Below are positions 1 to 64,000 of a DNA stretch of 64,000 nucleotides, one piece after another. The DNA is from an uncultured Acidobacteriota bacterium. GTDB lineage: Bacteria > Acidobacteriota > Terriglobia > Terriglobales > Acidobacteriaceae. The notes beneath the pieces were generated by a model. The model ran no database searches, was not told the origin of the DNA, and saw nothing but the letters and a program-made list of their open reading frames with translations. How positions within the stretch are numbered: position 1 is the first letter of the stretch; each line of letters begins with the position of its first letter. The DNA is taken from NCBI GenBank assembly GCA_963839975.1, contig CAWIXA010000002.1, positions 565,949 through 629,948 on the forward strand. The letters run 5' to 3'. The translations under genes and the position numbers were made by a program.

Positions 1-424
1 CCTCGACCCGCCTGGGTTCAATCCAATGCGAACGAAAGGCGTGCAGTATCTCAGGTTGGGATTGTCCGGCGCCTACGACGGTGGCAACAATCTGGCCGAG
101 AGGGCCGCGGTAGATCGTCGCCCATCTCCTCATTTGCTGGTGAATCGATTCCAATCCCGGCCCGGTGGAGAATATCCGCAGTTCTGGTTCGACCGCGGAA
201 ACAAACGCGGCGATTACTAACTCCGCCTTGTTGGGCCACCACCGGTAAACCGTGGCCTTGCCCACACCGGCGCGGGCCGCAACTGATTCGATACTGAGTT
301 CATCGAACCCAACCCGCTTAAGCAGGGCCAAAGTGCTTCGCAACACCGCTTTGCGGGCTTTTTCGCTGCGGGGGCGGCCAGGCCGGCGGACCGTCACTGC
401 CGCGGCGAGTTTGGGTTTTGGCAT
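1..424 (-). CDS. TetR/AcrR-family transcriptional regulator (C-terminus runs off the window start)
   Basis: I translated the minus strand from the ATG at 424..422: MPKPKLAAAVTVRRPGRPRSEKARKAVLRSTLALLKRVGFDELSIESVAARAGVGKATVYRWWPNKAELVIAAF... This is the canonical TetR N-terminal HTH. The frame stays open to position 1, so it is missing from the ORF track. It is divergent from the RND operon. Confidence 0.85.
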   Translation of the reverse strand, partial: MPKPKLAAAVTVRRPGRPRSEKARKAVLRSTLALLKRVGFDELSIESVAARAGVGKATVYRWWPNKAELVIAAFVSAVEPELRIFSTGPGLESIHQQMRRWATIYRGPLGQIVATVVGAGQSQPEILHAFRSHWIEPRRVE

Positions 425-452
425 GACCCTGTCACCTTATCAAAAATAAATC

Positions 453-469
453 CGATACGCACCGTATCG
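453..469. promoter_or_regulatory. Candidate TetR operator: 7-bp inverted repeat CGATACG-cac-CGTATCG
   Basis: A perfect 7+3+7 palindrome lies in the 133-bp divergent intergenic region between the TetR gene (start 424) and the RND permease (start 558). A TATACT -10-like hexamer sits at 483..488. Confidence 0.4.
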
Positions 470-557
470 CATCTATTCTCTCTATACTGAAGTCGCGGCC
501 GCAAATAGCCCGTTTGGCCGGTTGCCAGTTCCTTAAACGAAGCCGAGTTCATCACTC

Positions 558-3500
558 ATGTGGATTGTTGCATTAGCGCTGCGCAGGCCCTACACCTTCA
601 TCGTGATGGCACTGCTGATCCTGATTCTCACTCCGGTGGTGGTGCTGCGCACGCCGACCGACATCTTCCCGGAAATCAACATCCCGGTCATCAGCATCGT
701 CTGGAATTACGGCGGGCTTTCGCCGAAGGACATGTCGGACCGAATCACCTCGCAGACGGAGCGAGGCCTCACCACGCTGGTGAACGACATTGAGCACATC
801 GAGTCGCAGTCGCTTAATGGGGTTGCGGTGATAAAGATCTTCTTTCGTCCGTCGGCGAATATTCAGACGGCGCTGGCACAGGTAACGGCGATATCGCAGA
901 CGGTCATTCGCGGCCTGCCTCCAGGCGCGACTCCGCCGCTGATCATTCAATATTCGGCGTCGAGCGTTCCGATTCTGCAAATCGGGATGAGCAGCAAGAC
1001 GCTTCCTGAACAACAGTTGAATGACTATGGCCTGAACTTTGTGCGGACGCAGTTGATTACGGTCGAGGGAGCGGCAATTCCCTACCCTTATGGCGGCAAG
1101 TCGAGATTGGTGTCAGTCGATCTCGACACCGTTGCTCTGCAGGCCAAGCATTTGACGCCGGTGGATGTGGTCAATGCGATCAGCGTGCAGAATTTGATTC
1201 TGCCGTCGGGCACGGTGAAACTGGGATCGCTTGAGAACCAGGTTGAGTTAAATGCCAGTCCGCAAACGATTGCTGAACTGAATGATTTGCCGATCAAGAC
1301 CGTAAACGGTGCGACCATCTATGTGCGCGATGTGGCACACGTGCGCGATGGTTATTCGCCGCAGACAAATATTGTGCGGCAAGATGGAGTCCGCGGAACG
1401 CTGCTGTCGGTAATGAAGAATGGCGGCGCGTCCACCATTAATGTGGTGAGAGATATTCGCGCGATGCTGCCGCAGGTGGCGCAAACCCTGCCCGAGGACA
1501 TGAAGCTGACGCCGCTGTTTGATCAGTCATTGTTTGTGCGGGCGGCGATTCAGGGAGTGCTGAAGGAGGCGGTGACCGCGGCTTGCCTGACTGCGGCGAT
1601 GATTCTACTTTTCCTGGGAAATTGGCGGACCACGCTGATTATCGCAATCTCGATTCCTCTTTCGATTCTTACTTCGGTGATCCTGTTGAGCGCGCTGGGC
1701 GAGACGTTCAACATCATGACTCTTGGTGGTCTGGCGCTGGCTGTGGGCGTACTGGTGGACGACGCCACGGTTGAACTGGAGAACATCGAACGCAATCTGG
1801 GGATGAAGAAAGAGTTAAAGCAAGCCATTCTGGATGGCGCGCAACAGATTGCAGTACCGGCATTTGTTTCCACACTTGCGATTTGCATTGTTTTCGTGCC
1901 GATGTTCTTTCTGACGGGAGTGGCGCGGTATCTGTTCGTGCCCATGGCGGAGGCGGTTGTGTTCGCCATGCTGGCTTCTTATTTGTTGTCGCGGACGCTG
2001 GTGCCGACGTTGGTCATGTATCTGCTGAAGGGACATGAAGAGGACACGCACCGCGAGCCAACAACTTTCTTGGGACGTATGCAGAAGCGGTTCGACAATT
2101 GGTTTGGGGAACTGCGGGAATCGTACCGCGGGCACGCTGGAAGCAATCATGGGGCATCGCGGCATGTTTGTGGCGACTTTCCTGGGGGTGTGCTTGCTAT
2201 CGGGGGGATTGACGTTTCTTCTGGGACGCGACTTCTTTCCGAATGTTGATGCGGGTCAATTCCGGCTTCACGTTCGCGGACGCGCGGGGTTGAGGATTGA
2301 GGAAACTGCGCGGCTGGTGGATGAAGTCGAGCAGGAAATCCGGCATCAGGTTCCCCAGTCGGAGATCCATACGGTGCTGGATAATATCGGGCTTCCCTAC
2401 AGCGGAATTAATCTTTCTTACAGCAATGGGGGAACGATTGGCACGTCTGATGCGGAGATTCTGGTGGCGTTGAATCCGGGGCACCGCCCAACGGAAGAGT
2501 ACGTTCGCAAGTTAAGAGACGAACTGCCGCAGGATTTTCCGGGCGTGGAATTCTTTTTTCAACCGGCGGACATCGTCAGCCAGATTCTGAACTTCGGGCA
2601 ACCGTCGCCGATTGATATCCAACTGTCGGGCCAGAATTACACCGCAAACTATGCGATTGCGCAGCAGATCGCAAACCGCATGCGGCATGTGCCGGGAGCA
2701 GTGGATGTGCATGTGCAGCAATTGATGGACAATCCAACGCTGCACCTGGATGTGGACCGGGTGCGAGCGCAGGAAGTTGGGTTGACGGAACGCGACGTGG
2801 CGCAGAACGTGCTGGTGTCGCTGAGTTCGAGCTTTCAGACTGCGCCGGCTTTCTGGGTGAATCCGAAAAATGGCGTCACTTACAGCGTGGCGGTACAGTC
2901 GCCGCAGTACAAGGTGGATACGTTGCAGGCCTTGATGAATACGCCGATCAGCGGCAGCGGAACGACGACTCCGCAGGTACTGGCGAATCTGGCGACCGCG
3001 ACTCCGGAAACCGCACCAGCGGTGGTGAGCCATTACAACATTGCGCCGACGGTAGATATCTATGCGAGTGTGGATGGCCGAGATCTGGGAGGAGTCGCCG
3101 ACGACACGGCAGCGCTCCTGAAGCCGTTTTCACAGCACCTGCCGCGCGGCACGCAGTTGCATGTTCGCGGCCAGGTCGAAACCATGCAGTCGTCATATGC
3201 GGGATTGCTGATCGGGCTGGCAATGTCGATCGTGCTGGTGTATCTGCTGATTGTGGTCAATTTTCAGTCATGGCTGGATCCTTTCATCATTATTACGGCC
3301 CTTCCGGGAGCACTGGCTGGGATTCTCTGGATTCTGTTCCTGACCCATACCACGTTGAGCGTGCCGGCGCTGACCGGAGCGGTGATGTGCATGGGCGTGG
3401 CCACGGCCAACAGCATTCTGCTGATTTCGTTTGCGCGCGAACGCATGGCGGCGGGCGCGGACCCGGTGCGGGCGGCGCTCGAAGCCGGCTACACGCGCAT

Positions 3501-3723
3501 GCGTCCGGTAATCATGACGGCCCTGGCCATGATTCTTGGCATGTTGCCCATGGCGCTGGGATTCGGTGAAGGCGGCGAGCAGAATGCTCCGTTGGGTAGA
3601 GCGGTGATCGGCGGACTGACGGTGGCGACCGTGGCGACTCTGTTTTTTGTTCCCGTGGTGTTCAGCATCTTTCACGGTTGGCGGCTGAAGCGTGCTTCGT
3701 CGTCATCGCCGGCAATATCCTGA
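558..3723 (+). pseudogene. RND efflux permease (AcrB/HAE-type), split by an apparent 1-nt frameshift near 2125-2135
   Basis: ORFs 558..2249 and 2035..3723 are the two halves of one ~1050-aa RND permease. The N-terminus is MWIVALALRRPYTFIVMALLILIL. The C-terminal half carries typical TM10-12 sequence, ALPGALAGILWILFLTHTTLSVPALTGAVMCMGVATANSILL. The junction reads ...WFGELRESYRG (ends 2132) then TLEAIMGHRGMFVATFLGV (from 2134), leaving one extra base in cgcgggcacg. Confidence 0.85.
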
Positions 3724-3748
3724 GTTTATTTTTGAGTGAGGCTTAAAT

Positions 3749-4951
3749 ATGGCTTATGAAAATGGCGTGATTTCCCCAGCGGAAACACGAGCGTCGGAGC
3801 AATCTGCGAGGGCGCAGAAGAAACCAAGCTATCTGGTGCTGGTAGTGGTCGGGGTATTGCTGCTTGCGGCGGGCGTGGTGACGCTGGTGGCGCGACTGGG
3901 AGAGCGCCGCGCGCTGGCCAAGGAAACTGAAACTCTGGCGGTGCCGAGCGTGCTGGTGATTCAGCCCAAGATCGAGCCGCCGCAGGAGGATTTGGTGCTT
4001 CCCTCTACGCTCCAAGCCTATATTGAATCGCCGATTTACGCCCGCACCAACGGTTATCTGGCGCATTGGTTCAAAGACATTGGAAGTCACGTGCAAAAAG
4101 GGGAGTTGCTGGCGGATATTGAGACTCCAGAAGTCGATCAGGAATTGATGCAAGCGCGGGCGGCACGGAATCAGGCGGAAGCACAGCTCAATCTGGCGAA
4201 GACCTCAGCTGAGCGCTGGGACACGCTGCGCAAGATGGACGCAGTGGCACAGCAGGAAGCCGATGAGCGGTCGAGCGGCTACACCCAGGCGCAGGCGGCA
4301 CTTGCATCAGCGACGGCCAACGTGCGGCGGCTGGAGCAGTTGGAGTCGTTCAAGCATATTTATGCGCCGTTCTCTGGAGTCATTACGAAACGCAACACCG
4401 ATATCGGCGCATTGATCAATGCCGGGAACAGCGGAACCAATCAGGAGCTGTTTGTGATGGCGCAGATCAATCCAATCCGCGTTTATGTGGATGTCCCGGA
4501 AAACGATGCGCCTTCGGTTCGCGCACATCTGAAAGCGTCGATCGAATTGCCGGCGTTTCCGGGGCGGCATTTCTCCGGCAGCGTGGCGCGGACGGCGGAC
4601 GCCATTGACCCCACCTCGCGCACTTTGCGCACTGAGATTGATGTGCCGAACCCCGATGGCCAGCTATTGCCGGGTTCCTACGCTCAGGTGCACTTTGGGG
4701 TGAAGGCGACGGCAACACGAATGTCGGTGCCAGTGAATGCGCTGCTGTTTCGTGCGGAAGGGCCGCGGGCGGCGGTGGTGGGCAGCGACGGCAAAGTGCA
4801 CCTGAAGGCTGTGGTGATTGGGCGTGACTACGGTACGGAGGTGGAAATCCTGAGCGGGATTGATCCCAGCGAGAACATCGTTCTGAATCCCAGCGATTCG
4901 CTGGAGGATGGACAGACCGTGCATGTGGCGAAAACAGGCGGACGCTCATGA
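3749..4951 (+). CDS. RND periplasmic adaptor (membrane fusion protein, HlyD/AcrA family)
   Basis: This 400-aa ORF has an N-terminal TM anchor (LVLVVVGVLLLAAGVVTLV). It has a coiled-coil hairpin (QARAARNQAEAQLNLAKTSAERW...ANVRRLEQL) and a beta-barrel motif (IYAPFSGVITKRNTDIGALI). The RBS gagtgagg lies upstream, and the stop overlaps the next ATG (ATGA). Confidence 0.85.
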   Translation: MAYENGVISPAETRASEQSARAQKKPSYLVLVVVGVLLLAAGVVTLVARLGERRALAKETETLAVPSVLVIQPKIEPPQEDLVLPSTLQAYIESPIYARTNGYLAHWFKDIGSHVQKGELLADIETPEVDQELMQARAARNQAEAQLNLAKTSAERWDTLRKMDAVAQQEADERSSGYTQAQAALASATANVRRLEQLESFKHIYAPFSGVITKRNTDIGALINAGNSGTNQELFVMAQINPIRVYVDVPENDAPSVRAHLKASIELPAFPGRHFSGSVARTADAIDPTSRTLRTEIDVPNPDGQLLPGSYAQVHFGVKATATRMSVPVNALLFRAEGPRAAVVGSDGKVHLKAVVIGRDYGTEVEILSGIDPSENIVLNPSDSLEDGQTVHVAKTGGRS

Positions 4952-6433
4952 GATTTCGGTTGCCTTGGGCGGCGGCTTCTTTGTGCTGGGTTGCGACACT
5001 AAGTGTCGCGGCGTTTGCCGGCGGGCCAAAGTACACAAAACCGGACGCACCCGTACCCGCAGAATTGGCAGTCGCCGGTGCCGTGGCAAATTGCGAGTCC
5101 GCTCGATGCGCTTCCGAAGAACGCGTGGTGGAAACTTTTTGGCGATCCCGAGCTCGACCAGTATGAAGACCGGGCGATGGGTAGCAATCAGACGCTGAAA
5201 GCCGCGACTTCGCGTCTGGCTGAGGCGCGGGCGTTTGCCAGAGTGACCTCGTCGGGCCTGTATCCGGAGTTGGACGCGGGGGCAAACGGACAGAGAGAAA
5301 GGCTGTCGGCAAACCGGCCGACGAATGGCGCGAGGCTCGTCCCAAACGCGGTCACGCAGAATGTTTTCAATATCCCATTCACGCTGAATTACGAGATTGA
5401 TTTGTTTGGGCGGGTGCGGCACAGCCTGGAGGCGGCCAACGCATCGTTGCAGGCCTCGGCTGCCGATCTGGAAAATGTGCGACTGATGGTCACCTCAGAG
5501 CTGGCAGCGGATTATTTTCAGTTGCGCGAGCTGGACGCTGAGATGGCGGTGGTGCAGAAGGCAATTGACTTCGAGAAAGAGGGACTGCAGTTAGTCGAGA
5601 ACCGGCACAACGGCGGAGCGGTATCCGGCCTGGATGTTGCGCAGCAGCAGACGGTGCTCGATTCCTCGTACACGCAACTGGCATTGCTGCAACAGCAACG
5701 CGCTCAGTTCGAACATGCGGTGGCGGCGTTGCAGGGGTTACCGGCGTCGGAATTCAAGGCTCCGGTTCGCGGGTTGGATGTGCAGCCGCCGGTGATTCCG
5801 GTCGCGGTTCCCTCCGAGTTGATTCAACGGCGTCCGGACATCGCGACGGCGGAACGCGAAGTGTCTGCGGCGAATGCGCAAATCGGAGTGGCGAAATCTG
5901 CGTTTTATCCCAGCCTTTCTCTGGGCGGCACTGGTTTCGGGTTTCAAAGCCAGGACATCGCCAAACTGGTGGACGCGCCGAGCGCGGTGTGGTCCGTCGG
6001 ATTGTCGCTGTTGGAGCCAGTGATTGCGGGAGGCCGCAACCGCGCGCAATTAGCGAACGCCAGGGCAGCCTACGACGAAAATGTTGCGAACTACCGCGAG
6101 TCGGTGTTAGTGGCGTTCCAGCAGGTTGAAGACGCGATTTCTGGACTCAACGCTCTGGCGAGCGCGTCCGACTCGCAACAACGCACCGTGGGCGATGCGG
6201 AGCGTACGTTGACACTGGCGAATGCACGTTACACCGGAGGCTTGGTCACGTACCTCGACGTGATCACGGCACAAGAGCAAGTCCTCACCAACGAACGCCT
6301 CTCGACTCAGATTCAGGGACAACGGCTGGTCACGTCAGTTTTGTTGGTGAAGGCGCTGGGCGGAGGCTGGGACAGTTCCAGCATCGCGGCAGTCGGCGTC
6401 AAACCCAGCCTGAAGCAGGCATTGCAACAATAG
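4948..6433 (+). pseudogene. Efflux outer-membrane factor (NodT/OprM/TolC family) with an apparent N-terminal frameshift near 5045-5065
   Basis: ORF 5003..6433 shows OMF hallmarks (NAWWKLFGDPELD, RPDIATAEREV, GGWDSS). It lacks a signal peptide. The signal peptide (MRFRLPWAAASLCWVATLSVAAFAGGPKYTKPDAPVP) is in ORF 4948..5166, one frame away. That ORF's ATG is translationally coupled (ATGA) to the adaptor stop. Confidence 0.8.
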
Positions 6434-6564
6434 GCGCGTCGGCGTTCTGAACCGTTCCTGCGTGTTATATACTTCGCTAACGAGGGCACTCTTCCGCTCA
6501 CGGCGCGGGGAAAGCCAGCACGGAAGAGTCAGTTTCTGCAACACCGCTCATTCAGTCTGAGGAC

Positions 6565-9500
6565 TTGGCTTCATTGGAATATCCCATGGAAGGACGCGAT
6601 CCATTCCGTCCTGACGACGACCTGGCGACCGTAGCCGACGCTGGGACTGCTGTACGGGCCCCCTCCGATCCCGCCGGTGCCAGGCCAAGCTCTTCCAACC
6701 CTGAGTTGGAAATGGCGACGATGGAGTTCGGCCCCGATACTCCTACACTGTTGGGGGCCGCTCCGAGAGTCGCCCCCGCTTCGAATTTTGCGTCGGGCAA
6801 TCAGTCGCTCCTGCTTCCGGGATCTGTTCTGGGACAACGTTATGAAATCCTGCAGGTGCTGGGGCAAGGCGGGATGGGTGCGGTCTATAAAGCAGTTGAT
6901 CGCGAAGTCAGCCGCACCGTTGCTTTGAAAGTGATCCGCCCCGACCTCGCGGCAAATTCCTCGATCATTGACCGGTTCAAGCAGGAACTTGTCCTTTCGC
7001 ACCAGGTGACCCACAAAAATGTGGTGCGCATTTACGACATCGGTGAAGCCGATGGTGTGAAGTTCATCACCATGGAATACATCGAGGGCAAGGACCTGCG
7101 CACGCTGATCCTGGAAAAAAAGACGTTTCCGCAGGGCGAAGCGGTGGAAACGATGGTGCAGATTTGCCGCGCCCTGGAAGCCACTCACGCGGTGGGAGTG
7201 ATTCATCGTGACCTGAAACCCCAAAACATCATGCGCGACAACCAGGGGCGCGTGGTGGTGATGGACTTTGGACTGGCGCGCACGATCGATAGCACCGACG
7301 GCATGACGCAAACCGGCGCGGTGGTGGGAACGATGGAGTACATGTCGCCGGAGCAAGGGCTGGGCAAGACGCTCGACGAGCGCTCGGATTTGTACGCCGC
7401 GGGATTGATTTTTTACGAGTTGCTGACCGGCAAGATGCCGTACAAGGCCGACAGCGCGTTGGCCAGTCTGTTGAAGCGGACTCAGGAACGCGCGGTGCCG
7501 GTTTCGCAACACGACGCCAGCATTCCGCGCTCGTTGAGCAATATGGTGGCGAAGTGCCTGGAACCGAATGTCGAACATCGCTATCAGAAGGTGACCGAGG
7601 TCCTGGCCGACCTGGAAGCGTGGCAAGGTAAGAGCGCGGCGGCCACCCTCGGCTTTGAAGCTTCGGTAGGGCCATGGGGGCGCACTATTCCGTGGCCGGC
7701 GATCGGGATCGGGGCCGCGGTTCTGGTGCTGGCGGTGGCCGGATACTTACTGCGCGACAAGTTCCGCTCGGAAAAGGGACCTGTTGGGCCACAGATTTCG
7801 CTTGCCATTCTGCCGTTGCGGAACGCATCGGGAGACGCTTCACTCGACTGGATGGGAAAGAGCTTAGGGGAAATGCTGCGAACTGACATCGGGCAGGCGG
7901 AGAACGTGCATACTGTCGCGCCGGAACGCTTGCACCAGATTTTGACTGATCTGCGAATTTCTGCCGACACGGAACTCGACGCCGCCGCCATCAAGCAGAT
8001 TGCTGAGTTTACCAACGCCGACCAGGTCGTTTGGGGCGAGTACGTCAAGCTGGGAGACCAGATCCGGATTGATGCGCAGTTGGAAAATTTGAAAACAGGG
8101 CGAACGATTCCGATCAAGGCCGAAGCGCCGACCCAGAAGGATCTGATTAAGGCGGTCGATCAGTTGGCGAAGTCTGTCCAGGAGAACCTGACGCTCTCTC
8201 CGAAAGCTCTGGAACAGATGAAGGCGGCTGCTTTTACGCCCTCGTCCCAGTCCGTGGACGCCTTACGGGCCTACAGCGAGGGGCTCGAGCTTTCGCGCCA
8301 GAACAATCAATTGGAAGCGGTCAAGAAATTCGAAGCTGCAACCGCGGCTGATCCTAACTTCGCTCTCGCATACACCAGATTAGCGCAGGCCTACTCGACG
8401 CTCGGTTACGGCCCAAAGGCCGAGCAATATTCGAATAAAGCGGTTGATCTCGACGCCAACCTGCCGCCCGCCGAGAGGTACATGATTGAAGCCGCGGGCG
8501 CCCGCATTCAAAACAATTTTGCTAAAGCGCTGGAAGCCTACGACAACCTGGGCAAACTGATGCCGCAGGATCCCCAAGTCTGGTCGGAGATGGCAGCGTT
8601 ATACAAGGCACAGGGGGCCTACGACAAATCCTTTGAATACTATTCCAAAGTGCTCGCCAGCGACCCGAAAAATGTCGACGCTCTGCTGGCCATTGGGGGG
8701 GTTGAAATTGAACGCGACAATACTCAAGGGTCCTTCGACTACTTGAACCGCGCGCTTAGTCTTGCTGTCGAGCAAGGGAATCAACAAGGCAAGGCAAATG
8801 CCCTGAAGACCATCGGGACGGCGTACCGCCTGACCAACAAGCCGGATGACGCGCTGCAAAATCTTCAGCAGGCGTTGGATATTCAAAAGCAGATCGGCGA
8901 TCAAGGTGGCATGGCGTTCAGCCTCCGTCAGATGGCGGACACATACGTTCTAAAGGGTAAGCCCGACGAAGCCGCTAAAAATTACCAGGCGGCCCTGAAG
9001 CTCCAGACTCAACTCGGGAACCAGGTCGGGCTCGGGGGCGTGCTGTTGAACTACGGCAATCTTCTGGAATCTCAGGGGAAATATGACCAGGCGCTAGACA
9101 TCACCAAGCAGGCATTGCAGATCGAATTGCAATTGGGCGATGAAGACACTCAGGGCATATGCCTGAACAATATCGGAAATCTCTATATTGAGCAGGGCCA
9201 CTACGATGACGCCCTCACCTATTTCCAGCGCAGTCTCGATTTGCAGCAGAAGCTGAAAGTGTCCACCGATATCGCAAGGTCTTTGAACAACATTGGCGAA
9301 ACTTATTTGAAGCTCGGCAAGCTCGATCAAGCGTTGGAGAATTATCTCCATGCCCTGGAGGTGTCGCGAAATGCCGGCGACAAGTTTCTGGTGGCCGAAG
9401 CCTCCGATGGCATGGCTGCCCTGTTTGTGCTTCAAGGCAGAAACGGCGCCGCACTCAGCGCACAGCAGGATGCGCTCAAGAACATGCAAGATATGCAGCG

Positions 9501-10176
9501 GCAAGACGTCGATTCCGCTGAAATTCAGGCGCATTATGGTCTGATACTCGCCCTAATCGGGCATTTTGACGACGCGCAGAAGAACCTCGACTCGGCGCTG
9601 ACGCTTGCGCGCTCCTTGCACAACGATCCTCTTATTGGCACCATCCTCAATCTGCAAGGCGAGCGCCTCGTTTACCAGGGAGATTTCGCTGCCGCACGGC
9701 CTCTCTTCGACCAGGCCCTCCAACTCGCTTCTCGCCGGAAGGACAGCAGTGAGAGCTTACAGATCAAATTCAACGAAGCCCGTCTCGCAATCTCTTCCGG
9801 ACGCGCGGCCACCGCCATCAGCAGTCTCAAAGACTTGGTGAAAACCGCCGATGGCGCAAACCAGCGCTACCTCTCCCTGGAATGCTCGCTATATCTCGGC
9901 GTCGCGTTGGCGCAGTCAAAAAGCTTCGCGCCGGCAAGGCAGGAACTGGAAAACGTTTTGCGCAAAGCACAAGATCAAGGATTAAAGTCATTGCAACCGC
10001 AAGCACAGTACTGGCTGGCCGTGGTACTTCGCAGCAGCGGTAGCAAATCAGAAGCAGCCGATCATTTTCAGCAAGCGCAGAAGTTACTGCAAGAAATGCG
10101 AAATGAGTCCCACAGCGACGATCTGCCAAAGAGAGAAGACCTCAAGCTGATCGCTCAAGAAGCCAAAGCCTCATAA
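6565..10176 (+). CDS. Membrane Ser/Thr protein kinase with a periplasmic domain and a long TPR array
   Basis: The 1203-aa ORF has Hanks kinase motifs: GQGGMGAVYKA, ALKVI, HRDLKPQNIM, DFGLAR, GTMEYMSPEQ. One TM helix follows (WPAIGIGAAVLVLAVAGYLL), then many TPR-like repeats. The start is either TTG 6565 or ATG 6586. Confidence 0.95.
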   Translation: MASLEYPMEGRDPFRPDDDLATVADAGTAVRAPSDPAGARPSSSNPELEMATMEFGPDTPTLLGAAPRVAPASNFASGNQSLLLPGSVLGQRYEILQVLGQGGMGAVYKAVDREVSRTVALKVIRPDLAANSSIIDRFKQELVLSHQVTHKNVVRIYDIGEADGVKFITMEYIEGKDLRTLILEKKTFPQGEAVETMVQICRALEATHAVGVIHRDLKPQNIMRDNQGRVVVMDFGLARTIDSTDGMTQTGAVVGTMEYMSPEQGLGKTLDERSDLYAAGLIFYELLTGKMPYKADSALASLLKRTQERAVPVSQHDASIPRSLSNMVAKCLEPNVEHRYQKVTEVLADLEAWQGKSAAATLGFEASVGPWGRTIPWPAIGIGAAVLVLAVAGYLLRDKFRSEKGPVGPQISLAILPLRNASGDASLDWMGKSLGEMLRTDIGQAENVHTVAPERLHQILTDLRISADTELDAAAIKQIAEFTNADQVVWGEYVKLGDQIRIDAQLENLKTGRTIPIKAEAPTQKDLIKAVDQLAKSVQENLTLSPKALEQMKAAAFTPSSQSVDALRAYSEGLELSRQNNQLEAVKKFEAATAADPNFALAYTRLAQAYSTLGYGPKAEQYSNKAVDLDANLPPAERYMIEAAGARIQNNFAKALEAYDNLGKLMPQDPQVWSEMAALYKAQGAYDKSFEYYSKVLASDPKNVDALLAIGGVEIERDNTQGSFDYLNRALSLAVEQGNQQGKANALKTIGTAYRLTNKPDDALQNLQQALDIQKQIGDQGGMAFSLRQMADTYVLKGKPDEAAKNYQAALKLQTQLGNQVGLGGVLLNYGNLLESQGKYDQALDITKQALQIELQLGDEDTQGICLNNIGNLYIEQGHYDDALTYFQRSLDLQQKLKVSTDIARSLNNIGETYLKLGKLDQALENYLHALEVSRNAGDKFLVAEASDGMAALFVLQGRNGAALSAQQDALKNMQDMQRQDVDSAEIQAHYGLILALIGHFDDAQKNLDSALTLARSLHNDPLIGTILNLQGERLVYQGDFAAARPLFDQALQLASRRKDSSESLQIKFNEARLAISSGRAATAISSLKDLVKTADGANQRYLSLECSLYLGVALAQSKSFAPARQELENVLRKAQDQGLKSLQPQAQYWLAVVLRSSGSKSEAADHFQQAQKLLQEMRNESHSDDLPKREDLKLIAQEAKAS

Positions 10177-10197
10177 ATTTGATCCCCCAATGAAAAA

Positions 10198-10219
10198 GGG
10201 CGAGCCATCAGGCCCGCCC
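10198..10219. terminator. GC-rich hairpin between convergent genes (probable terminator, best on the minus strand)
   Basis: GGGCGAGCC-atca-GGCCCGCCC forms a 9-bp stem with one mismatch. On the minus strand it is followed by TTTTTCATTGGGGG. It lies between the kinase stop (10176) and the stop of the minus-strand gene (10243). Confidence 0.45.
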
Positions 10220-10242
10220 AGTCTCAGCAACTTTCTTCGAGG

Positions 10243-12195
10243 CTACTTCAAAATCACAAACGTTGTTTGCACGTTATAAATACTCTGAGGAACGGTCAGC
10301 GGCGCCACGATCGTGGTCGCGGTGTTGTCGGTCAGGAATTCCACCGACACGCTGTATGTACCCTTGGGGCAAACTCCCGTCGCACCCGAGGGCAGAATGC
10401 AACTGCTGGTGTCCCAATTGAAAAGGTACTGTTGGTTGTTATCGCCCTTGAACAAAGGCTGCGCCAAGCCTGAGCTTCCATTCGAGACCAATCCAATTGG
10501 AACGAACATTTGGTTGTTGTGGGTATCTTTGGTTTGTGCCACCGCCAGGAGCACCGTCGCGCCCGTAACATAAGATCCCGACTGGCACGAATTGCCGGGC
10601 GCGGCGGAAGCCAGCTTAATTTTCACCGGCACCGACTTCCCGGCCGAAAAACTTGATGCCGGCAAGTCCCACGCCAGGGTATTAGTGTTAAAGGTATTGT
10701 TCACCGGCGATTGAAATCCGCAGAACGCACCGGCCGGCGAGGCAGCGGTGTTGGGCTTCGAATTCATCAGAAAGATATTGCAGTCGGTTTTTTTAACTCC
10801 ACCCACGCTGGAATCCTGGGGTAGGTAACCATTAATCGGCCAAGTGCCAAGTTGAGCCAGACTCACCGAACCTGGCTGACAATCGTCGTTAAGGTCGGAG
10901 CAAACCAGCAATTGCGAGTCGGCCGCGCTTGCAGAAAACTGGTGCGCAACCTCAAAGTTCAACGTGGTGCCGTCCTTCGCTTTGCAGTTGGGGTCGTTGT
11001 TAAAAGTGGTGCCAGGTGTAATGTGAAGGCCTGCAGTCCCAATGCCAGCGACGAACCCATCCAAGCCAAGATTCACAATCGGGTCAGCGGCACCGCCAAC
11101 CAGGGAAGTATTGATCAGGCCGGCGACGTAGGTTGGGTTATAGAGATTTACGGCAATCTGTCCGCTGCAGGAATTCGCAACTTGGCTGATCTCCATGGCG
11201 GCAAATCCAAAATTAGCGATCTTGTCGCCATTCGGCCCGGCAGTCAGTGGCAAGCTGGTGGCTGAAGGCGCAAGCGCGAGTCCAATGGCAGGGAACGGAA
11301 CCGATGTGGTCGCAAGCAGCTTGCATCCCTTAACGGTCAGCACCGAACCCTTGGTTCCGGAGGCCACCGCCGCGTAAAGCGTATCGTCCAACGCGGTCTG
11401 CAGGAAGTTCGGCACATCTTTGCCTTTGAAGGTCTGGCAAGTGGTTGAACCTTGACCCTGGGAATTGAAGTGCAAAATATTCGCTTTGCCACCTTGGTCC
11501 GATACGTAGAGATCGCCAAAAGCTCCTCTGGCGATGCCCAACGGTTGCGACAGTCCAGAAATCAGCGGAGTCGGATCAATACTGGCGAGTGAGACCGGCG
11601 CGTGCAGGACATTGCCGTTCGCGTTGTCCACAATCAGCAGGTCCCCGGTGTTCTTCAGCGCGACGCCTTGATATTTGGCTGTGAGCGTTGTGAGCGGCGC
11701 CTGGTTGACGGCCACCGCACCCGAAGCCGATCCTAGTGGGATGCTCGTGATGCTATACGGATACGTGATAGTCGAGCTAGCCGACACCACCCAGACGCCG
11801 CCCCCGTTGACGTCTTGACTGGTCACAATCAGGTCACCCGTCGCGGTGATACGGCCACACTGCGGATGAGTTAGCGCCCCTCCCGAGTAAATAGCCTCCG
11901 GAGTGATGGGTGCTGTCGCCGTCGGATCAAATCTGACGATCTTGTTATTCGCCGTATCGCAGGCGTAAACCAGATAACGTGTGCTCCCGACAGCCGAATT
12001 GTCCGGCGCGACAACCATGCCTTCATAGTCGGCGCCGAGGGTCGAAACCAGAAGCGTCTCGCTGCCCGAAGCAGTGTCAATGCTGTAGATGTTTCCGGCA
12101 GTGCCGGTGGAAACGAAGACGGTGGGCGATCCGGCCCACGCCTGAGCGGCAAGAAAGCACACAACGGTTACAAGCAAGCGACGAAGACAGCGCAT
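10243..12195 (-). CDS. Secreted protein with NHL/beta-propeller-like repeats, function unknown
   Basis: I chose the internal ATG at 12195 because AGGAGG lies 6 nt upstream and it begins a signal peptide, MRCLRRLLVTVVCFLAAQAWAGS. An NHL-like repeat is present, e.g. SGLSQPLGIARGAFGDLYVSDQGG. The 75 codons upstream in the track ORF look non-coding. Confidence 0.6.
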   Translation of the reverse strand: MRCLRRLLVTVVCFLAAQAWAGSPTVFVSTGTAGNIYSIDTASGSETLLVSTLGADYEGMVVAPDNSAVGSTRYLVYACDTANNKIVRFDPTATAPITPEAIYSGGALTHPQCGRITATGDLIVTSQDVNGGGVWVVSASSTITYPYSITSIPLGSASGAVAVNQAPLTTLTAKYQGVALKNTGDLLIVDNANGNVLHAPVSLASIDPTPLISGLSQPLGIARGAFGDLYVSDQGGKANILHFNSQGQGSTTCQTFKGKDVPNFLQTALDDTLYAAVASGTKGSVLTVKGCKLLATTSVPFPAIGLALAPSATSLPLTAGPNGDKIANFGFAAMEISQVANSCSGQIAVNLYNPTYVAGLINTSLVGGAADPIVNLGLDGFVAGIGTAGLHITPGTTFNNDPNCKAKDGTTLNFEVAHQFSASAADSQLLVCSDLNDDCQPGSVSLAQLGTWPINGYLPQDSSVGGVKKTDCNIFLMNSKPNTAASPAGAFCGFQSPVNNTFNTNTLAWDLPASSFSAGKSVPVKIKLASAAPGNSCQSGSYVTGATVLLAVAQTKDTHNNQMFVPIGLVSNGSSGLAQPLFKGDNNQQYLFNWDTSSCILPSGATGVCPKGTYSVSVEFLTDNTATTIVAPLTVPQSIYNVQTTFVILK

Positions 12196-12777
12196 GATGG
12201 TTCCTCCTGGGAGCGCGATAGCGGGAAGAGGCCAGGGGAAAGAGCCCGCCACGCGTCCATCCTTGATAGTCGAAAATCCTTTCAAAGTCAAGATAAACAG
12301 AGCCGGAATGGGCGTCCCACGCGGGATTTGGGTGGCCCTGGGCACCATCGCAACGACCGGGCTGAGTTTCCTGGCTTGACGGCACGGCCACCACGCATTT
12401 CGACGGCCAGTTTGACGCACCGTTCGGCGGGATGAGACTATCCGCGTCGGCCAACACTGCGTTTAGTTTACGTTCCAATCCTGTGTTTCTTCAGGAGGCG
12501 CGAAGTGACCGCACCGCGAAATGTGATGCAAAGTTTTGCACTTTTCATCCTGCTGGCCGGGGCTGATCGAACAGGGTTGGGTGAGAACCCTTCTGATCAC
12601 CTCAAACAAGGCTTCGGGACTGCGCCGACTTCTGCCGGCCGCGAGTCTTGTGGCATTGGATAAATGCCTTTCATCTGGTGATGGCGTGAATCCCTGTGCG
12701 CACTTGCGAATCCGCAGGGCGGGCAGCGATACTTTTTGTCCAAGCTCATGCGGGTTTGATCTTTAGATTTTTCATTT

Positions 12778-13659
12778 TTGATGGCTCAGATTTCAGAGGG
12801 CAGCTTCGTTTTCCACTTTATGTCACGAGAACCGCGATCGGTAAATTCCGGCAAGCAGAAGCCGCAACGCCCGAAGGCGAAGGCTTCGCATTCCAGCGAA
12901 ACCCATGAACTGACGGAACTGGCACTGCGCGCCTGTTTGGTGGCGAACGACGCCGCATTTAACTTCCGGGACTTTCTGGCCAACGCTTCGCACATGGCGT
13001 TTTTGGCGGTGCGGGATTGCGAAAAAGAACTGGACCGCATTGAGCAGGAGATGGATGAGGAGCTTCCGGCGGCCATCACCCAGGTCAGCGAATTGGAAGC
13101 GCGGGAACTGCTGGCGTGTCTGCGGTTCAGCAACGAACTGGAGCGAATCGGCGACCTGCTGTGGTGGGTGGCGCAGCGGGCACAGAGTTTGCCCGTCCGG
13201 ATACCCAAGGCCGACGCGCAGGAACTGATGGAGATGACCGGCATTCTGGAGAAGATGCTGCAAAGCGTCCGCGAGGGATTTACCCAGCGCGAGTTGGAGC
13301 CGGCGAGCTACGTATTGCGCGCCGATCGTGAAATCGACCGGGTGTACCGGGCGCTGTTTCGCCGTCACGTGACCAACAGCGGCGAGAAGAACATGCAACA
13401 CAGCGCGGACGTGCTGTTAATGGCGCAGTCGCTGGAGCGCGCCGGAGATCACGCCACGAACCTGGCGGAAGAGTTGTTCCGGCTGATCGAAGGCCGCAGC
13501 CTGCGGCACACCCCGAAGACGGCACGTGAAGGATTAAAAATACGCCGGGAAAGCGGCCCACAAATTAACTTGCTGGAAGTTGCGGCAGGTGATAGCATCC
13601 CGCAAATTTCGCGTGGAGGCTCCCATGGTCACCGTACTTCGGCCCCTTTCCACCAGTGA
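12778..13659 (+). CDS. PhoU-domain protein (PhoU-like regulator)
   Basis: Two PhoU-type repeats are present: RFSNELERIGDLLWW and AQSLERAGDHATNLAEELF, plus DREIDRVYRALFRRH. No pst genes are nearby. The start is uncertain (12778, 12781 or 12820). The 3' end overlaps the next gene by 35 nt. Confidence 0.7.
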   Translation: MMAQISEGSFVFHFMSREPRSVNSGKQKPQRPKAKASHSSETHELTELALRACLVANDAAFNFRDFLANASHMAFLAVRDCEKELDRIEQEMDEELPAAITQVSELEARELLACLRFSNELERIGDLLWWVAQRAQSLPVRIPKADAQELMEMTGILEKMLQSVREGFTQRELEPASYVLRADREIDRVYRALFRRHVTNSGEKNMQHSADVLLMAQSLERAGDHATNLAEELFRLIEGRSLRHTPKTAREGLKIRRESGPQINLLEVAAGDSIPQISRGGSHGHRTSAPFHQ

Positions 13660-14548
13660 GTTGCTGGACCGGACTTTTCATCTGTACCGGAACAACTTCG
13701 TCGTGTTTGTAGGCATAGCGGCGATTCCACAGTTGTTCGTGCTCGCGCTCCGTGTTGTGGTCAGGGCGACGCCAGACGTAAATCAAATCGGCGAGTTTTT
13801 TCTCGTCTCGGTCGGTGTTGCGATCGTCAGCTTCATTGCGGCGGAGACCTCCCAGGCGGGGGCCGTAATGGCCGTCTCGAACCTACAGCTCGACCGTCCC
13901 GCTGGCGTCAGCGATGCGTTTCGTTCCGTGCAAAGCAGTCTTCTGCGGGTAATATGGGTCTCTTTTGCCGTGCTGTTTATTCCCATCTTGTTTGCAATTC
14001 CCGTTCTGATCGTTGTAGGGGTTGTGGCTGGAATCGCTGGCGGAGTTGTTGGCGGTGGACTTGGCAACGTCGGAGCGATTCGGCTCGTGTCTTTTTCTTT
14101 GGTGCTGATCGTGCCGCTCATCGCGTTGCGATGGTGGCTGGCGTGGTCTCTGGTGGTACCCGTCACGGTGCTAGAGGGCGGTGGGCTCCGGGTTAGCATG
14201 CGCCGCAGCAAAGCGCTAACCAAAGGCTGTCGGGGCCGAATCTTCTTAATCTACTTGCTGATTGGTATCCTCGTTGCGATCGTTTCATGGATGATCCAAC
14301 TGCCGCTGTTAGCATTGATAGGAGTTCGATCCCTCCGAGAGCCTGGCACCATGACCGCAGCGGCACAAGCGATCTCAGCTGCGGGTGTGTTCCTTAGCAC
14401 AAGCTTGGTCGGATCCCTGGCTACGATCGCTCTGACTCTCATCTATTACGATCAACGGGTGCGCAAGGAAGGCTTCGACCTGCAACTGATGATGTCCACT
14501 TTGGAGGGCGGGGGGCAAGCCGCCTCTGCCCCCGCTAGCGTGTCCTAG
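13625..14548 (+). CDS. Polytopic membrane protein, tandem paralogue A (conserved N- and C-termini; GP-PDE-membrane-domain-like)
   Basis: ATG 13625 is preceded by GGAGG. The N-terminus is MVTVLRPLSTSELLDRTFHLYRNNF, followed by about 6 hydrophobic segments. The C-terminus is LTLIYYDQRVRKEGFDLQLMMSTLE. Confidence 0.7.
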   Translation: MVTVLRPLSTSELLDRTFHLYRNNFVVFVGIAAIPQLFVLALRVVVRATPDVNQIGEFFLVSVGVAIVSFIAAETSQAGAVMAVSNLQLDRPAGVSDAFRSVQSSLLRVIWVSFAVLFIPILFAIPVLIVVGVVAGIAGGVVGGGLGNVGAIRLVSFSLVLIVPLIALRWWLAWSLVVPVTVLEGGGLRVSMRRSKALTKGCRGRIFLIYLLIGILVAIVSWMIQLPLLALIGVRSLREPGTMTAAAQAISAAGVFLSTSLVGSLATIALTLIYYDQRVRKEGFDLQLMMSTLEGGGQAASAPASVS

Positions 14549-14578
14549 CGCGGCTACCGGGAACAAGGAGTGAGCCTG

Positions 14579-15502
14579 ATGGTCACCATCTTGCGTCCGC
14601 TATCCACCAGCGAACTATTGGATCGGACGTTCCATTTGTATCGGAACAACTTCCTCATGTTCGCCGGAATTGCGGCCATACCTCAGATTCCGGTCCTCGG
14701 TTTGCGATTGACAGATTCAGCTCTACTATTGCGACAAGTAATCCCGAGCCGAGGCATACGGACCGCGATTTTTTATTTGTCCGGCTTCCTCGCCGTTGAA
14801 ATCGCGCACGCGGCGACAGTCTCCGCCGTCTCCAGATTGCACTTGGGGCAACCCGCAGACATCGCATCCGCCTATGGCTCCTCCGCCCGAAGCCTGCCTC
14901 GCGCCGTCACGAGCGCCTCTATTGCCGTTGTGCTCCCCCTCCTGTTCGGATTTGTTGTTTTCGCAATGTTGATATGGGGAGTCGGCTTTTTCGTTATTGG
15001 TCTTAGGGTTGCAATCTGGATTCGAGGAGTGACAGCACTGCTCGCATTTCTTGCTGCGTTTCTTTTAGCTATTCGATTGTGGACAAGATGGTCCCTGGTC
15101 GTGCCAATTGCAGTTCTCGAGCGAAGCGCCATCCGTCCTACTATGAGTCGGAGTCGATTGCTTACGGAAGACCGCCGCACGCGGATCTTTGCGGTTTGTA
15201 TCCTCGTCGTTGCACTTACGTGGATCGTCAGCATACTCTTTCAAACGCCGTTCTATTACATCGCCGGATGGCGAGGGCTGTCGCGCCAGGCTAGTATCAG
15301 CAACGTTGGCGTGACGATGTCAGCGATTGGGAACTTCGCAAGCACGAGTCTGGTGGGACCGCTCTTGACCATTGCGCTGACCCTGATCTACTACGATGAA
15401 CGTGTGCGCAAGGAAGGGTTCGACCTGCAACTGATGATGTCCACGCTGGAGAGCGGCAGCGCGCCGAATGTCGCTGCGGCGCCGGCAGGCACCGGTGTTT
15501 AG
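14579..15502 (+). CDS. Polytopic membrane protein, tandem paralogue B
   Basis: ATG 14579 is preceded by AAGGAG. The N-terminus is MVTILRPLSTSELLDRTFHLYRNNF. The C-terminus is LTLIYYDERVRKEGFDLQLMMSTLE. Confidence 0.7.
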   Translation: MVTILRPLSTSELLDRTFHLYRNNFLMFAGIAAIPQIPVLGLRLTDSALLLRQVIPSRGIRTAIFYLSGFLAVEIAHAATVSAVSRLHLGQPADIASAYGSSARSLPRAVTSASIAVVLPLLFGFVVFAMLIWGVGFFVIGLRVAIWIRGVTALLAFLAAFLLAIRLWTRWSLVVPIAVLERSAIRPTMSRSRLLTEDRRTRIFAVCILVVALTWIVSILFQTPFYYIAGWRGLSRQASISNVGVTMSAIGNFASTSLVGPLLTIALTLIYYDERVRKEGFDLQLMMSTLESGSAPNVAAAPAGTGV

Positions 15503-15513
15503 GAGCGGATTCC

Positions 15514-16419
15514 ATGATCACGGTGTTGCGGCCGCTTTCGACCGGCGAGTTGCTGGACCGGACGTTCCACCTGTACCGCAACAATTTCCTGGTTTTCGCG
15601 GGGATCACTGCCATTCCACAACTGTTTATTCTGGCGCTGCAACTGGGCGGCGCAGTGATGGTCATTGGACGGCGAGGGCCCGGCGGCGTGTACATGATTC
15701 TTGGCGGATATCTGTTGTTCTACCTCGCGATATTCATTTCGCAAGCGCCGACTATTGTTGCGGTTTCTAATCTTCAAATGGAAAAGCCCACGGGCATCGG
15801 GTCTGCGTATTCCTCTTCGAAAGGCAGTCTTTTGCGCGTGCTTTGGATTGTGTTCCTGATATTCGTGACGATGGGCGGTTTTTTCCTGGTGATGGGTATC
15901 GCGATAGGAATGCTGATTGGCGCGGCGAGCGCTGCTGGGTCGCCGTGGGTGAGTGGCACGGTTGCTTTCGTCACCATTACCGCGGCGGTTGTCTGGGCCT
16001 TGCGCTGGGTGTTGAACTGGTCTCTGGTGGTTCCCGCCACCGTCCTTGAAGGTGGATGGTTTCGAGCATCGATTCGGCGAAGCAAGACCCTCGCCAAGGG
16101 GAGCCGGTTCCGTATCTTTGTGGTGTATCTGCTGATGGGTTTGTTTGTGGCGGTTACCAGCTTTACGATTCAGTTCCTGCTGATGCTGTTGCCACAATTT
16201 TTTCACATACGCAATTTGCACACGATCCAAGCTGCCATCCTGGGGATGCAAGCGATCGGGATTTTCGTGAGCACGACCCTGGTCGGAGCGCTGGCGACAA
16301 TCGCGCTGAGCCTCATCTACTATGATCAAAGGGTGCGCAAGGAAGGTTTCGATCTGCAACTGATGATGTCCACGCTGGAGAGCGGCGCACCGACAGCCGC
16401 CGCCGCGCCCGCTTCGTGA
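15514..16419 (+). CDS. Polytopic membrane protein, tandem paralogue C
   Basis: ATG 15514 is preceded by AGGAG. The N-terminus is MITVLRPLSTGELLDRTFHLYRNNF. The C-terminus is LSLIYYDQRVRKEGFDLQLMMSTLE. Confidence 0.7.
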   Translation: MITVLRPLSTGELLDRTFHLYRNNFLVFAGITAIPQLFILALQLGGAVMVIGRRGPGGVYMILGGYLLFYLAIFISQAPTIVAVSNLQMEKPTGIGSAYSSSKGSLLRVLWIVFLIFVTMGGFFLVMGIAIGMLIGAASAAGSPWVSGTVAFVTITAAVVWALRWVLNWSLVVPATVLEGGWFRASIRRSKTLAKGSRFRIFVVYLLMGLFVAVTSFTIQFLLMLLPQFFHIRNLHTIQAAILGMQAIGIFVSTTLVGALATIALSLIYYDQRVRKEGFDLQLMMSTLESGAPTAAAAPAS

Positions 16420-17405
16420 TGAGCCTTTCCCGATACGCTACCGCGTTGTTGCTGAGCTGTCTGTGCCTGAGCATGGCTACGGGTGCGCAGAGTAGCGACG
16501 TGCAGCCTGTACAGGTGTTCCAAGCCCGGGCACTTTCATTTGCCGAATACGTATCCGAACTTGATCGTTTGACCGTGTTGGCCGGCCAGGCCGACCAGGA
16601 CTCAAATGCCGCTGCCACTGCGATCGCGGAACTGCGTGGTGGCTGGAAAGTGCAGACTGACGGCGGTGAGTTTGCCATCCCGACTGACCGGATATTCGAC
16701 CAATTTGAAAAGCTGCAAAAGCACCCGGATCGCGAGATCCGCGATGGCCTGCTGGAGCGGCTTACCACCATGAAGGCCGACGCGCAAGCTTTTCAGCAGA
16801 CGCCACAGGATTCGGCAGCAGCGCGGGCTTCCCTTGCCCAGATTCTTGCGCGCAGCGAGTTCCACCAGGTCCGCGGCCCCACCTGGTTCGACCGGCTCAA
16901 GGCGAGGATCATTTCGTGGATTGTCCGCATGCTAACGATAGCGTTCGGGGCTTCTTCCGCTCCGGTAGTGGGATGGGTTTTGGTTTGGGGGCTGGTGGCG
17001 GTCGCGGTGCTGGCGCTGGCCTGGTTTATCTATCGCGAGATGAAACGCAACGCGCGCCTTGAAACCATCATGCCGGAGGTCTTGCCGGTTTCGGCCAAAC
17101 AGTGGCGAATATGGCTGGCAGAGGCGCAGGCCGCCGCGGCAAAAGGCTTGTGGCGCGATGCCATCCACCTGGCGTACTGGGGCGGGATTTCATCTCTGGA
17201 AGAGAGCGGGATGTGGCGTCCGGATCAGGCACGTACGCCGCGCGAGTATTTGCGTCTGCTGCCCGCCGACAGCCAGCATCGTACAGCTCTTTCCACGCTG
17301 ACACGGCAACTCGAAGTCACGTGGTATGGAAATCAGCCGGCGGGAGCGGAAACTTTTGCTGCCACTCTCACGCACCTGGAGGAAATGGGATGCCGGCAGC
17401 AGTAA
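16416..17405 (+). CDS. DUF4129-like membrane protein
   Basis: A signal/anchor (LLLSCLCLSMATGAQS) is followed by central TM helices. The C-terminal motif WRPDQARTPREYLRLL is typical of DUF4129. The start (GTG 16416 or ATG 19 nt... ATG 16419) overlaps the previous stop. Confidence 0.65.
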   Translation: MMSLSRYATALLLSCLCLSMATGAQSSDVQPVQVFQARALSFAEYVSELDRLTVLAGQADQDSNAAATAIAELRGGWKVQTDGGEFAIPTDRIFDQFEKLQKHPDREIRDGLLERLTTMKADAQAFQQTPQDSAAARASLAQILARSEFHQVRGPTWFDRLKARIISWIVRMLTIAFGASSAPVVGWVLVWGLVAVAVLALAWFIYREMKRNARLETIMPEVLPVSAKQWRIWLAEAQAAAAKGLWRDAIHLAYWGGISSLEESGMWRPDQARTPREYLRLLPADSQHRTALSTLTRQLEVTWYGNQPAGAETFAATLTHLEEMGCRQQ

Positions 17406-18556
17406 GCGCGGGAGACCGCAAGATCCTGTTCGTGGCGGGCGGAGCGTTTCTGCTGCTCATCGCTCTGGGATTCTTACTGGCGCCTGCCGGCGACGCTGGA
17501 GCCAACTCGGCAACTACTTATTCCACTGCTTCCGAAGGCGCAAAGGCCGCTTATCTGCTGCTGCAGGAGACGGGGTATCACGTGGAACGCTGGCAGCAGT
17601 CTTCCACGTCACTAAAGGCGGACAGCAACACGGTTGTGATTATCGCGGACCCCAGTATGATTCCGAACGGGAAACAAAAGGCTGCGCTGGAGCAATTCAT
17701 ATCCGGCGGCGGACGCGTGATCGTCACCGGACTGAGGGGCGCCAAATTTCTTCCGGAAGACTCGTCGGAATACGACGAAGCTCCGAAAACACCGTGGGCC
17801 GAGTTCAAAGCGCTGACGCCGTCGGCAATCACCCGGGCCGCGCCGAAAATTACTCTGGCACCAGTGGCGCATTGGTCGGGCACAGGTACTGGTCTTTACG
17901 GGGACAGCGATCACACTGTGGTCACACACTTCGCACACGGAAAAGGCGACGTGCTTTGGATGGCCTCGGCCACGCCGATGACGAATGCTGGAATCAAAGA
18001 ACCAGGCAATCTCGAGTTTCTCCTTACGGCAATCGGCGATAAGCAACGAACCCGGGTGCTTTTCGATGAATATGTTCACGGCTACAACGAAGGGGATGAG
18101 CCGGAACGAAGCCATCCGTTAATGACGGCGCTGCTTTTGCAATCGGTGGTGCTGGGACTGGCGGCGATCCTGACGTTTTCCCGCCGCAGTGGGCCGCTTC
18201 GGCCCATGCCCGCCGAATCCCGCCTCGCGCCGCTGGAATTTGTGGAGACGCTGGGCGGCCTGTATCAGCAGGCGCATGCGGCGTCGGTCGCCGTGGACGT
18301 CTATTACCAGCGCTTTCAGTACTGGGCCACCCGCCGACTGGGCATCGCAAATAAGGCGACTCCGGAAGATCTGGACCGCGCGGTCCGCGAACGCTGGAAT
18401 TTGCATGACGACAAATTCCTGCCCACGCTGCTGGCAGCGGCGTCAGCACGCTATCAACCCGACCTTCCCCAGAAAGACGCACTGAAGATCGTTCAGGCGC
18501 TTTATTCTTATGCAGTCACGCTGAAGCTCTTCCCCGTCGCAAAGGAGAAACATTAA
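17390..18556 (+). CDS. DUF4350-like protein
   Basis: The ATG at 17390 is preceded by GGAGGA and begins MPAAVSAGDRKILFVAGGAFLLLIALGFLL (N-terminal TM). VVIIADPSMIPNGKQKAALEQFISGGGRVIVTG matches the DUF4350 pattern. The first 96 codons of track ORF 17102.. overlap the preceding gene and are probably not translated. Confidence 0.65.
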   Translation: MPAAVSAGDRKILFVAGGAFLLLIALGFLLAPAGDAGANSATTYSTASEGAKAAYLLLQETGYHVERWQQSSTSLKADSNTVVIIADPSMIPNGKQKAALEQFISGGGRVIVTGLRGAKFLPEDSSEYDEAPKTPWAEFKALTPSAITRAAPKITLAPVAHWSGTGTGLYGDSDHTVVTHFAHGKGDVLWMASATPMTNAGIKEPGNLEFLLTAIGDKQRTRVLFDEYVHGYNEGDEPERSHPLMTALLLQSVVLGLAAILTFSRRSGPLRPMPAESRLAPLEFVETLGGLYQQAHAASVAVDVYYQRFQYWATRRLGIANKATPEDLDRAVRERWNLHDDKFLPTLLAAASARYQPDLPQKDALKIVQALYSYAVTLKLFPVAKEKH

Positions 18557-19503
18557 TGCAAGCCGTTTCGCAGCTACTCGATCAACTCCGCCAGCAGACG
18601 GGCAGAGTCGTGGTTGGCCAGGAAGAATTTCGCGACCAATGCCTGGTCACTCTGCTTTGCCGCAGCCATGCGTTGCTGGAAGGCGTACCTGGGGTCGCAA
18701 AGACTTTGCTGGTAAAAACGCTGTCGCGGATTCTAGGGCTGGAATTTCAGCGGGTGCAGTGCACTTCGGACCTGATGCCTGCGGACATCATCGGCACGAA
18801 CATTCTGAATATGGCGACCAGCAGCTTCAATCTGCACAAGGGGCCGGTATTCACTGATCTGCTTCTGGTGGATGAAATCAACCGCATGCCTCCACGGACG
18901 CAAGCCGCGCTGCTGGAGTGCATGGAGGAATATCAGGTCACGATTGATGGCACGCGTTATCAGCTTCCGGCGGAATTCAGCGTGTTTGCCACGCAAAACC
19001 CGATCGAGTTTGAGGGGACGTATCCTCTTCCCGAGGCGCAGCTTGACCGTTTCTTGTTGAAGATTCGCGTTGGATATCCAGCGGCGAATGACGAAGTACA
19101 GATGTTGACGAATGTGCAGAACGGCTTTGAGGCCCGCGATTTGGACAGCATAGGGCTGATACCGTTGCCCGCTGGTCTGCTGGCGGCGGCGCAGCAAGAG
19201 GTGAAGGCCGTCAAAGTAGAACCGGCACTCTTTAATTACATTGTGCAGATTGCGCGGCGGACGCGTGATTGGCCTTCGCTGTCGCTGGGAGCAAGTCCGC
19301 GCGCAGCCATCAGTTTGATGGTGGTAGCACGAGCGATGGCCGCCATAGACGCTCGCGATTATGTGATTCCGGATGACGTGAAAGCCGCTGCGCCCCCGGT
19401 ACTGCGGCACAGGCTGGTGCTCAAGCCGGAGGCCGACCTGGAAGGGCTTAGCGCTGACCTCATCATTGCCGATGTTCTCCGCGCGGTTGAGGTCCCGAAG
19501 TGA
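18556..19503 (+). CDS. MoxR-family AAA+ ATPase
   Basis: Walker A is LLEGVPGVAKTLL and Walker B is LLVDEINRMPPRTQAALLECMEE. FATQNPIEFEGTYPLPEAQLDRF is the classic MoxR/AAA_3 core. The start overlaps the previous stop (TAATG). Confidence 0.95.
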   Translation: MQAVSQLLDQLRQQTGRVVVGQEEFRDQCLVTLLCRSHALLEGVPGVAKTLLVKTLSRILGLEFQRVQCTSDLMPADIIGTNILNMATSSFNLHKGPVFTDLLLVDEINRMPPRTQAALLECMEEYQVTIDGTRYQLPAEFSVFATQNPIEFEGTYPLPEAQLDRFLLKIRVGYPAANDEVQMLTNVQNGFEARDLDSIGLIPLPAGLLAAAQQEVKAVKVEPALFNYIVQIARRTRDWPSLSLGASPRAAISLMVVARAMAAIDARDYVIPDDVKAAAPPVLRHRLVLKPEADLEGLSADLIIADVLRAVEVPK

Positions 19504-20879
19504 CGGATGCCACCACGCTCGTCCCGCCCGCGACCACGGCGAAGGCTGAGAAACGGAAGCGGTTAGCCGGAGCTTTTGGCCCGCGCTTTTTTCTGCTGAT
19601 GGCGATCGGGCTGGTCTGGCTTGGCGGGGCGTTCCATGATCCGCGATTCTTCTACGCGATGGCTGCGTGGGACGTTCTTGTCTTGATTGCATGGGGAATT
19701 GACCTGGCCAGCCTTCCCTCTCCCAAGAGTCTTTCTATCACTCGTCGCTGGAGCCGAGCGGCGGCGCTTTCGGTGCCCAACACGATTGAGTTGCTGCTGG
19801 AAAATTCCAGCCGGGTTACGGTAGTGGCGACGCTCATTGACAATGTTCCGCCGGAATTGCGGACGGCGGCGCCCGAGCTTGGGCTCAAGTGCCGCGGTCG
19901 AGGCGAAGCTGTAGTTTCCTATCAAATTACGCCTATGCGGCGTGGCGATATCGAGCTTGGGGCGGTTTACCTGCGTTATCAGACGCCCATGCGGCTGGCG
20001 GAACGCTGGGCGAGGGCGAGGGTGGAGCAGAAGGTCTGCGTCTATCCGAATCTCGAAGAAGCGCGGCAGCAGGCAATTTACCTGGTGCGCAGCCGGCAGA
20101 TCGAGATGGAAAAACGGCATACGCGGATTCGCGGCGCAGGGCGTGAATTTGAAAGCCTGCGCGAGTATCGCGAAGGCGATGAGTTTCGGGACATCTGCTG
20201 GACGGCAGCTGCCCGCCGCGGAAAACTGGTCACTCGCATCTTTCAGATCGAACGCAGCCAGACCATCTGGCTGGTGCTCGATGCCGGCCGCCTGATGCGG
20301 GCGCGGGTTTCGGGATTGAGCAAACTCGACTTTGCGGTGAACGCCGCGCTCAGCCTGGCCGAGGTCGCGCTCGGAACCGGAGACCGCGTCGGCCTGCTGG
20401 CTTATGGACGGCAGGTGCAGAAGCGCATGCTGCCTTATCGCGGCAGCGCGCATTTGCGGCAGATGATTCAACAGTTGGCATACGTCAAGGAAGACCCGCT
20501 CGAAGGCGATCACCTGCAAGCGGTCAGCGCGCTGTTGAACACACAGAAGCGGCGCAGCCTGATGGTGTGGCTGACAGACTTTCCTGAAACTGCGATGACG
20601 CCGGAAGTGATCGATGCGGCCTCCGAGGCTGCGTCAAAGCATTTGGTTCTATTCGTAGTCATCGGCCAGCCGGACCTGGCTGCATTGGCGGCGGGCGATC
20701 CAGATTCAGTGACCAACATGTATCGAACAACAGCGGCGCAGGAGACTATGCATCGACGAGAAGTACTGCTCGCCAAGCTGCGGCAGCGGGGAGCGTTGGC
20801 GGTGGAAGTCAGTTCAGCCGCGGCGTCGGTTACGGTGGTGAATTCTTACTTGGATGTGAAGCACAGGAATTTGCTGTAG
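19500..20879 (+). CDS. DUF58 protein (vWA-like partner of MoxR)
   Basis: The DUF58 signature is GAGREFESLREYREGDEFRDICWTAAARRGKLVTRIFQIERSQTIWLVLDAG. Two N-terminal TM segments are present. The GTG start overlaps the MoxR stop (GTGA). Confidence 0.9.
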   Translation: MTDATTLVPPATTAKAEKRKRLAGAFGPRFFLLMAIGLVWLGGAFHDPRFFYAMAAWDVLVLIAWGIDLASLPSPKSLSITRRWSRAAALSVPNTIELLLENSSRVTVVATLIDNVPPELRTAAPELGLKCRGRGEAVVSYQITPMRRGDIELGAVYLRYQTPMRLAERWARARVEQKVCVYPNLEEARQQAIYLVRSRQIEMEKRHTRIRGAGREFESLREYREGDEFRDICWTAAARRGKLVTRIFQIERSQTIWLVLDAGRLMRARVSGLSKLDFAVNAALSLAEVALGTGDRVGLLAYGRQVQKRMLPYRGSAHLRQMIQQLAYVKEDPLEGDHLQAVSALLNTQKRRSLMVWLTDFPETAMTPEVIDAASEAASKHLVLFVVIGQPDLAALAAGDPDSVTNMYRTTAAQETMHRREVLLAKLRQRGALAVEVSSAAASVTVVNSYLDVKHRNLL

Positions 20880-20890
20880 AGGGAACGTCG

Positions 20891-21526
20891 ATGGCAAAGA
20901 GTTTACGGACATTGTTGCTGATCACATGGGTCATTGCGGCCGCAAGGTCAAACCCTGCTCAAGAGGCCAGAGAGATCACCAATACCGAGCCGGGAGTTTA
21001 TGTTCTCGCGGACTTGTTCAGGCGGGCTGACACCGTTGCCCTGGTGAAAATCGTCTCCGGCGATACAGAAGCATACGAGATAGCGGTCTACAAAGCCGAG
21101 GTGGTAAGGAGTTTTAAGGGCTCCGCATCGGGGCGGGTCATCTACTTCGGTCCGTATGTTGGAAAAGAGCTCGGATCGGAATACTTCGTGTTCCTTCGCA
21201 GGGTATCCGAGCCCTTGAATCCGAAGACGCCGGCAGCATCTGGATACGGAACTATTCACTACGAGGAAACTTTCAACCAAGGTTACAGCGCGATGATGAC
21301 TTCATATGAGTGTGTCTTTAGTGGAAAGGAAATCGCAGATCAATGCGGAGACGCTGCAAGGGTTTGCACAGATTACATCAAGCTGCCAAAAGCAATTCCC
21401 ATCTCTCCCCCGATGACCAAAGACACCCCGTTCGGTTGCCGTTGGGTAAGGAAGCCTATTTTCACTTCGTTACTTCAGGCAATCGGTGACTCCAAGGAAC
21501 CTTCTCGTCCCGCCCCGAACAAATAA
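20891..21526 (+). CDS. Secreted hypothetical protein
   Basis: This 211-aa ORF has a signal peptide (MAKSLRTLLLITWVIAAARS). I recognise no family. It is visibly more AT-rich than its neighbours and lies 11 nt after the DUF58 stop. Confidence 0.5.
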   Translation: MAKSLRTLLLITWVIAAARSNPAQEAREITNTEPGVYVLADLFRRADTVALVKIVSGDTEAYEIAVYKAEVVRSFKGSASGRVIYFGPYVGKELGSEYFVFLRRVSEPLNPKTPAASGYGTIHYEETFNQGYSAMMTSYECVFSGKEIADQCGDAARVCTDYIKLPKAIPISPPMTKDTPFGCRWVRKPIFTSLLQAIGDSKEPSRPAPNK

Positions 21527-22443
21527 GCGCACAGCAGCACAAACAGCGCCGCCGACATCGCAAACTTCAGCGGCACCGCCAACCCAGTCGGAGACACGAA
21601 AGCTTCAATCGTCCCCGCGATAATCAGGATCGGAACAGTTCCCAGCACCAGCGTCGTCGCTTCCCTTCCGGCGAGCGCCAACGAATCTCTCCGCGGGAGC
21701 ATTCCGGGAAACAACAAGCCATGGGCGATTTTGAATCCCGCGCCGCCGGCAAGAAAAATTGCAGGCAGTTCCAGAGCCCCGTGTGGAGCGACAAAACTCC
21801 ACAGGCTCAAACTCATTCCCGACAGGCTGCACGCCGTCCCGATCACTCCCATGAGCAGCCCATTGAAAAACATCATGTAGATCGTGCCCAGCCCCGCGGT
21901 GATTCCGGTTGCATAGGTCATGAACGAGACGCTCATGTTGTTGGTCATGATCTCGCTCGAGGCCAGCGGTTTCACCGAGATGATGGAATGGGTCCACATT
22001 TCTTTGCGCTGGATGGTCTGCACCATTTTGGGGCCGAGGACCTGCAACTGGAAATCCGGGTCTTGCAGGGTGAGTGCGACTCCGGCGAGGCCGCCAGCCA
22101 CAAAAACGGCCACGGCGAGGGCGCAATATTTCAGGTTTCGGCGGAAGACGCGCGGATATTCTTCCTTGAAAAACGCAAAAATGGCCCACGGACTCGCGCG
22201 ATGGCCTACGTAAATGATATTGTGGGCGCGCGTCATCAATTGATTGAGATAACGCGCAAAATGGACAGAACTGGGATCTTGCCGGATGGCAGCGAGGTCG
22301 GCGGCAGTTTGGCGGTATAAGAGGCTGAGTTCCTGAAGTTCGCCGTGGCTGAGCGACTTCACGCCTCTGCTGGCGCTGGCGACCAGGGCTTCCAGCTTCT
22401 GCCAGTACGGTTTGCGTTTTTCAATCCAGTGAGTGGAGATCAA
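21475..22443 (-). CDS. SpoIIM-like (stage II sporulation protein M / DUF95 family) membrane protein
   Basis: The N-terminal soluble region is WQKLEALV...LSLLYRQTAADLAAIRQ. A multi-TM core follows, with the family motif PHGALELPAIFLAGGAGFKIA. The start codon is TTG. Confidence 0.75.
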   Translation of the reverse strand: MISTHWIEKRKPYWQKLEALVASASRGVKSLSHGELQELSLLYRQTAADLAAIRQDPSSVHFARYLNQLMTRAHNIIYVGHRASPWAIFAFFKEEYPRVFRRNLKYCALAVAVFVAGGLAGVALTLQDPDFQLQVLGPKMVQTIQRKEMWTHSIISVKPLASSEIMTNNMSVSFMTYATGITAGLGTIYMMFFNGLLMGVIGTACSLSGMSLSLWSFVAPHGALELPAIFLAGGAGFKIAHGLLFPGMLPRRDSLALAGREATTLVLGTVPILIIAGTIEAFVSPTGLAVPLKFAMSAALFVLLCAYLFGAGREGSLESPIA

Positions 22444-22445
22444 TT

Positions 22446-23228
22446 GTGCAGTCCCTTGACCGGTTCGATATAGATACTCCGGAGCAAATTGCGCTGGAGC
22501 TGCCGTTGGCAGGCATCGGCAGCCGCCTGCTGGCCATCGCGACCGATAGTTTACTGCAAGTGGTCTTCGTACTCGTGCTGTTTCTTATTGGGGCAGTGGT
22601 TTCAGCGACAAGTAGTTCACCGCTGGGTTTTGGAGAGTATGGCCGTTTCTTCTCGCAGACGGTTGGCGCAATTCTTTTGGTGCTGGTTCCCTTCTGTCTT
22701 TACTGGGGGTACTTCGCGTTTTTTGAAATCATTTGGGGCGGGAAGACGCCGGGCAAGCGGCTGGCCGGGATTCGCGTCATCCACCAGAGCGGGCGCCCGA
22801 TGACGGCGGTCGAGTGTATTGGACGAAACCTCATGCGGGGAGTGGACTTTCTTCCCGGCGTGTACGGGGTTGGCCTGATCTGCATGATGTGCAATAAACA
22901 GAACCGCCGGGTGGGGGACTTTGTGGCAGGGACTATCGTGGTCCATGACAAGGCGCAGGAATCGGTGGCTCCGAGCTGGGGCAACCGCGTGGCGAGCGAG
23001 CCAGCGCTGCTGGAGTTGCGCAAGCTGGCTCCTGACGACCTGGTGCTGATCGAGACTTACCTAAGCCGCAGATACGAGGTGGACCCGGTGGTGCGCATCA
23101 CCACGGCCCAGCGCATTGTCGCCATGGTCACGCAAAAGACCGGGACGCCGAAGCCAGCGGAGCAAGCGGATGACGACTTCCTAGAGAACATCGCCCGGCA
23201 GCTTCGCGACGGTGCCAGCTTCCGGTAG
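22446..23228 (+). CDS. RDD-family membrane protein
   Basis: RLLAIATDSLLQ and WGGKTPGKRLAGIRVI are typical RDD-domain motifs. Three TM segments are present. The start is GTG. Confidence 0.8.
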   Translation: MQSLDRFDIDTPEQIALELPLAGIGSRLLAIATDSLLQVVFVLVLFLIGAVVSATSSSPLGFGEYGRFFSQTVGAILLVLVPFCLYWGYFAFFEIIWGGKTPGKRLAGIRVIHQSGRPMTAVECIGRNLMRGVDFLPGVYGVGLICMMCNKQNRRVGDFVAGTIVVHDKAQESVAPSWGNRVASEPALLELRKLAPDDLVLIETYLSRRYEVDPVVRITTAQRIVAMVTQKTGTPKPAEQADDDFLENIARQLRDGASFR

Positions 23229-23455
23229 AGCCCCCTTTTCGATTTTCATTTTTCCAATTTTTCGCGGACCTTGGATCGTGTCTCATAGCTTAACCGGTGT
23301 GAAGCTATCATTTCCTCACCCATTAAAAGACCAAGCTAGACAGCATCTCATCTCGAAGCGGTGCTCAAGCCTGGCCATTTTGATCCTCCTTGGTCTCGTT
23401 CGCACCGCCAATTGCAACGGAAGCAGACAATCGGTCGATCTGTGCCCAATCCGAG

Positions 23456-23863
23456 TCAACTGTTTCGCCCGCTCCCCTGCGAGGCGACCGCGGAGCCCGT
23501 CAACTCTTCAACTTGTTTCTCCAGTTCTTTCACTCTGCGCTCCGTCTCTTCCGCGGACAGAAGCCTCAGCATGGTGTTGAACAGGGGCGCCAGGCCGGCG
23601 GCCGTCCTCGGATGGAGACGCTTCGCGTATACGTCATCGATCATCTGGGCGACAGCGACTTTAACGGCACTGATCGAGTCGATTTGAGGCAAAGGGCGAG
23701 GTGCGTCGCTGACCACATGACGATTCTTGCGGCCGCCGGCCTGGCCTAGTCGTGCCGCCATCTCCGGGTTCGTGTGGAAGTAGCAGTATCCGCTGTCCGT
23801 GGCCGCGGCCGCGCATGGGTTCCCTTGCTTCGTTTTACCTCCGCAGCGGCTCGTCTCCGACAT
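23456..23863 (-). CDS. Hypothetical protein with an N-terminal Cys/His zinc-ribbon-like motif
   Basis: This is a 135-aa ORF. It begins MSETSRCGGKTKQGNPCAAAATDSGYCYFH and ends in a coiled coil (ERRVKELEKQVEEL). I recognise no family. Confidence 0.45.
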   Translation of the reverse strand: MSETSRCGGKTKQGNPCAAAATDSGYCYFHTNPEMAARLGQAGGRKNRHVVSDAPRPLPQIDSISAVKVAVAQMIDDVYAKRLHPRTAAGLAPLFNTMLRLLSAEETERRVKELEKQVEELTGSAVASQGSGRNS

Positions 23864-23948
23864 GGCCCCTATGCCTCCCTCGCGGCCCGAAGCTTTGCGC
23901 GAAATTCTTGTATCACCGCATCAATCCGCGCATTTCCTTTGGCAAATT

Positions 23949-24362
23949 CTATTCTGGCGGCTTCCGGGTCTTTTGCGGCGTTCTCCATAAAACGGGCGCC
24001 TTCAAGACATTGCGCCGCGCACTCTCGATTCGTAGCTCTTCTTCCGTTGGCATTGGACGCTTCCCCATCAAATAATCCCGGCCGCAATTCGGCGGACACT
24101 TACCGAACTCCCAATTACAGAATTCCCAATCTGGCCGCTGCAAAGGTGAGCTAGGTGGAGATTCAAAGATCATTCCAGGAGTGCGCAGCCCATGCACCGG
24201 ACACGGCACGTATAGGATCGCTTCCAGTTCCTCCACTGTGTGATAGTTGGTTTCGCAAATTCTCCGGCCCTTGCCTCTGCACGTGCACGCGGCCAGCGCG
24301 CGTGCTTCCCTTATGATCCTCACGGTGCGATCTATTCGATCTAATCTTTCTGATAGTCCCAT
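23949..24362 (-). CDS. Cys-rich hypothetical protein
   Basis: This is a 137-aa ORF containing CTCRGKGRRICE...CPVHG...CNWEFGKCPPNC. Its 3' part overlaps a second plausible frame (23869..24099), so the true end is unresolved. Confidence 0.35.
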   Translation of the reverse strand: MGLSERLDRIDRTVRIIREARALAACTCRGKGRRICETNYHTVEELEAILYVPCPVHGLRTPGMIFESPPSSPLQRPDWEFCNWEFGKCPPNCGRDYLMGKRPMPTEEELRIESARRNVLKAPVLWRTPQKTRKPPE

Positions 24363-24783
24363 TTCTACTCACGCAACGACGTCGACAAACCAGCTCCGCG
24401 AATAAATGTCGGGATTGGTTCTACGATTGACGTCTCTCCCTCTTAAAACGATTGCCCGGTACCAAAACCTTTCGGCCTTCCGGTTCAGGTATATCAAACA
24501 GCTTTGCGTCTTGGGAGATGGCTAGATTGGAACATGACAAACTTTGAACATGGAGGGAATTTCAGTCGTTTGGCAAAGTTGCAGCAACTATCTTGAAAGA
24601 CCGACGCCTCTTTTATCGGCGTCTAACTAGCCAAGTCGCTTTCTTTGGCCTTCTTCCACCGGGCCTCGGCCGCTTTCCGATCGATTTCCCGGCGCCGCGC
24701 TGCAGAAAGTTTTCGTTTCCGGGCCCTGCCACTTTAGCTGTTGTATGCGTATTGCCCCTGATAGGCGGTTGGGATCGCTAGGG

Positions 24784-24966
24784 TCAGGGTTGTTGCTTAC
24801 GTGCCCTCTCCTTTGCCCACCTTGCTTGAACTGCCTTGCGGGCAAGTGCGCGTCTCTCTTCCGGGCTAAGCAAAGCAATCCTTGCTTTTCCGCCCTTGAG
24901 TCCCCCTAATCGACCAAGCGCGACAGCGTTGGGGTTCTTGCTTCTTCCCTTTTTCGTTTTCGACAT
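24784..24966 (-). CDS. Small basic protein (60 aa), phage-associated type
   Basis: The sequence is MSKTKKGRSKNPNAVALGRLGGLKGGKARIALLSPEERRALARKAVQARWAKERARKQQP. It is divergent from the island's plus-strand operon. Confidence 0.5.
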   Translation of the reverse strand: MSKTKKGRSKNPNAVALGRLGGLKGGKARIALLSPEERRALARKAVQARWAKERARKQQP

Positions 24967-25051
24967 ACTGGTCAGAATACGCGATAGGCGATTCGAAAAT
25001 CTATTTAGTTCTTAGCTTCCGGGGCACGCACTGATCCACGCAGAATTGTCC

Positions 25052-25101
25052 TTGACGACACCAGACCGCTCTAGTATAGTAATTGTACTAGAGCGGTCTG
25101 G
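25052..25101 (+). promoter_or_regulatory. Near-consensus sigma-70 promoter overlapped by a perfect 16-bp inverted repeat (operator)
   Basis: The promoter is TTGACG (25052..25057), a 17-nt spacer, then TATAGT (25075..25080). The repeat arms are CCAGACCGCTCTAGTA (25061..25076) and TACTAGAGCGGTCTGG (25086..25101), separated by 9 nt. It lies immediately upstream of ATG 25103. Confidence 0.55.
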
Positions 25102-25102
25102 C

Positions 25103-25909
25103 ATGGAAAGGTGGCTTACTGTGAAGGCAACAACAAGTTCTACGAGAAGAAACGCACGACGTGAGTTCGCACAGGCCAAAGCATTGTGGGGACCATTTAC
25201 GGAAATCGCTCAGATGACCCTTGAGTTGCTGCTAATGCAGTATCGGTTCTCGGTCCTGAGGGGCGACCTGCTGTACCTCGAACAGCGTTGGTACGTAACG
25301 CATACCGGCCTCCTGAGCGTCGCCAAACGAAGACACTGCTGCGGTATCAGAGTGCGACCCGTGCGTGAATTCTCTGATCCGACTAACGGTCGTTACGCAT
25401 TCCAAGCCACGGTCTTCAAGTCTCGTGCCTGTAAGGGCTTCACCGGCTACGGCGATGCCGATCCGTCCAACGTTTCTCCGCTCGTCCGCGGCGCAGAGAT
25501 GCGCATCGCTGAAACCCGGGCCGTCAATCGTGCTTTGCGCAAGGCCTATGGCATCGGCATCTGCTCGGTCGAGGAGATCGGAGCGTTTTCAGGCCAGTCC
25601 CCAACCAAACGCGAAGCGAACCACGAAACCAGGAAACTCCCTCCCCAGCCGGTGAACGGCAACGGCTCGAACGGGAACGGGACGCGAGTCCGCGACCGCC
25701 TTTGCCAAATCATCCGCCAGCATCAGCTCGATGCCACTCTGGTTAAGTCCTATGCCGTGGACTTCTGTGGCACCAAGACTCTGCGCGAAGCCACCCGCGA
25801 ACAGGTCGAAGCCTTCGTCGTCCACCTCGCCGATTGGGCTGAGAAAGATCGCATTGCCCTGCTCTGCCAACTGAACAGTTATCAGCGTTCCCAGGAAGGT
25901 GCCGCATGA
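25103..25909 (+). CDS. Rad52/Sak-like single-strand annealing protein (putative)
   Basis: YVTHTGLLSVAKR...NGRYAFQATVFKS...GYGDADPSNV...AEMRIAETRAVNRALRKAYGIGICSVEE follows the Rad52 N-domain pattern (Y[IV]xxH, NGxF/Y, GYG, AxTxAxxRALRxxGxGxC). I prefer the start at 25103 over the track's TTG 25046, which lies inside the promoter. Confidence 0.55.
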   Translation: MERWLTVKATTSSTRRNARREFAQAKALWGPFTEIAQMTLELLLMQYRFSVLRGDLLYLEQRWYVTHTGLLSVAKRRHCCGIRVRPVREFSDPTNGRYAFQATVFKSRACKGFTGYGDADPSNVSPLVRGAEMRIAETRAVNRALRKAYGIGICSVEEIGAFSGQSPTKREANHETRKLPPQPVNGNGSNGNGTRVRDRLCQIIRQHQLDATLVKSYAVDFCGTKTLREATREQVEAFVVHLADWAEKDRIALLCQLNSYQRSQEGAA

Positions 25910-26346
25910 AACGCTATATTTCAGGTCTCAACCAGGCCAATGCCTCGAGCACCGAGGGCATGGTCGATGGACTGTTCCTGGTACGCGTCGAGCGCGCCCA
26001 ACATCGTTGGCATGGACAGAAGCCTTACTACCTTCTCCGCTTTGTTGTGCTCGAACCCAAAGTTCTGGCTGGAAGATCAATCACCGGCCGCCTCTACTGC
26101 ACGCCCAAGGCACTCTGGAAGGTGAACTGGTTCCTGCGCGATTTCGGCTACGACAGCGAATTGCTTGGACGCGACGAGATCGACGACAAGAGTCTGGTCG
26201 GCCTGCACGGCGTGGTCAAGATCAGCCATTCGGTGGTCAATGGCACTTCCCTACTGAACCTAGACGGCTTTGCTCCAGCCAGTCAGTGGGAAGTCCTCTC
26301 CGCAGGGATCGAGACTCACCTCTCCGGTTCGCAGGTGGCGTCATGA
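25906..26346 (+). CDS. Hypothetical phage protein (146 aa)
   Basis: It is translationally coupled at both ends (ATGA overlaps at 25906 and 26343). I recognise no family. Its position between the annealing protein and the nuclease would suit an SSB-like accessory protein, which is speculative. Confidence 0.45.
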   Translation: MKRYISGLNQANASSTEGMVDGLFLVRVERAQHRWHGQKPYYLLRFVVLEPKVLAGRSITGRLYCTPKALWKVNWFLRDFGYDSELLGRDEIDDKSLVGLHGVVKISHSVVNGTSLLNLDGFAPASQWEVLSAGIETHLSGSQVAS

Positions 26347-27146
26347 CCTACAGCTACACCCAGATCAGCCAGTACATGAGCTGCCCACGCAAGTATCGCC
26401 ACCGTTACCTCGACGGTTGGCAGGAGAAAGACACCCGGGCCGCCATGCTCTTCGGGCGCGCCTTTGAACAAGCCCTGGCCGCCTACTTCCGTCGCGAGGA
26501 CGCTGCGGTTGCTCTTTACAAGGAGTGGGTGAGCTATCAAAAGCAGGATTTACATTACTCCGAGCGCGACAGCTGGGACCGTATGTTGCAGCAAGGTGTT
26601 CAGCTACTCGACCGCTTCTGCCAGGAAGATCGCATTCGTATTCGCCAGCCCCGACAGAACCAGCAGATCAAGTTCACGCGGCCGCTCCCGTCCGGCAATG
26701 ACTTCGTCGCCTATGTCGATGCCATCGGGCAGCTTGATGGCGCCGACTGCCTGCTCGAGTGGAAGACCACCTCCAGCCGTTATCCCGAACAACCGGAGGG
26801 ACTGCTGGCTCTCGACCCTCAATTGGTCTGCTACTCCTGGATCACCGGCATCCCGGAAGTTGCGCAGGTGGTGTTCGTGCGCAAGCGCCTGATCGAGATC
26901 CAGTACTTCCGCACTACCATCACCGACGAGCAGCGCCAGGAGTTCGGGCAACTGGTCTCCTCGACCGTCCAGCAGATCGAGTCGGCGCAGTTCTTGCCGC
27001 ACAGCGGTATTCGCTTTCCGCAGAACCCCTGCAGCAGCTGCCCCTATGTGGGCCTGTGCCTGGGGAAACCAGAACTCGCCGCGGCGTCGCTGGTCCGGCG
27101 GCCAGGAGCAGAAAACCTTGGTTGGCTTGACGAGCTTACTTACTAA
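26343..27146 (+). CDS. PD-(D/E)XK nuclease, Cas4/RecB-exonuclease-like, with a four-Cys cluster
   Basis: It begins at the internal ATG 26343: MTYSYTQISQYMSCPRKYRHRYLDGW. The core motif is YVDAIGQL...CLLEWKTT (D...ExK). C-terminal cysteines are CSSCPYVGLC. The upstream 148 codons of track ORF 25899.. overlap the previous gene. Confidence 0.75.
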   Translation: MTYSYTQISQYMSCPRKYRHRYLDGWQEKDTRAAMLFGRAFEQALAAYFRREDAAVALYKEWVSYQKQDLHYSERDSWDRMLQQGVQLLDRFCQEDRIRIRQPRQNQQIKFTRPLPSGNDFVAYVDAIGQLDGADCLLEWKTTSSRYPEQPEGLLALDPQLVCYSWITGIPEVAQVVFVRKRLIEIQYFRTTITDEQRQEFGQLVSSTVQQIESAQFLPHSGIRFPQNPCSSCPYVGLCLGKPELAAASLVRRPGAENLGWLDELTY

Positions 27147-27156
27147 GAATCCGCCC

Positions 27157-27855
27157 ATGCTACCGAAGCTCAATCCGCGGCGCGCCCTGTTCGTGCTCTC
27201 GAAGATCGATGAGATTCTCGCCTGGGAGCAGCGCAAGGAAGCGGAGAAAGACACCCACTTCGTGGAACTGGGCAGATATCTCTGTGAAGTCCGGGCCGGC
27301 CAGTACTGGCGCCTCGAGAAGCTGAAATCCTTTGATGAGTTTCTGGAGCGAAGGTTTCCGGAATCGAGGCGCAAGGCCTATTACCTGATGTCGATCCATG
27401 AGCACCTGCCGGCACCGGTCAAGCACGAGTTGAAGCAGGTGGGCTGGACCAAAGGGCTGGAACTGGCGAAGTTAGCCAGACGAAGAGATGGGCAGGAGTT
27501 CGATTGTGCAACCTGGTTGCACAAGGCTCGTGAGCTGCCGAAAGAAGAGTTCCGCCGCGCGGTGGAGAAAGAGCTGACGGGGAAAGACAAGGAGCCCTCG
27601 GAACTCGTGTACTTCAAGCTCTACAAGAGCCAGATTCCGGTGGTTGAGCAGGCGCTGGAGACCGCGGCTCTGATGCTCGGTACCGATAAGTCGCGGGGCT
27701 ACTGCCTGGAAATGATCTGCGCCGACTTCCTGGCCGGAGCTACTCTTGACGGCGGCGATCCCGAGCTGCTGCTGCAGTCGCAGCGGCGATTTTTCCGGTT
27801 TCTTGGTCGCGAGCAGCAAGAGAGGTTCATCGCCGAAGTGACTAGCCCATCATGA
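27157..27855 (+). CDS. Hypothetical phage-related protein
   Basis: This 232-aa ORF starts at ATG 27157. The segment GQYWRLEKLKSFDEFLERRFPESRRKAYYLMSIHEHL resembles phage DNA-binding accessory proteins. I cannot name a family with confidence. Confidence 0.45.
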   Translation: MLPKLNPRRALFVLSKIDEILAWEQRKEAEKDTHFVELGRYLCEVRAGQYWRLEKLKSFDEFLERRFPESRRKAYYLMSIHEHLPAPVKHELKQVGWTKGLELAKLARRRDGQEFDCATWLHKARELPKEEFRRAVEKELTGKDKEPSELVYFKLYKSQIPVVEQALETAALMLGTDKSRGYCLEMICADFLAGATLDGGDPELLLQSQRRFFRFLGREQQERFIAEVTSPS

Positions 27856-28076
27856 GCTGTCTGCCGAAAATCCGGCCAACTAGGATTGATCGCGCACAGT
27901 ACACGGAACTGCAGCGAGGCATCCTGCGGCGCGACGGCTGGCGATGCCAGGGCTGCGGGTCGAGAGCCAGCCTCGAAGTTCATCACCAACAGTTCCGCAG
28001 CCACTCAGGCGAGGACACGGAAGAAAATCTGATCACGCTGTGCCACGACTGCCATTCCGCAGAGCACGGCAGATGA
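27852..28076 (+). CDS. HNH endonuclease (74 aa)
   Basis: The sequence RDGWRCQGCGSRASLEVHHQQFRSHSGEDTEENLITLCHDCHSAEH is a canonical HNH motif with zinc-binding Cys pairs. Its ATG overlaps the previous stop (ATGA). Confidence 0.85.
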   Translation: MSCLPKIRPTRIDRAQYTELQRGILRRDGWRCQGCGSRASLEVHHQQFRSHSGEDTEENLITLCHDCHSAEHGR

Positions 28077-28196
28077 AGCCAGTGGTTGTCTCGCAGGGTT
28101 CGGGCGTGTCACTTTGGGGAGTTCAATCGCATTAACTCCTCAAAGTTTGTCAGAATGGGTGATGTCAGATTGCGCAGTTAGCTACCGGAGGATAGA

Positions 28197-30407
28197 TTGT
28201 CCAGAATGCGTTGGTATTTTCTTTTCTTTGTGATCTCCGGCTTCTGCAGCTTGGTGTACGAGGTTGTTTGGATCCGGCTTTCGATGGCTAGCTTCGGTGT
28301 AACCACGGCGATGGTTTCGATCGTGTTGACAATATTCATGGCGGGGATTGGCTTGGGTTCCTGGCAAATTGGTGTTCTTGTCCGGCGGGAAATAAAGGCG
28401 TCAACCGCCTTGCGGCTCTATTCCCTCGCGGAGTCGCTTATCGCTGTTTCAGCCCTTCTGGTTCCGTACGAATTGAAGCTTGGCCGCCATATTTTACAAA
28501 GCATGAGCAGTTCCGCAGCCTGGCAGTCGTCGAGCTACTACTGGCAATCAGGAGCTTGGATTGGGATTACCCTCATACCTTGGTGTACTTGTATTGGTTC
28601 TACTTTTCCACTGCTCATGACGGCCATTCGGAGAACAAGCACGTCCGAGCGTTCGTTCAGCTATTTATACGTGGCAAATGTTCTCGGAGCGCTTCTCGGG
28701 ACGCTGGTGTCGGCTTTCGTCTTGGTCGAACTGCTGGGATTCCAAAAAACGCTGTATGTGGCCAGCGGCTTAAACGTCCTTCTCGCGCTGTCTGCCTTGC
28801 GTATTGGTCTCGTCGAAACCTCCGGTTCAACCGTGGTTTCTGCTGCGAAAACTTCTTTACAGCAACGACTATACGGCCTTCCAGAGAACGCAATTCTTTA
28901 CATCTTGTTCACAACCGGCCTCGTCAGCATGGGTATGGAAGTAATCTGGATGCGCCAACTCGCACCCTACCTGGGAAACGTTGTTTACACCTTTGCCGGT
29001 ATCCTGGCCGTATACTTCTTGGCAACTTTTTGGGGATCTCAGGACTACCGCTCCTGGGCTCACTCACACTCCCCAGGTGAGAGTGCTCCGGCATGGACTT
29101 TGCTGGCAGTTTTTGCTGTGATTCCGGTCGCGGCTGCGGATCCTTTATTACCTCTCCGAACAGGAGGGGTTGAATTGGGCGGCTTGCGGCTCTCAGCCAT
29201 CGTACTTTTTTGCGCATACGCTGGTTTCTTAACTCCGCTGTTGGTGGACTCCTGGTCAAGGGGAGCTCCCGACCGAGCGGGAAAAGCATACGCAGTGAAC
29301 GTACTCGGGTCACTACTGGGGCCTCTGGTGGCGAGTTTCTGGCTCCTACCCTGGTTGGGTGAACGTTGGTCTCTCGTTGTGCTCTCAATTCCGTTGTTTG
29401 GACTCGCCGCCGTTTTCACATTTCGAAAATCTCTGGGCGAAGCGTCCCAAGTCCGACCCCGTATCGGCGCCAAGGCGAAGTATATGCTGGCAGCCCTGGC
29501 GGCGATCCTGTTGGTCAGATTTAGTCACGACTATGAAAACAAATACCCCCAGCGAGTGATACGACGGGATTACACCGCCACCGTAATTGCGACAGGACGG
29601 GGATTCGATCGACAGCTCTTGGTAAACGGCATCGGGATGACGGTGCTCACGCCGATAACGAAATATATGGCGCACTTGCCGTTAGCTTTTATGTCCAGGC
29701 CGCCTCAGAACGGTCTAGTAATCTGTTTCGGAATGGGAACTAGCTTTCGCTCGATGCGGTCATGGGGAATACCCACCACTGCCGTAGAACTGGTTCCCAG
29801 TGTCCCGAAACTATTCGGATACTTTCACGAAGACGCAACCAGCGTCCTAAGTTCGCCGTCGGCGCGAATCGTCGTAGACGATGGCCGACGATTCCTTGAT
29901 GGGTCGAGTGATTTTTATGACGTCATCGTCGTGGATCCACCGCCTCCTGTAGAAGCTGCAGGTTCCAGCTTGCTTTACTCCCGAGAGTTCTACACAGTTG
30001 TAAAACGGCATTTGCGCCATGACGGCATCTTGCAAATGTGGTATCCGGCAGGGGGAGGCGATGTGTCTACCACTTCTTCAATTACAAAGGCGTTGCAGCA
30101 ATCCTTCCCCAATGTTCGGGCGTTTCAGTCTTACGACGGGTTCGGGATCCACTTCCTTGCAAGTATGCAGCCACTACCTGCCATCTCTAGCACAGTCTTA
30201 GCGGCGCGCTTGCAGCCCGCGGCAGCGGCTGATTTCCTCGAATGGGGTCCGCAGGCAACTGTGCAGAATCAATTTGACCGGGTCCTTTCGCGCGAGCTTT
30301 CAATTGAAAAGATCATCGCCGAAGACCCTCGTGCGCCAGCTCTTGCGGATGATCAGCCGGTCAACGAGTACTTCTTACTGGGCCATTGGTTTCATCTATA
30401 CCGGTGA
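28197..30407 (+). CDS. Fused polytopic-membrane / spermidine-synthase-like (class I methyltransferase fold) protein
   Basis: The protein is 736 aa. About 500 aa of TM helices begin FLFFVISGFCSLVYEVVWIRLSMASFG. The C-terminal SpeE-like domain shows [26 protein letters not shown] and SSLLYSREFY. It is a close paralogue of 53133..55385. Confidence 0.85.
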   Translation: MSRMRWYFLFFVISGFCSLVYEVVWIRLSMASFGVTTAMVSIVLTIFMAGIGLGSWQIGVLVRREIKASTALRLYSLAESLIAVSALLVPYELKLGRHILQSMSSSAAWQSSSYYWQSGAWIGITLIPWCTCIGSTFPLLMTAIRRTSTSERSFSYLYVANVLGALLGTLVSAFVLVELLGFQKTLYVASGLNVLLALSALRIGLVETSGSTVVSAAKTSLQQRLYGLPENAILYILFTTGLVSMGMEVIWMRQLAPYLGNVVYTFAGILAVYFLATFWGSQDYRSWAHSHSPGESAPAWTLLAVFAVIPVAAADPLLPLRTGGVELGGLRLSAIVLFCAYAGFLTPLLVDSWSRGAPDRAGKAYAVNVLGSLLGPLVASFWLLPWLGERWSLVVLSIPLFGLAAVFTFRKSLGEASQVRPRIGAKAKYMLAALAAILLVRFSHDYENKYPQRVIRRDYTATVIATGRGFDRQLLVNGIGMTVLTPITKYMAHLPLAFMSRPPQNGLVICFGMGTSFRSMRSWGIPTTAVELVPSVPKLFGYFHEDATSVLSSPSARIVVDDGRRFLDGSSDFYDVIVVDPPPPVEAAGSSLLYSREFYTVVKRHLRHDGILQMWYPAGGGDVSTTSSITKALQQSFPNVRAFQSYDGFGIHFLASMQPLPAISSTVLAARLQPAAAADFLEWGPQATVQNQFDRVLSRELSIEKIIAEDPRAPALADDQPVNEYFLLGHWFHLYR

Positions 30408-30605
30408 CAAGAGCCTCGCGTGCGCAACAAGATTCAACGGTCGTGATGAAATTCGAGCTCGGCCTACTGTAATCCTGTCGAAGGCGGAAGCCTTACAGCC
30501 AGTGCTTCTTTCCGACGGGGAACAAGGTGCGAACCTCCCTTACCTTGGAGCGGTCTTCGGCATCATCGTCGTCCATATCCCGGATGCGTATGGCTAAAAT
30601 AAAAG

Positions 30606-32645
30606 TTACAGCGGAATCCCCAGCAGCACTTTCACTGCGATGGGCTTGTTATTGAGTTGGGCGGGGCGGAAGACCCATTTGCTGAGGGCTTGCACGATCG
30701 CATCGCTTACGCGCGCGTCTGGAGTCTGCTTCACTGAGAGGTGGGTCACTTTGCCTTCGGCGTCAACGACCGCGTAGATCACCACTTGGCGCTGGGCGTA
30801 TTTCTTTTCGAGATCGGCGGGGACTTGCGGCCACTCGCGCATGACCGCCGATGGCGCGACTACCTGCTGGCCGGCCTCAACCGAGGCTGAATCATCTTTC
30901 AGTAAGGAATATTGCAGCGTCCAGGTCGGGTCCTCGGCGTCTGGGGTGCGCTTCATGGGCACGTAAACTGTGAATACGCGCTCGTTGTCGAAGACACCGA
31001 AGTCTTCAAGCCCACCACCGCTGCTGGCGGTTGAGACGACGGTCATGTTGTAGGGAGTCTGTTGGGCGATGGTGAACGATGGGGCCTCGGCGGGATTGCC
31101 TTCGCCGCCTTGAATGGTGATTCCGGGGAACGATCCGGTGCCTGATCCGCTGCCGCCGCCGGAGCCGGTTCCGGCGCCGCGTCCGGGGGCTGAGGTTGTG
31201 CCTTTGCCGGTGCCGGTTGTGCCGCGGCCTTTGCCGGTGCCTGTGCCACCGGTTCCACTGCCAGCAGTGTTACCTGAACCTGTCCCGGTTCCCGTTGAAC
31301 CGGTGCCCGACGCATCTTTAGCCGAAGCGTTTCCCGAGCCGCCGCCGGTGACTGGGTTGTGTCCGGCGCCGGTTCCGGCGTTGGAGGCGACTTCCGTGGC
31401 GGCGTTCGGAGATTGCGATCCACCTTGACCGGTCGCGGGAGAAGTCGAAGGCGTGCCGTTGGATTTTCCGGGCGTAAGCGAATTCGGATTGAGCGTGCCG
31501 CCGGGGGCTATCGCGAAGCGTCCGCGGGCTTCGCCGTTGGGAACTTTTGCATTGCTGCCCGGCGGAAGCGGCATGGGGCTGAGCGAGACCAGCGGCTCAA
31601 GCGCCTTGCCGTGCATCTCCATGCGCGCGATCTGCGCGGAAGATGGGGGCGCGGCGGCTTTGTCCGATTTTTCGGCCCGCTTTTCGGTGGCCACCTTGAT
31701 CGGCTTGGGTGAGGGCTTCTCGACCGGCTTCACTTCTTCCTGCTTCTTCGGCTCAATTTTCGGCGCTTCGGGCAATGGCTGCTCGGCGGCGGGAAGCTTG
31801 GGCATTTCTGCCTTGGCGATCAGCTTGGGCGCGTCGTTGACGGGAACCTTCCACTTGGCCTCGCGATGCGTGGTGGAATCTTGTTTCACGCGGATTGCCT
31901 GCGGGACTTCGTGATGCTGCGGCATCGCGGCTTTCGGAGCGAGCAAGTCGCTGGGCAGCCGGGTTTCGGCCATCTGCACGATGTTGGGCAGAGGGATTAA
32001 CTTTTTGATCGTCTCAGGGTGAACCAGCAGCGGGCGTTGAATGGTCTGGAATGCGTTCGTCGGATTCGGTGGGTCGGAGAGAATTGCTTGTGGGCCGGGA
32101 TAGGCGAATCCCTTGCTGGCGTGCGCAGGCGCGGCCGACGGTTGCTGAGGAGCACTCTGCCCTGCGCCGGGACTCTTCTGGCCTTCGGTACCTCCGCCAA
32201 CTTCGGGGAGATAAATCAGGTGGTCCTGCGTGTTGGGGCGAAGCGTGATTTTCTCCGGAGTAAAAAACGGCAGGCCATAGGTGAACAATAGGAACAGACC
32301 GAACAATGCGAGTTCGTGAAAGATGGTTGAGTAGAGCAGGCCGCGGGCGGGGAGATATCCGAATTTAAAGGTGGAGAACGTCGGGACGCCGTAGCGCTCG
32401 GACGAAGAGAGCGCATCGACGGAAGCGGTGAGTGGAGTGGCGATGGGCTTTACGGCGCTTTCGTCGGAGAGCTTTTGGCGCAGGGCTTCGATTTCGGGTG
32501 ACAAGGTGTTGGCGGGCGCGGTTTGCAAGCCAGCCGTTTCAGTTTTCTGCAGATCTTGCGGAGGAGTCGCGATGGCGGTGGAATCTTCGCGCGGAGATTC
32601 ACTCTGCGGTTCGGGGTCACTGAGTCCGAGGGAAAGGAAAGGCAT
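30606..32645 (-). CDS. TonB-like energy-transducer protein with a very long Pro-rich and Gly/Thr/Ser-rich linker
   Basis: The protein is 679 aa. The C-terminal TonB domain reads VVIYAVVDAEGKVTHLSVKQTPDARVSDAIVQALSKWVFRPAQLNNKPIAV. One TM helix is present (FHELALFGLFLLFTYGLPFF), along with Pro/Lys-rich and GTGxGS low-complexity segments. Confidence 0.75.
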   Translation of the reverse strand: MPFLSLGLSDPEPQSESPREDSTAIATPPQDLQKTETAGLQTAPANTLSPEIEALRQKLSDESAVKPIATPLTASVDALSSSERYGVPTFSTFKFGYLPARGLLYSTIFHELALFGLFLLFTYGLPFFTPEKITLRPNTQDHLIYLPEVGGGTEGQKSPGAGQSAPQQPSAAPAHASKGFAYPGPQAILSDPPNPTNAFQTIQRPLLVHPETIKKLIPLPNIVQMAETRLPSDLLAPKAAMPQHHEVPQAIRVKQDSTTHREAKWKVPVNDAPKLIAKAEMPKLPAAEQPLPEAPKIEPKKQEEVKPVEKPSPKPIKVATEKRAEKSDKAAAPPSSAQIARMEMHGKALEPLVSLSPMPLPPGSNAKVPNGEARGRFAIAPGGTLNPNSLTPGKSNGTPSTSPATGQGGSQSPNAATEVASNAGTGAGHNPVTGGGSGNASAKDASGTGSTGTGTGSGNTAGSGTGGTGTGKGRGTTGTGKGTTSAPGRGAGTGSGGGSGSGTGSFPGITIQGGEGNPAEAPSFTIAQQTPYNMTVVSTASSGGGLEDFGVFDNERVFTVYVPMKRTPDAEDPTWTLQYSLLKDDSASVEAGQQVVAPSAVMREWPQVPADLEKKYAQRQVVIYAVVDAEGKVTHLSVKQTPDARVSDAIVQALSKWVFRPAQLNNKPIAVKVLLGIPL

Positions 32646-32775
32646 TAGTCACTACATCCGAGGATCGGGATACGGCTGGATGCGGACCGCGAAGCGGCCC
32701 GCATCGGGAAACGGGTTGGGGAATGAGGTCATTGGAAAAGCGAGGCCTTAAGAATATTGAATGTCGTGGTCGGAT

Positions 32776-34666
32776 TCAGGTCCATAGTATGATGCCGAAG
32801 TACCGCCGAGCGTTCAAATTGTCCGCAACGATCTCACCGAGCACGTAGGTTCCAGCTCCCGAGCTTCCGCTGAGGGAACAGGATATCCTGGTAATATGAC
32901 GTAGTTGGTCGCCGGCACCGGCGGTGGTGTGCAGCTGACTCCCGACCGCTTGCATTGCATGAATGGAAGTACATGGTACCCGCCAGCAGGAACTGACCAC
33001 CACCACCCCAACACGGCTGCGCCCTTGGCCGAGCGATCCTGGAAGAAAAGGAACCAGCGTTGCTCGCCGATGGTGGCAGGCTCGGACTCGCACCGAGAGG
33101 GTCTCCGTAGTAGCCCGTACAGGGACCGAGGAGTATGTTCGCCGTTATGTTAACCCCAGCACCTCCACCCTGAAGGTTAGCCGGCACGTTAATAGGAAGC
33201 GCCAGTTGAACCGGTTGGAATACACTTCACACCGTCGAAGTAACGATGTCTGCGACGACACCAGCATACCTAGTTCCAGCCAGAGCAGGCCCTTTCAAGG
33301 TATTGAACGAATCGACTACGTAGAGCAGCGAGTTCCTGAGTTCGAATTTACCCGAACCTGTATTAGTGCTCCTCGAAGTAAAAGGTTATTCCACCGCTTC
33401 CATCGCCTGCTCCTGTGCCTGGTCGAACAAGTGAGTTTGGTTCGAGGATCGAGATTACCCGTTTAGAGCGGAGTAGACAGGCCGGGATCGAAGATCGCGG
33501 TTATCGTGCAGCCTGTACTTTTATTCCTTCGGTGTACTGGTCGAATAGTCGCCCGGTTGTACAAGGTGCACCCGCTCGTCCTGTCGGGGCACCCGTTCTC
33601 CGTATAGCGCACGTGGCAATTGCCATTTAAGACTGGTGCCGCGTGCAGACCGTGGATGTACTGCCATTGGTCGCAGTAACTCGCGGGAAGGAGCGCTCCG
33701 GACACCTGGAGCGGTATAGGTGTTGATCGTCGTGGTGCAATTGGTGGTCTGCCCCGGGTAACACATTTGGGCAAACGGATCCATGATTGGAGCTACCGGC
33801 GCAATCCAGTGGCCATTCGTGCCGCCATTGAAACCGCTCATCGCGGCCGTCGGGTCCCCGCTGAGGCCTATGTCCGCCCCTTGGCCAAGTGGACCCGCCG
33901 CTTGAAGATCAATGGTCGCGCTGCCCCAAGGCGAATTCACCGAGCAGTTGCTTTGTCCACAGGACCCAGCGTTTGCCGAGGAGTTAACTTGAATGCTTCT
34001 GCTGGGGCCACCGAAGATCTGTATCGCCCCATTTCCCTGGATGTTGAGGGCGGACTGCTGCGGAGTCGACTTCGGGCTGTTCGGATCCAGCACCAGAATT
34101 GGAATTGGAGCGGCAGACTGCGATACACCGCATATCGCAATCGCGCGGACACTTTGCTTTGTTCATTCCTTTCAGCATCCCGGCAAAGAAGGTGGGAATG
34201 TTGTCGGTGACGGTGACCCGCATGAAAGGAGCGGGCGCAATCGTGGCTGGCGGAGCGGTAACTCCGGCCGGCGCCGGAGTCGCGCGGTGACCAATCGAAG
34301 GACACATTGTTTCCTAATGCCGTGCTGCCGCTGGCAATCGAGCTGCCGAAACCGTTCAGGGTGGCGTACTGGCAAGGGGCTGGGGTCTGACTGGTGCTGC
34401 AGTCGAACGGATTCGCGCTGGTGCTGGTGTTGAACCCACCTTGATTGACGGTGCCGTTCGTGGCGTCCACCAGCAGATCCATCGCGCCGGCGGTACACGC
34501 GGCATCGGCCGCGGTCTGCGCTGCCTGCCGATTGAACCACAGGTTGCTGATGTCAATCGCAAACGCCATCGCGCCGATCAGAAAAATCCCGAGACCCAAA
34601 AGAGTAAACAGCATTACCTGACCGGATTCGCGCTCGTCTAGCTCGGCTCGTGAAATTATTGTTCAT
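32776..34666 (-). pseudogene. TadG-like (Flp-pilus assembly, TadE/G-like N-domain) gene broken by multiple frameshifts
   Basis: An ATG at 34666 with the RBS GAGGTG is one frame off from ESGQVMLFTLLGLGIFLIGAMAFAIDISNLWFNRQAAQTAADAACTAGAMD, the TadG-type N-terminus. The coding signal then hops between ORFs 33937..34614, 33521..34093, 32834..33187 and 32776..33093. Confidence 0.55.
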
Positions 34667-34703
34667 GGTTTTCACCTCGATCACCTGTCTCCGGATCCTC
34701 AAT

Positions 34704-35204
34704 TCATAATTCGGCCGTCAGCGGCGGCGTTAAGCGTGAACTCGGCCAGCCCAAACCGAAAAAGGGCTGGTAGGTATAACTCACGGTCACTCTCACCAGA
34801 CACCCCGGCACGTTGCAGGCGCACCGTTGGCGCTGTTCGGGTTGTAGTCCACTGTCACGTTGCTCGCCGTAACGTTTTGAAAGGACAACCGACGCGAAAT
34901 TCGTGACCACGGTCTTCACATTGCTGCCCGTGCGTGTCGGGCAGGCGACGGCAGGCGGTCCGAGGACGTACCCGGCCCGCTGCAGTTGGCTGTTTCCAGT
35001 CCCGTGCACAATCTGCGTAGCGCATTCCTTCTTTGGCGGCATCGGCGAGCGTGTTATAGGCATGCATGCAGCAGAATCATCTGCAGCATGCTGACGAACA
35101 AGATGAGCAAGAAACAAGTCGACCAGCATGAACTCCACCATTGCCTGGCCCGAGTCCTGGCGCGTTGCGCACCCTGCCGTCCGGAATGTGAGTCTGCCGT
35201 TCAT
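34704..35204 (-). pseudogene. TadE-like pilus assembly gene, frameshifted
   Basis: The N-terminus ...GQAMVEFMLV is the TadE motif. The conserved YNTLADAAKEGMRYA segment sits in a different frame (ORF 34855..35067). The C-terminus VRVTVSYTYQPFFGL returns to the first frame. Confidence 0.5.
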
Positions 35205-35210
35205 GTCTAT

Positions 35211-35845
35211 TCATGGCCCGCATTCTGGCGCGCCGAATGAATGTACAAGCTGCCGCAGTTGCACAGTCGCCGAAGCCTGCAGCGGAATGTTAAATATTCT
35301 TCCCGGAATCAAAGTTTGAAAGTTGTAGGTAATGTCGACTTGATTCAGTACAAAATTGGCCGCCTCGGGATCGGCACGGGGGACCGGACTCCCGCTATTT
35401 ACGGCAGCGAACAGCCTGCACGCTAGTGCAGGTCTCACAATTTCGTCTGATTGCCCCGGATGTTGACTCGTGACCGTACCGCATTGACGTTGATCGGACT
35501 GCAAACCTGAATCGTCGCACCGGTCGGATTCCAAAGCGCACCGGTCATGTCCTGACAAAGCAAGGTAAGTTACCGACCGCAGTTCGCTTCGAGCCGCCCC
35601 CGGTGACGGCAAGGCTGATGCAGCAGGCGTGGAAGGCCCCTCGATCGAGTACATCGGTAGCTGTCCGCGAGGCGCCAGTCAGATTCACGAGTCACCAGGA
35701 AGAAGTAGCCGAGGTTCACGACGTTCAGCACAACCAAGATGAGCAGGGGCAGCATCAGCGCTGTCTCTACCAGGCTCTGGCCGCGGGTGCTGCGGGATTT
35801 CGTGGTGAGTCTCATCTTCTTCTGCTTCTGCGCGTCTCGTTTCAA
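35211..35845 (-). pseudogene. TadE-like pilus assembly gene, frameshifted
   Basis: The N-terminus RGQSLVETALMLPLLILVVLNVVNLGYFFLV is in ORF 35570..35845. The C-terminal part, FVLNQVDITYNFQTLIPGRIFNIPLQASATVQLRQ, is in ORF 35211..35654. A third frame is needed in between (VNLTGASRTAT). Confidence 0.55.
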
Positions 35846-35913
35846 TCTGTACTGCCTCGAGCCTTGCCCCGGTGGGGGGCAGATGATGGCACCTGCCCCT
35901 ACACGGGCAATTC

Positions 35914-37569
35914 TTAGGCGATCCTAGCCGATGCGCGCAGGGCGGCTGGGGTCATGACCTCGGGCTCATCACCGATAATCTCTTCATCCGTATCTGTTTC
36001 CTGCAATTCGACTTCCTCTTCGTTCAATTCTGCCCCGGCGGGGAGTAATTCAGCCTCGGCCACTTCCGCGGCTTCCCTGCCCTCGATTACGTTTAGCTGG
36101 TTCAGCAGACGATGCAGGTAGCAGCGGCTGATTCCCAGCTCGCGCGCGGCTTTCAACTTGTTTCCATTATGCATCGCGAGGGCGGAGCGGACTAGTTCAC
36201 GCTTGAATCCCTTAACCGCCTCGTGGAAGGAGCCGCGAGGCAAGTCGTCGGAGACGCTGAAGCCTTGCAACTCGGGCGGGAGGTCGTCCACGCCAAGGCG
36301 CTCATTGCCGTTGGCCAGGACGATGCTACGCTCGATCACGTTTTGCAGCTCGCGGACGTTGCCGGGCCAGGCATGGCGAGCCAGGGCGCCGAGGTATCCG
36401 GGGGTCATGTTGCGCTGGCCTTTCTTGTGGGCCTTGGCAAACACGCGCAGGAAGTATTCGGCCAACAGAGGAATATCTTCGGCGCGGTCGCGCAAGGTGG
36501 GCATCTGGACCTTGACTACGGAAATACGGAAATAGAGGTCTTCGCGGAACGTGCCTTCGCGAACCATTTGCTCCAGATTGCGGTTGGTGGCGCAGATTAC
36601 GCGGACATCCACGGGGCGGGGGACGTTGGAACCCAGGCGCTCGACTACGCGCTCCTGCAAAGCTCGCAGCAGCTTGGCTTGCAGAGGAAGCGCAAGGTCG
36701 CCGATTTCGTCGATGAAAATGGTGCCGCCGCTGGCTTCTTCGAAGCGTCCGCGACGGACCTGGCTGGCGCCGGTGAAGGCACCCTTCTCGTGGCCGAACA
36801 GTTCGTCGTCGATCAGGGTGTCGGGGAATGAGCAGACCGAAAAGGCCACAAAGGGCTTGTCAACGCGGGCGCTCATGCGGTGGATGGCGTTGGCTACAAC
36901 TTCTTTGCCGGTGCCGCTCTCGCCTGTGATCAGGACGGTGGTGTACACGCCGGCGACTTTGCGGATGACCTCGCAGACGCGGGCCATGGGCTTGCTGTTT
37001 CCGAGGAGGCCCTCGACGCGATTGCTGCTCGAAAGAATCCGTTGCGCAGCCGCGAGGTCGCGGGCCATTTGGGCGCGACGGCAGGCACGGTTGATGGCAA
37101 AGCGGAGTTCCTGAACGTCGAGTGGCTGTTCAAGGAAATCAACCGCGCCGTCCTGAAAAAGTTCGAGGGCGGAGCGGGAATGCTTGACCCATCCAAAACT
37201 GATGATGGGAATGGCGAACGGAAGATCGGAGACTGCGCGCAAAAGGGCACGATGAGACTGTGCGCTGCCGTTGCCGTTACCATTGCCATTGCCGTAGTCG
37301 AGGTTGAGCAGGACAACATCGGCGTCGGGATCGGCTTGGCCGATCTCGATCAGCGCCGCCTGCGGACTGGTGACTTGGCGGATGCTGTAGCCTTCGTCCG
37401 CGAGAACTTCTCCCAAGACGTTGCCGAAGGCTTCGTCCGGATCAACTAACAGGACGCGCTTGGTTCTATCCAAAACAGGACTGACCAAATACTTACCCCT
37501 TCCCGCATCGGGCGCTACGTAACTCGAAAAATCGATGGTCTTGCGGAGGAGGCGATGCGACTGCGACAA
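35914..37569 (-). CDS. Sigma-54-dependent transcriptional activator (NtrC-family bEBP) with a degenerate receiver domain
   Basis: The AAA+ core shows VLITGESGTGKEVVANAIH, GAFTGA, GGTIFIDEIGDL and RVICATNRNL. The C-terminal Fis-type HTH is AARELGISRCYLHRLLNQL. The N-terminal receiver-like domain carries a GNGNGNGNG insertion. Confidence 0.95.
   Translation of the reverse strand: MSQSHRLLRKTIDFSSYVAPDAGRGKYLVSPVLDRTKRVLLVDPDEAFGNVLGEVLADEGYSIRQVTSPQAALIEIGQADPDADVVLLNLDYGNGNGNGNGSAQSHRALLRAVSDLPFAIPIISFGWVKHSRSALELFQDGAVDFLEQPLDVQELRFAINRACRRAQMARDLAAAQRILSSSNRVEGLLGNSKPMARVCEVIRKVAGVYTTVLITGESGTGKEVVANAIHRMSARVDKPFVAFSVCSFPDTLIDDELFGHEKGAFTGASQVRRGRFEEASGGTIFIDEIGDLALPLQAKLLRALQERVVERLGSNVPRPVDVRVICATNRNLEQMVREGTFREDLYFRISVVKVQMPTLRDRAEDIPLLAEYFLRVFAKAHKKGQRNMTPGYLGALARHAWPGNVRELQNVIERSIVLANGNERLGVDDLPPELQGFSVSDDLPRGSFHEAVKGFKRELVRSALAMHNGNKLKAARELGISRCYLHRLLNQLNVIEGREAAEVAEAELLPAGAELNEEEVELQETDTDEEIIGDEPEVMTPAALRASARIA
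37267..37293 (-). repeat. Short coding tandem repeat (GGYAAY)x4 encoding GNGNGNGNG
   Basis: The plus strand reads gccgttgccgttaccattgccattgcc. It lies inside the receiver domain of the sigma-54 activator, right after the position where the phospho-acceptor Asp is expected. Confidence 0.8.
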
Positions 37570-37888
37570 CCGTAATCACTTGTTTACAGCGAAAAGCCCT
37601 CAACATTCACAAACCCGCATAAAGTAAAGCATGGCGAGGATAATACAGAACATCTTTAGGGGCAATAGAGATGCCAAAAAAAGATGCTGAAAGTTGTTGC
37701 AAACAGGCCCAGCCGTCTGGGGGCGGCTGGGGCAGGAGTGTAAACTCTTGCATACAAGTCCTAGCCCACTGTAGCTAATGGAACTCTCACCGATGAGCGG
37801 AAAGTGAAGAAGAGGGCTCCGTCCGAGCGAGTGTGTCCGATTTGACACTTGCTCCATCCGCTCAGGTAAATCATGCTTTTGGGGTGGA

Positions 37889-39526
37889 ATGGCAATTGCT
37901 GGAACCCGGTTACCGGATACCCGAATGATTTCCACCACACCTACCGAAGTGGTTAACCCCCAGGCTACCGTCGCGGAAGCGGTGGTCGGCGATCCCATGG
38001 ACTTTGGGTCGGGGCCGCGAGGCTGGCTGCGGGCGGGAACATCTTTCCTCGCCGTCCTGACCCTGGTGATGATCGGGATTCAGTACATCTACTCCATGTA
38101 CAAGCCGGACATGAACGATCCGGATATCTGGTGGCACATGCGGAACGCGCAGTATTTGTTCCAGCATCATCAGTTTCCGCGTTTCGACATGTTTTCGTTT
38201 ACGGTGGCTGGGCATCCGTGGATTAACCACGAGTGGCTGAGCGAAGTGCCCTACTATCTTGCGTACCGGGCGTTTGGGCTTGTCGGATTGAAGTCACTTA
38301 CTTTCTTTGTCTTGGACGCAATATTTCTTCTCTTGCTTTACCTCAGCTACCAGGAAAGCCGGAACTTCAAGGCATCGTTCGTGGCGTGCTGTTATTCGAC
38401 GTTCTTGGCCACGGTTTCGTTCGGGCCCCGCACCATTCTTTTCGGCTATGTGTACATGGTGATCTTGCTGATCATCCTGCAGAGGTTTCGCCAGCGCGGA
38501 CAGGCGCCGCTGTGGGCGATCCCAGTGCTGTTCTGCTTGTGGGCGAACACTCACGGGTCGTGGTCGCTGGGGCTGATTCTGTTTTTTCTGATCGCGGCTT
38601 CGGGCTTAGTCGGCGGCACCTGGGGACGAATTGAATCAGTGCACTGGACGCCGCCGCAACTCCGCCAGCTGGTCATCACAGGCTTGGCTTCAATCGCGGC
38701 GTTGTTTGTGAATCCCTTTGGGTGGCGGCTGGTCTATTACCCGTTTGACCTCGCGTTCAAGCAGAAGCTGAACATCACGTCATGTGGCGGAATGGGTATC
38801 GGTGGACTTCCACGACTTGCGCGGCAAGATGGTCCTGATACTCATTCTGGGCCTGCTAGTCAGCGCATTGATTCGGAATCGGCGCTGGAATCTCGGCGAA
38901 GTGTTGGTACTGCTGTTCGGAATCTACAGCGGATTGACCTACATCCGGTTTCTGGTTCTGCTCGGGTATAGTGGCCGCGCCGTTGGTGGCGAGCGCGCTG
39001 GATTTCATTCCCCGGTATCGGCCGCTGGACGACACTCCACGGGTCAATACGGCGGTGATTCTGTTGATGCTGGGCCTGATGGCGTACTTCTGGCCGCGCG
39101 AGGCGAAAGTTGAGAAATCGGTGGCGGAGAGTTATCCCGCGGGAATAATTCCGTATTTGAAGGCGAATCCACCACAAGGGAACGTACTGAATTTTTATTT
39201 GTGGGGTGGATACTTGGGCTGGCACGATCCTGACATGAAGGATTTTGTGGACAGCCGCGTGGATATTTTCGAGTACGAGGGCGTGCTGAAGGACTATCTG
39301 GATTTGCTTGGCGTGGACAATCTCGGACCACAAGCCGGATGCGTTGCTGAACAAGTATAAAATCCAGTACGTGCTCTTCCCTCCCAGCGACAGCGCCAAC
39401 CCCCTTCACGTAGGAGGGCAATTAGTGTACGTTTTGGAACACGACCCGGCTTGGAAGACGTTGTACAAAGATAAGGTCTGCATCCTGCTGGAGCGGCAAA
39501 CTCCGGCAGCCTCCTCTGGCCACTGA
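37889..39526 (+). pseudogene. GT-C-like polytopic membrane protein broken by about 3 frameshifts
   Basis: Four successive ORFs in different frames read as one protein: 37889..38971, 38784..39113, 38971..39360 and 39308..39526. Segments are ...DPDIWWHMRNAQYLF..., VYYPFDLAFKQKLNI / EWVSVDFHDLRGKMVLILILGLL..., / APLVASALDFIPRY...DYLDLLGVD / KPDALLNKYKIQYVLFPPS. Confidence 0.6.
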
Positions 39527-39554
39527 GAAGGAAGTATGTTTTTTCGCAGTCATC

Positions 39555-40005
39555 TTGGATAAGTTGATCTACCCGGTCATCGCGGTGGTGCTACTGGCGA
39601 TCATCTCCTATCGGCCGAAGTATCACCTTCGCGCCGACATGCCTGCAGCGATTTTTCTCGGAGAGCAAATTCCGCTCCGGGCCAGAAGCACGGACTGGAA
39701 CAGAGAATCGCGTCGGCATACTGGGAAAGCGCGCAGATGGATGTGCAGTGGAAGTATCCATATTCGCATCCGTTGCCGCCGGATCCGCCGCCGGAGTTCA
39801 AAATTGATGCTCCGGCGCTGGGCGCGGGTCGCGTCCGATCCAGCGACACAGAGCACTTTACTGGCATCGGTTGCAGCAGGTCTGGTATTCGCCGGAGACG
39901 TGGAACAAAGAGTACGAGTGGGATTGGAACTGGGCCAGCGACCCACTGGCCAACGCCGGCCAGTGGATCCGCGACAGCGTCGGCAAGCTGTTCACGGTTC
40001 ACTAG
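39555..40005 (+). pseudogene. Small membrane-anchored protein, at least 2 frameshifts
   Basis: Frame 0 gives MDKLIYPVIAVVLLAIISYRP (TM). Frame 2 gives LEQRIASAYWESAQMDVQWKYPYSHPLPPDPPPEFKID. Frame 1 gives ALYWHRLQQVWYSPETWNKEYEWDWNWASDPLANAGQWIRDSVGKLFTVH and a stop at 40003..40005. Confidence 0.35.
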
Positions 40006-40017
40006 CGGTTTTGCGGC

Positions 40018-41153
40018 CTACGGGATTGAAGTGACTACGTCAGCCAAAGTCTCGGCGGCGTACACGACTTGCTCGCGGCTCATTTCCGGAAACAGCGGCA
40101 TGCTGAGCACTTCTGCGCAGGCTGTTTCAGTGTGCGGAAGACTGCCGGTTTGTATCCCAGATGCGAGTAGGCCTTTTGGAGATGAACCGGCACCGGATAA
40201 TGCACCGCGGTTTGCACTCCTCTGCGTGCATAGTTCTTCCCTGACGGCGTCACGATTCTGCACCCACGGGGTAAACAAGTGATAGACGCTTTCACATTCT
40301 GGGTCGGTCTGTCGGGAATCCGAATATTGACTTCCGGCAAGACGTTCGCGATAGAGCTTGGCAAATTCCTGCCGCTTGGCGGTCCAGCGATCCAAATATT
40401 TTAGTTTGACGTTGAGCACCGCGCCCTGGAAGCCGTCCATGCGGTAGTTGTAGCCGATGCGGTCGTGAAAGTAGCGCTTCGCTTCGCCGTGACTGCGCAT
40501 CTCGCGGGCAAATTGCGCGACCGCGTCGTCGTTGGTGGTGAGCGCTCCGCCTTCACCGTAGGCACCGAGGTTCTTTGCCGGGATAAAAACTGAACGCTGC
40601 GGCATGCCCGAAGCCTGCCGACTCGCTTGCCGCGGTATCGCGCGCCGTGGGCCTGACAGGCGTCTTCAATCACGATCAAGCTTGTGGCGTTTGGCGATCT
40701 CAAGGATCGCATCCAAATCTGCAGGTCGGCCATAAAGATGAACCGGAACGATCGCCTTGGTCCGTTCTGGTTATCGCGCGCTCGATCAACGCATGGATCA
40801 AGATTGGCGGTGGCAGGATCAATATCAATAAATACCGGAGTCGCGCCGGTGTAAGCAAATCGCCTCGGCGGTGGCGATGAAGGTGTTCGCGGTGGTGATC
40901 ACCTCATCGACCGGGGCCGATACCTGCGCGACAGCAAGCGCAAGATGCAGGGCACTGGTACCTGAATTGAGCGCCACGCAGTGCTTGGTCTCGCAATAAG
41001 CTGGCGAACGACTCCTCAAATCTTGGTTACTTCTTCTCCCAAGATAAATGAGGCGTTCTGACACACGCGATCGATGGCGGCGCAGATTTCGCCGCGCAGT
41101 TCCGCGTATTGGGCCTTCAGATCAAAGTATGGAACGTTCATGCGACTCATCAT
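40018..41153 (-). pseudogene. DegT/DnrJ/EryC1/StrS-family sugar aminotransferase, heavily frameshifted
   Basis: Fragments lie in at least 4 frame segments. They are MSRMNVPYFDLKAQYAELRGEI (start 41141-41153), [55 protein letters not shown]...HDRIGYNYRMDGFQGAVLNVKLKYLD, HYPVPVHLQKAY and SMPLFPEMSREQV. Confidence 0.8.
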
Positions 41154-41274
41154 TATCTCTTACGCAAGACAAAATCGTCTGCAGCAATGCGGCAAACTTA
41201 AAGATTGTTCACTTCTTGGTACCTACTTCTCTCCCGAGTTCGGGTAGATTTAGGAAGATGGTATCCGTCGCTGA

Positions 41275-43036
41275 ATGCTTCTCATCATCGAATGCGGCCT
41301 AGTCGTACTCGCGCTGATAGCGGCGTTTGCCTGTCCGCGATGGGGAGCGGGATGGTTCGAATCGTCTGGAGCGCAATTTCGCTCGACTCTCACGAAGGCG
41401 AACGCTTTCGGTCGTGATTGTCGGCGCGACGGCACTTGGCCTGCGACTCTTGCTTGTTGCCCATCTTACCGATCCCGGATCCAGCGATTCACGATGAGTT
41501 CAGTTATCTGCTCGCCGCTGACACATTCGCGCATGGACGTTTGACCAATCCCACGCACCCGATGTGGATACATTTTGAAACCTTCCACGAGATCCAACAG
41601 CCTACATATGCGTCTATGTACTATCCGGCGCAGGGACTGTTTCTTGCTTTTGGCCAAGTCGTGTTCGGGCATCCTTTTTGGGGAGTGTGGCTGAGCACCG
41701 GACTGATGTGCGCCGCGATCTGCTGGATGCTGCAAGGCTGGCTGGCTCCGCCTTGGGCACTGCTCGGGCGGAATGCTGGCAGTGATCCGGCTCGGCACAT
41801 TCAGTTATTGGATGAATAGTTATTGGGGAGGATCGGTCGCTGCGCTGGGCGGAGCGCTGGTGCTCGGGGCTCTGCCCCAGGATCAAACGTCATCGACGCG
41901 TGCGCGATGCGTTGTTGATGGGCGTCGGCTTCGCGATTGTGGCCAACAGCCGTCCTTATGAAGGACTTTTTCTTCGCGGTTCCGGTCATTGCCGCGCTTC
42001 TTTGGTCGATGCGAAAGCCGAAACGCAGAACGGTCAGCGGATTTCTCTGACGCGGATCATTCTTCCTTTGAGTGCGGTGCTCTTAATGACCGCGGCTTGG
42101 CCATGGGCTACTACTTCTGGCGAGTGACGGGTAACCCATTTCGCACGCCGTTCCAGGTCAACGTCGCGACTTACAGTCCGGTACCGTACTTTCCCTGGCA
42201 GTCGATGAAAGCCGATCCCTGAGTATCACCATTGCGGTGATGCGGGTCTTCTACCTGGGCTGGTGGATGCGGCAGTATGAATTTGGACGGACGCATCCGT
42301 TGCTCTTGTTTCTGCTCAAGAATTGCATTTTCTGGCTTTTCTTTCTGGGACCGTTACTCAGCCTGCCGGTGTTCGCCGTGTGCTTCGTACTACCCTACGG
42401 CATTTCGTTTCGGCAGTTCGGCAGCCGCACTCAGCTGCTCATGTTGGTCTGCGGTTCGGTGCTGTTTGGCGCCTTGCTGCCGGTTTATTTTAACCCTCAC
42501 TACGTTGCTCCTATTACCTGCGCGATCTACGCGCTGATATTGATTGCCCTGAGGAACGTGCGACGATGGAAGCCACGAGGCAAGCCCGCTGGGGTAGCAA
42601 TCGTTCGGTCGGTGCCGCTGATCGCCGTGTTGATGCTGGTTCTGTGCGCGGCCGGTGATTCGAGACAGCAAGGTTCCGCAGTTGGCGACCTGGTACTCAC
42701 CGATCGTTGTGAATTCCTATCGCGCCGGAATCATTGCTCAACTTTCGCAACAACCCGGACAGCACCTGGTGATTGTGCGTTATCGTCCAGACCACGTGCC
42801 CGGTCACGGAATGGGTGTTCAACTCCGCGGATATTGATCGCGCGAAGATTGTCTGGGCACGCGACATGGGCCCAGATCAAAACTCGGAATTGATCCGCTA
42901 CTTTAATCAACGCAAGGTCTGGACAGTAGAGCCCGATTACCTGCCGCCGAAGCTTAGTGAGTACAATCCAGGAGGCGTTTGGGACGAGAAAGAAAGCGGC
43001 GATCACCCGCTAGCCTTCGGAAACGGATCTCGTTAG
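41275..43036 (+). pseudogene. P-family membrane protein, copy P1, with at least 8 frameshifts
   Basis: Pieces in ORFs 41275.., 41418.., 41773.., 41900.., 41989.., 42237.., 42655.. and 42773.. reconstruct a full-length homologue of 60409..62106. Examples are [87 protein letters not shown] and EWVFNSADIDRAKIVWARDMG. Confidence 0.8.
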
Positions 43037-44304
43037 GAGTTCTTTGGATCGTGCGAGTGAAATCGGACCGCGCAGAATCAGCGCCCGTCGAGAGCACACG
43101 CTTGCGCAGCCTTGAGGTCATCCTCGGATTACTGCCGTTGATTCTGGGCTTGCAACTCCTGATTTGGATTGTGTATCTCCCAGCTGCCTTGCGAGGCAAT
43201 GCCGATTTTCGAGCGTACTACTCGGCTGGATACTTAGTGCGATCAGGGCACGCAAATCAACTCTATGATTTCGAGTTGCAGAGGACGGTTCAGAACAATG
43301 TAATTTCGCACTCGACGACTCTGCTTCCATTTATCCACCCACCTCATGAATCCCTGCTTTTCGTTCCGTTTGCATTTTTCCAATATCGCACCGCTTACTG
43401 GTGGTTCTTGGGACTAAATTTGATTTGTATTCTTGTTTGTTACGAATTGCTGCGGCGAAGACTTTGGCGCCTTCACTCCCTGTGGCGGTGGTTACCACTG
43501 CTGCTAATTGTCGGCTTTGCGCCCGTCGCCGCTGCGCTCATGCAAGGCCAGGACTCGCTCATCGTTTTCCTGTTGCTCGCGGCCGCGCTGGCGAATCTGG
43601 AGCGAGGCTGGGACCTAATCGCGGGCATCTTGCTCGGTTTAGGTATTTTCAGGTTCCAGATCGTGCTCCCAATCGCGTTCTTTTTTGTTGTCTGGCGGAG
43701 ATGGCGGTTCCTGGGTGGGTTCTGCATCTCGGCCATCCCTGCATTGGCGCTGTCTGTTTTGGTGGCGGGAACGGCCGGACTGAAGCTGTACATGAGCCTG
43801 CTATTCGATCTCAGCGTCAAACTGACTCCAGCGGGGCAGGCCCTCTATGGCGTGCCCGTTAGCCGGATGCCAAACCTCCGCGGGTTCCTGTTTTCGGTTT
43901 TGCATTTGCAGTCGAGCCACACAATGCTCGCTCTCACTCTCATCCTGTCGTTATTAGTTGTGGTGCTCGGGGGGTGGGCGGGGCGCAACGCTCCTCCCGT
44001 TTGGCAACTCTCCATCGCGATCTCGGCGTCCGTGATTGTTGGATACCACGTTTTAACTCACGACCTCAGCATCTTGCTAATCCCGATGGCGATGCTCCTG
44101 GACCGACAGATCCCCAGAGGCCTGTGGAATATACCGATGGTGTGGCTTTCTACCCCGCTGTGCTTTTTTGCCTACGATTATGTGGTCGCGCTGCCGGTGC
44201 TGTGGTTGTTTGGAGTTCTCGTATCGCAGTGCTGGCGCACCACGACCGACAATACCAGCCCGCCGAAAAATCATTCATCTGTCCCTAAGAGCCAATATTC
44301 TTAA
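42979..44304 (+). CDS. GT87/DUF2029-like polytopic membrane glycosyltransferase (copy a)
   Basis: The ORF is 441 aa. Motifs are GNADFRAYYSAGYLVRSGHANQLYDF and FIHPPHESLLFVPF, with about 10 TM segments. It is a paralogue of 55455..56705 and 62096..63370. The true start may be GTG 43051, just after AGGAG at 43035. Confidence 0.7.
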   Translation: MGRERKRRSPASLRKRISLGVLWIVRVKSDRAESAPVESTRLRSLEVILGLLPLILGLQLLIWIVYLPAALRGNADFRAYYSAGYLVRSGHANQLYDFELQRTVQNNVISHSTTLLPFIHPPHESLLFVPFAFFQYRTAYWWFLGLNLICILVCYELLRRRLWRLHSLWRWLPLLLIVGFAPVAAALMQGQDSLIVFLLLAAALANLERGWDLIAGILLGLGIFRFQIVLPIAFFFVVWRRWRFLGGFCISAIPALALSVLVAGTAGLKLYMSLLFDLSVKLTPAGQALYGVPVSRMPNLRGFLFSVLHLQSSHTMLALTLILSLLVVVLGGWAGRNAPPVWQLSIAISASVIVGYHVLTHDLSILLIPMAMLLDRQIPRGLWNIPMVWLSTPLCFFAYDYVVALPVLWLFGVLVSQCWRTTTDNTSPPKNHSSVPKSQYS

Positions 44305-44528
44305 AAGAGACCTTGTTAACGTCGTTCATCCTGGAGTGGAGGCTGAATCGAGGTGCGCTGTCTCCACTCATTCACGAGGAACGCCCTAACTGAATGCTGC
44401 TGATTGAGTTATGCCTGACGGTGTTGACTTTACCAATGGCATTTCTCGCTTCTCGCCTCGGGGAGTAATGGTTCACACCCATTGAGCGTTGCGTCTCGCG
44501 TTTCGCCGCGCGCCGCAGGCTGGCGGTT

Positions 44529-46112
44529 TTGACTGTTTTTCTTCTCGCCCTAGCTGCGCGCGTCGCAGTGCTGCCTATCGAGCCCATCCCGCAGCCAGCC
44601 GTCCACGATGAGTTCAGCTATCTGCTTATGGCTGACACTTTCGCACACGGACGTGTCACCAATCCCGCTCATCCGATGTGGGTTCACTTTGAAACATTCC
44701 ACGTCAATCAGCTGCCGACCTACAGTTCCATGTACTACCCCGCTCAGGGTTTGTTTCTAGCGCTTGGCCAAGTGGTCCTCGGACATCCGTTCTGGGGAGT
44801 GTGGTTGAGTGTGGGTTTGATGTGTGCAATTTTCTGCTGGGCGCTCCAGGGGTGGATGCCGCCGGGCTGGGCTTTCCTCGGAGGCATTCTCGCGATCATC
44901 CGCCTCGGCACGTTCAGTTATTGGGCGAATAGCTACTGGGGAGGCGCAGTCGCCGCCATCGGAGGAGCACTGGTGCTGGGAGCTTTTCCGAGAATTAAAC
45001 GCCATCGGCGAATTCGCGATGCTTTGATCCTGGGCCTGGGCCTGGCGATTCTTGGAAATAGCCGTCCGTATGAGAGCGTGTTCTATTCGGCACCGATACT
45101 GATTGCCCTCGGGTTGTTCATCTTTCGATCGAACGATCGCGCAGCGTATGCGCGGCGCGCCTTGCTGCCGCTCGGGATCGTCCTGGTGATCGCTCTTTCA
45201 GCAATGGGTTACTACTTCTGGCGATGCACCGGGTCTCCGTTTCGGACCCCATACATGCTGAATATGCGAAGCTACCAAGCTGCCCCGCATTTCCCATGGC
45301 AAGCAATCAAATCCGAGGTTGCCTATCACCATCCAATGATGGAAAAATTCTACCGGGGCTGGGCAATCCAGCAATACCAAGATGTACGTAACGCTCCGGT
45401 GGTCAGCCTGTTCGCTCGAGGACTAAAGGGCGCATCGTTTTTCAGCGGCCCAATTCTTCTGCTTCCATGGCTTGTCCTTGTCGCAATTCTCCCTTACGGG
45501 ATGTCTTTTCGTCAGTTGGGACCCAAGACAGGTCTTTTGGTGAAAATCTGTCTTAGCGCAATCATGGGACTGGCACTGCCGGTTTGGGCAGCACCGCACT
45601 ACGCGGCTCCTCTTTGCTGTGCATTTTACGCACTCGAACTTCAAGCGATTCGGCGGGTTCGCTACTGGGACTTAAATGGCAAGCGAAAGGGACGATTCAT
45701 CACCCGCTACCTGGTTGTCGCTTGTTTTTTCTTGCTGGCGCTCAGAGCGTTTGCGGGAGTTGTGCGCATTCCATTCAATAGCGAACTCGCTCCCGTTTGG
45801 TACGCGGGACGCGATGAAAACGCCAACCGGGCAGAAATATCGAGCTGGCTTGACAGGCAACCCGGCTTACATCTGGTGATAGTGCGATACGACACCAACC
45901 ACAATTCCCTTGAGGAATGGGTTTACAACGGCGCCGATATCGACGCCTCCAAAGTCGTCTGGGCGAGAGACATGGGCGAGGCCAGGAACCAGGAACTCAT
46001 CCGCTATTTCAAAAGTCGCAAGGTCTGGCTATTGGAACCAGATCTCATGCCGCCGAAACTCTCGGTCTATCCAGTGACCCAAGCCGCGAGTGAACGGACA
46101 CCGATGAGATAG
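44529..46112 (+). CDS. P-family membrane protein, copy P2 (N-terminal 45 codons cut off by an in-frame TAA)
   Basis: The track ORF starts at TTG 44529. The same frame upstream from ATG 44394 encodes MLLIELCLTVLTLPMAFLASRLGE-TAA-WFTPIERCVSRFAARRRLAV. This aligns with the N-termini of the other copies. Family motifs are [25 protein letters not shown] and HLVIVRYDTNHNSLEEWVYNGADIDASKVVWARDMG. Confidence 0.8.
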   Translation: MTVFLLALAARVAVLPIEPIPQPAVHDEFSYLLMADTFAHGRVTNPAHPMWVHFETFHVNQLPTYSSMYYPAQGLFLALGQVVLGHPFWGVWLSVGLMCAIFCWALQGWMPPGWAFLGGILAIIRLGTFSYWANSYWGGAVAAIGGALVLGAFPRIKRHRRIRDALILGLGLAILGNSRPYESVFYSAPILIALGLFIFRSNDRAAYARRALLPLGIVLVIALSAMGYYFWRCTGSPFRTPYMLNMRSYQAAPHFPWQAIKSEVAYHHPMMEKFYRGWAIQQYQDVRNAPVVSLFARGLKGASFFSGPILLLPWLVLVAILPYGMSFRQLGPKTGLLVKICLSAIMGLALPVWAAPHYAAPLCCAFYALELQAIRRVRYWDLNGKRKGRFITRYLVVACFFLLALRAFAGVVRIPFNSELAPVWYAGRDENANRAEISSWLDRQPGLHLVIVRYDTNHNSLEEWVYNGADIDASKVVWARDMGEARNQELIRYFKSRKVWLLEPDLMPPKLSVYPVTQAASERTPMR

Positions 46113-46196
46113 CAAAGCAGTTTTGACGAGTCCATGTCACGGTCACGGACTCCGGAAGGAAATGGCATCAGATTGGCCCTGGATGCAACGTCTCAA

Positions 46197-46844
46197 CTAG
46201 CGGGCGGGGTTGCCGCTTTCGCAGAGAGCGATAAAGTGAAGGCCGCGGTCAAAAAACCATGACAACGGGATCGGATAGAGATTCAATTTGAACTTGATCG
46301 CGGTAGCGTGCAGCCCGAACTCTTCGAAGGCAGCGATCCATTTGGACTTAGGCCAATAGTTGTAGGGCAGGGCCACACCGTGGCGGGCATTCCCAACCCA
46401 GTCCATTAAGCGCAGGGTCTCATCCGCAAAGAGTCCGTCGCAGAAGTGGTCCTTGATTATCACTGTTTTACCGACTCGGGCAGCTTCGCGAAGCAAGTTG
46501 CGGGGATCCGCGGTGTGGTGAAGCACATCCACGAACATGACCGCGTCAAAGGTGCGGTCCGGGTATGGAATATTTTCTCCGTCGAAGGAGCGAACTGGAA
46601 TGTGAACCCTGGGCCGAACAAGAGGATCGATGCCTTCGATTTCGATGTCCGGCTTCCGCTCCTTGATGAGGCAATCAATTGTTCCGTCGCCGCAACCAAC
46701 GTCAAGAACTCGAGAGCCGGGTGAAATCAGGCTGGCGAGATGGTCGGCCAATACGCGGGTCCTACGGCTGAAGATAAACTTTTCGTGGACCGTTCCTATG
46801 AGACTCCCTTGGCGTTGTTGGTCAGTCATATTTCTCGTAATCAC
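46197..46844 (-). CDS. Class I SAM-dependent methyltransferase
   Basis: The ORF is 215 aa. Motif I is RVLDVGCGDGT and post-I/II is FDAVMFVDVLHH. It overlaps the 3' end of the upstream GT2 gene, so the two are in the same operon. Confidence 0.85.
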   Translation of the reverse strand: MITRNMTDQQRQGSLIGTVHEKFIFSRRTRVLADHLASLISPGSRVLDVGCGDGTIDCLIKERKPDIEIEGIDPLVRPRVHIPVRSFDGENIPYPDRTFDAVMFVDVLHHTADPRNLLREAARVGKTVIIKDHFCDGLFADETLRLMDWVGNARHGVALPYNYWPKSKWIAAFEEFGLHATAIKFKLNLYPIPLSWFFDRGLHFIALCESGNPAR

Positions 46845-48066
46845 CGATGTAAGTCCCGCGGCTGATTCCTAACATGCTAAGGAAGAACGAAGAAAAGACT
46901 ACTTGCAGGCCAAGCAGGAACAACAGCGAAAAGAAGATGACGGCGCGCAACTGGGCGAAGGGACCGAAGCCGCTGGCTATCCATTGCCAGACGATCCAGG
47001 CGATTCCTGCGCTGCCGGCCAACGTGAGAATCCCGCCGAGGACGAGGCCTTGTTCCAGCTTGATTCGTTTCAGCCAGCGCTCCAGAGAACGCTGTCCGGG
47101 AGCGAAGCGTTCGGCGTAGCTGAAAACCTTGGCGAATAAGCCGAGAGCGAGAATCTGGGTCCCGGCCAGAGTGAAGACCATGCCGAAGAGCATGGTGTGG
47201 ACATCGATGACCGTCTTGCCCAACTGCTGCGGACCGGGCAGCAGCCAGACCACGAGGGCGAGGCCGAACAGCGCGATGGCCGCGCCGGGAGCCAGGAACA
47301 GCCAGTTGGGCGCGAACATCAACATGAAGCGCAAGTGGCGCCAGCCATCGCGAAAGCTGCGCAGATGGGGCGGACGTCCGCGCTTATCGGGCCACAGGGT
47401 GACGGGAATTTCGACGATCCTGGTGCCCATTTTTGCGGCTTTGATTACGAACTCAGAGGCGAATTCCATGCCGGTAGTGCGAAGGCCGAGTCGATTATAG
47501 AGATCACGAGTGAAGCCGCGCATCCCGCAATTGACGTCGCGAATTCCGGCACGAAAAAAAAGATTCAAGATGCTCGACATGACTGGCGTGCCGAGATAAC
47601 GGTGATGCCAGGGCATGGCGCCGGGCTTGATGCCTCCTATGAAGCGGTTGCCCATGACGAAGTCGGCGCCTTCGCGCCATTTGGTAACAAACTCGGGGAC
47701 TTGCGCGAAGTCGTAGCTGTCGTCACCGTCTCCCATGACGATGAAATCGCCTTGCGCGGCTTCGATTCCGGCGCGGAGCGCGCTTCCGTATCCGCGCGTG
47801 GCGACGCGGACTACGCGTGCGCCATGCTGCTCGGCGATCTCAATCGATCCATCGGTAGAACCGTTGTCTGCGACAACTACTTCGCCACGAACGTTGGCCT
47901 TGGCGAAGGATGCCAGAGCTTTGTTGACGCAGATGGCGATAGAGTTGGCCTCGTTCAGGCAAGGGATTACCACCGAGACTTCAGCATTTGCAGGAGACAC
48001 GAGTTCTTTTCCGGTGTGGCCGTCTGAGGAGTCGCCGTGACCCGCGGGATCGAAAGTCGAATCCAT
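46822..48066 (-). CDS. GT2 glycosyltransferase with a C-terminal 4-TM domain (GtrB/ArnC/DPM1-like polyprenyl-phosphate glycosyltransferase), copy a
   Basis: Motifs are VSVVIPCLNEANSI, VVVADNGSTDGS, IVMGDGDDSYDF and MRGFTR. Four hydrophobic helices follow. It is a close paralogue of 58862..60079. Confidence 0.9.
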   Translation of the reverse strand: MDSTFDPAGHGDSSDGHTGKELVSPANAEVSVVIPCLNEANSIAICVNKALASFAKANVRGEVVVADNGSTDGSIEIAEQHGARVVRVATRGYGSALRAGIEAAQGDFIVMGDGDDSYDFAQVPEFVTKWREGADFVMGNRFIGGIKPGAMPWHHRYLGTPVMSSILNLFFRAGIRDVNCGMRGFTRDLYNRLGLRTTGMEFASEFVIKAAKMGTRIVEIPVTLWPDKRGRPPHLRSFRDGWRHLRFMLMFAPNWLFLAPGAAIALFGLALVVWLLPGPQQLGKTVIDVHTMLFGMVFTLAGTQILALGLFAKVFSYAERFAPGQRSLERWLKRIKLEQGLVLGGILTLAGSAGIAWIVWQWIASGFGPFAQLRAVIFFSLLFLLGLQVVFSSFFLSMLGISRGTYIGDYEKYD

Positions 48067-48157
48067 TCTGTCCTACTCAACCTACCGTATATATCGCACA
48101 GTCCAGGAGGAATATGCACTACGGTAGCAGACTGATAACCGTTGATACTGTTGCTCA

Positions 48158-49477
48158 TTACGGTGCAAACAAATTCAGCTGATGCGCCTGTAAGAAATCA
48201 AGTTTCGGTTGGATTGTGGCGGGATAGGAGTAGGGCGCGGCTCCTGTCTTCTGATTGCAATCCAAAAGGTCGCGCTCCGCCAGGTAGCAAGTCTTCCAAT
48301 CGCTCTTGAGTCGCTGGATGGCAGACATTCCCACGCGATCGGCATCATGAACAACTAAGGAACTGCACAGAGCAACGGCAATCAGTACCGCACCCACCAA
48401 AGGGCGAGCCAGGGGATCGCGAATGGAAACATTGTCGCTCAGCAGAAGATACATCCCAAGAAATGCAGGCGCTAAGTAAATCGCGTACCGCGATCCGACG
48501 GCTGCGCCTAATCCCAAACACATGCGGCCATGGCCGGCCCCAAAGGCAAAGAGGAGTGAATAGGAAATCAGGAATAACGGAATAGTCGCTCGCTTTTGAA
48601 AGGCAAAGATCAGCATGCCCACGACGAAAATCAGAAGCAAACTGCCACCCAGGACCGAGGGCACAAGTATCACTGGCGCTTTAAGGCCTAGAAAATTAGC
48701 GAGCATGAAAGCCGTGAACAAGAAGTAATTCAGCGGTGGATACAAACCATGGGGCGCACACACGCCGTCCGCAGTCTGATAGCCAGTGAAGAAAAATGCC
48801 AGCGACAAGACAGCGAGACCCAACGCGACGGCGCGAATCAGCTTTTCTGATTCCGGAATCTCATGCCGACGCGTCCACCAGTCAAAAACGATCATCAATG
48901 GACACAGGAAGCCAATAAACATGCCGAAACCGGTGTGGGTGGCGACAAATGTGAGAGGAATCAGAATTGAATATCTCAGCCAAACGGCCTTTATTGTCCA
49001 CGTCAGACAGAAGAGGATGATGAACAACAGCGGCAAAGGGCCGTGAGATAAACTCGTCACGCCGATCTCGGTCTCATACTGAACGGGAGTCAACAGGAAA
49101 AGCGGGATCAGCGAATCCCAGACCGTGAGTTTGCCGCTGACTCGAACCTTGAGGACCAATGCCAAAAAACACGCTGCGATGACAAATCCGCCGGCGACGA
49201 AAGATTCAACGCGGCTGTTCCAGTGGGTCGCCGAGCCGATCCAGGCTGACAATAGCCCGCCCAAGCCTTGCCGCCACGGGTGCGACTGCCAACGAAAAAT
49301 AGTCCAGGCTGATTGAGGGTGAAATAAGAGAGGTTCGTCGTAAAGCCACTGATCGCCGAAGAATACGTTGACAGAATAGGTGCGAATGATGCCAAACAGG
49401 CGTCCTGCGCACAACATCATGACCAGCGCAGGATTAGCCGCATGAGCGAATTTACCCCAACGCGCTCTGTCCATCAT
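48158..49477 (-). CDS. Uncharacterised polytopic membrane protein (possible GT-C or polymerase-like)
   Basis: The ORF is 439 aa and hydrophobic almost throughout, with at least 10 TM segments. A short C-terminal soluble tail is present. It is the first gene of the minus-strand operon with GT2a and the methyltransferase. I recognise no family. Confidence 0.55.
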   Translation of the reverse strand: MMDRARWGKFAHAANPALVMMLCAGRLFGIIRTYSVNVFFGDQWLYDEPLLFHPQSAWTIFRWQSHPWRQGLGGLLSAWIGSATHWNSRVESFVAGGFVIAACFLALVLKVRVSGKLTVWDSLIPLFLLTPVQYETEIGVTSLSHGPLPLLFIILFCLTWTIKAVWLRYSILIPLTFVATHTGFGMFIGFLCPLMIVFDWWTRRHEIPESEKLIRAVALGLAVLSLAFFFTGYQTADGVCAPHGLYPPLNYFLFTAFMLANFLGLKAPVILVPSVLGGSLLLIFVVGMLIFAFQKRATIPLFLISYSLLFAFGAGHGRMCLGLGAAVGSRYAIYLAPAFLGMYLLLSDNVSIRDPLARPLVGAVLIAVALCSSLVVHDADRVGMSAIQRLKSDWKTCYLAERDLLDCNQKTGAAPYSYPATIQPKLDFLQAHQLNLFAP

Positions 49478-49671
49478 TCCAGTCGTTATAACCGCTCCCT
49501 GTTATTCTTCCTAGGATCTTATACATGCGGACTCGCTGTCTTATCCAATTAACAGGTTACGAGTCGAATGCGAATGAACCTCAAAGCGGTTTTGTGAACT
49601 AGAGGTTAGATGGCGATGCTGTGCGTCGAAGCCGGCTTGTCTCAGTTAAAAGCGCAGAGGACTGCTCGCCA

Positions 49672-51411
49672 ATGCTGCTGACCGAATCAGGCCTGATGTT
49701 GCTTGCCCTGCTTCTGTCGTTCCTCATTCCCCAGGCCGGTTCATCTCTCTTCCGGCCAGTGGAGCGGCGCCTCGCTTGGCTGGCACGTCGGCGGCGCTTG
49801 GCCGTACTCACGGTTGGGGCGGCGGCGCTTGGACTGCGTGCAGCCGTGCTTACGATATTGCCGATTCCATATCCAGTGTTTCAGGATGAATTCAGTTATT
49901 TATTGATGGGCGACACATTTGCTCATGGGCGACTGACGAATCCGACACATCCACTGTGGGTGCATTTTGAAACCATTGCCGTCAACCAGCACCCGACCTA
50001 CAGTTCCATGTACTACCCCGCGCAGGGAATGTTTCTGGCATTCGGCCAGGCTGTCTTCGGACATCCCTTCTGGGGGGTGTGGATAAGTGTGGGACTCATG
50101 TGTGCGGCGTTTTGTTGGATGCTGCAAGCCTGGATACCACCTTTCTGGGCGTTGGTCGGCGGCTTGCTGGCCGCAGTCCGAATTGGCGGATTCAGTTACT
50201 GGGCCAATAGCTACTGGGGAGGCGCAGTTGCAGCTATTGGCGGGGCACTGGTTCTCGGCGCCCTGCCACGAATCAAGCGAAATCAGCGGGTGAGGGATGC
50301 TCTTCTGATGGGAGCGGGCTTCGCCATTCTCGCCAACAGCCGCCCGTACGAAGGCCTGTTCTTCAGTATTCCTGTACTGATTGCACTGACGGTCTGGATA
50401 TTGCGGGGTAGCGGAGAAACCCCGAGGCGACGGGTGTTTCACGTTGTATTTCCTCTTGCCTTGGTGTTCGCTGCAACTCTTGGTTTTATGCTGTACTACT
50501 TCTGGCGCACCACCCACAACCCTCTACTTCCCCCATATGTGGTGAACCTGCGCACGTATTTTGTGGATCCCGGGTTTCCCTGGATGCACCCTCGAGCGAT
50601 TCCTGCATACCATCATGAGTTCTTGCAGAATTACTACCAAGGCTTCGGTCTCAGCCAGTTTGAATTTGCGCGCACCCACCCGGTTTTTGCTGCCATCATC
50701 AAGGTTGTGATGCTCTGGTTCTTCTATCTGGGGCCCATGCTCAGTCTTCCCTTCCTGGCTTTGGGTTTTGTATTGCCATACGGAATGTCGTTGAAAGACT
50801 TGGATCCGAAGGTCAGTTTTCTATTCATCGTATGCGGTGTGACTCTGGTGGGTGTGCTGCTCCCCGCCTACACTAATCCTCACTATGCCGCGCCCTTGAC
50901 GGGCGCAATTTATGCACTGGTTGCGATGTCGATGCGGAGAATCCGGCGCTGGCGCTTTGGGAGCAAGCGCGCCGGAGTTATGCTGGTGCGATCGGTGCCG
51001 GTTGCAGTGGTGGCACTGCTGCTGTTGCGCATTGCGATCCCGATTTTCCATCTTCGGATTACGAATTCCGGCGCACCCATGACGTGGTGTTCCCCATGGA
51101 CGGAAATCTATCCGCGGGCCGAGATTGAGAGCCGTTTACAGGCGTTGCCAGGACGCCAGTTGGTGCTCGTGCACTATGGCCCGCAGCATGACGCCAGTGC
51201 AAGTTGGGTCAACAACCTTGCGGACATCGACGGCGCGAAAGTTGTCTGGGCACACGATATGGGCTCGACCCAGAACGAAGAACTGATTCGCTACTTTCCT
51301 GATCGCCAAGTGTGGCTGCTTAACCCGGAGGAACATGAGATTCAGTTGACGCCGTACCCGGTCGCTGGTACAGCGGCAACGCAACCGGCAAATGAGAAGG
51401 TTGTGCAATGA
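49672..51411 (+). CDS. P-family membrane protein, copy P3
   Basis: I chose the start at the internal ATG (MLLTESGLMLLALLLSFLIP) by alignment with the other copies. Motifs are [64 protein letters not shown] and QLVLVHYGPQHDASASWVNNLADIDGAKVVWAHDMG. Confidence 0.8.
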   Translation: MLLTESGLMLLALLLSFLIPQAGSSLFRPVERRLAWLARRRRLAVLTVGAAALGLRAAVLTILPIPYPVFQDEFSYLLMGDTFAHGRLTNPTHPLWVHFETIAVNQHPTYSSMYYPAQGMFLAFGQAVFGHPFWGVWISVGLMCAAFCWMLQAWIPPFWALVGGLLAAVRIGGFSYWANSYWGGAVAAIGGALVLGALPRIKRNQRVRDALLMGAGFAILANSRPYEGLFFSIPVLIALTVWILRGSGETPRRRVFHVVFPLALVFAATLGFMLYYFWRTTHNPLLPPYVVNLRTYFVDPGFPWMHPRAIPAYHHEFLQNYYQGFGLSQFEFARTHPVFAAIIKVVMLWFFYLGPMLSLPFLALGFVLPYGMSLKDLDPKVSFLFIVCGVTLVGVLLPAYTNPHYAAPLTGAIYALVAMSMRRIRRWRFGSKRAGVMLVRSVPVAVVALLLLRIAIPIFHLRITNSGAPMTWCSPWTEIYPRAEIESRLQALPGRQLVLVHYGPQHDASASWVNNLADIDGAKVVWAHDMGSTQNEELIRYFPDRQVWLLNPEEHEIQLTPYPVAGTAATQPANEKVVQ

Positions 51412-51452
51412 GAGAAGTGATGCCATGCCCACCCTGCGAGGTCATCTAGCGT

Positions 51453-53165
51453 ATGTTGTGGATCGAAACCGGCCTCGTGTTGTTGTCGTTGCTGATTGCT
51501 TTCATCCACCCTTCACTCGGTTCATGCTGGTTCGGAAAACTGGAGCAAGGCTTCATTCGACTCGCCCGCCGCCGGACTCTTTCAGTTGTAGTCGTCGGAC
51601 TATCTGCTCTTGGACTTCGAGGTGCGCTTCTACCAATTTTGCCGATTCCGGAGCCGATCATTCACGACGAGTTTGGCTATCTCCTCGCTGCAGACACGTT
51701 CGCGCATGGCCGGCTCGCCAATCCCACGCCCCCGATGTGGATACATTTTGAAACCTTTCACGTCATGTTCCATCCGACTTACGCTTCGATCTACCCTCCG
51801 GCCCAGGGACTGGTCTTAGCAGCTGGCAAATTGATTGCAGGAAATCCCTTTGTGGGGGTATGGCTCAGCGTCGGGGTTATGTGCGCCGCCATCACCTGGA
51901 TGCTTCAAGGGTGGTTGTCGCCGCCTTGGGCGTTGTTGGGGGGGATGCTGGCCATCATGCGCTTCGGCGTGTTCGGGTACTGGGCAAACAGCTATTGGGG
52001 AGGAGCGGTGGCGGCGATAGGAGGATGCCTGGTCCTTGGGTCATTACCGCGAATCAAGGCTTCGCAACGAGTCCGTGATGCGTTGCTGATGGGGTTGGGA
52101 TTGGCCGTTCTTGCGAACAGCCGCCCTTACGAAGGATTTGTTTTCAGCTTGCCGATTGCGATTGTGCTGGCTGTGTGGATGCGCGGGAGCAACCGACCGG
52201 GGACCGGAGTCCTGATACGCCGTGTGGTTTTGCCTTTGGCGCTGATGCTGGCGGTGACCGCTGCCGGCATGGGCTACTATTTTTGGCGAGTCACCGGTAG
52301 TCCGTTCCGAATGCCCTATCAGGTTGAGCGGCAAACCTACGCCGTTGCTCCGTACATGATCTGGCAACACGCTCGGCCTGAGCCGGTATACAACCACGCA
52401 GTCATGAGAAAGATGTTCGTTGATGAGGAACTGTATGGCCGCAGCGTTTTTCGGTCCCCAGCCGGATTGCTGGCCCGGATCTATCTGGCTTGGAGTTTCT
52501 ATTGCGGGCCTGTATTAGCGCTCCCTCTCCTTATGCTTGCGGTCACCTTGCCTCGAGATTTTTCTTTGGGCGGGGAGGATCGCTCCAAGCTCACATTGTT
52601 GGCGGTGCTCGGCGTGTCAGCCGCCGGATCGCTGTTGGTGAATTTCTACAGCGCACACTATTCCGCTCCTGCAACCGGAGCTTTCTTGGCCGTGGTACTG
52701 CTGGCGATGCGGCAGATGCGTCGCTGGAATGCAGCGGGGCTGTTCCTCGCGCGTTGCATTCCTGTGATCTGTGTGCTGATGTTCGGGCTGCGTGCTGCTG
52801 CCACGCCGCTGCACATTCCGCAAAGCGAATTCTTCGAGTGCGCTTGGTACCAAAAGAGTCCGCCGGAAGTTGGCAGGGCCGCGGTGCAACAGGAACTGGA
52901 AATGCTGCCGGGCGGCCAGCTTGTGATTGTCCGTTACAGTCCGGACCACAAGCCCTTTCGGGAGTGGGTGTACAACGACGCCGACATTGATCACGCGAAA
53001 GTGATTTGGGCACGCGAAATGGATCCAGCCGCGAAGAACTGGGACTTAGTTGACTACTTCAAAGATCGACAAGCCTGGTTACTGGAGGCCGATGACGTTC
53101 CGCCACGACTCACAAGGTATCCGTCACCTGGATCATCTGTAGGAATGAAACCAACTGCGCAGTAA
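51453..53165 (+). CDS. P-family membrane protein, copy P4
   Basis: The ORF is 570 aa. Motifs are [53 protein letters not shown] and [35 protein letters not shown]. Confidence 0.8.
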
Positions 53166-55385
53166 GTAGTACTCGTTGATAGGTTGATCATCCCGTATTG
53201 GGGGAACACGCGAATCGATGTCGATTATTTCCTTCATGGTTAGTTCGCGCGAGAGGAGCCGTTCGAATTGTCTCGAAGGGTCTGCCTCCGGCCCCCATTC
53301 CACAAAATCATGCACTGCTGCGATGGGTAGGCGTGCTCCCAAGACTGAACTGGAGGGAGCGGGCAATGGCTCCATACTTGCCAGGAAGTGAATCCCGAGA
53401 TTATCGAAGGACGCGAAGGCGTGCACGTAGGGAAAGGACTGCTTGATGGCTTTGGCGACCGAAGCAGCAGTGGCTGCATCACCAAGTGAGGCGGGGTACC
53501 ACATTTGCAAGATCCCATCATTTGCCAAATGCTTTTTGATCACCGCATAAAACTCGGTTGAGTACAACAGACTGGAACCTGGTGCTGCGGTCGGCGGAGG
53601 TGGATCCACCACGATGACGTCGTAGGTTTGAGTTGAGCCATCGAGAAAGCGCCGGCCGTCATCGATAACAACTCGCGCCAATGAAGAGCTCACGACTCTT
53701 GAGGCATCGGGATGAAAGTACCCAAACAGCGCTGGGACACTGGGGACCAAATCCACCGCCGTGGTAGGAATCCCCCACGAGAGCATTGAGCGGAAGCTGG
53801 TTCCCATTCCAAAACAAATGACCAGTCCGTTGCGCGGCGGCCTCGACATGAAAGCGAGCGGAAGGTGAGCCATATATTTGGTAACCGGAGTCAACGTTGT
53901 CATCCCAACTCCATTCACCAAAAGCTGCCTATCGAATCCCTTCCCCGTCGCAACCACAGTCGCGGTGTAATCACGGCGAACCTCGCGTTCGGCGTATTTC
54001 TTTTCGTAGTCGTGGCTCATCCGAAAGAGCACGATCGCTACGATGGCCGCCAAGGCAAACTTCACCCTCGGGTTGAGACCGGGCTTGGCCTGAACCATAT
54101 CGGAAGACGGCTTTCGAAGTGCTGTGAGCGCGGCAATCGCGAACAGCGGAACGGCGAGAAGCATCGCGGCGCGGCGTTCTCCCAGCCATGGCAAGAGCCA
54201 GAAGCCCGCCAATAATGGTCCGAGAATCGATCCCGCCACATTGACCGCATAGGCAGTTCCGGCGCGGTCGGGATCTCCTGACGACCAGGAATCCACAAGC
54301 AACGGAGTAAGGAAGCCGGCTAAGGCACAGAACAGGACGATGGCGGACAGGCGCAGGCCACCAAACTCGACGTCGCCAAGCCGCAGCGGCAGCAGCGGAT
54401 CAGCAGCCACTACCGGGATCACGGCGAATAACGCCAGTAAACTCCATGCCGAAGCGCTTTCTCCCGGTTGGTGAGAGTGGGCCCATGAGCGGTAGTCGTG
54501 CGATCCCACAACAGTGGCGAGCAGGTACACGACCAGGATGCCTGCAAACGCATACACAACATTGCCCAGGTAGGGAGTAAACTGACGAATCCAGACAACT
54601 TCCATCCCCATGCTCACGAGGCCGGTTGTGAACAACATAATGAGAACTGATCCCCTCGGAAGTCCGTAAAGCCTGAATCGTAGAGCTTGTATGGGAGTCG
54701 CTGAGCCACTAGAAGGCGATAAGACTGTGCGGAAGCTCATCCTGAAGGCAACCAGCGCAAGCGTTGCATTGAGAGTGCCGGCTACGTACAGAGTGCCGTG
54801 GAAGCCCAGCAGTTCGATTAAGACAAAGGCCGAGGCAAGCGTGCCGAGAAGTGCACCGAATACGTTCGCCATATACAAATAGCTGAAGGAGCGTTCCGAA
54901 GCAGGGCGAGCATTCTGACGAATGACCGCCATCAGCAGAGGAAATGTTGACCCCATACACGTGCACCAAGGGACGAGCGTGATCGCGATCCACAGACCAA
55001 CGATGAAGTAGTAGCGCGAGCTTTGCCACGCCCCGAAGCTTCCCATGTGTTGCAACAGAACGCGCCCAATCTTCAATTCGAGGGGTACAACTAGTGACGA
55101 GATTCCAACTAGCAACTCGGCGATTGAATAGAGGCGTAACGCTCGCGATCCATGAGCCTGCAAAACTCTTCGGGTCCAGACACCCGCGCCCCATGACCCT
55201 AGACCCAAGCCAGCCATGAACATCGAAATCACGATGGAAGCTAGTGCCGTGGTCACACCGAAGCTGGCCATGGCGAGTCGCAGCCAAACCACTTCGTAGA
55301 CCAGGCCGCAGAACCCGGAGACCACAAAAAAGCTAAAGTACCAACGCAGATTGAACGCTGGGATCTCTCGCGCGGAGCTGTTCAA
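53133..55385 (-). CDS. Fused polytopic-membrane / spermidine-synthase-like protein (paralogue of 28197..30407)
   Basis: The ORF is 750 aa. Motifs are [53 protein letters not shown] and [10 protein letters not shown]. It lies 69 nt downstream of the GT87b gene on the same strand. Confidence 0.85.
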
Positions 55386-55454
55386 TTCGTCATTCCTCGG
55401 CAGAGTGATGTTTCTGACCCAATTAGTCTAGCCGCAACAACTACTCAGAAAGCG

Positions 55455-56705
55455 TCACCGACTTGGAAGACTCAAAGGAGACAACGGAGAGACGCTCTCG
55501 TCCACTGAAATGACTCCTTTGCGCAACGCATAGGCAAAGAACAACCCCAGAATTGGGATTGCGCCAATGAAGCCGTAGAAGGGGTCGATCGCAATCGCGG
55601 GAACAATGAGAGCAGCGGTGGCTGCCAAGGCTACTGGAACGGAGTTGCTACAGAGACACATTCCTATCGGGATAAGCAGGATGGTGGCATCCGGAGCATT
55701 GAGATGATAGCTCACTAACGCAGCGGCAACGATGGACAGAGGCAGAGACGGCCGGCATCGGGCAACGATCAGCAATACTACGAAAGAGCTCGCCAGAATC
55801 AGTCCTTGCACCCACCAGTGAGGGACGCGGCCGCCTAACAGCGCAGAAAGCAGTCCTCGGAGATTGAGCATGGTCTTGGGAGAAAGGGAGTAGCGCATGG
55901 CGTCAGCCTCGGATCGAAGGTTCACGCTCATTCCCAGCAACATGGACGCATACTGCCTGGCTCCCTGCATACCAACTAGGAGCAGGGAGATGAATGCGGC
56001 GGTCGCCGAGGAGATTGCGAATCCAAGCACAAAACGCCACCGCTTCCACAGCAGGAACACAACAGCAATCGGTATCACGATCTGAAATTTGAAAACTCCG
56101 AGTCCGACCATCAAACCTGCCGGCAAATCTCTTCCCGTGCGAAGCCAAGCCAGCGCGCCTGCCAGAAGGGCGAGAAGCAGAATGGAGTCAGCTCCGCGAG
56201 TGAGCGAGTAGGTGACTGGGAAAAACGCGGGAAACAGAAGAGCTGGGAACAAAACCCATCTCTCGGACAGAACTCTCAGGCTGGGTTGCAGAAGCCTCAC
56301 ACACCAAGCGATGACGCCCAGATTCAAGACCAGGAACAGAGCAAGCGCTCTCGAATAGGGCAGCAGTGATAGCGGCGCGAAAAGCAGCGCCTCATAAGCT
56401 GGATGGTCCATCGGTTGATTCAACGTCAGCCCCAGCGGAACCAACTGGTCCGACAAATTTGCCAGCTTCTCGGGGTCGTGGATATCGCGGGCATCATGCG
56501 TGCGCAGCATGTACCCGGAGGTGTAGAGCGTGCGAAAAACGGCGACACCGCGCAGGCCAAGTGGCAGGTACGCGATCCAGATCAACATCTCGAAACCAAT
56601 CAACAGCGGGAGCAGGCCGAGGACCAGTTCACGCGGCCAGAAAGGCTTCTTGCGCGGTACCGGGGGATGCCGTTGTACAAAACCTGAAGCGTTGAATGGA
56701 ATCAT
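55455..56705 (-). CDS. GT87/DUF2029-like polytopic membrane glycosyltransferase (copy b)
   Basis: The ORF is 416 aa. LGLLPLLIGFEMLIWIAYLP and HPAYEALLFAPL align with copy a. GLGVFKFQIVIPIAVVFLLWKRWRF parallels GLGIFRFQIVLPIAFFFVVWRRWRF in copy a. Confidence 0.7.
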   Translation of the reverse strand: MIPFNASGFVQRHPPVPRKKPFWPRELVLGLLPLLIGFEMLIWIAYLPLGLRGVAVFRTLYTSGYMLRTHDARDIHDPEKLANLSDQLVPLGLTLNQPMDHPAYEALLFAPLSLLPYSRALALFLVLNLGVIAWCVRLLQPSLRVLSERWVLFPALLFPAFFPVTYSLTRGADSILLLALLAGALAWLRTGRDLPAGLMVGLGVFKFQIVIPIAVVFLLWKRWRFVLGFAISSATAAFISLLLVGMQGARQYASMLLGMSVNLRSEADAMRYSLSPKTMLNLRGLLSALLGGRVPHWWVQGLILASSFVVLLIVARCRPSLPLSIVAAALVSYHLNAPDATILLIPIGMCLCSNSVPVALAATAALIVPAIAIDPFYGFIGAIPILGLFFAYALRKGVISVDESVSPLSPLSLPSR

Positions 56706-56929
56706 CTTAATGGTCGGCTATCCGGCAGCAATAACGCCGGCCTGCTCCCGCAGTTCCCTTGCCCTCCCCGGTCCCGACGACGCACGACGCCTACAGTACC
56801 AGACTAGGAACAAAAGCGCAGGTCAATGTAGAAAATGAGAAGCTAATCAATTACTTTGAAGATCGGCGGACCTGTTTGCTCGAGCAGGCAAACAAACGCC
56901 GAAGCTGGGCCGTTGGAGGCCCCCAGTAA

Positions 56930-58720
56930 GTGAGCACAGTCTCCGAAAGTCAATGGCGGATCCAGACATTCGCACCCTCAACCGCGAACTACAGGCTATT
57001 GCGGATCTCTTGTTGGGTTGTGGCCCTGGGTCTCGGCGCAGCCCAGTCCTGGGCGAAGCGTTTCGAAATGGATCCCGACGGCGTATCCTACCTCGACATC
57101 GGGGACGCCTACTGGCGCGGCGATTGGCACAATGCCGTCAATGCATACTGGAGCCCGCTGTACTCGTGGGTTCTTGGTTTTTTCCTCAAGCTGTGCAGAC
57201 CGTCGGCTTATTGGGAATACCCAACCGTCCGTCTGGCCAACTTTCTGATCTACCTGGCCGCGCTCGTGTGCTTCGAGTTTTTTCTGACGACATTCATAAC
57301 ACAGCGCAGACAACGCAGCTTGCAGCTGTTGAATGACGGACAGATGGGGTTGCCGGAATCCGCATGGTGGCTTCTCGGTTACAGTTTGTTTCTTTGTTCA
57401 TCTCTTCTCCTGATCGGCGCGGACCTCGTGACACCCGACATGTGCGTCGCCGCTTTTGTATATTTGGCATCGGCGCTGGTCTTGAAAATTCGAGCCGGCA
57501 GCACTGGCCACCGTACCTTTGTTGCTCTCGGCCTCGTGCTCGGGTTTGCCTATCTGGCTAAAGCTGTCATGTTTCCCTTGGGATTGGTATTTCTTGGCAC
57601 CGCAATATTTGCCAGTAGGCCGTGGCCGAACTGGTTGAGAAATGCGGCGATCGCGACTCTAGCATTTGTGGCGGTCGCGGGCCCGTTTATTGCAGCGATT
57701 TCGTATGCTAAGGGACGAACCACTTTCGGCGACAGCGGACGACTTAACTTCACATGGTGCATTAACGGAGTAGACCCGTGGTATCCGGGTGATGGAGGCC
57801 GAATAATTTGTATTGGCACAGGACGGGTGCAAGACATTGATGGACAATCGGTAGCACTGGCGGGCTCGTTGCGCCATCCGGTAAAGAAGATATTTGATAC
57901 TCCCGCAGCATACTGGTTTGACGAGCCGATCACCGGGACCTATCCGTTTTGGTATGACCCCTCCTACTGGCAGGATGGCGTCAAGGGGCATTTTGATGGG
58001 AGCACGCAACTGTGGACAATAGGCAGAAGCTTCCTGATTTACCTGGACTTGCTCAAGACCGTTTATCTCAATGTCCTCGCGCCGTTCTTAATTCTGTTGC
58101 TTATTTCGTCGGCTCCAATCCGATTCTGGGCGCGTGCGGTTGAGCGTTGGGAGGTTATTGTCCCTTCCGCAACTGCATTCATCTTGTATTCCCTGGTTCA
58201 TACGGAGCCTCGGTATGTTGCAGGCTTCATCGCCATTGTTGGGTTGATCGCGTTTCATGGGTTGCGGTTCCGCGAGTCTCCGGAGTTGCGACGATTTCTG
58301 ACTCTGACATTGTTAGCCGTCGCTGTGACTACGCTTGGATTCACCGGCAGAATAGTCGTTTCCGACGCCATAGCCGCCAGGGGGCTTGCTCCGGTTTACT
58401 GGCTGGTCGCGAAATCTCTGAATGATCACGGTGTGCAGCCGGGAGCAAGAATCGCAACGGTTACACCCGAACCGTTCGGTGCAGGCGGAGCGTTTGTTGG
58501 CAGGCTTGCCAGGCTGCAGATAATCGCGCAGGTGAACCAGCCGGATCGTTTTTGGGCTTCGCCGGCGTCGACCCAATCTGCGGTTCTAGAAGCTTTTCGG
58601 CGAGCGGGATGCGATGGGGTGTTGGGCTGGAAAGTTCCACGTTCTGCATCGGGGTGGCAGAGGCTGGGCCCAACGGAATACTGGTTCTTGAAGCTGGACG
58701 ACCGACCTAAATTGCCGTGA
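56930..58720 (+). CDS. ArnT/PMT-like (GT-C) polytopic membrane glycosyltransferase
   Basis: The ORF is 596 aa. After TM1 comes the acidic loop FEMDPDGVSYLDIGDAYWRGDW, comparable to the first-loop DE...GDW pattern of ArnT-type enzymes. About 11 TM segments and a C-terminal soluble domain follow. Confidence 0.55.
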   Translation: MSTVSESQWRIQTFAPSTANYRLLRISCWVVALGLGAAQSWAKRFEMDPDGVSYLDIGDAYWRGDWHNAVNAYWSPLYSWVLGFFLKLCRPSAYWEYPTVRLANFLIYLAALVCFEFFLTTFITQRRQRSLQLLNDGQMGLPESAWWLLGYSLFLCSSLLLIGADLVTPDMCVAAFVYLASALVLKIRAGSTGHRTFVALGLVLGFAYLAKAVMFPLGLVFLGTAIFASRPWPNWLRNAAIATLAFVAVAGPFIAAISYAKGRTTFGDSGRLNFTWCINGVDPWYPGDGGRIICIGTGRVQDIDGQSVALAGSLRHPVKKIFDTPAAYWFDEPITGTYPFWYDPSYWQDGVKGHFDGSTQLWTIGRSFLIYLDLLKTVYLNVLAPFLILLLISSAPIRFWARAVERWEVIVPSATAFILYSLVHTEPRYVAGFIAIVGLIAFHGLRFRESPELRRFLTLTLLAVAVTTLGFTGRIVVSDAIAARGLAPVYWLVAKSLNDHGVQPGARIATVTPEPFGAGGAFVGRLARLQIIAQVNQPDRFWASPASTQSAVLEAFRRAGCDGVLGWKVPRSASGWQRLGPTEYWFLKLDDRPKLP

Positions 58721-58861
58721 GTCTGATAGCGGCGCAACGCTTTCGAGGGCGTAACCGAATCCGTACCGTTCGACACTAGCCGGCATCCCTCCCCGTCCCG
58801 GGAAAATTGTTTTTGCCCTCCAATGCTCGCTCCGAAGAATGCCTCCGTCAATTCAGTGCAT

Positions 58862-60079
58862 TTATTGTTCGCCAATATAGGTATCCCGGCTGATCCCCAA
58901 CATACTCAAGAACACGGAGGAAAACAAAATCTCGACTCCGAGGAACAAGGAAAGCGAACAGAAGAACACCGTGCGCACAGCCGCGAGACGCCCGAATCCG
59001 CGAGAGGCCCATTGCCAGAAGACGAATGCGTCCCCGGTAAACCCGACCAGCAGAAAGGCCGCGCCCAGCAGGAGTCCGTGCTCCAGCCTTAAACGCTTCA
59101 GCCAGCGCACGAGCGTCTGTTGATTGCGCGCCAATCTTTCCGTGTAGCAAAACACCTTGACGAAAAGACCGATGGAGAAAATATGCATACCCAGCAGGAT
59201 GAGCATCATCGCCAACGACAGAGTATTCACATCCAGTCCCACTCTTCCTGCCAGAACAGGGCCGGGCAGAAGCCAGAGGACAATCCCCAAGCCCAGGGCC
59301 ATGAGGACGCCTCCGGGTAAGAGAAAAAGCCAGTCGGGCGCGGAGAGCATGATGAATCGCAAGTGCCGCCAGCCGTCGCGAAACGTGTTCAGATGCGGTG
59401 GGCGGTCACGCTGCTCCGGCCATGTGGTGATGGGAATCTCCGTGATCTGAGCGCCAGCCTTGGCTGCCTTGATAAGCGATTCCGAGCAAAGCTCGAAACC
59501 ATTCGTGCGCAGATCGAGCTGTTGGGCCAGATCCTTCGACATGCCACGCATGCCGCTGTTCATGTCAGTGACCCGTGCGCCGAAGAAAACATTGATCAGG
59601 GCAGAAAGAACCGGGGTGCCGAGATGCCGATGATGCCATCGCATCGCCCCACGTTTGATTTCGCCCAGGATCCGGCTCCCCAAAACGTAATCGTGGCCCT
59701 GACGCCATTTCGCAACGAAGTTGGGCACCTCGGAGAAATCATGGCTGCCGTCAGCGTCACCGAGAATGATGAAGTCGCCACGGGCTGCCACTATGCCGGC
59801 GCGAACCGCGCTTCCGTATCCCTTGATTTTGGCATGAACGACTCGCGCCCCGTGCGCTTCGGCGATTTCGATCGAACCGTCGGTTGAGCCGTTGTCGGAG
59901 ACGATAACCTCGCCTTCGATTGCATGGGCACGGAATGCGGCAAGAGCTTTGTCAATGCAGGACGCGATGGACCGCACCTCGTTCAGGCACGGGATCACCA
60001 CCGAGACTTCCGGGCGAACGCTGGGGCGCCCACCGGTGGCAGACTGTTCCGAGACGACGGTCTTTAGCGTGGTATCCAT
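58862..60079 (-). CDS. GT2 glycosyltransferase with a C-terminal 4-TM domain (GtrB/ArnC/DPM1-like), copy b
   Basis: Motifs are VSVVIPCLNEVRSI, VIVSDNGSTDGS, IILGDADGSHDF and MRGMSK. It shares the C-terminal TM architecture of copy a. Confidence 0.9.
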   Translation of the reverse strand: MDTTLKTVVSEQSATGGRPSVRPEVSVVIPCLNEVRSIASCIDKALAAFRAHAIEGEVIVSDNGSTDGSIEIAEAHGARVVHAKIKGYGSAVRAGIVAARGDFIILGDADGSHDFSEVPNFVAKWRQGHDYVLGSRILGEIKRGAMRWHHRHLGTPVLSALINVFFGARVTDMNSGMRGMSKDLAQQLDLRTNGFELCSESLIKAAKAGAQITEIPITTWPEQRDRPPHLNTFRDGWRHLRFIMLSAPDWLFLLPGGVLMALGLGIVLWLLPGPVLAGRVGLDVNTLSLAMMLILLGMHIFSIGLFVKVFCYTERLARNQQTLVRWLKRLRLEHGLLLGAAFLLVGFTGDAFVFWQWASRGFGRLAAVRTVFFCSLSLFLGVEILFSSVFLSMLGISRDTYIGEQ

Positions 60080-60157
60080 TAAAACCGAAACAACTATGTC
60101 GGTCCCGCCTAATCAGTTGCAGCCGCCCTGCCACTCGTCAGAATTTGCTGCGGGCGG

Positions 60158-60190
60158 CGAGTAACTCTCAGCCCAGCTGAGGGTTACTCG
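60158..60190 (+). other. 15-bp-stem hairpin in the 329-nt leader or divergent region upstream of P5
   Basis: CGAGTAACTCTCAGC-cca-GCTGAGGGTTACTCG forms 14 Watson-Crick pairs plus one T-G pair. The T-G pair is a G-U wobble only in plus-strand RNA. A second 7-bp stem flanks it: GCCGCCC (60122..60128) with GGGCGGC (60152..60158). Confidence 0.4.
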
Positions 60191-60408
60191 TGAGGGCTGC
60201 AGCTGGTTGCCCCAACAAAACCGATCTGCAGCGCGATGCCTGCCACCAATTGTATTCACCTTGCGGGAAATTATTCTTCCAAAATTGCAGACATCACTCC
60301 GGAGACTGGCATCGACCGGCAATCCCTTTTGCTAATGATTTCATTCGCCACCTAAGGCAGAATAGGAGTGCTTGTAGCGGCAAGTCGATTGATCCCGCTA
60401 ACTAATCC

Positions 60409-62106
60409 ATGTTCCTGGCTCTTGAGCTCTGCTTGACAGCGATTTGCGCGGCACCGGCATTCATTCACCCTGAGCTTGGGGAAGGATGGTTTTCAGCGCT
60501 CGAACGGGGGTTTGCGACATTTGCGCGAAGACGCAGTCTAGCCGTGGTCTCGGTTGGACTGTTGGCCCTGACGCTGCGGCTGGCGTTGCTGCCGATTTTG
60601 CCCGTGCCGCAGCCGGAGGTTCACGACGAGTACAGTTATCTTCTTCTCGCTGACACGCTGGCGCACGGGCGCGTTGCCAATCCTACCCACCCGATGTGGC
60701 AGCACTTTGAGACCTTCCACGAGAACATGCGTCCGACATATGCCTCGATGTATTACCCGGGCCACGGGATCTTTCTGGCATTCGGACAGGTGGTTATGGG
60801 GCATCCATTCTGGGGCGTTTGGCTGAGCTCGGGTCTGATGTGTGCCGCGATTTGCTGGGCGTTGCAAGGCTGGATGCCACCGGGATGGGCCCTCCTTGGA
60901 GGTTGGCTGGCGGTCATTCGCCTGGGGACTTTCAGTTATTGGGCTGACAGCTATTGGGGAGGAACGGTCGCGGCGCTAGGCGGCGCGTTGGTACTCGGAG
61001 CACTACCCAGAATCAAGGGGAGCCAACGAGTGCAGGATGCAGTGATCATGGCAGTGGGAATGGCCATGCTGGCCGTCACCCGGCCTTACGAAGGCCTATT
61101 CTTTTGTATTCCCATCCTGGTTGCGCTCCTTTGGTGGATCATTAATGAACGTGCGCTATCACTGAAGACTTCGTTCGCACGGATCGTGCTACCGATTGTT
61201 CTAGTGATGGCAGCAACGTTCGCTGGTCTTGGTTATTATTTCTGGCGGGTAACCGGAAGCCCGTTCACTACGCCGTATCAAGTGAACATGCGCACTTACG
61301 GGCTGGTGTATTTTCCTTGGCAGAAGATCGGGGAGGTGCCTAAGTTTCATCACGCCGCCATGGAGATGCTGTACCGTGGCGGAGCAGTAGTTGGGATGTA
61401 TCACTTTGCGCGCCTGCACCCGATTCGGCTCCAGATCTCGAAACAGCTCGTCATCTGGCTGTTCTATTTTGGTCCGGTGTTAACACTACCTTGGCTAGCG
61501 TGGCTGTTTACCAGGCCTCGCGGAGAGTTCTGGAAATCGTTCAGTCCTGAGCTTCGCTTTCTGCTGCTGCTCGCGCTGGTGACATCGGTTTCGTTCGCGC
61601 TGACCATCTATGTCGGACAGCCACACTATGCGGCGCCGCTGACCGCGGTTTTCTACGCCGGAACATTACTGGTGATGCGCGATCTGTTCAGCTGGCAATC
61701 GCAAGGCCGAACTTCCGGCAAATTCTTGGTGCGGTCGGTTCCAGCTATTTGCGCGGTCCTCCTGTTGGTGAGGTTGGCTGCGCCAGCCCTGCACATTACG
61801 CCCGCGCCGAGTTGGATTCGCACCTGGTGCTCACAAGACGCGCAAAACCTGGAGCGGGCGCGCCTTCTGAAGCAACTGGAAAACACGCCTGGAGAGCAGC
61901 TTGTGATCGTGCGCTACGGCCCCACGCATGATTTCATACTCAACGAATGGGTGTTCAACAACGCAGACATAGATGGCTCCAAGGTAATTTGGGCGCGTGA
62001 CATGGGGCCTGACAACGCTGAGTTGCTTCAGTATTTCAAAACCAGGAATGTGTGGTTGGTTGAGCCGGACTACAATCCTCCCAGGTTATCGCCCTATGCC
62101 CAATAG
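60409..62106 (+). CDS. P-family membrane protein, copy P5 (intact reference copy)
   Basis: The ORF is 565 aa. Motifs are ILPVPQPEVHDEYSYLLLADTLAHGRVANPTHPMW (HDE at 60622..60630), [29 protein letters not shown] and QLVIVRYGPTHDFILNEWVFNNADIDGSKVIWARDMG. Confidence 0.85.
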   Translation: MFLALELCLTAICAAPAFIHPELGEGWFSALERGFATFARRRSLAVVSVGLLALTLRLALLPILPVPQPEVHDEYSYLLLADTLAHGRVANPTHPMWQHFETFHENMRPTYASMYYPGHGIFLAFGQVVMGHPFWGVWLSSGLMCAAICWALQGWMPPGWALLGGWLAVIRLGTFSYWADSYWGGTVAALGGALVLGALPRIKGSQRVQDAVIMAVGMAMLAVTRPYEGLFFCIPILVALLWWIINERALSLKTSFARIVLPIVLVMAATFAGLGYYFWRVTGSPFTTPYQVNMRTYGLVYFPWQKIGEVPKFHHAAMEMLYRGGAVVGMYHFARLHPIRLQISKQLVIWLFYFGPVLTLPWLAWLFTRPRGEFWKSFSPELRFLLLLALVTSVSFALTIYVGQPHYAAPLTAVFYAGTLLVMRDLFSWQSQGRTSGKFLVRSVPAICAVLLLVRLAAPALHITPAPSWIRTWCSQDAQNLERARLLKQLENTPGEQLVIVRYGPTHDFILNEWVFNNADIDGSKVIWARDMGPDNAELLQYFKTRNVWLVEPDYNPPRLSPYAQ

Positions 62107-63370
62107 CAGCCCCGCTCTGCCCGCCTCCCGCCTGATTTTGGGATTCAACGAGGGCACGCTGGGACTGGTAGCCGCGGCCATTTTCTTGTGTGCCGGGGTG
62201 TTTTGGTCTGCGCGAGGACCGAACGTTGAAAAGACGGATTTTTCTTTGACGTATGTGGGCGCGCGAATTGTGCATCAGGGATTCGGCGCGAGGCTCTACG
62301 ACATCACGTTGCAAAAGCAGATCCGAGACTCGCTCTTCGCGCACCCGAATCCACTCCTGTTTGAGCATCCGCCATTCGAAGCATTACTTTTGGCGCCGCT
62401 GGCGGCACTTCCCTTCCGGACTGCCTATTTGATTTGGGGACTATTTAATGCCACTGTGTGGCTTTCGTTGATCTGGGTCTTGCGGCCCTATCTGCCCACG
62501 CCGCATGAGGATCTTGGGTATCTGTCGCTTTGGCTTTTGTTCGCGCCGCTCGGAGTTGCCGTGTATCAAGGCCAGCCATCGTTATTACTGCTGGCGATCT
62601 ACGCGCTAACGTTTACCAGCCTCAAACGAGAAAATGAGTTTGTTGCCGGCTTGTGCCTGGGGTTAGGTCTTTTCCGGTTTCAGTTCGTGCTGCCTTTCGC
62701 CTTCATCTTTCTCGTTCGAAGGAAGTGGCGATTTCTGGGTGGATTCGGGCTTACTTCTGTATTCGTCGGCCTGCTATCTTTCGTGGCGGTGGGCTGGAGG
62801 GGGATTGTGAGCTACGTCCGACTTTTGTGGACGATCGGCAACAATCCGCAGAATCTGTCTTACGGGTCCGGGGTTGATATGCCCACCATTCACGGGTTTG
62901 TGTACGCCATGTTGGGGAAATCAATTGGCCGGAGCGGGTTGGCGATCACGGTGGCGCTGTTGTCTTTTCTGCTGCTGGCCGCTGTAGCCGTACGTTGGCA
63001 AGCGGTGAGCGAAGATTCGTCGCAAGATGGTTCAAGGTTCAACCTGATGTTTGCGGCAGCTATCGCCGCTTCCCTGCTGTCAGGTTCGCATATGTTTACT
63101 CACGATTTCAGCCCCTTGATGCTGGCGATGTTTCTGGCGGCCGCCGGCTTTTCGAATTCTAGTAAAGCAGGTCATGGGGCTTTGCGCGTTACGATGAAGA
63201 TCACGCTGGTGTTGTTCTGGTTCTTTCCAATCTATTTTCTTTTTGTCGCGTGGCATTGCCTCTACCTTATGTGTCCGGCTCTGTTGCTGTTTGCATATTC
63301 GGCGCTCCTGGGAGCGAAGTATTTAGGCCTGCAGCGGCAAGCTGAGGTAGAGTGCGTAGCAGCGGGATAG
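62096..63370 (+). CDS. GT87/DUF2029-like polytopic membrane glycosyltransferase (copy c)
   Basis: The internal ATG 62096 overlaps the P5 end by 11 nt. Motifs are KTDFSLTYVGARIVHQGFGARLYD, FEHPPFEALLLAPL and GLGLFRFQFVLPFAFIFLVRRKWRF. Confidence 0.7.
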   Translation: MPNSSPALPASRLILGFNEGTLGLVAAAIFLCAGVFWSARGPNVEKTDFSLTYVGARIVHQGFGARLYDITLQKQIRDSLFAHPNPLLFEHPPFEALLLAPLAALPFRTAYLIWGLFNATVWLSLIWVLRPYLPTPHEDLGYLSLWLLFAPLGVAVYQGQPSLLLLAIYALTFTSLKRENEFVAGLCLGLGLFRFQFVLPFAFIFLVRRKWRFLGGFGLTSVFVGLLSFVAVGWRGIVSYVRLLWTIGNNPQNLSYGSGVDMPTIHGFVYAMLGKSIGRSGLAITVALLSFLLLAAVAVRWQAVSEDSSQDGSRFNLMFAAAIAASLLSGSHMFTHDFSPLMLAMFLAAAGFSNSSKAGHGALRVTMKITLVLFWFFPIYFLFVAWHCLYLMCPALLLFAYSALLGAKYLGLQRQAEVECVAAG

Positions 63371-63380
63371 CCGGTATTCG

Positions 63381-64000
63381 ATGCCATCCACTATGCCCAG
63401 CGAACCACGTCTTGACGAGAACGGAGCACAAGGCGGCGTCTTAACACTGGCCAGCCAGACACGAGCAGAACAAGTCATCCCGCTGCTGATCTTCCTGTTT
63501 TCTGTGGCCTACCTTTGCATGTTCCGCCGTTACGCTTCGCTCGAGCCGGATGAAGGGATCGTCCTAGTTGGAGCAGAACGCATCCTTCGCGGTGAAGTTC
63601 CCTACCGCGATTTCTTTTCCTTTTACACTCCAGGGTCTTTTTATCTTGTGGCTCTATTGTTCAGGATTTTCGGCGACTCGCTCGCCGTAGCGCGAATTAG
63701 TTTGGCATTCGCCGGAGCTGCGTGTTCGGTTGTGACCTATCTCTTGTCGCGGCGGGTCTGCCCTCGCAACATCGCGATATTCGCTGCCCTGCTGGCGACC
63801 GTCATCGGTGTGCCTTACAGATTTCTGGTTTTACACAATTGGTACAGCACCGCGCTGGCATGCTTCGCCTTATATGCCGCAGTGCAGTCGCTAGAGACTC
63901 ACAAAACGGCGTGGGCTTTCGCCGTGGGGTCGTTTACTTCACTGACGATCCTTTTCGAGCAATCCAAGGGCGCGGGGCTTCTTCTGGGACTTGGAGTGGG
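63381..64000 (+). CDS. GT39/PMT_2-like (GT-C) membrane glycosyltransferase, N-terminal part (runs off the window)
   Basis: I translated from ATG 63381: MPSTMPSEPRLDENGAQGGVLTLASQTRAEQVIPLLIFLFSVAYLCMFRRYASLEPDEGIVLVGAERILRGEVPYRDFFSFYTPGSFY... The frame stays open to 64000. The EPDEG loop sits after TM1. Confidence 0.55.
   Translation, partial: MPSTMPSEPRLDENGAQGGVLTLASQTRAEQVIPLLIFLFSVAYLCMFRRYASLEPDEGIVLVGAERILRGEVPYRDFFSFYTPGSFYLVALLFRIFGDSLAVARISLAFAGAACSVVTYLLSRRVCPRNIAIFAALLATVIGVPYRFLVLHNWYSTALACFALYAAVQSLETHKTAWAFAVGSFTSLTILFEQSKGAGLLLGLGV

Follow-up and report, generated by a model that had tools for sequence, protein, structure and literature searches.

A widespread seven-gene MoxR membrane module with three mem paralogues, preceded by a PhoU-like gene, in an uncultured Acidobacteriota bacterium

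The window analyzed here, a stretch of 64,000 nucleotides from an uncultured Acidobacteriota bacterium (GCA_963839975.1, CAWIXA010000002.1:565949-629948), contains between positions 12,778 and 23,228 one copy of a widespread seven-gene MoxR membrane module, whose core order is mem–DUF4129–DUF4350–MoxR–DUF58, followed by a SpoIIM-family gene on the minus strand and an RDD-family gene (Table 1). In this copy, mem is present three times (memA, memB, and memC), a gene for a PhoU-domain protein lies upstream, and a gene for a secreted protein (ORF9) is found behind DUF58. A previous sequence-only reading had described eleven open reading frames at this locus and had joined nine of them, from the PhoU-like gene to ORF9, into a single operon. 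All eleven were confirmed from the sequence on the strands given, and recomputing the junctions of the nine returned the same eight values (-35, +30, +11, -4, -16, -1, -4, and +11 nt), the genes from memC to DUF58 being tightly coupled (-4, -16, -1, and -4 nt). On inspection, most starts are preceded by GGAG-type ribosome-binding sites, and the DUF4129 start overlaps the end of memC in the form GTGA. The DUF assignments, made by eye, proved correct in the Pfam profile search, each giving a match, with the six named families all above their gathering scores in the window. Rfam gave zero matches across 12000-24000.

Table 1. Features of the module and its neighbors in the window (positions counted from its first letter).
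Feature	Position	Strand	Match or basis
PhoU-domain paralogue, adjacent gene outside the module	12820..13659	+	Pfam PhoU 82.8 bits, two repeats
Promoter-like element: TTGCTG, 17-nt spacer, extended -10 TGATAGCAT	13570..13598	+	Conserved across loci
memA, six-TM, GPDPase_memb/DUF7847-like	13625..14548	+	Pfam sub-threshold, AlphaFold2 model
memB, paralogue	14579..15502	+	46% identical to memA; orthologue is the second mem of L033, L034, and L035
memC, paralogue	15514..16419	+	51% identical to memA; orthologue is the second mem of L032 (G002)
DUF4129 protein	16416..17405	+	PF13559 36.1 bits, residues 260-319
DUF4350 protein	17390..18556	+	PF14258 71.3 bits
MoxR AAA+ ATPase, MRP type	18556..19503	+	AAA_3 204 bits, AAA_lid_2 82 bits
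DUF58 protein	19500..20879	+	PF01882 105 bits, VWA_2 33.6 bits
ORF9, secreted Cys-containing protein, ~200 aa, between DUF58 and SpoIIM	20891..21526	+	Homologue family
SpoIIM-family membrane protein, convergent with the operon	21475..22443	-	PF01944 131 bits
RDD-family membrane protein, divergent from SpoIIM	22446..23228	+	PF06271 74.5 bits

The module is a member of an already known cluster and is ordinary apart from its mem copy number. Among 80 related acidobacterial loci taken from genome_contigs (canonical examples L038-L109), about 70 have the identical module order, as does, by its locus tags, the mycobacterial region Rv3689-Rv3695, bearing out the claim that DUF4129, DUF4350, MoxR, DUF58, SpoIIM, and RDD genes recur together. 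The membrane component had been regarded as an acidobacterial addition to this set; it is the copy number that is unusual, as the acidobacterial module normally opens with one mem copy, which is an integral component. Within the genus the distribution is patchy, with mem found in only 6 of 24 congeners, and the module is therefore accessory. Weak mem matches were obtained in 3 of 40 other genomes of the window's phylum sample, to which a locus labeled Dormibacterota also belongs, and a phylum-wide DUF4129 search recovered mostly candidate frames of ~700 aa. No functional study was located in the literature under the DUF names or for the mycobacterial genes Rv3689-Rv3695.

The DUF4129 protein shows, by hydropathy and sequence, a signal peptide, a periplasmic helical domain, a TM segment, and the C-terminal DUF4129 domain, while the DUF4350 protein has an N-terminal TM segment (12-30), a periplasmic GldG-like domain, a second TM segment (244-262), and a cytoplasmic tail, the similarity of DUF4350 to GldG having been described by Makarova et al. 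2015 (PMC5898192). MoxR matches PDB 2r44 (E 3.7e-74), and its Walker A (GVPGVAKT) and Walker B (LLLVDE) motifs are intact and conserved in orthologues; together with AAA_3, AAA_lid_2, and the adjoining DUF58, these motifs assign the predicted ATPase to the MRP subfamily. The DUF58 protein combines an N-terminal TM hairpin (22-40, 54-72) with a vWA-like domain, in which the DxSxS MIDAS motif is absent, the position reading DAGRL here and DxGRLM in all orthologues. A sequence search for solved structures gave none for mem or DUF58.

Most of the 80 loci have a SpoIIM gene at this place as well. Here, 2 nt separate its start codon from that of the RDD gene, and in 40 of 62 loci the gap between the two starts measures 1-2 nt. 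In clear distinction, ORF9, which had been counted as the ninth gene of the operon, has no counterpart in any of the 80 related loci and thus represents a local insertion. It gave no Pfam match but belongs to a real family of secreted proteins, with 356 homologues in unrelated gene contexts, and is inserted at the convergent junction of DUF58 and SpoIIM; here, it is probably co-transcribed with the operon. Foldseek gave a weak match to an NTR/TIMP-like fold (E 4.5e-3, TM-scores 0.37 and 0.56) for a model with a pLDDT of 75.8.

Judging from conservation across loci, the operon begins at memA behind an extended -10 motif of its own and appears to run to DUF58. The extended -10 TGATAGCAT at 13590-13598, combined with a weak -35 element, is followed by a conserved CCCGCAAA and by the Shine-Dalgarno sequence GGAGG at 13615-13619. 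In 79 of the 80 loci, the pattern TGnTAnnnT precedes the start of the first mem gene by 25-48 nt, as against an occurrence in 1.7% of background 80-nt windows, and it is kept irrespective of which gene precedes mem. The consensus across loci is TGTGcTACcATgCCgggCaA, and the conserved region reads TGTGnTAnnAT-GCCGGGCAA. This putative promoter was found solely by comparing loci, a consensus scan having given fewer promoter matches than in shuffled sequence and terminator matches at chance level. In the present genome, the motif sits inside the tail of the PhoU-like ORF, which is frameshifted as described below.

Like PhoU proper, the PhoU-like protein carries two PhoU repeats, but it scores 96.4 against the cut-off of 130.25 in NCBIfam phoU_full (TIGR02135) and has no pst neighbors in the window or in the orthologous loci; identity with PhoU proper was therefore rejected. 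The protein falls into an orthologous group of its own, with lengths of about 224-238 aa, and the contig carries two more PhoU-domain genes at another place, separated by 5 kb. Its start is probably the ATG at 12820, from which the homologues align, and not position 12778. Comparison at the DNA level reveals one extra base near 13517-13519 relative to every homologue, shifting the frame six codons ahead of the ancestral stop. In the ancestral frame, the gene ends with TAA at 13535-13537, 87 nt before memA, and encodes 238 aa; all eight aligned homologues end in ..PK(R/K)x(V/M/L)xD directly after a conserved RSLRH. The frameshift may be either real or an assembly error. A second apparent frameshift is seen in TerC in the same assembly, which raises the chance of the latter.

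The triplication of the membrane gene, recognized before, is evident from the similarity of memA, memB, and memC (43-51% identity, E 2e-69 to 8e-92). The three proteins score 22.5-24.4 bits with PF10110 (GPDPase_memb), below the cut-off of 29.6, and PF25231 (DUF7847) has no match in the genome; since some close homologues carry precomputed matches to PF10110/PF25231, mem is considered related to these families without being a scored member. The AlphaFold2 model of memA (pLDDT 85.2) is all-helical, and its fold search against the PDB gave nothing significant, the best match being a choline-transporter-like protein (E 0.15). The conserved parts of memA are a cytoplasmic N-terminal helix, the 174-201 loop, and a C-terminal YYDxRVRKEGFDL tail, and the same motifs occur in all three copies; on the predicted topology, these elements would all face the cytoplasm, with very short periplasmic loops. 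Across the 80 loci and the window, mem is mostly single, with two copies in seven loci and three only in L032 and the window, and the tree indicates independent duplications in at least three lineages. In this tree, memB falls in a four-row clade with the second copies of L033, L034, and L035 (support 100/99), and memC is sister to L032_m2 (support 100/99). The presence of such orthologues in other genomes argues that the copies are old and differentiated, and it appears that two duplications of mem preceded the divergence of species within the genus, the copies being kept as distinct orthologous types. The paralogues have diverged in their cores, while their termini retain a protein identity of >0.9 at a third-codon identity of 0.5-0.75, which points to purifying selection. 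Gene conversion as the cause of the conserved termini was rejected on the same third-codon values.

With respect to function, we tentatively propose, as the likeliest mechanism though with rather limited confidence, that MoxR remodels an inner-membrane complex with DUF58 as its adaptor. DUF58, through its TM hairpin and vWA-like domain, would bring the cytoplasmic MoxR hexamer to the inner membrane, and MoxR would spend ATP in assembling or remodeling a complex of the polytopic mem proteins with the bitopic DUF4129 and DUF4350 proteins, whose domains would be exposed to the periplasm; SpoIIM and RDD would be further membrane partners. vWA partners are described as MoxR adaptors in the literature (PMC11834572, PMC12067865), although DUF58, being without a canonical MIDAS, compares only loosely with metal-dependent vWA adaptors. 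The core would most probably be a hetero-oligomer in which the three mem types are mixed; the triplicated protein may also be the substrate of the machine, as suggested in the earlier reading. A more specific version, in which the paralogues constitute an obligate hetero-oligomeric core and use the N-terminal helix and the YYDxRVRKEGFDL tail as handles for MoxR-DUF58, is speculative and unlikely. The role of the module is probably in envelope or membrane homeostasis. We hold the genomic part of this explanation (the module, the memA start, the PhoU-like neighbor, the ORF9 insertion, and the mem duplication) to be highly probable, and the explanation as a whole, genomic part and mechanism taken together, to be probable.

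The reading offered earlier, a nine-gene single transcript with a PhoU-domain regulator at its head, through which phosphate or metal sensing would be functionally linked to the MoxR machine, is in agreement with the same-strand position of the PhoU-like gene, with its 35-nt overlap with memA, and with the retention of the adjacency in a sister species at ~90% nucleotide identity. Furthermore, folding revealed no terminator-like hairpin with a U-tract and no significant structure between the ancestral PhoU stop and memA, so that read-through from the PhoU-like gene into the module may occur. However, the overlap, present as assembled, exists only because of the one-base frameshift, for which no homologue has a counterpart, and the module's own promoter motif lies between the two genes. 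The PhoU-like gene has no match within 10 kb in the 80 related loci, is on a contig different from that of the module in four same-genus genomes having the module, and is monocistronic in the two loci of its 84%-identical orthologues, where NUDIX and EutC genes flank it; it adjoins the module in this genome and a single close relative alone, and a synteny breakpoint follows immediately 3' of the gene. A PhoU-headed operon is thus very unlikely, and the PhoU-like gene appears to be a neighbor by chance, a conserved stand-alone gene put upstream of the module by rearrangement in this species and its sister. It is slightly less improbable, though still rather unlikely, that the three mem copies reflect redundancy, dosage, or neutral drift, with neither distinct roles nor a hetero-oligomer: one copy suffices in most genomes, duplications arose independently, and the motifs are shared by all copies. 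Against this stand the low identity of the copies, all of which are intact, the divergence of their cores alongside purifying selection at the termini, and the orthologues that memB and memC each have in other species, from which it follows that the copies were retained through speciation.

Two further readings concern the machine itself rather than the extent of the operon. A novel secretion or membrane-remodeling apparatus, following the idea of Makarova et al. 2015, with mem as the channel and ORF9 as the cargo, would account for the GldG-like DUF4350, for the membrane-bound or periplasm-exposed nature of most components, for the six-TM mem without a fold match, and for the secreted-protein gene located after DUF58 here. 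We regard it as quite unlikely, because the conserved parts of mem are predicted to face the cytoplasm with very short periplasmic loops, ORF9 is not tied to the module elsewhere, and the 80 loci share no conserved secretion-type ATPase, secretin, or evident cargo. Least probable by far is a MoxR-vWA conflict or defense system such as those reported by Kaur et al. 2020, to which a secondary match of MoxR to PF20030 (bpMoxR, 33 bits) could point; this match is far exceeded by the 204 bits for AAA_3, no beta-propeller or effector domain is present, and many genomes keep the same gene order. As none of the nine proteins tested matched a PADLOC model, the defense reading was rejected.

The module is among the more widespread conserved gene clusters, mycobacteria included, and would, on the preferred explanation, encode an ATP-driven MoxR-DUF58 machine acting on a membrane complex. 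The expansion of mem into differentiated paralogues kept through speciation argues against mem being a bystander and in favor of a stoichiometric subunit or client; if the hetero-oligomeric core is true, this lineage would offer a natural dissection of subunit roles in an envelope machine of >12 phyla. The strongly conserved, putative extended -10 promoter with its GC-rich discriminator may serve as a handle on the regulation of the module. The locus also illustrates that a tight gene overlap can arise by frameshift and need not mean an operon.

It is worth comparing the module with related gene sets. The archaeal arCOG01314 (DUF4350)-MoxR-vWA neighborhood, predicted to form a secretion or membrane-remodeling complex (Makarova et al. 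2015, PMC5898192), has in common with it the triad of DUF4350, MoxR, and vWA/DUF58, but has S-layer or Ig-like partners and is without mem, DUF4129, and RDD; bacterial SpoIIM homologues are known to adjoin vWA and COG0714 ATPase genes (PMC5898192). In the Bat operon of Bacteroides, Riemerella, and Francisella and in the mycobacterial moxR1-DUF58-vWA set, an AAA_3 MoxR is followed by DUF58 as here, and mutants in such MRP-type MoxR operons show stress and envelope phenotypes (PMC11834572, PMC12067865). Bat-type operons, however, start with MoxR and continue with the BatA-E vWA/TPR proteins, whereas in the window mem, DUF4129, and DUF4350 precede MoxR, which is accompanied by SpoIIM and RDD. No TPR or further vWA gene was found by Pfam within 12778-23228, and identity with the Bat operon was rejected on the lack of a BatA-E-type TPR or additional vWA gene. 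The mycobacterial genes Rv3689-Rv3695 (moxR2 = Rv3692; MAB_0386c-0392c in M. chelonae/M. abscessus), alike by annotation and locus-tag order, comprise a membrane protein, DUF4350, MoxR, DUF58, SpoIIM-family, and RDD proteins, and in M. chelonae they are regulated jointly, as one block (PMC8191103); one membrane-protein gene, matched by position, takes the first place there, as compared with three here. Finally, the canonical acidobacterial module of the 80 loci shares with the window the seven families, their order and orientation, and the promoter motif, whereas the upstream PhoU-like gene, ORF9, and the three mem copies, in place of mostly one, distinguish the copy described here.

The gene identifications made in the sequence-only reading all agreed with the ORF listing and with Pfam and NCBIfam scans, and its junction distances were reproduced exactly on recomputation from the sequence. 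A GGAG-type ribosome-binding site precedes most start codons of the operon.

Features of the MoxR locus, in window coordinates
Feature	Coordinates	Strand	Basis
PhoU-domain protein (un-frameshifted form)	12820-13537		ORF listing, Pfam/NCBIfam scans
memA, membrane protein	13625-14548		ORF listing, domain scans
memB, membrane protein	14579-15502		ORF listing, domain scans
memC, membrane protein	15514-16419		ORF listing, domain scans
DUF4129 protein	16416-17405		Pfam/NCBIfam scans
DUF4350 protein	17390-18556		Pfam/NCBIfam scans
MoxR AAA+ ATPase	18556-19503		Pfam/NCBIfam scans
DUF58/vWA protein	19500-20879		Pfam/NCBIfam scans
ORF9, 211 aa	20891-21526		without Pfam match
SpoIIM-family gene	21475-22443	minus	Pfam/NCBIfam scans
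RDD gene	22446-23228	plus	Pfam/NCBIfam scans

A mem alignment, used as a pattern to scan species-representative genomes, gave 505 relatives, and the window proteins were compared by tblastn against the best 80 of these loci, nearly all of them in Acidobacteriota. The arrangement mem, DUF4129, DUF4350, MoxR, DUF58, SpoIIM (minus) and RDD (plus) was found in about 70 of the 80, confirming the expected recurrence of the DUF4129-to-RDD set; since these loci begin with mem, this gene normally opens the module and is not, as had been supposed, an addition of the acidobacterial version. The module is patchy across the window's genus, mem being detected in 6 of 24 congeners searched. Contig CAWBXL010000088.1 apparently bears two oppositely oriented copies (loci L108 and L110), abutting at their RDD and SpoIIM genes, and the window's own genome has a second DUF4129 domain (G000:C2:862892-863077, within a 778-aa frame) and, on a different contig, a second DUF58 gene (G000:C5:179669-179884). 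In 40 of 62 mem-search loci (among L032-L111), the window (22441-22448) included, just 1-2 nt separate the divergent start codons of SpoIIM and RDD, so that the promoter and ribosome-binding region of each must be located within the other, or the mRNAs are leaderless.

The PhoU-like gene, previously placed at the head of the operon, is instead a neighbor of the module. No PhoU match was found near the module in the best 80 loci, even at E 0.01, and in four module-bearing genomes of the same genus the orthologue and the module lie on separate contigs. The 35-nt overlap with memA is a frameshift by-product: homologues are plentiful (70-97% identity, mostly 224-238 aa), and all eight that were aligned stop a few residues past a conserved RSLRH, whereas the window protein adds about 45 residues. 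DNA comparison located one surplus base near 13517-13519, and the alternative frame reads R-H-V-K-D-stop at 13535-13537, matching the homologue ends exactly; the ancestral gap to memA is thus 87 nt, as in the 97%-identical relative L026, a sister-species locus. The surplus base is either a genuine mutation or an assembly error. A TerC homologue outside the window (G000:C2:388331-389123) likewise aligns as two adjoining pieces in different frames, an apparent frameshift that, with the PhoU case, suggests that the assembly may contain indel errors. PhoU orthologues of 84% identity stand alone, flanked by a divergent NUDIX gene and convergent eutC/eutB; since NUDIX and eutBC have no match in the window's genome and synteny resumes only about 187 kb away (TerC, M28 peptidase, TatC, TatA), a rearrangement breakpoint lies directly after the PhoU-like gene. 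PhoU-mem adjacency is common to L026 (1-3250) and the window (compared over 10243-12672), and the upstream gene differs, being in L026 a 1077-aa plus-strand ORF, so that breakpoints lie on both flanks. Two other PhoU-domain genes occur elsewhere on the window's contig, 5 kb from each other; the PhoU-like paralogue, with its basic N-terminal extension, is distinct from both and constitutes, within Terriglobales, a highly conserved group of orthologues.

The module carries its own predicted promoter. A DNA alignment of seven genomes, in which the neighboring gene is PhoU, RDD or unrelated, revealed a conserved block upstream of the first mem gene, and 79 of the best 80 loci have an extended -10 motif, TGnTAnnnT, 25-48 nt ahead of the start codon of the first mem gene, against a background frequency of 1.7% of 80-nt windows. 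The consensus of the 80 loci, without a conserved -35 element, is TGTGcTACcAT followed by GC-rich gCCgggCaA. The window's version, TGATAGCAT (13590-13598), lies 26 nt ahead of the memA ATG, within the stretch that the frameshift adds to the PhoU ORF; none of this type was found ahead of memB or memC. The GC-rich block (13599-13612), immediately 3' of the -10 element, would hold a putative discriminator and the start site; in E. coli, promoters under growth-rate or stringent control typically have a block of this kind. Some read-through from the PhoU-like gene is possible, because no terminator was found between its stop codon and the -10 element.

The simplest reading of ORF9 is that it was inserted locally. 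At most loci the convergent DUF58 and SpoIIM genes lie no more than about 60 nt from each other; in the window ORF9 separates them and the distance is 596 nt, and no relative of ORF9 was found at the module among the best 80 loci. Its family (356 homologues of about 200 aa, whose N terminus resembles a signal peptide and whose cysteines are conserved) occurs in unrelated settings, one member lying between lpxA and lpxI, another next to an ABC transporter. ORF9 is probably co-transcribed with DUF58, because it starts 11 nt past that gene with its own ribosome-binding site. The proposed nine-gene unit headed by PhoU did not hold. Secreted Cys-containing proteins of this type occur in Terriglobales as a family without a Pfam model; the AlphaFold2 model of ORF9 (pLDDT 75.8) resembled NTR/TIMP-like OB folds only weakly.

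The triplication of the membrane gene was upheld: memA, memB and memC, 43-51% identical pairwise, have no further mem copy beside them in the 4.1-Mb genome. A maximum-likelihood tree of 92 mem proteins places them, together with copies of four other genomes, in a single clade of 9 rows (support 100/98), memB clustering with the second copy of the mem-search loci L033, L034 and L035 (100/99) and memC being sister to that of L032 (100/99); the duplications are therefore older than speciation, and the types have been retained. Separate duplications occurred in at least two further lineages (L041/L072/L090, and L079). Conserved in all copies are an N-terminal helix, LRPLS.SELLDRTFHLYRNNF, a loop near residues 174-201 and a C-terminal tail, IYYDxRVRKEGFDLQLM. 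The termini are more than 0.9 identical as protein but 0.5-0.75 identical at third codon positions, a pattern that indicates purifying selection and not gene conversion. AlphaFold2 predicts for memA an all-helical bundle with six TM segments (pLDDT 85.2), from which, with hydropathy and the positive-inside rule, we infer that all three elements are cytoplasmic. No solved structure resembling mem was found, nor a DUF7847 match, and similarity to Pfam GPDPase_memb was below threshold.

By analogy to other MoxR-vWA pairs in the literature, the most likely model is a DUF58-tethered MoxR that would remodel a membrane complex. Both Walker motifs (A and B) of MoxR are intact, and the protein matches a solved MoxR structure, 2r44; the DUF58 protein combines an N-terminal TM hairpin with a vWA-like domain, whose MIDAS position reads DxGRLM in all orthologues in place of DxSxS; the DUF4129 and DUF4350 proteins are bitopic, each with periplasmic and cytoplasmic parts. 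DUF58 may anchor the MoxR hexamer at the inner membrane, where MoxR would build or remodel a complex formed by mem, DUF4129 and DUF4350 and partnered by SpoIIM and RDD; retention of distinct mem types suggests a mixed mem core.

Literature searches found no functional study of the module, and the locus is a further example of a known, widely distributed and functionally uncharacterised module, with modest lineage-specific expansion. DUF4350-MoxR-vWA neighborhoods have been predicted to encode a secretion or membrane-remodelling complex, and bacterial SpoIIM homologues adjoin vWA and COG0714 ATPase genes (Makarova et al. 2015, PMC5898192). The annotated gene set of mycobacterial Rv3689-Rv3695 matches the window module, and its M. 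chelonae orthologues have the identical set, with block-wise co-regulation (table in PMC8191103).

Follow-up and report, generated by a model that had tools for sequence, protein, structure and literature searches.

A conserved cluster of GT-C-type membrane genes and polyprenyl-phosphate GT2 genes in Terriglobia: a proposed multi-donor periplasmic glycosylation system

The Arn, Gtr and PimE systems share a logic in which a GT2 loader is combined with a GT-C enzyme. In mycobacteria, the Emb, Aft, PimE and Mpt enzymes make arabinan and mannan from decaprenyl-phosphate sugars, and the DPA precursor is made by a member of the UbiA family. Here we analyzed a stretch of acidobacterial DNA of 64,000 nucleotides (hereafter the window), 26 kb of which (37889-64000) carry 12 membrane GT-C-type genes and two GT2 genes for loading sugars onto a lipid carrier. 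The logic appears similar to that of the Arn, Gtr and PimE systems, but the locus differs in its number of GT-C genes (12) and in having no GtrA- or ArnE/F-like gene; no flippase gene of any kind was found in the locus, and no intergenic gap is long enough to conceal one. We consider it likely, with a probability of about 0.7, that this is a conserved Terriglobia cluster for multi-donor, Arn/PimE-like glycosylation on the periplasmic side of the inner membrane, with sugars linked to polyprenyl phosphate as donors. The 18 consecutive genes, whose number and classes agree with the original prediction, are as follows.

37889..39526, plus strand: U1, polytopic membrane protein of ~545 aa with DPDIWWH after TM1 (orthologue tblastn, U1 HMM)
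39537..40005, plus strand: small single-pass membrane ORF (homologue L024:9189-9851; ~3 indels by Viterbi)
40024..41152, minus strand: DegT/DnrJ/EryC1-type sugar aminotransferase (Pfam DegT; ~7 small indels)
41278..42976, plus strand: P0, fifth P-family copy (predicted GT-C fold), frameshifted (tblastn pieces; ~10 indels by Viterbi)
42979..44304, plus strand: GT87a, PimE-like GT-C (PF09594, 80.6 bits; D-F-x-x-x-Y motif intact)
44394..46112, plus strand: P1, P-family copy with a premature TAA at 44466-44468
46197..46844, minus strand: class-I SAM methyltransferase, MetW/Methyltransf_23-like (Pfam), overlapping the GT2a end by 23 nt
46822..48066, minus strand: GT2a, GT-A domain followed by four C-terminal TM helices (Pfam Glycos_transf_2, 98.1 bits)
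48158..49477, minus strand: U2, rare family with predicted GT-C fold (AlphaFold and Foldseek)
49672..51411, plus strand: P2, intact P copy, the one used for the AlphaFold model
51453..53165, plus strand: P3, intact P copy (P HMM)
53133..55385, minus strand: membrane/SpeE fusion, polytopic with a spermidine-synthase-like domain (Pfam Spermine_synth; NCBIfam NF037959)
55455..56705, minus strand: GT87b (Pfam GT87, 76.7 bits), catalytic Asp replaced by Val
56930..58720, plus strand: U3, divergent PMT_2/ArnT-like GT-C candidate (DPDGVSYLDIGD motif; PMT_2 matches in its family)
58862..60079, minus strand: GT2b (Pfam GT2), four C-terminal TM helices
60409..62106, plus strand: P4, intact P copy (P HMM)
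61997..63370, plus strand: GT87c (Pfam GT87, 82.3 bits), catalytic Asp intact
63360..64000, plus strand: PMT_2 (ArnT/PMT-like) GT-C, cut by the window end, EPDEG after TM1

Twelve of the 18 genes encode polytopic membrane proteins, comprising five P-family copies, three GT87, two ArnT/PMT-like and two unclassified proteins (U1 and U2). These assignments were borne out as originally predicted, except that the small single-pass ORF at 39537-40005 had gone unlisted; it joins the two GT2 enzymes, the methyltransferase, DegT and the SpeE fusion as the remainder of the locus. The density of GT-C-type genes here (n=12) far exceeds that in the rest of the window, where none was found among the ORFs scanned in 1-37888. 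An acidic motif after an early TM helix, initially claimed for at least 12 membrane proteins, is present in 11 of the 12, for example as HDEFSY (P), DFxxxY (GT87), DPDGxSYLD, EPDEG, FFGDQW or DPDIWWH; the exception is the GT87 protein at 55455-56705, with Val in place of Asp. For six of the 12 (P2, P3, P4, GT87a, GT87b and U2), the Lys and Arg residues flanking the TM that precedes the motif, three to six before it and none or one after, predict that the motif lies outside the cytoplasm.

The P family cannot be placed by sequence, with no match in Pfam, NCBIfam or the PDB and no Pfam domain or informative name among more than 7600 homologues of P2 (6222 clusters at 50% identity, E<=1e-3). The AlphaFold model of P2 (pLDDT 94.2, pTM 0.93) points to a GT-C fold: in a Foldseek search of the PDB, the best 37 matches (probability 0.99-1.0, TM-score 0.29-0.49) were all GT-C proteins, including STT3, PglB, AglB, AftA, ArnT, Pmt4, ALG9/12, DPY19 and Emb, or PIGU of the GPI transamidase (9ub7_B). 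In an alignment of 116 sequences, D72, E73, D81, T82, N90 and R224 show little or no variation. Fusions occur in P-family members elsewhere, with TPR repeats in three and a UbiA prenyltransferase domain in one. U2 likewise has no match in Pfam or NCBIfam, and its family is rare, with 35 clusters in a collection of 5.8 billion proteins. Its model (pLDDT 92.7) also places it among GT-C proteins by fold; the top 11 Foldseek matches are all GT-C, with probability 1.0 and a best E-value of just 5.9e-4. D42 and W44 after TM1 and four Cys are invariant in the U2 alignment. The TM-scores of the structural matches are modest for both families (0.3-0.5), and neither family looks transporter-like. As far as such models can establish it, the GT-C fold of these two transferase families is first shown here.

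Membership of the GT87 and PMT_2 groups is established by profile searches. All three GT87 copies lie far above the Pfam cutoff of 25 bits for PF09594 (80.6, 76.7 and 82.3 bits), with 32-38% identity among them. In GT87b, the near-invariant Asp of the GT87 alignment is lost (ADF to AVF), as is GQ (to GA); in PimE, the mutants D58A and D58N are inactive (PMC12041525). The truncated PMT_2 gene scores 38.7 bits, above its cutoff of 26.1, and full-length orthologues (568-587 aa) occupy the matching position in L017 and L024. U3 itself has no match in a Pfam search; 32 of the 62 members of its family match PMT_2 (best 2.2e-6), and two homologues carry the JGI name 'ArnT-like'.

Judged from sequence, GT2a and GT2b (56% identical) are of the polyprenyl-phosphate sugar synthase type (DPMS/AglJ/ArnC class). 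GT2a matches the structures of DPMS (5mlz), ArnC (8vxh/9bhc) and the GtrB-like sll0501 (5eke), and GT2b aligned with PfDPMS 5mlz places DADGSHD over DADLQHP, so the DxD is kept. PF26629 (GT2_TM_C) is recorded for both proteins. Their best NCBIfam matches are AglJ, dolichyl-phosphate hexose transferase, PpgS and ArnC, with AglJ at the top for GT2a (132.7 bits, under the cutoff of 325).

The first 5 kb of the locus required separate treatment. Over the four genes in 37889-42976, a codon-bias Viterbi analysis placed ~24 indels of one or two bases, and such a density is most likely of technical origin, an assembly artefact. The listed ORF at 37889-38971 (360 aa) is just the first piece of U1 (~545 aa, ending at ~39526). 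A 552-aa U1 orthologue (L024:7691-9349) aligned by tblastn in four pieces in frames 2, 3, 1 and 2; four indels are required, and after repair the product reaches 615 bits with the U1 HMM. We found no link for U1 in Pfam, NCBIfam, the PDB or by hhalign; it is probably a further GT-C-fold transferase, as a candidate family. The small ORF that follows, with no match in a Pfam search, sits between U1 and P in relatives, and the position is also filled in L017. DegT had been described as dead, and P0 is frameshifted. In the DegT fragment at 40021-40665, model positions 170-358 of Pfam DegT are matched at 3.9e-35; repair extends the match to positions 4-358 of 360, with 279 bits, and PseC is the top NCBIfam match of the repaired product (190.8 bits, under the cutoff of 423.5). 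With the P HMM, repaired P0 reaches 702 bits, where the other copies reach 736-793, and it shares 73% identity with the orthologue in the corresponding position on L037. Since the repaired genes score as intact ones do, the breaks are probably artefacts, and neither gene is likely to be dead in the organism. P2, P3 and P4 are intact. P1 is a different case: its in-frame TAA leaves a longest ORF that restarts at TTG 44529 and encodes 527 aa lacking the first helix pair, and the identical product is called in the Logan assembly of run ERR12040023. The loss of the catalytic Asp from GT87b and the early stop in P1 imply that activity of every copy is not required.

Co-conservation is established by comparison with relatives. 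A forest-soil contig (L037/L039) carries orthologues of P0, P1, P3, GT87a, GT87c, U2, U3, the SpeE fusion and the GT2-methyltransferase pair in similar order (listed: GT87, P, U2, P, SpeE fusion, P, U3, two methyltransferases, two GT2-TM genes, another GT-C-like protein, a short GT2, two dehydratases/epimerases, an intact DegT and GT87). Orthologue pairs between the window and this contig are 53-76% identical (GT87a 53%; P1 and the full-length L039_a 66%; GT87c and its L039 counterpart 71%; P3 and L039_b 76%), against 47-53% among the P copies and 32-38% among the GT87 copies within the genome. U3 and the SpeE fusion have orthologues there at 833 and 1357 bits, the latter in the same relative position. 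These identities indicate that the paralogues predate the split of the two genomes; because they have also been kept as distinct orthologues, it is probable that each paralogue serves an acceptor or linkage of its own. The L024 and L017 loci carry U1, the small ORF, one to three P, two or three GT87 and PMT_2. In L001, a WecE-type aminotransferase and an ArnC-like GT2 accompany two PMT_2, GT87, two P and U1.

From these results a four-step scheme can be proposed. A nucleotide sugar would first be tailored in the cytoplasm by the DegT-type aminotransferase and one or two methyltransferases; relatives carry 4,6-dehydratase/epimerase genes in addition. The paralogous GT2a and GT2b, each with a four-helix membrane anchor, would then load one or two kinds of sugar onto polyprenyl phosphate, and some further component would flip the lipid-linked sugar across the membrane. 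Finally, up to 12 GT-C-fold transferases of at least five sequence families (five P, three GT87, two PMT_2-like, U2 and probably U1) would pass the sugar on to extracytoplasmic acceptors, with the Asp or Glu of the first external loop serving transfer. Beyond the gene content itself, we infer the chemistry of the donors, the flipping of the lipid-linked sugar, the class of acceptor (protein, LPS/lipid A or lipoglycan) and any part played by the SpeE fusion. The core of the original prediction, an amplified Gtr/Arn/Ppm1-PimE logic of GT2 loaders with many GT-C enzymes, is supported by the structural matches, the retained DxD and the shared gene set. Its argument that the locus serves decoration only, drawn from the lack of an intact nucleotide-sugar gene, loses its basis, because DegT is probably not dead and, in related clusters, DegT is intact and accompanied by dehydratases/epimerases.

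In a variant of the proposed scheme, differing from it in building rather than decorating, the GT-C enzymes would successively assemble a new lipoglycan or polysaccharide, one linkage each, like the mycobacterial Emb/Aft/PimE/Mpt set. Multiple ancient, individually conserved paralogues would suit one enzyme per linkage, the structural matches of P and U2 include AftA, AftB and Emb, GT87 is the PimE family, and the UbiA fusion recalls the DPA pathway. However, no primer-forming enzyme, chain-length regulator or exporter was found among the window ORFs scanned, a literature search found no such polymer described for Acidobacteria, and the TPR fusions point more to protein acceptors; we regard assembly of a new polymer as possible but rather doubtful.

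It is unlikely that the genes are independent GT-C enzymes of unrelated envelope pathways (lipid A modification, protein O-glycosylation, lipoglycan synthesis), drawing on general polyprenyl-phosphate sugar pools and brought together merely by tandem duplication. The locus does comprise ~9 transcription units of alternating direction and the intergenic regions compared share no common 11-mer, so co-regulation is not established. Surroundings vary as well: most of 36 Acidobacteriota loci with a P gene hold a partial set (U1 nearby in 15, GT87 in 10, PMT_2 in 6, full-length GT2-TM in ~3), and none holds U2, U3 or the SpeE fusion. Acidobacterial genomes as a whole are also rich in ArnT-like genes; Solibacter usitatus has 26 (PMC3174227). 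Nevertheless, the unrelated forest-soil genome holds the same set in similar order, with orthologues closer than in-genome paralogues, which is not the pattern expected of a chance neighbourhood, and the GT-C genes are accompanied by dedicated GT2 loaders and by genes for sugar tailoring. That some or all of P, U1 and U2 are instead GT-C-fold scaffolds or proteins of other function (transport, lipid handling) is very improbable: they have no sequence-level link to characterised enzymes, PIGU is a non-catalytic GT-C-like subunit and GT87b exemplifies a copy lacking the catalytic residue, but the first external loop keeps its acidic residues with hardly an exception in 116 P and 34 U2 sequences, transporters appeared in the Foldseek searches just at probability <=0.25 and TM-score <0.2, and the genes show linkage to GT2 genes of the polyprenyl-phosphate type.

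Some smaller features of the cluster can be added. The GT2-methyltransferase pair recurs in L036 as well as L037/L039, and a sigma-54 activator lies upstream in L024, as it does in the window. The SpeE fusion scores 93.8 bits against NF037959 ('fused MFS/spermidine synthase', cutoff 40) and has a paralogue at 28197-30407 of the window, with 68% identity.

Six-frame ORF listing combined with all-against-all BLASTP and tblastn resolved 18 genes between position 37889 and the end of the window, in agreement with the number and classes of genes in the original prediction. They make up about nine transcription units of alternating direction, and no 11-mer is shared among its ten intergenic regions. 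In the list below, P0 to P4 are five copies of one membrane protein family (P), and U1, U2 and U3 are other membrane families without an established Pfam assignment.

Genes of the cluster (window coordinates, strand, description)
37889-39526, plus strand, U1
39537-40005, plus strand, small ORF
40024-41152, minus strand, DegT, with one fragment in Pfam DegT
41278-42976, plus strand, P0
42979-44304, plus strand, GT87a, Pfam GT87
44394-46112, plus strand, P1
46197-46844, minus strand, methyltransferase, Pfam class-I methyltransferase
46822-48066, minus strand, GT2a, Pfam Glycos_transf_2
48158-49477, minus strand, U2
49672-51411, plus strand, P2
51453-53165, plus strand, P3
53133-55385, minus strand, membrane/SpeE fusion, Pfam Spermine_synth
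55455-56705, minus strand, GT87b, Pfam GT87
56930-58720, plus strand, U3
58862-60079, minus strand, GT2b, Pfam Glycos_transf_2
60409-62106, plus strand, P4
61997-63370, plus strand, GT87c, Pfam GT87
63360 to window end (cut), plus strand, PMT_2 gene, Pfam PMT_2

Neither Pfam nor NCBIfam gave a match for P1-P4, U1, U2 or U3. The P family is nevertheless large, with 6222 clusters at E<=1e-3 and 2276 at E<=1e-30 in an exhaustive search of 50%-identity representatives. Among more than 7600 homologues from a word-indexed search, none carried a Pfam domain and the only name was "hypothetical protein". A Pfam scan of 67 members likewise found no family over the core, the matches being scattered single ones to PMT_2, DUF6541 and DUF6056. 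In an alignment of 116 sequences, conservation reaches at least 90% at D72, E73 and D81 and is complete at T82, N90, R224 and N515; the conserved acidic stretch comes after a TM helix that is itself preceded by an Arg-rich segment. The AlphaFold2 model built from this alignment has a pLDDT of 94.2 and a pTM of 0.93. When it was compared with the PDB by Foldseek, the first 37 matches were all membrane glycosyltransferases of the GT-C fold (STT3, PglB, AglB, AftA, ArnT, Pmt4, ALG9, ALG12, DPY19, EmbA/B/C and Pmt1), save PIGU of the GPI transamidase (9ub7_B). These 37 best matches have probabilities of 0.99-1.0, TM-scores of 0.29-0.49 and a best E-value of 8.7e-6, against a probability of at most 0.25 and TM-scores below 0.2 for the transporters in the same list. 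The model thus matches GT-C enzymes structurally over its TM core, and an acidic residue in the first extracytoplasmic loop is indicated both by conservation (n=116) and by Lys/Arg counts in three copies. P is, as modeled, a large GT-C-fold family for which the libraries used (Pfam and NCBIfam) hold no domain model.

U2 is at the other extreme of abundance, with 35 clusters among 5.8 billion proteins. The 34 aligned sequences all have D42 and W44 after TM1, together with four invariant Cys residues. The AlphaFold model (pLDDT 92.7) has GT-C proteins as its top 11 PDB matches in Foldseek (STT3, ALG12, PglB, AftB, Pmt4, AftA and ALG3; best E-value 5.9e-4), so that U2 (48158-49477) combines a structural match to the fold with a conserved Asp after TM1. 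The original prediction had asked whether these membrane proteins would model as GT-C enzymes or as transporters, and for P and U2 the answer is the GT-C fold.

For the remaining members the evidence comes from sequence. U3 has 1286 homologues, and 32 of 62 sampled members match PMT_2 at E<=0.1 (best 2.2e-6); U3 itself (56930-58720) falls below the PMT_2 gathering threshold. Its last TM helix and C-terminal domain weakly resemble P (hhalign probability 45%), which was the sole exception in profile-profile comparisons among the P, U1, U2, U3 and GT87 alignments that otherwise gave nothing significant. No meaningful PDB sequence match came from P2, U2 and U3 as single sequences, or from profiles made of the P, U1 and U3 alignments. 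U1 was examined through 16 orthologues from related loci, all of which carry an invariant D-x-W-W-H after TM1 (DPDxWWH; D79, W81, W82, H83) along with a conserved C-terminal domain; no Pfam, PDB or profile-profile link was found. It can be called a candidate GT-C protein, on the strength of this motif and its adjacency to P genes. The last gene (63360 to window end) passes the PMT_2 gathering threshold (PF13231, 38.7 bits against 26.1).

All three GT87 genes pass the Pfam cutoff (PF09594; 80.6, 76.7 and 82.3 bits against 25), and no sequence match to PDB chains was detectable for their products by single sequence or profile. In the mycobacterial GT87 enzyme PimE, the proposed catalytic base is D58, and activity is lost in the D58A/N and Y62A mutants (PMC12041525). 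The catalytic Asp and the Tyr four residues on are kept in GT87a (ADFRAYY) and GT87c (TDFSLTY). GT87b (55455-56705), with AVFRTLY, does not keep the pair; Val stands at the position that is Asp in 14 of 15 aligned GT87 proteins, and the GQ of the others is changed to GA. It may therefore be an inactive paralogue, or one that works differently or has been repurposed.

The orientation of the acidic motif, for which the original prediction had proposed a test of whether it faces the periplasm, was estimated by counting Lys and Arg in the 15 residues on either side of the TM helix that precedes it. The counts before and after the helix were 3-6 and 0 for P2, P3 and P4, 3 and 1 for U2, and 3-4 and 1 for GT87a and GT87b; by the positive-inside rule, this excess puts the motif outside the cytoplasm in these six proteins. 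The count gives no direction for U1, GT87c or the PMT_2 gene; in U3, no TM helix was found ahead of the motif.

The two GT2 proteins, which are 56% identical to each other, score 98.1 and 91.7 bits on Pfam PF00535 (Glycos_transf_2). Each has four hydrophobic segments beyond residue 245, and both carry PF26629 (GT2_TM_C) in the precomputed Pfam record. In the PDB they match best, by sequence, the Pyrococcus dolichyl-phosphate mannose synthase 5mlz, ArnC (8vxh, 9bhc, 9hwj) and the GtrB-like sll0501 (5eke), all of them enzymes that put a sugar on polyprenyl phosphate, and the DxD motif is present (DADGSHD aligned over DADLQHP of PfDPMS 5mlz). The best NCBIfam matches are AglJ, dolichyl-phosphate hexose transferase, PpgS and ArnC, but the scores are far under the equivalog cutoffs (132.7 and 127.8 against 325 bits for AglJ; 58.2 and 47.4 against 529 for ArnC). 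From these alignments the polyprenyl-phosphate glycosyltransferase class (DPMS/ArnC/GtrB) of GT2a and GT2b is clear, whereas the sugar is not. The tie of the P family to a lipid-phosphate sugar donor would lie in its genomic linkage to GT2 genes of this type.

Four adjacent genes at the start of the cluster, namely U1, the small ORF, DegT and P0 (37889-42976), have no single reading frame. A Viterbi path whose codon log-odds came from intact window genes called for corrections of one or two bases at 4 positions in U1, 3 in the small ORF, 7 in DegT and 10 in P0, and at none in four control genes; the stop codons by themselves demand no fewer than 3 shifts in U1, 4 in DegT and 5 in P0. There are about 24 indels in these four genes and none in the next 21 kb. 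Taken at face value, such disruption would make the four genes real pseudogenes, but this is the less likely explanation. The genes are repaired by one- and two-base corrections only, their lengths are preserved, and the repaired products reach family-level scores: 702 bits for P0 on the family HMM, against 736-793 for P1-P4, with 73% identity to its positional orthologue in another genome; 615 bits for U1; and 279 bits for DegT, over positions 4-358 of the 360-position Pfam model. A poor local consensus fits these features better than decay, and the indels are probably a local failure of assembly or polishing. The DegT aminotransferase that had been described as dead from the sequence is, after repair of its 7 small indels, probably not dead. 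At the one junction inspected by eye, near 38780 in U1, there is a single extra base that is not in a homopolymer. The Logan contig of run ERR12040023 that carries GT87a begins at about 42847, some 130 bp upstream of GT87a and at the edge of the zone, which fits an assembly problem but falls short of proof. As an independent-assembly test, the exact products of U1 and of three start variants of the neighboring sigma-54 activator were looked up, and no match was returned. As a practical caution, this 5-kb run of seeming pseudogenes is most likely an assembly artefact.

Two other defects in the cluster look real: the Asp to Val change in GT87b and an early stop in P1. P1 has an ATG at 44394 and an in-frame TAA at 44466-44468, 24 codons on, where its paralogues have a variable residue. 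Its longest ORF restarts at a TTG at 44529, inside TM1, and is without the first helix and an amphipathic helix. The Logan assembly of ERR12040023 gives an identical 527-aa product, and the P1 orthologue on a related locus (L039) is full length.

With one genome scanned for each GTDB species, P genes turned up at 36 loci, all of them in Acidobacteriota (Terriglobales and Bryobacterales). Neighbors were counted with HMMs of the window families within 10 kb of the P gene. U1 was found at 15 of the 36 loci, GT87 at 10, any GT2 at 16, the full-length type with C-terminal TM helices (GT2-TM) at about 3, PMT_2 at 6 and the methyltransferase at 2; U2, U3 and the SpeE fusion were found at 0 of 36. For example, loci L024 and L017 have in common U1, the small ORF, one to three P genes, two or three GT87 genes and PMT_2, with an upstream sigma-54 activator, a dehydratase/epimerase and a short GT2 as extras in L024. 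Another locus, L001, combines a WecE-type aminotransferase (571.8 bits against 375) with an ArnC-like GT2, two PMT_2 genes, GT87, two P genes and U1. The small single-pass membrane ORF between U1 and the first P gene, for which no Pfam family was found, is kept in all three settings (window 39537-40005, L024:9189-9851 and L017:9418-9879).

The closest match to the cluster was reached through a U2 homologue, on the forest-soil contig HuN_forest_Scaff2435424 (L037/L039). The order there is GT87, P, U2, P, SpeE fusion, P and U3, followed by a TylF-type methyltransferase, a MetW-type methyltransferase, two GT2-TM genes, a 525-aa protein, a short GT2, two dehydratases/epimerases, an intact 400-aa DegT and GT87. 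The 525-aa polytopic protein (L039:15665-17242), which adjoins the two GT2-TM genes and has WDESYY after TM1, has no Pfam match on record and is matched by none of the window family HMMs; it may represent yet another GT-C-like family. Orthologue pairs between the window and this contig are 53-76% identical (P0 73%, P1 66%, P3 76%, GT87a 53% and GT87c 71%), while paralogues within either genome are only 47-53% (P) or 32-38% (GT87) identical. The duplications are therefore older than the split of the two genomes, and each copy has been kept since. Such ancient, individually kept duplicates argue that the paralogues are functionally distinct and that the cluster, with U2, U3 and the SpeE fusion as members, is real. 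With the 36 P loci and the similar gene set on the forest-soil contig, the neighborhood conservation that the original prediction proposed to look for across Acidobacteriota is there.

In the Arn, Gtr and Ppm1/PimE systems, a GT2 enzyme loads a sugar on polyprenyl phosphate, the lipid-linked sugar is flipped, and a GT-C enzyme transfers it outside the cytoplasm. By analogy, the cluster would work like these systems while belonging to none of them. It resembles Arn in that an aminotransferase of the DegT family, a GT2 of the ArnC class with membrane helices, and ArnT/PMT_2-like GT-C enzymes are neighbors, and the structural matches of both P and U2 include ArnT. However, the scores are low (125 against 631 bits for ArnB and 58 against 529 for ArnC), with no cluster protein reaching the NCBIfam cutoff, and Arn has one GT-C and one GT2, compared with twelve and two here. 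No ArnA, ArnD or ArnE/F (formyltransferase, deformylase) was found among the window ORFs scanned, so that of the complete set (ArnA, B, C, D, T, E, F) only B-, C- and T-like proteins are present in the window. The GtrA/GtrB/GtrC system follows the same three-step logic, and GT2a and GT2b match the GtrB-like 5eke, but the cluster has no GtrA-like flippase gene, its GT-C enzymes are unrelated in sequence to GtrC types, and there are twelve transferases instead of one.

The mycobacterial Ppm1/PimE, Emb and AftA-D machinery is similar in another respect, namely many GT-C paralogues using polyprenyl-phosphate sugars from a GT2, although donor use is a prediction here. The cluster has three Pfam GT87 genes, two of them with the D...Y pair that is essential in PimE. 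However, the host is a Gram-negative acidobacterium, most of the GT-C genes of the cluster are from families that the mycobacterial system lacks, and no PIM/LM/LAM pathway genes were found among the genes scanned. GT2a and GT2b find their best NCBIfam and PDB matches in the dolichyl-phosphate hexose synthases of archaeal N-glycosylation (AglJ/DPMS), covering the catalytic domain and part of the membrane region, but at bit scores that place neither protein in the AglJ equivalog. No STT3/AglB signature stood out in the alignments of P, U2 and U3. An expansion of GT-C genes in Acidobacteria is already on record, with 26 genes of the "ArnT and related" COG in Solibacter usitatus and 7 in Koribacter (Challacombe et al. 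2011, PMC3174227). That report gives counts alone, without clusters, folds or families, and since P and U2 have no Pfam domain or informative source name in the protein collection, they may be missing from ArnT-type counts of this kind. Our literature searches turned up neither a cluster of this type nor the P family. What is new here, if the models hold, is two GT-C-fold families (P and U2) outside the libraries used; the class of mechanism is already familiar.

A possible mechanism can be outlined on this basis. In the cytoplasm, a sugar would be tailored and then put on polyprenyl phosphate by GT2a and GT2b acting as two loaders. The lipid-linked sugar would presumably be flipped across the membrane; no flippase gene of the GtrA or ArnE/F type was found in the cluster, whose intergenic gaps are under 330 bp. 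Outside the cytoplasm, the GT-C enzymes would move the sugar to an acceptor by means of the acidic residue of the first external loop, with up to twelve transferases from at least five families served by the two loaders. The sugar aminotransferase and the methyltransferases of the cluster and its relatives suggest modified sugars as donors. Among long P members from other sources (P0136, P0155, P0222, P0230, P0239, P0259 and P0268 were the ones listed), three have TPR repeats fused to them and one has a UbiA prenyltransferase domain, and these fusions may be clues to the type of acceptor and to the supply of lipid carrier. The TPR fusions hint at protein acceptors, and the likeness to Aft/Emb and PimE hints at the assembly of a lipoglycan.

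The core of the periplasmic glycosylation reading in the original prediction (GT2 class, GT-C folds and co-conservation) is thus supported, with details such as the state of DegT corrected. The most far-reaching version of it, to which we give a probability of about 0.35, is an Acidobacteria-specific system for periplasmic glycan assembly, comparable in complexity to the mycobacterial GT-C machinery. Its core would be at least two undescribed glycosyltransferase families (the rare U2, and P, whose clusters at 50% identity number more than 6000), fed with aminated or methylated sugars by two dedicated polyprenyl-phosphate synthases, with a membrane SpeE-like enzyme adding a non-sugar substituent or aiding donor translocation.

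The Acidobacteria, which rank among the most abundant bacteria of soils, have a largely uncharted envelope chemistry. A conserved cluster in which twelve glycosyltransferases of periplasmic type come with lipid-sugar loaders of their own is a defined genetic target for the study of acidobacterial surface chemistry. P, which has thousands of members, carries no domain annotation and gives a GT-C model of high confidence, is a candidate new glycosyltransferase family; if this assignment is true, it would improve the annotation of a large block of the "hypothetical proteins" in soil metagenomes. With its function predicted from sequence and models, the cluster offers a testable lead into acidobacterial envelope glycobiology as well as into the annotation of a very large family.

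Upstream of the cluster are a sigma-54-dependent response regulator (35914-37569, minus strand), Tad-like genes, a TonB-like gene and a second SpeE fusion. The two fusion copies (28197-30407 and 53133-55385) are 68% identical, and it is the copy at 53133-55385 that is a conserved member of the GT-C cluster on the forest-soil contig; it scores 93.8 bits, above the cutoff of 40, on NCBIfam NF037959 ("fused MFS/spermidine synthase"). The sigma-54 regulator is divergent from U1, and L024 has the same neighbor. The region between U1 and the regulator contains a -24/-12-like element, TGGCATCTCTATTGC (37662-37676, 1 mismatch), which points at the regulator gene, not at U1; across the window, a search for sigma-54 promoters gave 5 matches against 6.4 expected by chance. 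Two similar C-rich strings, CCCTCCCCGGTCCCG (56748-56770) and CCCTCCCCGTCCCGG (58783-58805), lie upstream and downstream of U3 and could be remnants of a repeat flanking it.

Elsewhere in the window, an AcrB-type RND pump (558-3723) is also split, into overlapping ORFs at 558-2249 and 2035-3723 with a frameshift near 2127; downstream of it are an intact membrane-fusion protein and then an outer-membrane factor. Three tandem paralogues with weak GPDPase_memb matches occupy 13580-16419, and they are followed, up to 23228, by genes for DUF4129, DUF4350, a MoxR AAA ATPase, DUF58/VWA, a SpoIIM-like protein and an RDD protein. This region (13580-23228) is an envelope-related cluster separate from the GT-C cluster.

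Follow-up and report, generated by a model that had tools for sequence, protein, structure and literature searches.

Related glycosyltransferase systems

Three-component systems, made up of a lipid-phosphate-sugar synthase, a flippase and a GT-C glycosyltransferase, have been established, and the founding member of GT136 is a GT-C protein of this kind without sequence similarity to the existing GT families (PMC11127046). In the Gtr systems (GtrA/GtrB/Gtr*; GT136 for pentofuranose), the lipid-phosphate sugar comes from an enzyme of the GT2 or UbiA type and is then used by a GT-C enzyme outside the cytoplasm (PMC11127046). ArnT (CAZy GT83; PDB 5f15 and 5ezm), the lipid A 4-amino-4-deoxy-L-arabinose transferase, combines a multi-span GT-C core with a small periplasmic alpha/beta C-terminal domain and has a GT2 partner that makes its polyprenyl-phosphate sugar. 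The mycobacterial set for LM/LAM and arabinan (PimE/GT87, MptA-C, Emb/Aft) comprises several GT-Cs, including GT87, and a polyprenyl-phosphate sugar synthase. In STT3, PglB and AglB (GT66), the first external loop holds an acidic residue and the C-terminus forms a periplasmic domain. GT87 enzymes are lipoglycan mannosyltransferases, and PMT carries a 'DE' in loop 1.

Five membrane proteins (P1-P5), encoded on a 64-kb stretch of DNA from an uncultured Acidobacteriota bacterium (the window), are compared here with these systems. They probably represent a new, large GT-C family that acts in the periplasm and uses polyprenyl-phosphate sugars, and the family likely helps to build a cell-envelope glycan.

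Five paralogues and their neighbours

The features of the window, with the evidence for each, are as follows.

41275..43036, + strand: P1, family copy (three-frame translation, tblastn, family HMM)
42979..44304, + strand: GT87-family GT-C gene, overlapping the end of P1 (Pfam PF09594, E 2e-22)
44394..46112, + strand: P2, family copy (HMM match)
46197..46844, - strand: class I SAM methyltransferase, convergent with P2 (Pfam Methyltransf_23/11)
46822..48066, - strand: GT2 with four C-terminal membrane helices (PF00535, hydropathy)
48158..49477, - strand: membrane protein with about 10 TM helices and no family match (profile searches, hydropathy)
49672..51411, + strand: P3, intact family copy with QDE replacing HDE (HMM, pairwise identity)
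51453..53165, + strand: P4, intact family copy in tandem with P3 (HMM, pairwise identity)
53133..55385, - strand: fused membrane/spermidine-synthase-like protein (profile searches)
55455..56705, - strand: GT87-family GT-C gene (PF09594, E 3e-21)
56930..58720, + strand: 596-aa membrane protein with 'DPDGVSYLDIGD' after the first helix and no family match
58862..60079, - strand: second DPMS/ArnC/GtrB-like GT2, divergent from P5 (PDB and NCBIfam profiles)
60409..62106, + strand: P5, intact family copy, the one modelled (AlphaFold2, Foldseek, charge topology)
60592..60759, + strand: first periplasmic loop of P5, residues 62-117 (conservation, charge topology)
61078..61092, + strand: (S/T)RPYE of P5, residues 224-228 (conservation, charge topology)
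61840..62103, + strand: family-specific periplasmic alpha/beta domain of P5, residues 478-565 (model, conservation, HMM)
61997..63370, + strand: GT87-family GT-C gene, overlapping the end of P5 (PF09594, E 6e-23)

The first-pass annotation had described a five-copy paralogous family, and all five copies lie where it placed them, with pairwise identities of 48-52% over about 560 aa, well above chance. HMMs built on the membrane part or on the tail match exactly P1-P5 and nothing else within the window. The motifs it had quoted were all found (ARRR, PxPxxHDE[FY]SYLL..DT.AHGR..NPT, SYWGG, SRPYE and the tail motif QLVIVRY...WV.N.ADID..KV.WARDM...W.L.EPD). P1, which runs from an ATG at 41275 to a TAG at 43034-43036 as annotated, is broken by frame changes. 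Reading it through by three-frame translation needs at least eight frame switches, tblastn with the paralogues finds its pieces in frames 1, 2 and 3, and the family HMM matches five separate ORF fragments. Its conserved residues remain legible despite the frame changes, and either pseudogene decay or locally poor assembly would explain P1. Codon 25 of P2 is an in-frame stop (TAA at 44466-44468) and the next in-frame start is a TTG at 44529, so that a restart there would lose the first helix and the ARRR loop. The P3 ORF has an alternative start, GTG at 49621, and P4 is 65% identical to a family copy at one of the surveyed genome loci (L002). P1-P5 diverged long ago, and GT87 and other GT-C genes lie between them.

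The best PDB matches of the GT2 at 46822..48066 are DPMS (5mlz), ArnC and GtrB, and the NCBIfam models for AglJ and dolichyl-phosphate hexose transferase both match it below their cut-offs. On these profile matches it is a candidate donor-making polyprenyl-phosphate sugar synthase. The second GT2 keeps its synteny with P5 at the P5 orthologue on L082. The GT87 gene downstream of P5 probably starts at ATG 62096, by analogy with an 11-nt overlap in L082, and the GT87 gene at 55455..56705 weakly matches the mannosyltransferase PRK13375. The 596-aa membrane protein is possibly another GT-C; its homologues adjoin the family and GT2 in L002, L004 and L005. For the spermidine-synthase-like type the link to the family is weak, at 3 of 80 loci. 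Immediately upstream there is a remnant of a DegT-type sugar aminotransferase.

Sequence searches and predicted fold

The first-pass annotation could not assign the proteins to any named family, and the searches agree: no Pfam, NCBIfam or PDB sequence profile matched P1-P5 or 71 diverse relatives. The Pfam models for GT87 (PF09594), PMT and PMT_2 were silent, and hhalign against a shallow ArnT alignment gave 9% probability, which is no sequence-profile link. The family numbers 6,458 clusters at 50% identity, and its best 80 genome matches are nearly all from Acidobacteriota. Judged by these searches, it is a very large family, uncatalogued by curated resources.

P5 is predicted to have about 12 TM helices and a periplasmic C-terminal domain (AlphaFold2 pLDDT 89, pTM 0.91). 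When the model was compared with the PDB by Foldseek, the best 30 matches were all of GT-C fold, at probabilities of 0.95-1.0 and with a lowest E-value of 6e-6. They include STT3, AglB, PglB, ALG9/12, AftA/AftD, Pmt4, ArnT, DPY19 and Emb; the TM-scores against solved GT-Cs are modest (0.35-0.47) and the rmsd values large. GT-C enzymes are thus the sole confident matches, which supports the GT-C interpretation of the first-pass annotation, and neither sequence profiles nor structure gave a confident match to a known non-glycosyltransferase family. On this model, P1-P5 are predicted to have the fold of lipid-linked-sugar glycosyltransferases.

Also among the best 30 was 8imx_U, annotated as part of GPI transamidase; this chain is PIG-U, a non-catalytic subunit of that complex. 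A protein with a GT-C-like fold but without enzyme activity, serving as a scaffold or substrate-binding subunit like PIG-U or as a transporter, is nevertheless extremely improbable. Transporter folds reached Foldseek probabilities of at most 0.3, and across thousands of sequences the periplasmic side holds a cluster of acidic and basic residues that hardly vary, a pattern that suggests an active site.

The best E-values (6e-6 to 1e-4) belong to STT3, AglB and PglB, and the near-invariant C-terminal 'VWARDMG' superficially resembles the 'WWDYG' of oligosaccharyltransferases. The family might accordingly act as these enzymes do and transfer a glycan, assembled beforehand on a polyprenyl-diphosphate carrier, to protein or another acceptor. 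This is very unlikely, since Pfam, which includes an STT3 model, is silent on the family at E<=1, and the oligosaccharyltransferase TM-scores are no better than those of ALG12 or ArnT. The C-terminal domain of the family, at about 100 aa, is much smaller, and its fold search gave no match, oligosaccharyltransferase domains included. The linked genes, moreover, are GT87s and GT2s resembling monophosphate-sugar synthases, not a cytoplasmic oligosaccharide-assembly and flippase set, and this context points to monophosphate donors.

In architecture, a multi-span core with a periplasmic domain of about 100 aa, the family is closest to ArnT, which also gave the most symmetric TM-scores (0.47/0.49). 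With ArnC as one of the closest matches to the neighbouring GT2s and the DegT-type remnant upstream, this would fit an ArnT-like modification of lipid A or LPS core rather than a separate glycan. We regard that reading as quite unlikely. A sequence relationship to ArnT is undetectable by Pfam or hhalign, and the family has an extra, optional N-terminal helix and a C-terminal domain without fold match. It is GT87-linked and outside an arn operon, equivalents of arnA, arnD and arnEF were not seen within the window, and as many as four or five diverged copies per locus, with several GT87s, far exceed the needs of a single lipid A decoration.

Conserved residues and membrane topology

Conservation was assessed in 139 diverse representatives, 36-63% identical to P5. 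D73 and E74 (codons at 60625-60630 in P5) are conserved in 98% and 99% respectively, R225 in 100% and E228 in 98%, while T83, R88, N91, P109, Y111 and Y407 reach at least 95%. Of the [HQ]DE motif proposed earlier, the acidic pair is therefore near-invariant, but the preceding H is found in just about 61% of the wider family, and the motif is really DE. It stands right after the first core TM helix as 'DE-x-x-Y', as in ArnT (HDEFSYLL in the family, PDETRYAE in Escherichia coli ArnT). The (S/T)RPYE sequence is predicted to lie in the periplasm, in a short turn that connects two TM helices, and may contribute to binding of the donor phosphate or to the active site.

In P5, net charges are +3.7, +3.7, +2.3, +1.2 and +2.7 for the loops predicted to be cytoplasmic, -2.1 for the DE loop and near zero for the short outer loops. 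This positive-inside pattern puts the DE loop, all invariant polar residues and the C-terminal domain in the periplasm. Of the two N-terminal TM helices described earlier, the first seems optional in the wider family: many relatives align from about residue 28 onward, and P0142 has just 11 residues before that point. The tail, described as a hydrophilic stretch of about 110 aa, is conserved as stated but actually folds into an alpha/beta domain of about 90-100 aa; conservation there reaches at least 95% at N517, W528, A529, R546 and W549. A fold search with this domain of P5 returned no match to anything.

Proposed mechanism

At the cytoplasmic face, a neighbouring DPMS/ArnC/GtrB-like GT2 would transfer a sugar from a nucleotide sugar to polyprenyl phosphate. 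A hexose such as mannose or glucose is the probable sugar; the GT2s match the NCBIfam equivalog models below their cut-offs. The lipid-linked sugar would then be flipped to the periplasm, where the family protein would pass it to a periplasmic acceptor. D73 and E74, with which the helix of the first periplasmic loop begins, may serve as catalytic base or as acceptor or metal ligand; position and conservation suggest that they correspond to the catalytic Asp of solved GT-Cs. R225/E228, R88, N91 and H406/Y407 may line the site for donor phosphate and sugar, and the C-terminal domain would cap it; as the first-pass annotation proposed, this domain may also bind the acceptor. Each paralogue probably makes a different linkage as an envelope glycan or lipoglycan is assembled or decorated step by step in the periplasm.

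Gene context at 80 genome loci

At the 80 loci with the best genome matches, the surroundings of the family gene were surveyed up to a distance of 10 kb. Of these loci, 49 have a homologue of GT87 or GT2 and 31 have neither. GT87 lies directly downstream on the same strand at 14 loci, and about 10 further loci have it after a second, divergent GT87. The family<-methyltransferase<-GT2 module, to which the methyltransferase of the window belongs, recurs in L018, L028, L040, L052 and L055. At P5 orthologues the order GT2 / family -> GT87 is preserved, and the overlap of family gene and GT87 is conserved. The co-occurrence with GtrB-like GT2 genes, a check proposed in the first-pass annotation, is thus supported, and extends to GT87.

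Loci hold up to four or five diverged copies, plus several GT87s. Such co-encoded GT-Cs, as in mycobacteria, fit stepwise periplasmic glycan assembly, and AftA, AftD and Emb structurally match the P5 model. The family, which is not GT87, differs from the mycobacterial set in phylum and envelope type; no description of an Acidobacteria lipoglycan of the LM/LAM kind was found in the literature searched. GtrB is detectably related to the window GT2s. Gtr loci, however, have one GT-C gene rather than many, and the family locus lies in a chromosomal island instead of a serotype-converting phage cassette. No GtrA, MATE, SMR or other flippase gene was recognised near the family.

Some representatives carry N-terminal TPR repeats, one of them with a weak PMT_2 match, as in TMTC-type enzymes, and a PMT_2 gene is present in the orthologous island on L083. 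Together with Pmt4 among the Foldseek matches and the likeness of the loop 1 start to 'PDETRY' of ArnT, this could indicate a protein O-glycosyl (mannosyl) transferase, like PMT/TMTC or bacterial PMT_2, acting on periplasmic or surface proteins. Such a role is unlikely, because the family is missed by the PMT and PMT_2 models, MIR and TPR domains are absent from the window copies, and the tight, operon-like pairing with GT87, a group of lipoglycan mannosyltransferases, favours glycan or glycolipid assembly. A polyprenyl-phosphate-sugar-dependent GT-C family is also supported by P0138, in which a UbiA domain and a full family domain form one protein; UbiA-type enzymes are among the donor makers of Gtr systems. 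These fusions come from single, metagenomic cluster representatives; the UbiA domain of P0138 most resembles decaprenyl-phosphate phosphoribosyltransferase (DPPR synthase).

The five paralogous copies

The window encodes five paralogous membrane proteins, P1-P5, which together with their relatives are referred to here as the family.

Copies of the family in the window
P1, 41275-43036: readable only with at least eight frame changes
P2, 44394-46112: in-frame TAA at 44466-44468 (codon 25); next in-frame start TTG at 44529
P3, 49672-51411: 579 aa, intact
P4, 51453-53165: 570 aa, intact
P5, 60409-62106: 565 aa, intact

The intact copies P3, P4 and P5 are 48–52% identical to one another over their full length. 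HMMs of the membrane part and of the C-terminal tail (approximately residues 478–565; residue numbers are those of P5) each matched P1-P5 and nothing else in the 64-kb window. The five copies of one architecture that the first-pass annotation had placed between 41 and 63 kb were thus recovered, exactly five in number and far beyond chance, along with all of the motifs that it had quoted. A copy from another genome shares 65% identity with P4, and one shares 93% with P5; against their neighbours in the window, both reach only about 50%. Judged from these identities, the window paralogues are old, and distinct specificities seem likelier than a recent amplification.

Homopolymer runs (ggg, cccc and ttttt) were found at the three P1 frame changes inspected by eye. 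Selenocysteine was considered at the P2 stop because the stop aligns with a cysteine of P4; it was ruled out, as the codon is TAA, and the RNA fold downstream of the stop scored no better than shuffled sequence. Four consecutive genes at 37889-44468 are defective, namely unk360 (an ORF at 37889-38971), a DegT-type sugar aminotransferase gene on the minus strand (approximately 40018-41154) that is broken up into three or more frame fragments, P1 and P2. A GT87 gene amid them, at 42979-44304, looks intact. The defects represent either real decay or a local assembly error.

Predicted fold and tests against known families

The AlphaFold2 model of P5, computed from a 40-sequence alignment, has a mean pLDDT of 89, a pTM of 0.91, no segment below 50 and approximately 12 transmembrane (TM) helices. 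In a Foldseek search of the PDB with this model, the top 30 places were all taken by GT-C-fold proteins (E down to 6e-6, probability 0.95–1.0, TM-score 0.35–0.47), including STT3 in OST complexes, AglB, PglB, ALG12, ALG9, AftA, AftD, EmbA/B/C, Pmt4, ArnT, DPY19 and the GPI-transamidase chain 8imx_U. The first non-GT-C folds in the list were transporters, at a probability of 0.3 or less. The model therefore combines a polytopic core within the range of about 8–13 TM helices expected of GT-C proteins with likeness to solved members. Given the confidence of the model and the uniform composition of the top 30, assignment of the predicted structure to the GT-C fold is solid, and the candidacy first put forward from sequence was upheld. 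GT-C_A and GT-C_B were not separated by Foldseek because ArnT/OST-type and ALG9/12-type matches score alike.

GT-C families are very divergent in sequence. No model in Pfam-A 2025 or NCBIfam 20.0 matched the four window copies searched (Pfam threshold E ≤ 1), 71 diverse family members yielded only one weak Pfam match, to DUF6541 in 1 of the 71 (E ≤ 0.01), and two family profiles retrieved nothing from PDB sequences even at E ≤ 10. The family falls outside every named family in these resources.

Of the GT39/GT83 models, neither PMT (PF02366) nor PMT_2 (PF13231) matched the four window copies (E ≤ 1) or the 71 members (E ≤ 0.01), whereas relatives of E. coli ArnT do carry both. Alignment of the family profile to ArnT by hhalign gave a probability of 9%, the ArnT side being shallow, with only 77–100% identical relatives. 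On visual inspection, PDETRYAEISREMLASGDW of E. coli ArnT stands where the family has its 17-residue stretch around D73 and E74, a likeness to the eye that the hhalign comparison did not bear out. Protein O-glycosylation and lipid A/core modification by the family are rival readings that differ from the best-supported one, a new sequence family within the GT-C fold, mainly in acceptor or donor. The GT87 model (PF09594) is matched by neighbouring genes at E 1e-21 to 1e-23 and not by the family copies, and hhalign of the family profile against a single neighbouring GT87 protein gave 0.4% probability. Two further single proteins gave no informative signal in hhalign, unk596 (a 596-aa membrane protein encoded at 56930-58720) and a 559-aa unk360 homologue from genome locus L001.

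A third rival, also differing mainly in donor or acceptor, is that the family transfers a whole glycan in the manner of oligosaccharyltransferases. The GT66 (STT3) HMM gave no Pfam match, and PDB sequences gave none at E ≤ 10. GT66 oligosaccharyltransferases carry WWDYG in a large C-terminal domain, whereas the family has a domain of about 100 aa with VWARDMG and no fold match. A near-invariant WARDMG lies at 61990-62013 (P5 residues 528–535), with equivalents in P1-P4; its likeness to the acceptor-binding WWDYG is probably superficial and coincidental.

Conserved residues and topology

Conservation was assessed in 139 representatives that are 36–63% identical to P5.

Conserved residues of the family
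R225: 100%
E74: 99%
D73: 98%
T83, R88, N91, P109, Y111, W150, W178, Y182, G184, E228 and Y407: at least 95%
N517, W528, R546 and W549 (tail): at least 95%
H72: 61% only

The first-pass annotation had described an [HQ]DE motif in the first loop. Its acidic part is nearly invariant and its histidine is not, so the motif is better written DE. D73 and E74 are a candidate catalytic pair. A non-catalytic role for the family is unlikely, as the invariant charged residues speak against it.

Topology was predicted from the helices of the P5 model and from family-wide charge counts, which are sequence statistics. The five predicted cytoplasmic loops have net charges of +3.7, +3.7, +2.3, +1.2 and +2.7. 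The loop bearing D73 and E74 (the DE loop) has a net charge of -2.1 and is flanked on either side by strongly positive predicted cytoplasmic loops, and the short loops bearing the SYWGG, SRPYE and PHY motifs are neutral. Together with the model helices, this pattern points to approximately 12 TM segments and predicts a periplasmic location for the DE loop, the C-terminal domain and every invariant polar residue. The charge counts gave no sign of a cytoplasmic DE loop, which the first-pass annotation had held to be incompatible with its proposal; in the predicted topology, the first extracytoplasmic loop carries conserved acidic residues, as in GT-C enzymes. For many relatives the alignment begins only at about residue 28, and in the cluster representative P0142 just 11 residues precede that point. 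From these alignments the first helix (residues 2–19) seems optional, and a family protein lacking it has the canonical N-in topology of GT-C enzymes.

The C-terminal domain

The last 90–100 residues or so form a small alpha/beta unit of two helices and a four-stranded sheet, which was modelled alone with a pLDDT of 82. Foldseek found no significant match for this domain in the PDB (best E 0.65), and a carbohydrate-binding or OST-like identity is accordingly unsupported. Across the window and 80 genome loci, the domain HMM matched family proteins only; the domain is absent from the neighbouring unclassified membrane proteins and occurs solely joined to the family membrane core. By analogy with ArnT, PglB and Emb, binding of the acceptor by this domain is plausible.

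Gene neighbourhood and domain fusions

Three GT87 genes are interleaved with the copies in the window, two of them overlapping the ends of P1 and P5. The same island also encodes one SAM methyltransferase, two GT2s that are each about 410 aa long, two polytopic membrane proteins that are unclassified, and a protein similar to the fused membrane/spermidine-synthase type. Among proteins of solved structure, the GT2s are closest to dolichol-phosphate-mannose synthase (DPMS; 5mlz), ArnC and GtrB. Both GT2s match the AglJ, dolichyl-phosphate-hexose-transferase and PpgS models, all below cut-offs, and each ends in four hydrophobic helices. On this sequence evidence, they are predicted to belong to the enzyme class that makes polyprenyl-phosphate sugars.

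Co-occurrence with GtrB-like GT2 genes, which the first-pass annotation had proposed as a test, was seen among the 80 loci. A GT87 or GT2 homologue lies within 10 kb in 49 of the 80, and the P2<-methyltransferase<-GT2 order of the window is repeated in five. GT87 is directly downstream on the same strand in 14 loci, where fewer than one would be expected by a rough uniform-placement estimate, and follows a second, more divergent GT87 in approximately 10 more. The order GT2 | family -> GT87 is retained around P5 orthologues at 93% and 75% identity, and one of these orthologues lies in an island that also holds PMT_2, Acyl_transf_3, a pair of methyltransferases and two more copies of the family.

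Domain fusions were found in five family representatives (P0138, P0202, P0220, P0253 and P0269). One joins a UbiA domain, closest to decaprenyl-phosphate phosphoribosyltransferase (DPPR synthase), to a complete family domain. Others consist of an N-terminal TPR with the family domain, a weak PMT_2 match with TPR and the family domain, and the family domain with the 'Solibacter uncharacterized C-terminal domain' (TIGR03437).

Several unannotated membrane proteins occur beside the family. The polytopic unk596 has DPDGVSYLDIGD directly after its first helix, matched nothing in Pfam, NCBIfam or the family profile, and has homologues adjoining the family and GT2 in loci L002, L004 and L005; it may be one more unclassified GT-C. 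In 12 of the 80 loci, a member of a second family is encoded upstream of the GT-C family gene; proteins of this second family have a DPDIWWH motif, are 510–560 aa long when intact and match no Pfam model.

Members of the DPDIWWH family
Window 37889-38971: unk360, shorter than its 510–560-aa homologues
L001:7794-9470
L003:8426-9955

Between a GT2 gene and P3 lies a gene (48158-49477) for a protein of 439 aa that has about 10 hydrophobic segments and no family match. Proteins of 736 and 750 aa resembling the fused membrane/spermidine-synthase type (NCBIfam MFS_SpdSyn) are encoded at 28197-30407 and 53133-55385; one of the two genes is inside the island, and homologues are near the family in only 3 of the 80 loci. 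Tad/Flp pilus genes lie near the island in the window (33937-34614, TadE/G-like) and also in a relative's orthologous island (L083/L084 16169-21698), which suggests conserved larger-scale synteny.

Family size and distribution

Acidobacteriota rank with the most abundant bacteria of soils, and little is understood about the glycans of their envelope or those outside the cell. A word-indexed search related at least 7,781 clusters at 90% identity to the family, all of them unnamed or 'hypothetical' and none of those listed with a precomputed Pfam domain. Exhaustive phmmer against 1.84 billion 50%-identity representatives returned 6,458 proteins at E ≤ 1e-3, of which 2,257 reach E ≤ 1e-30. Relatives are encoded in more than 557 stretches of one-genome-per-species contigs, of which the best 80 all belong to Acidobacteriota (Terriglobia, Bryobacteraceae, Solibacteraceae and Pyrinomonadaceae) except for one bin labelled Candidatus Binatia. 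The closest relative of P5, 93% identical, is from a JGI metagenome. No description of the family was found in the literature searched.

Proposed function

In the proposed mechanism, with its putative donor class, residue roles, sugar and acceptor, a family protein would take a sugar from a polyprenyl-phosphate donor and attach it to an acceptor in the periplasm, D73 and E74 would serve as the catalytic pair, and the family and GT87 enzymes would act on the same product. Linkage to DPMS/ArnC/GtrB-like GT2s and the DPPR-synthase-like UbiA fusion are indirect pointers to a lipid-phosphate-linked donor. The mechanism class is already known, and the family is not a new kind of biochemistry. Its novelty lies in its size, its absence from annotation, its own C-terminal domain, its place in GT-C-rich islands and, among the best 80 of more than 557 stretches, its near-confinement to Acidobacteriota, one Candidatus Binatia bin aside.

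These islands pool the family, GT87, PMT_2-like and other unclassified GT-Cs, two DPMS-like GT2s and methyltransferases, with an acyltransferase in relatives. A tentative and rather doubtful extension is that they form a periplasmic polyprenyl-phosphate-sugar assembly line for a so far undescribed envelope glycan of Gram-negative Acidobacteriota, a lipoglycan or mannan that may carry methyl or acyl groups and would be a functional counterpart of mycobacterial LM/LAM; the new family would perform linkage-specific steps in its assembly and constitute a new CAZy family. New GT-C families are still being founded, for example GT136 (PMC11127046). With thousands of clusters, often several copies per locus, the family would be a major, likely envelope-building group now annotated as 'hypothetical'. 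Its recognition as GT-C supplies a candidate catalytic motif (D73/E74, R225) and candidate partners (GT87, DPMS-like GT2 and methyltransferase), and opens the way to a new CAZy family and, possibly, a new class of surface glycan in Acidobacteria.

Other features of the window

An AcrB-type RND pump at 558-3723 is broken into two ORFs that overlap, 558-2249 with profile positions 1–516 and 2035-3723 with positions 518–1021, which indicates a single frameshift or an error in sequencing. At 13580-16419, three paralogous membrane proteins of about 300–320 aa, each with a weak GPDPase_memb match, are encoded in tandem; they form a small paralogue cluster unrelated to the GT-C family.
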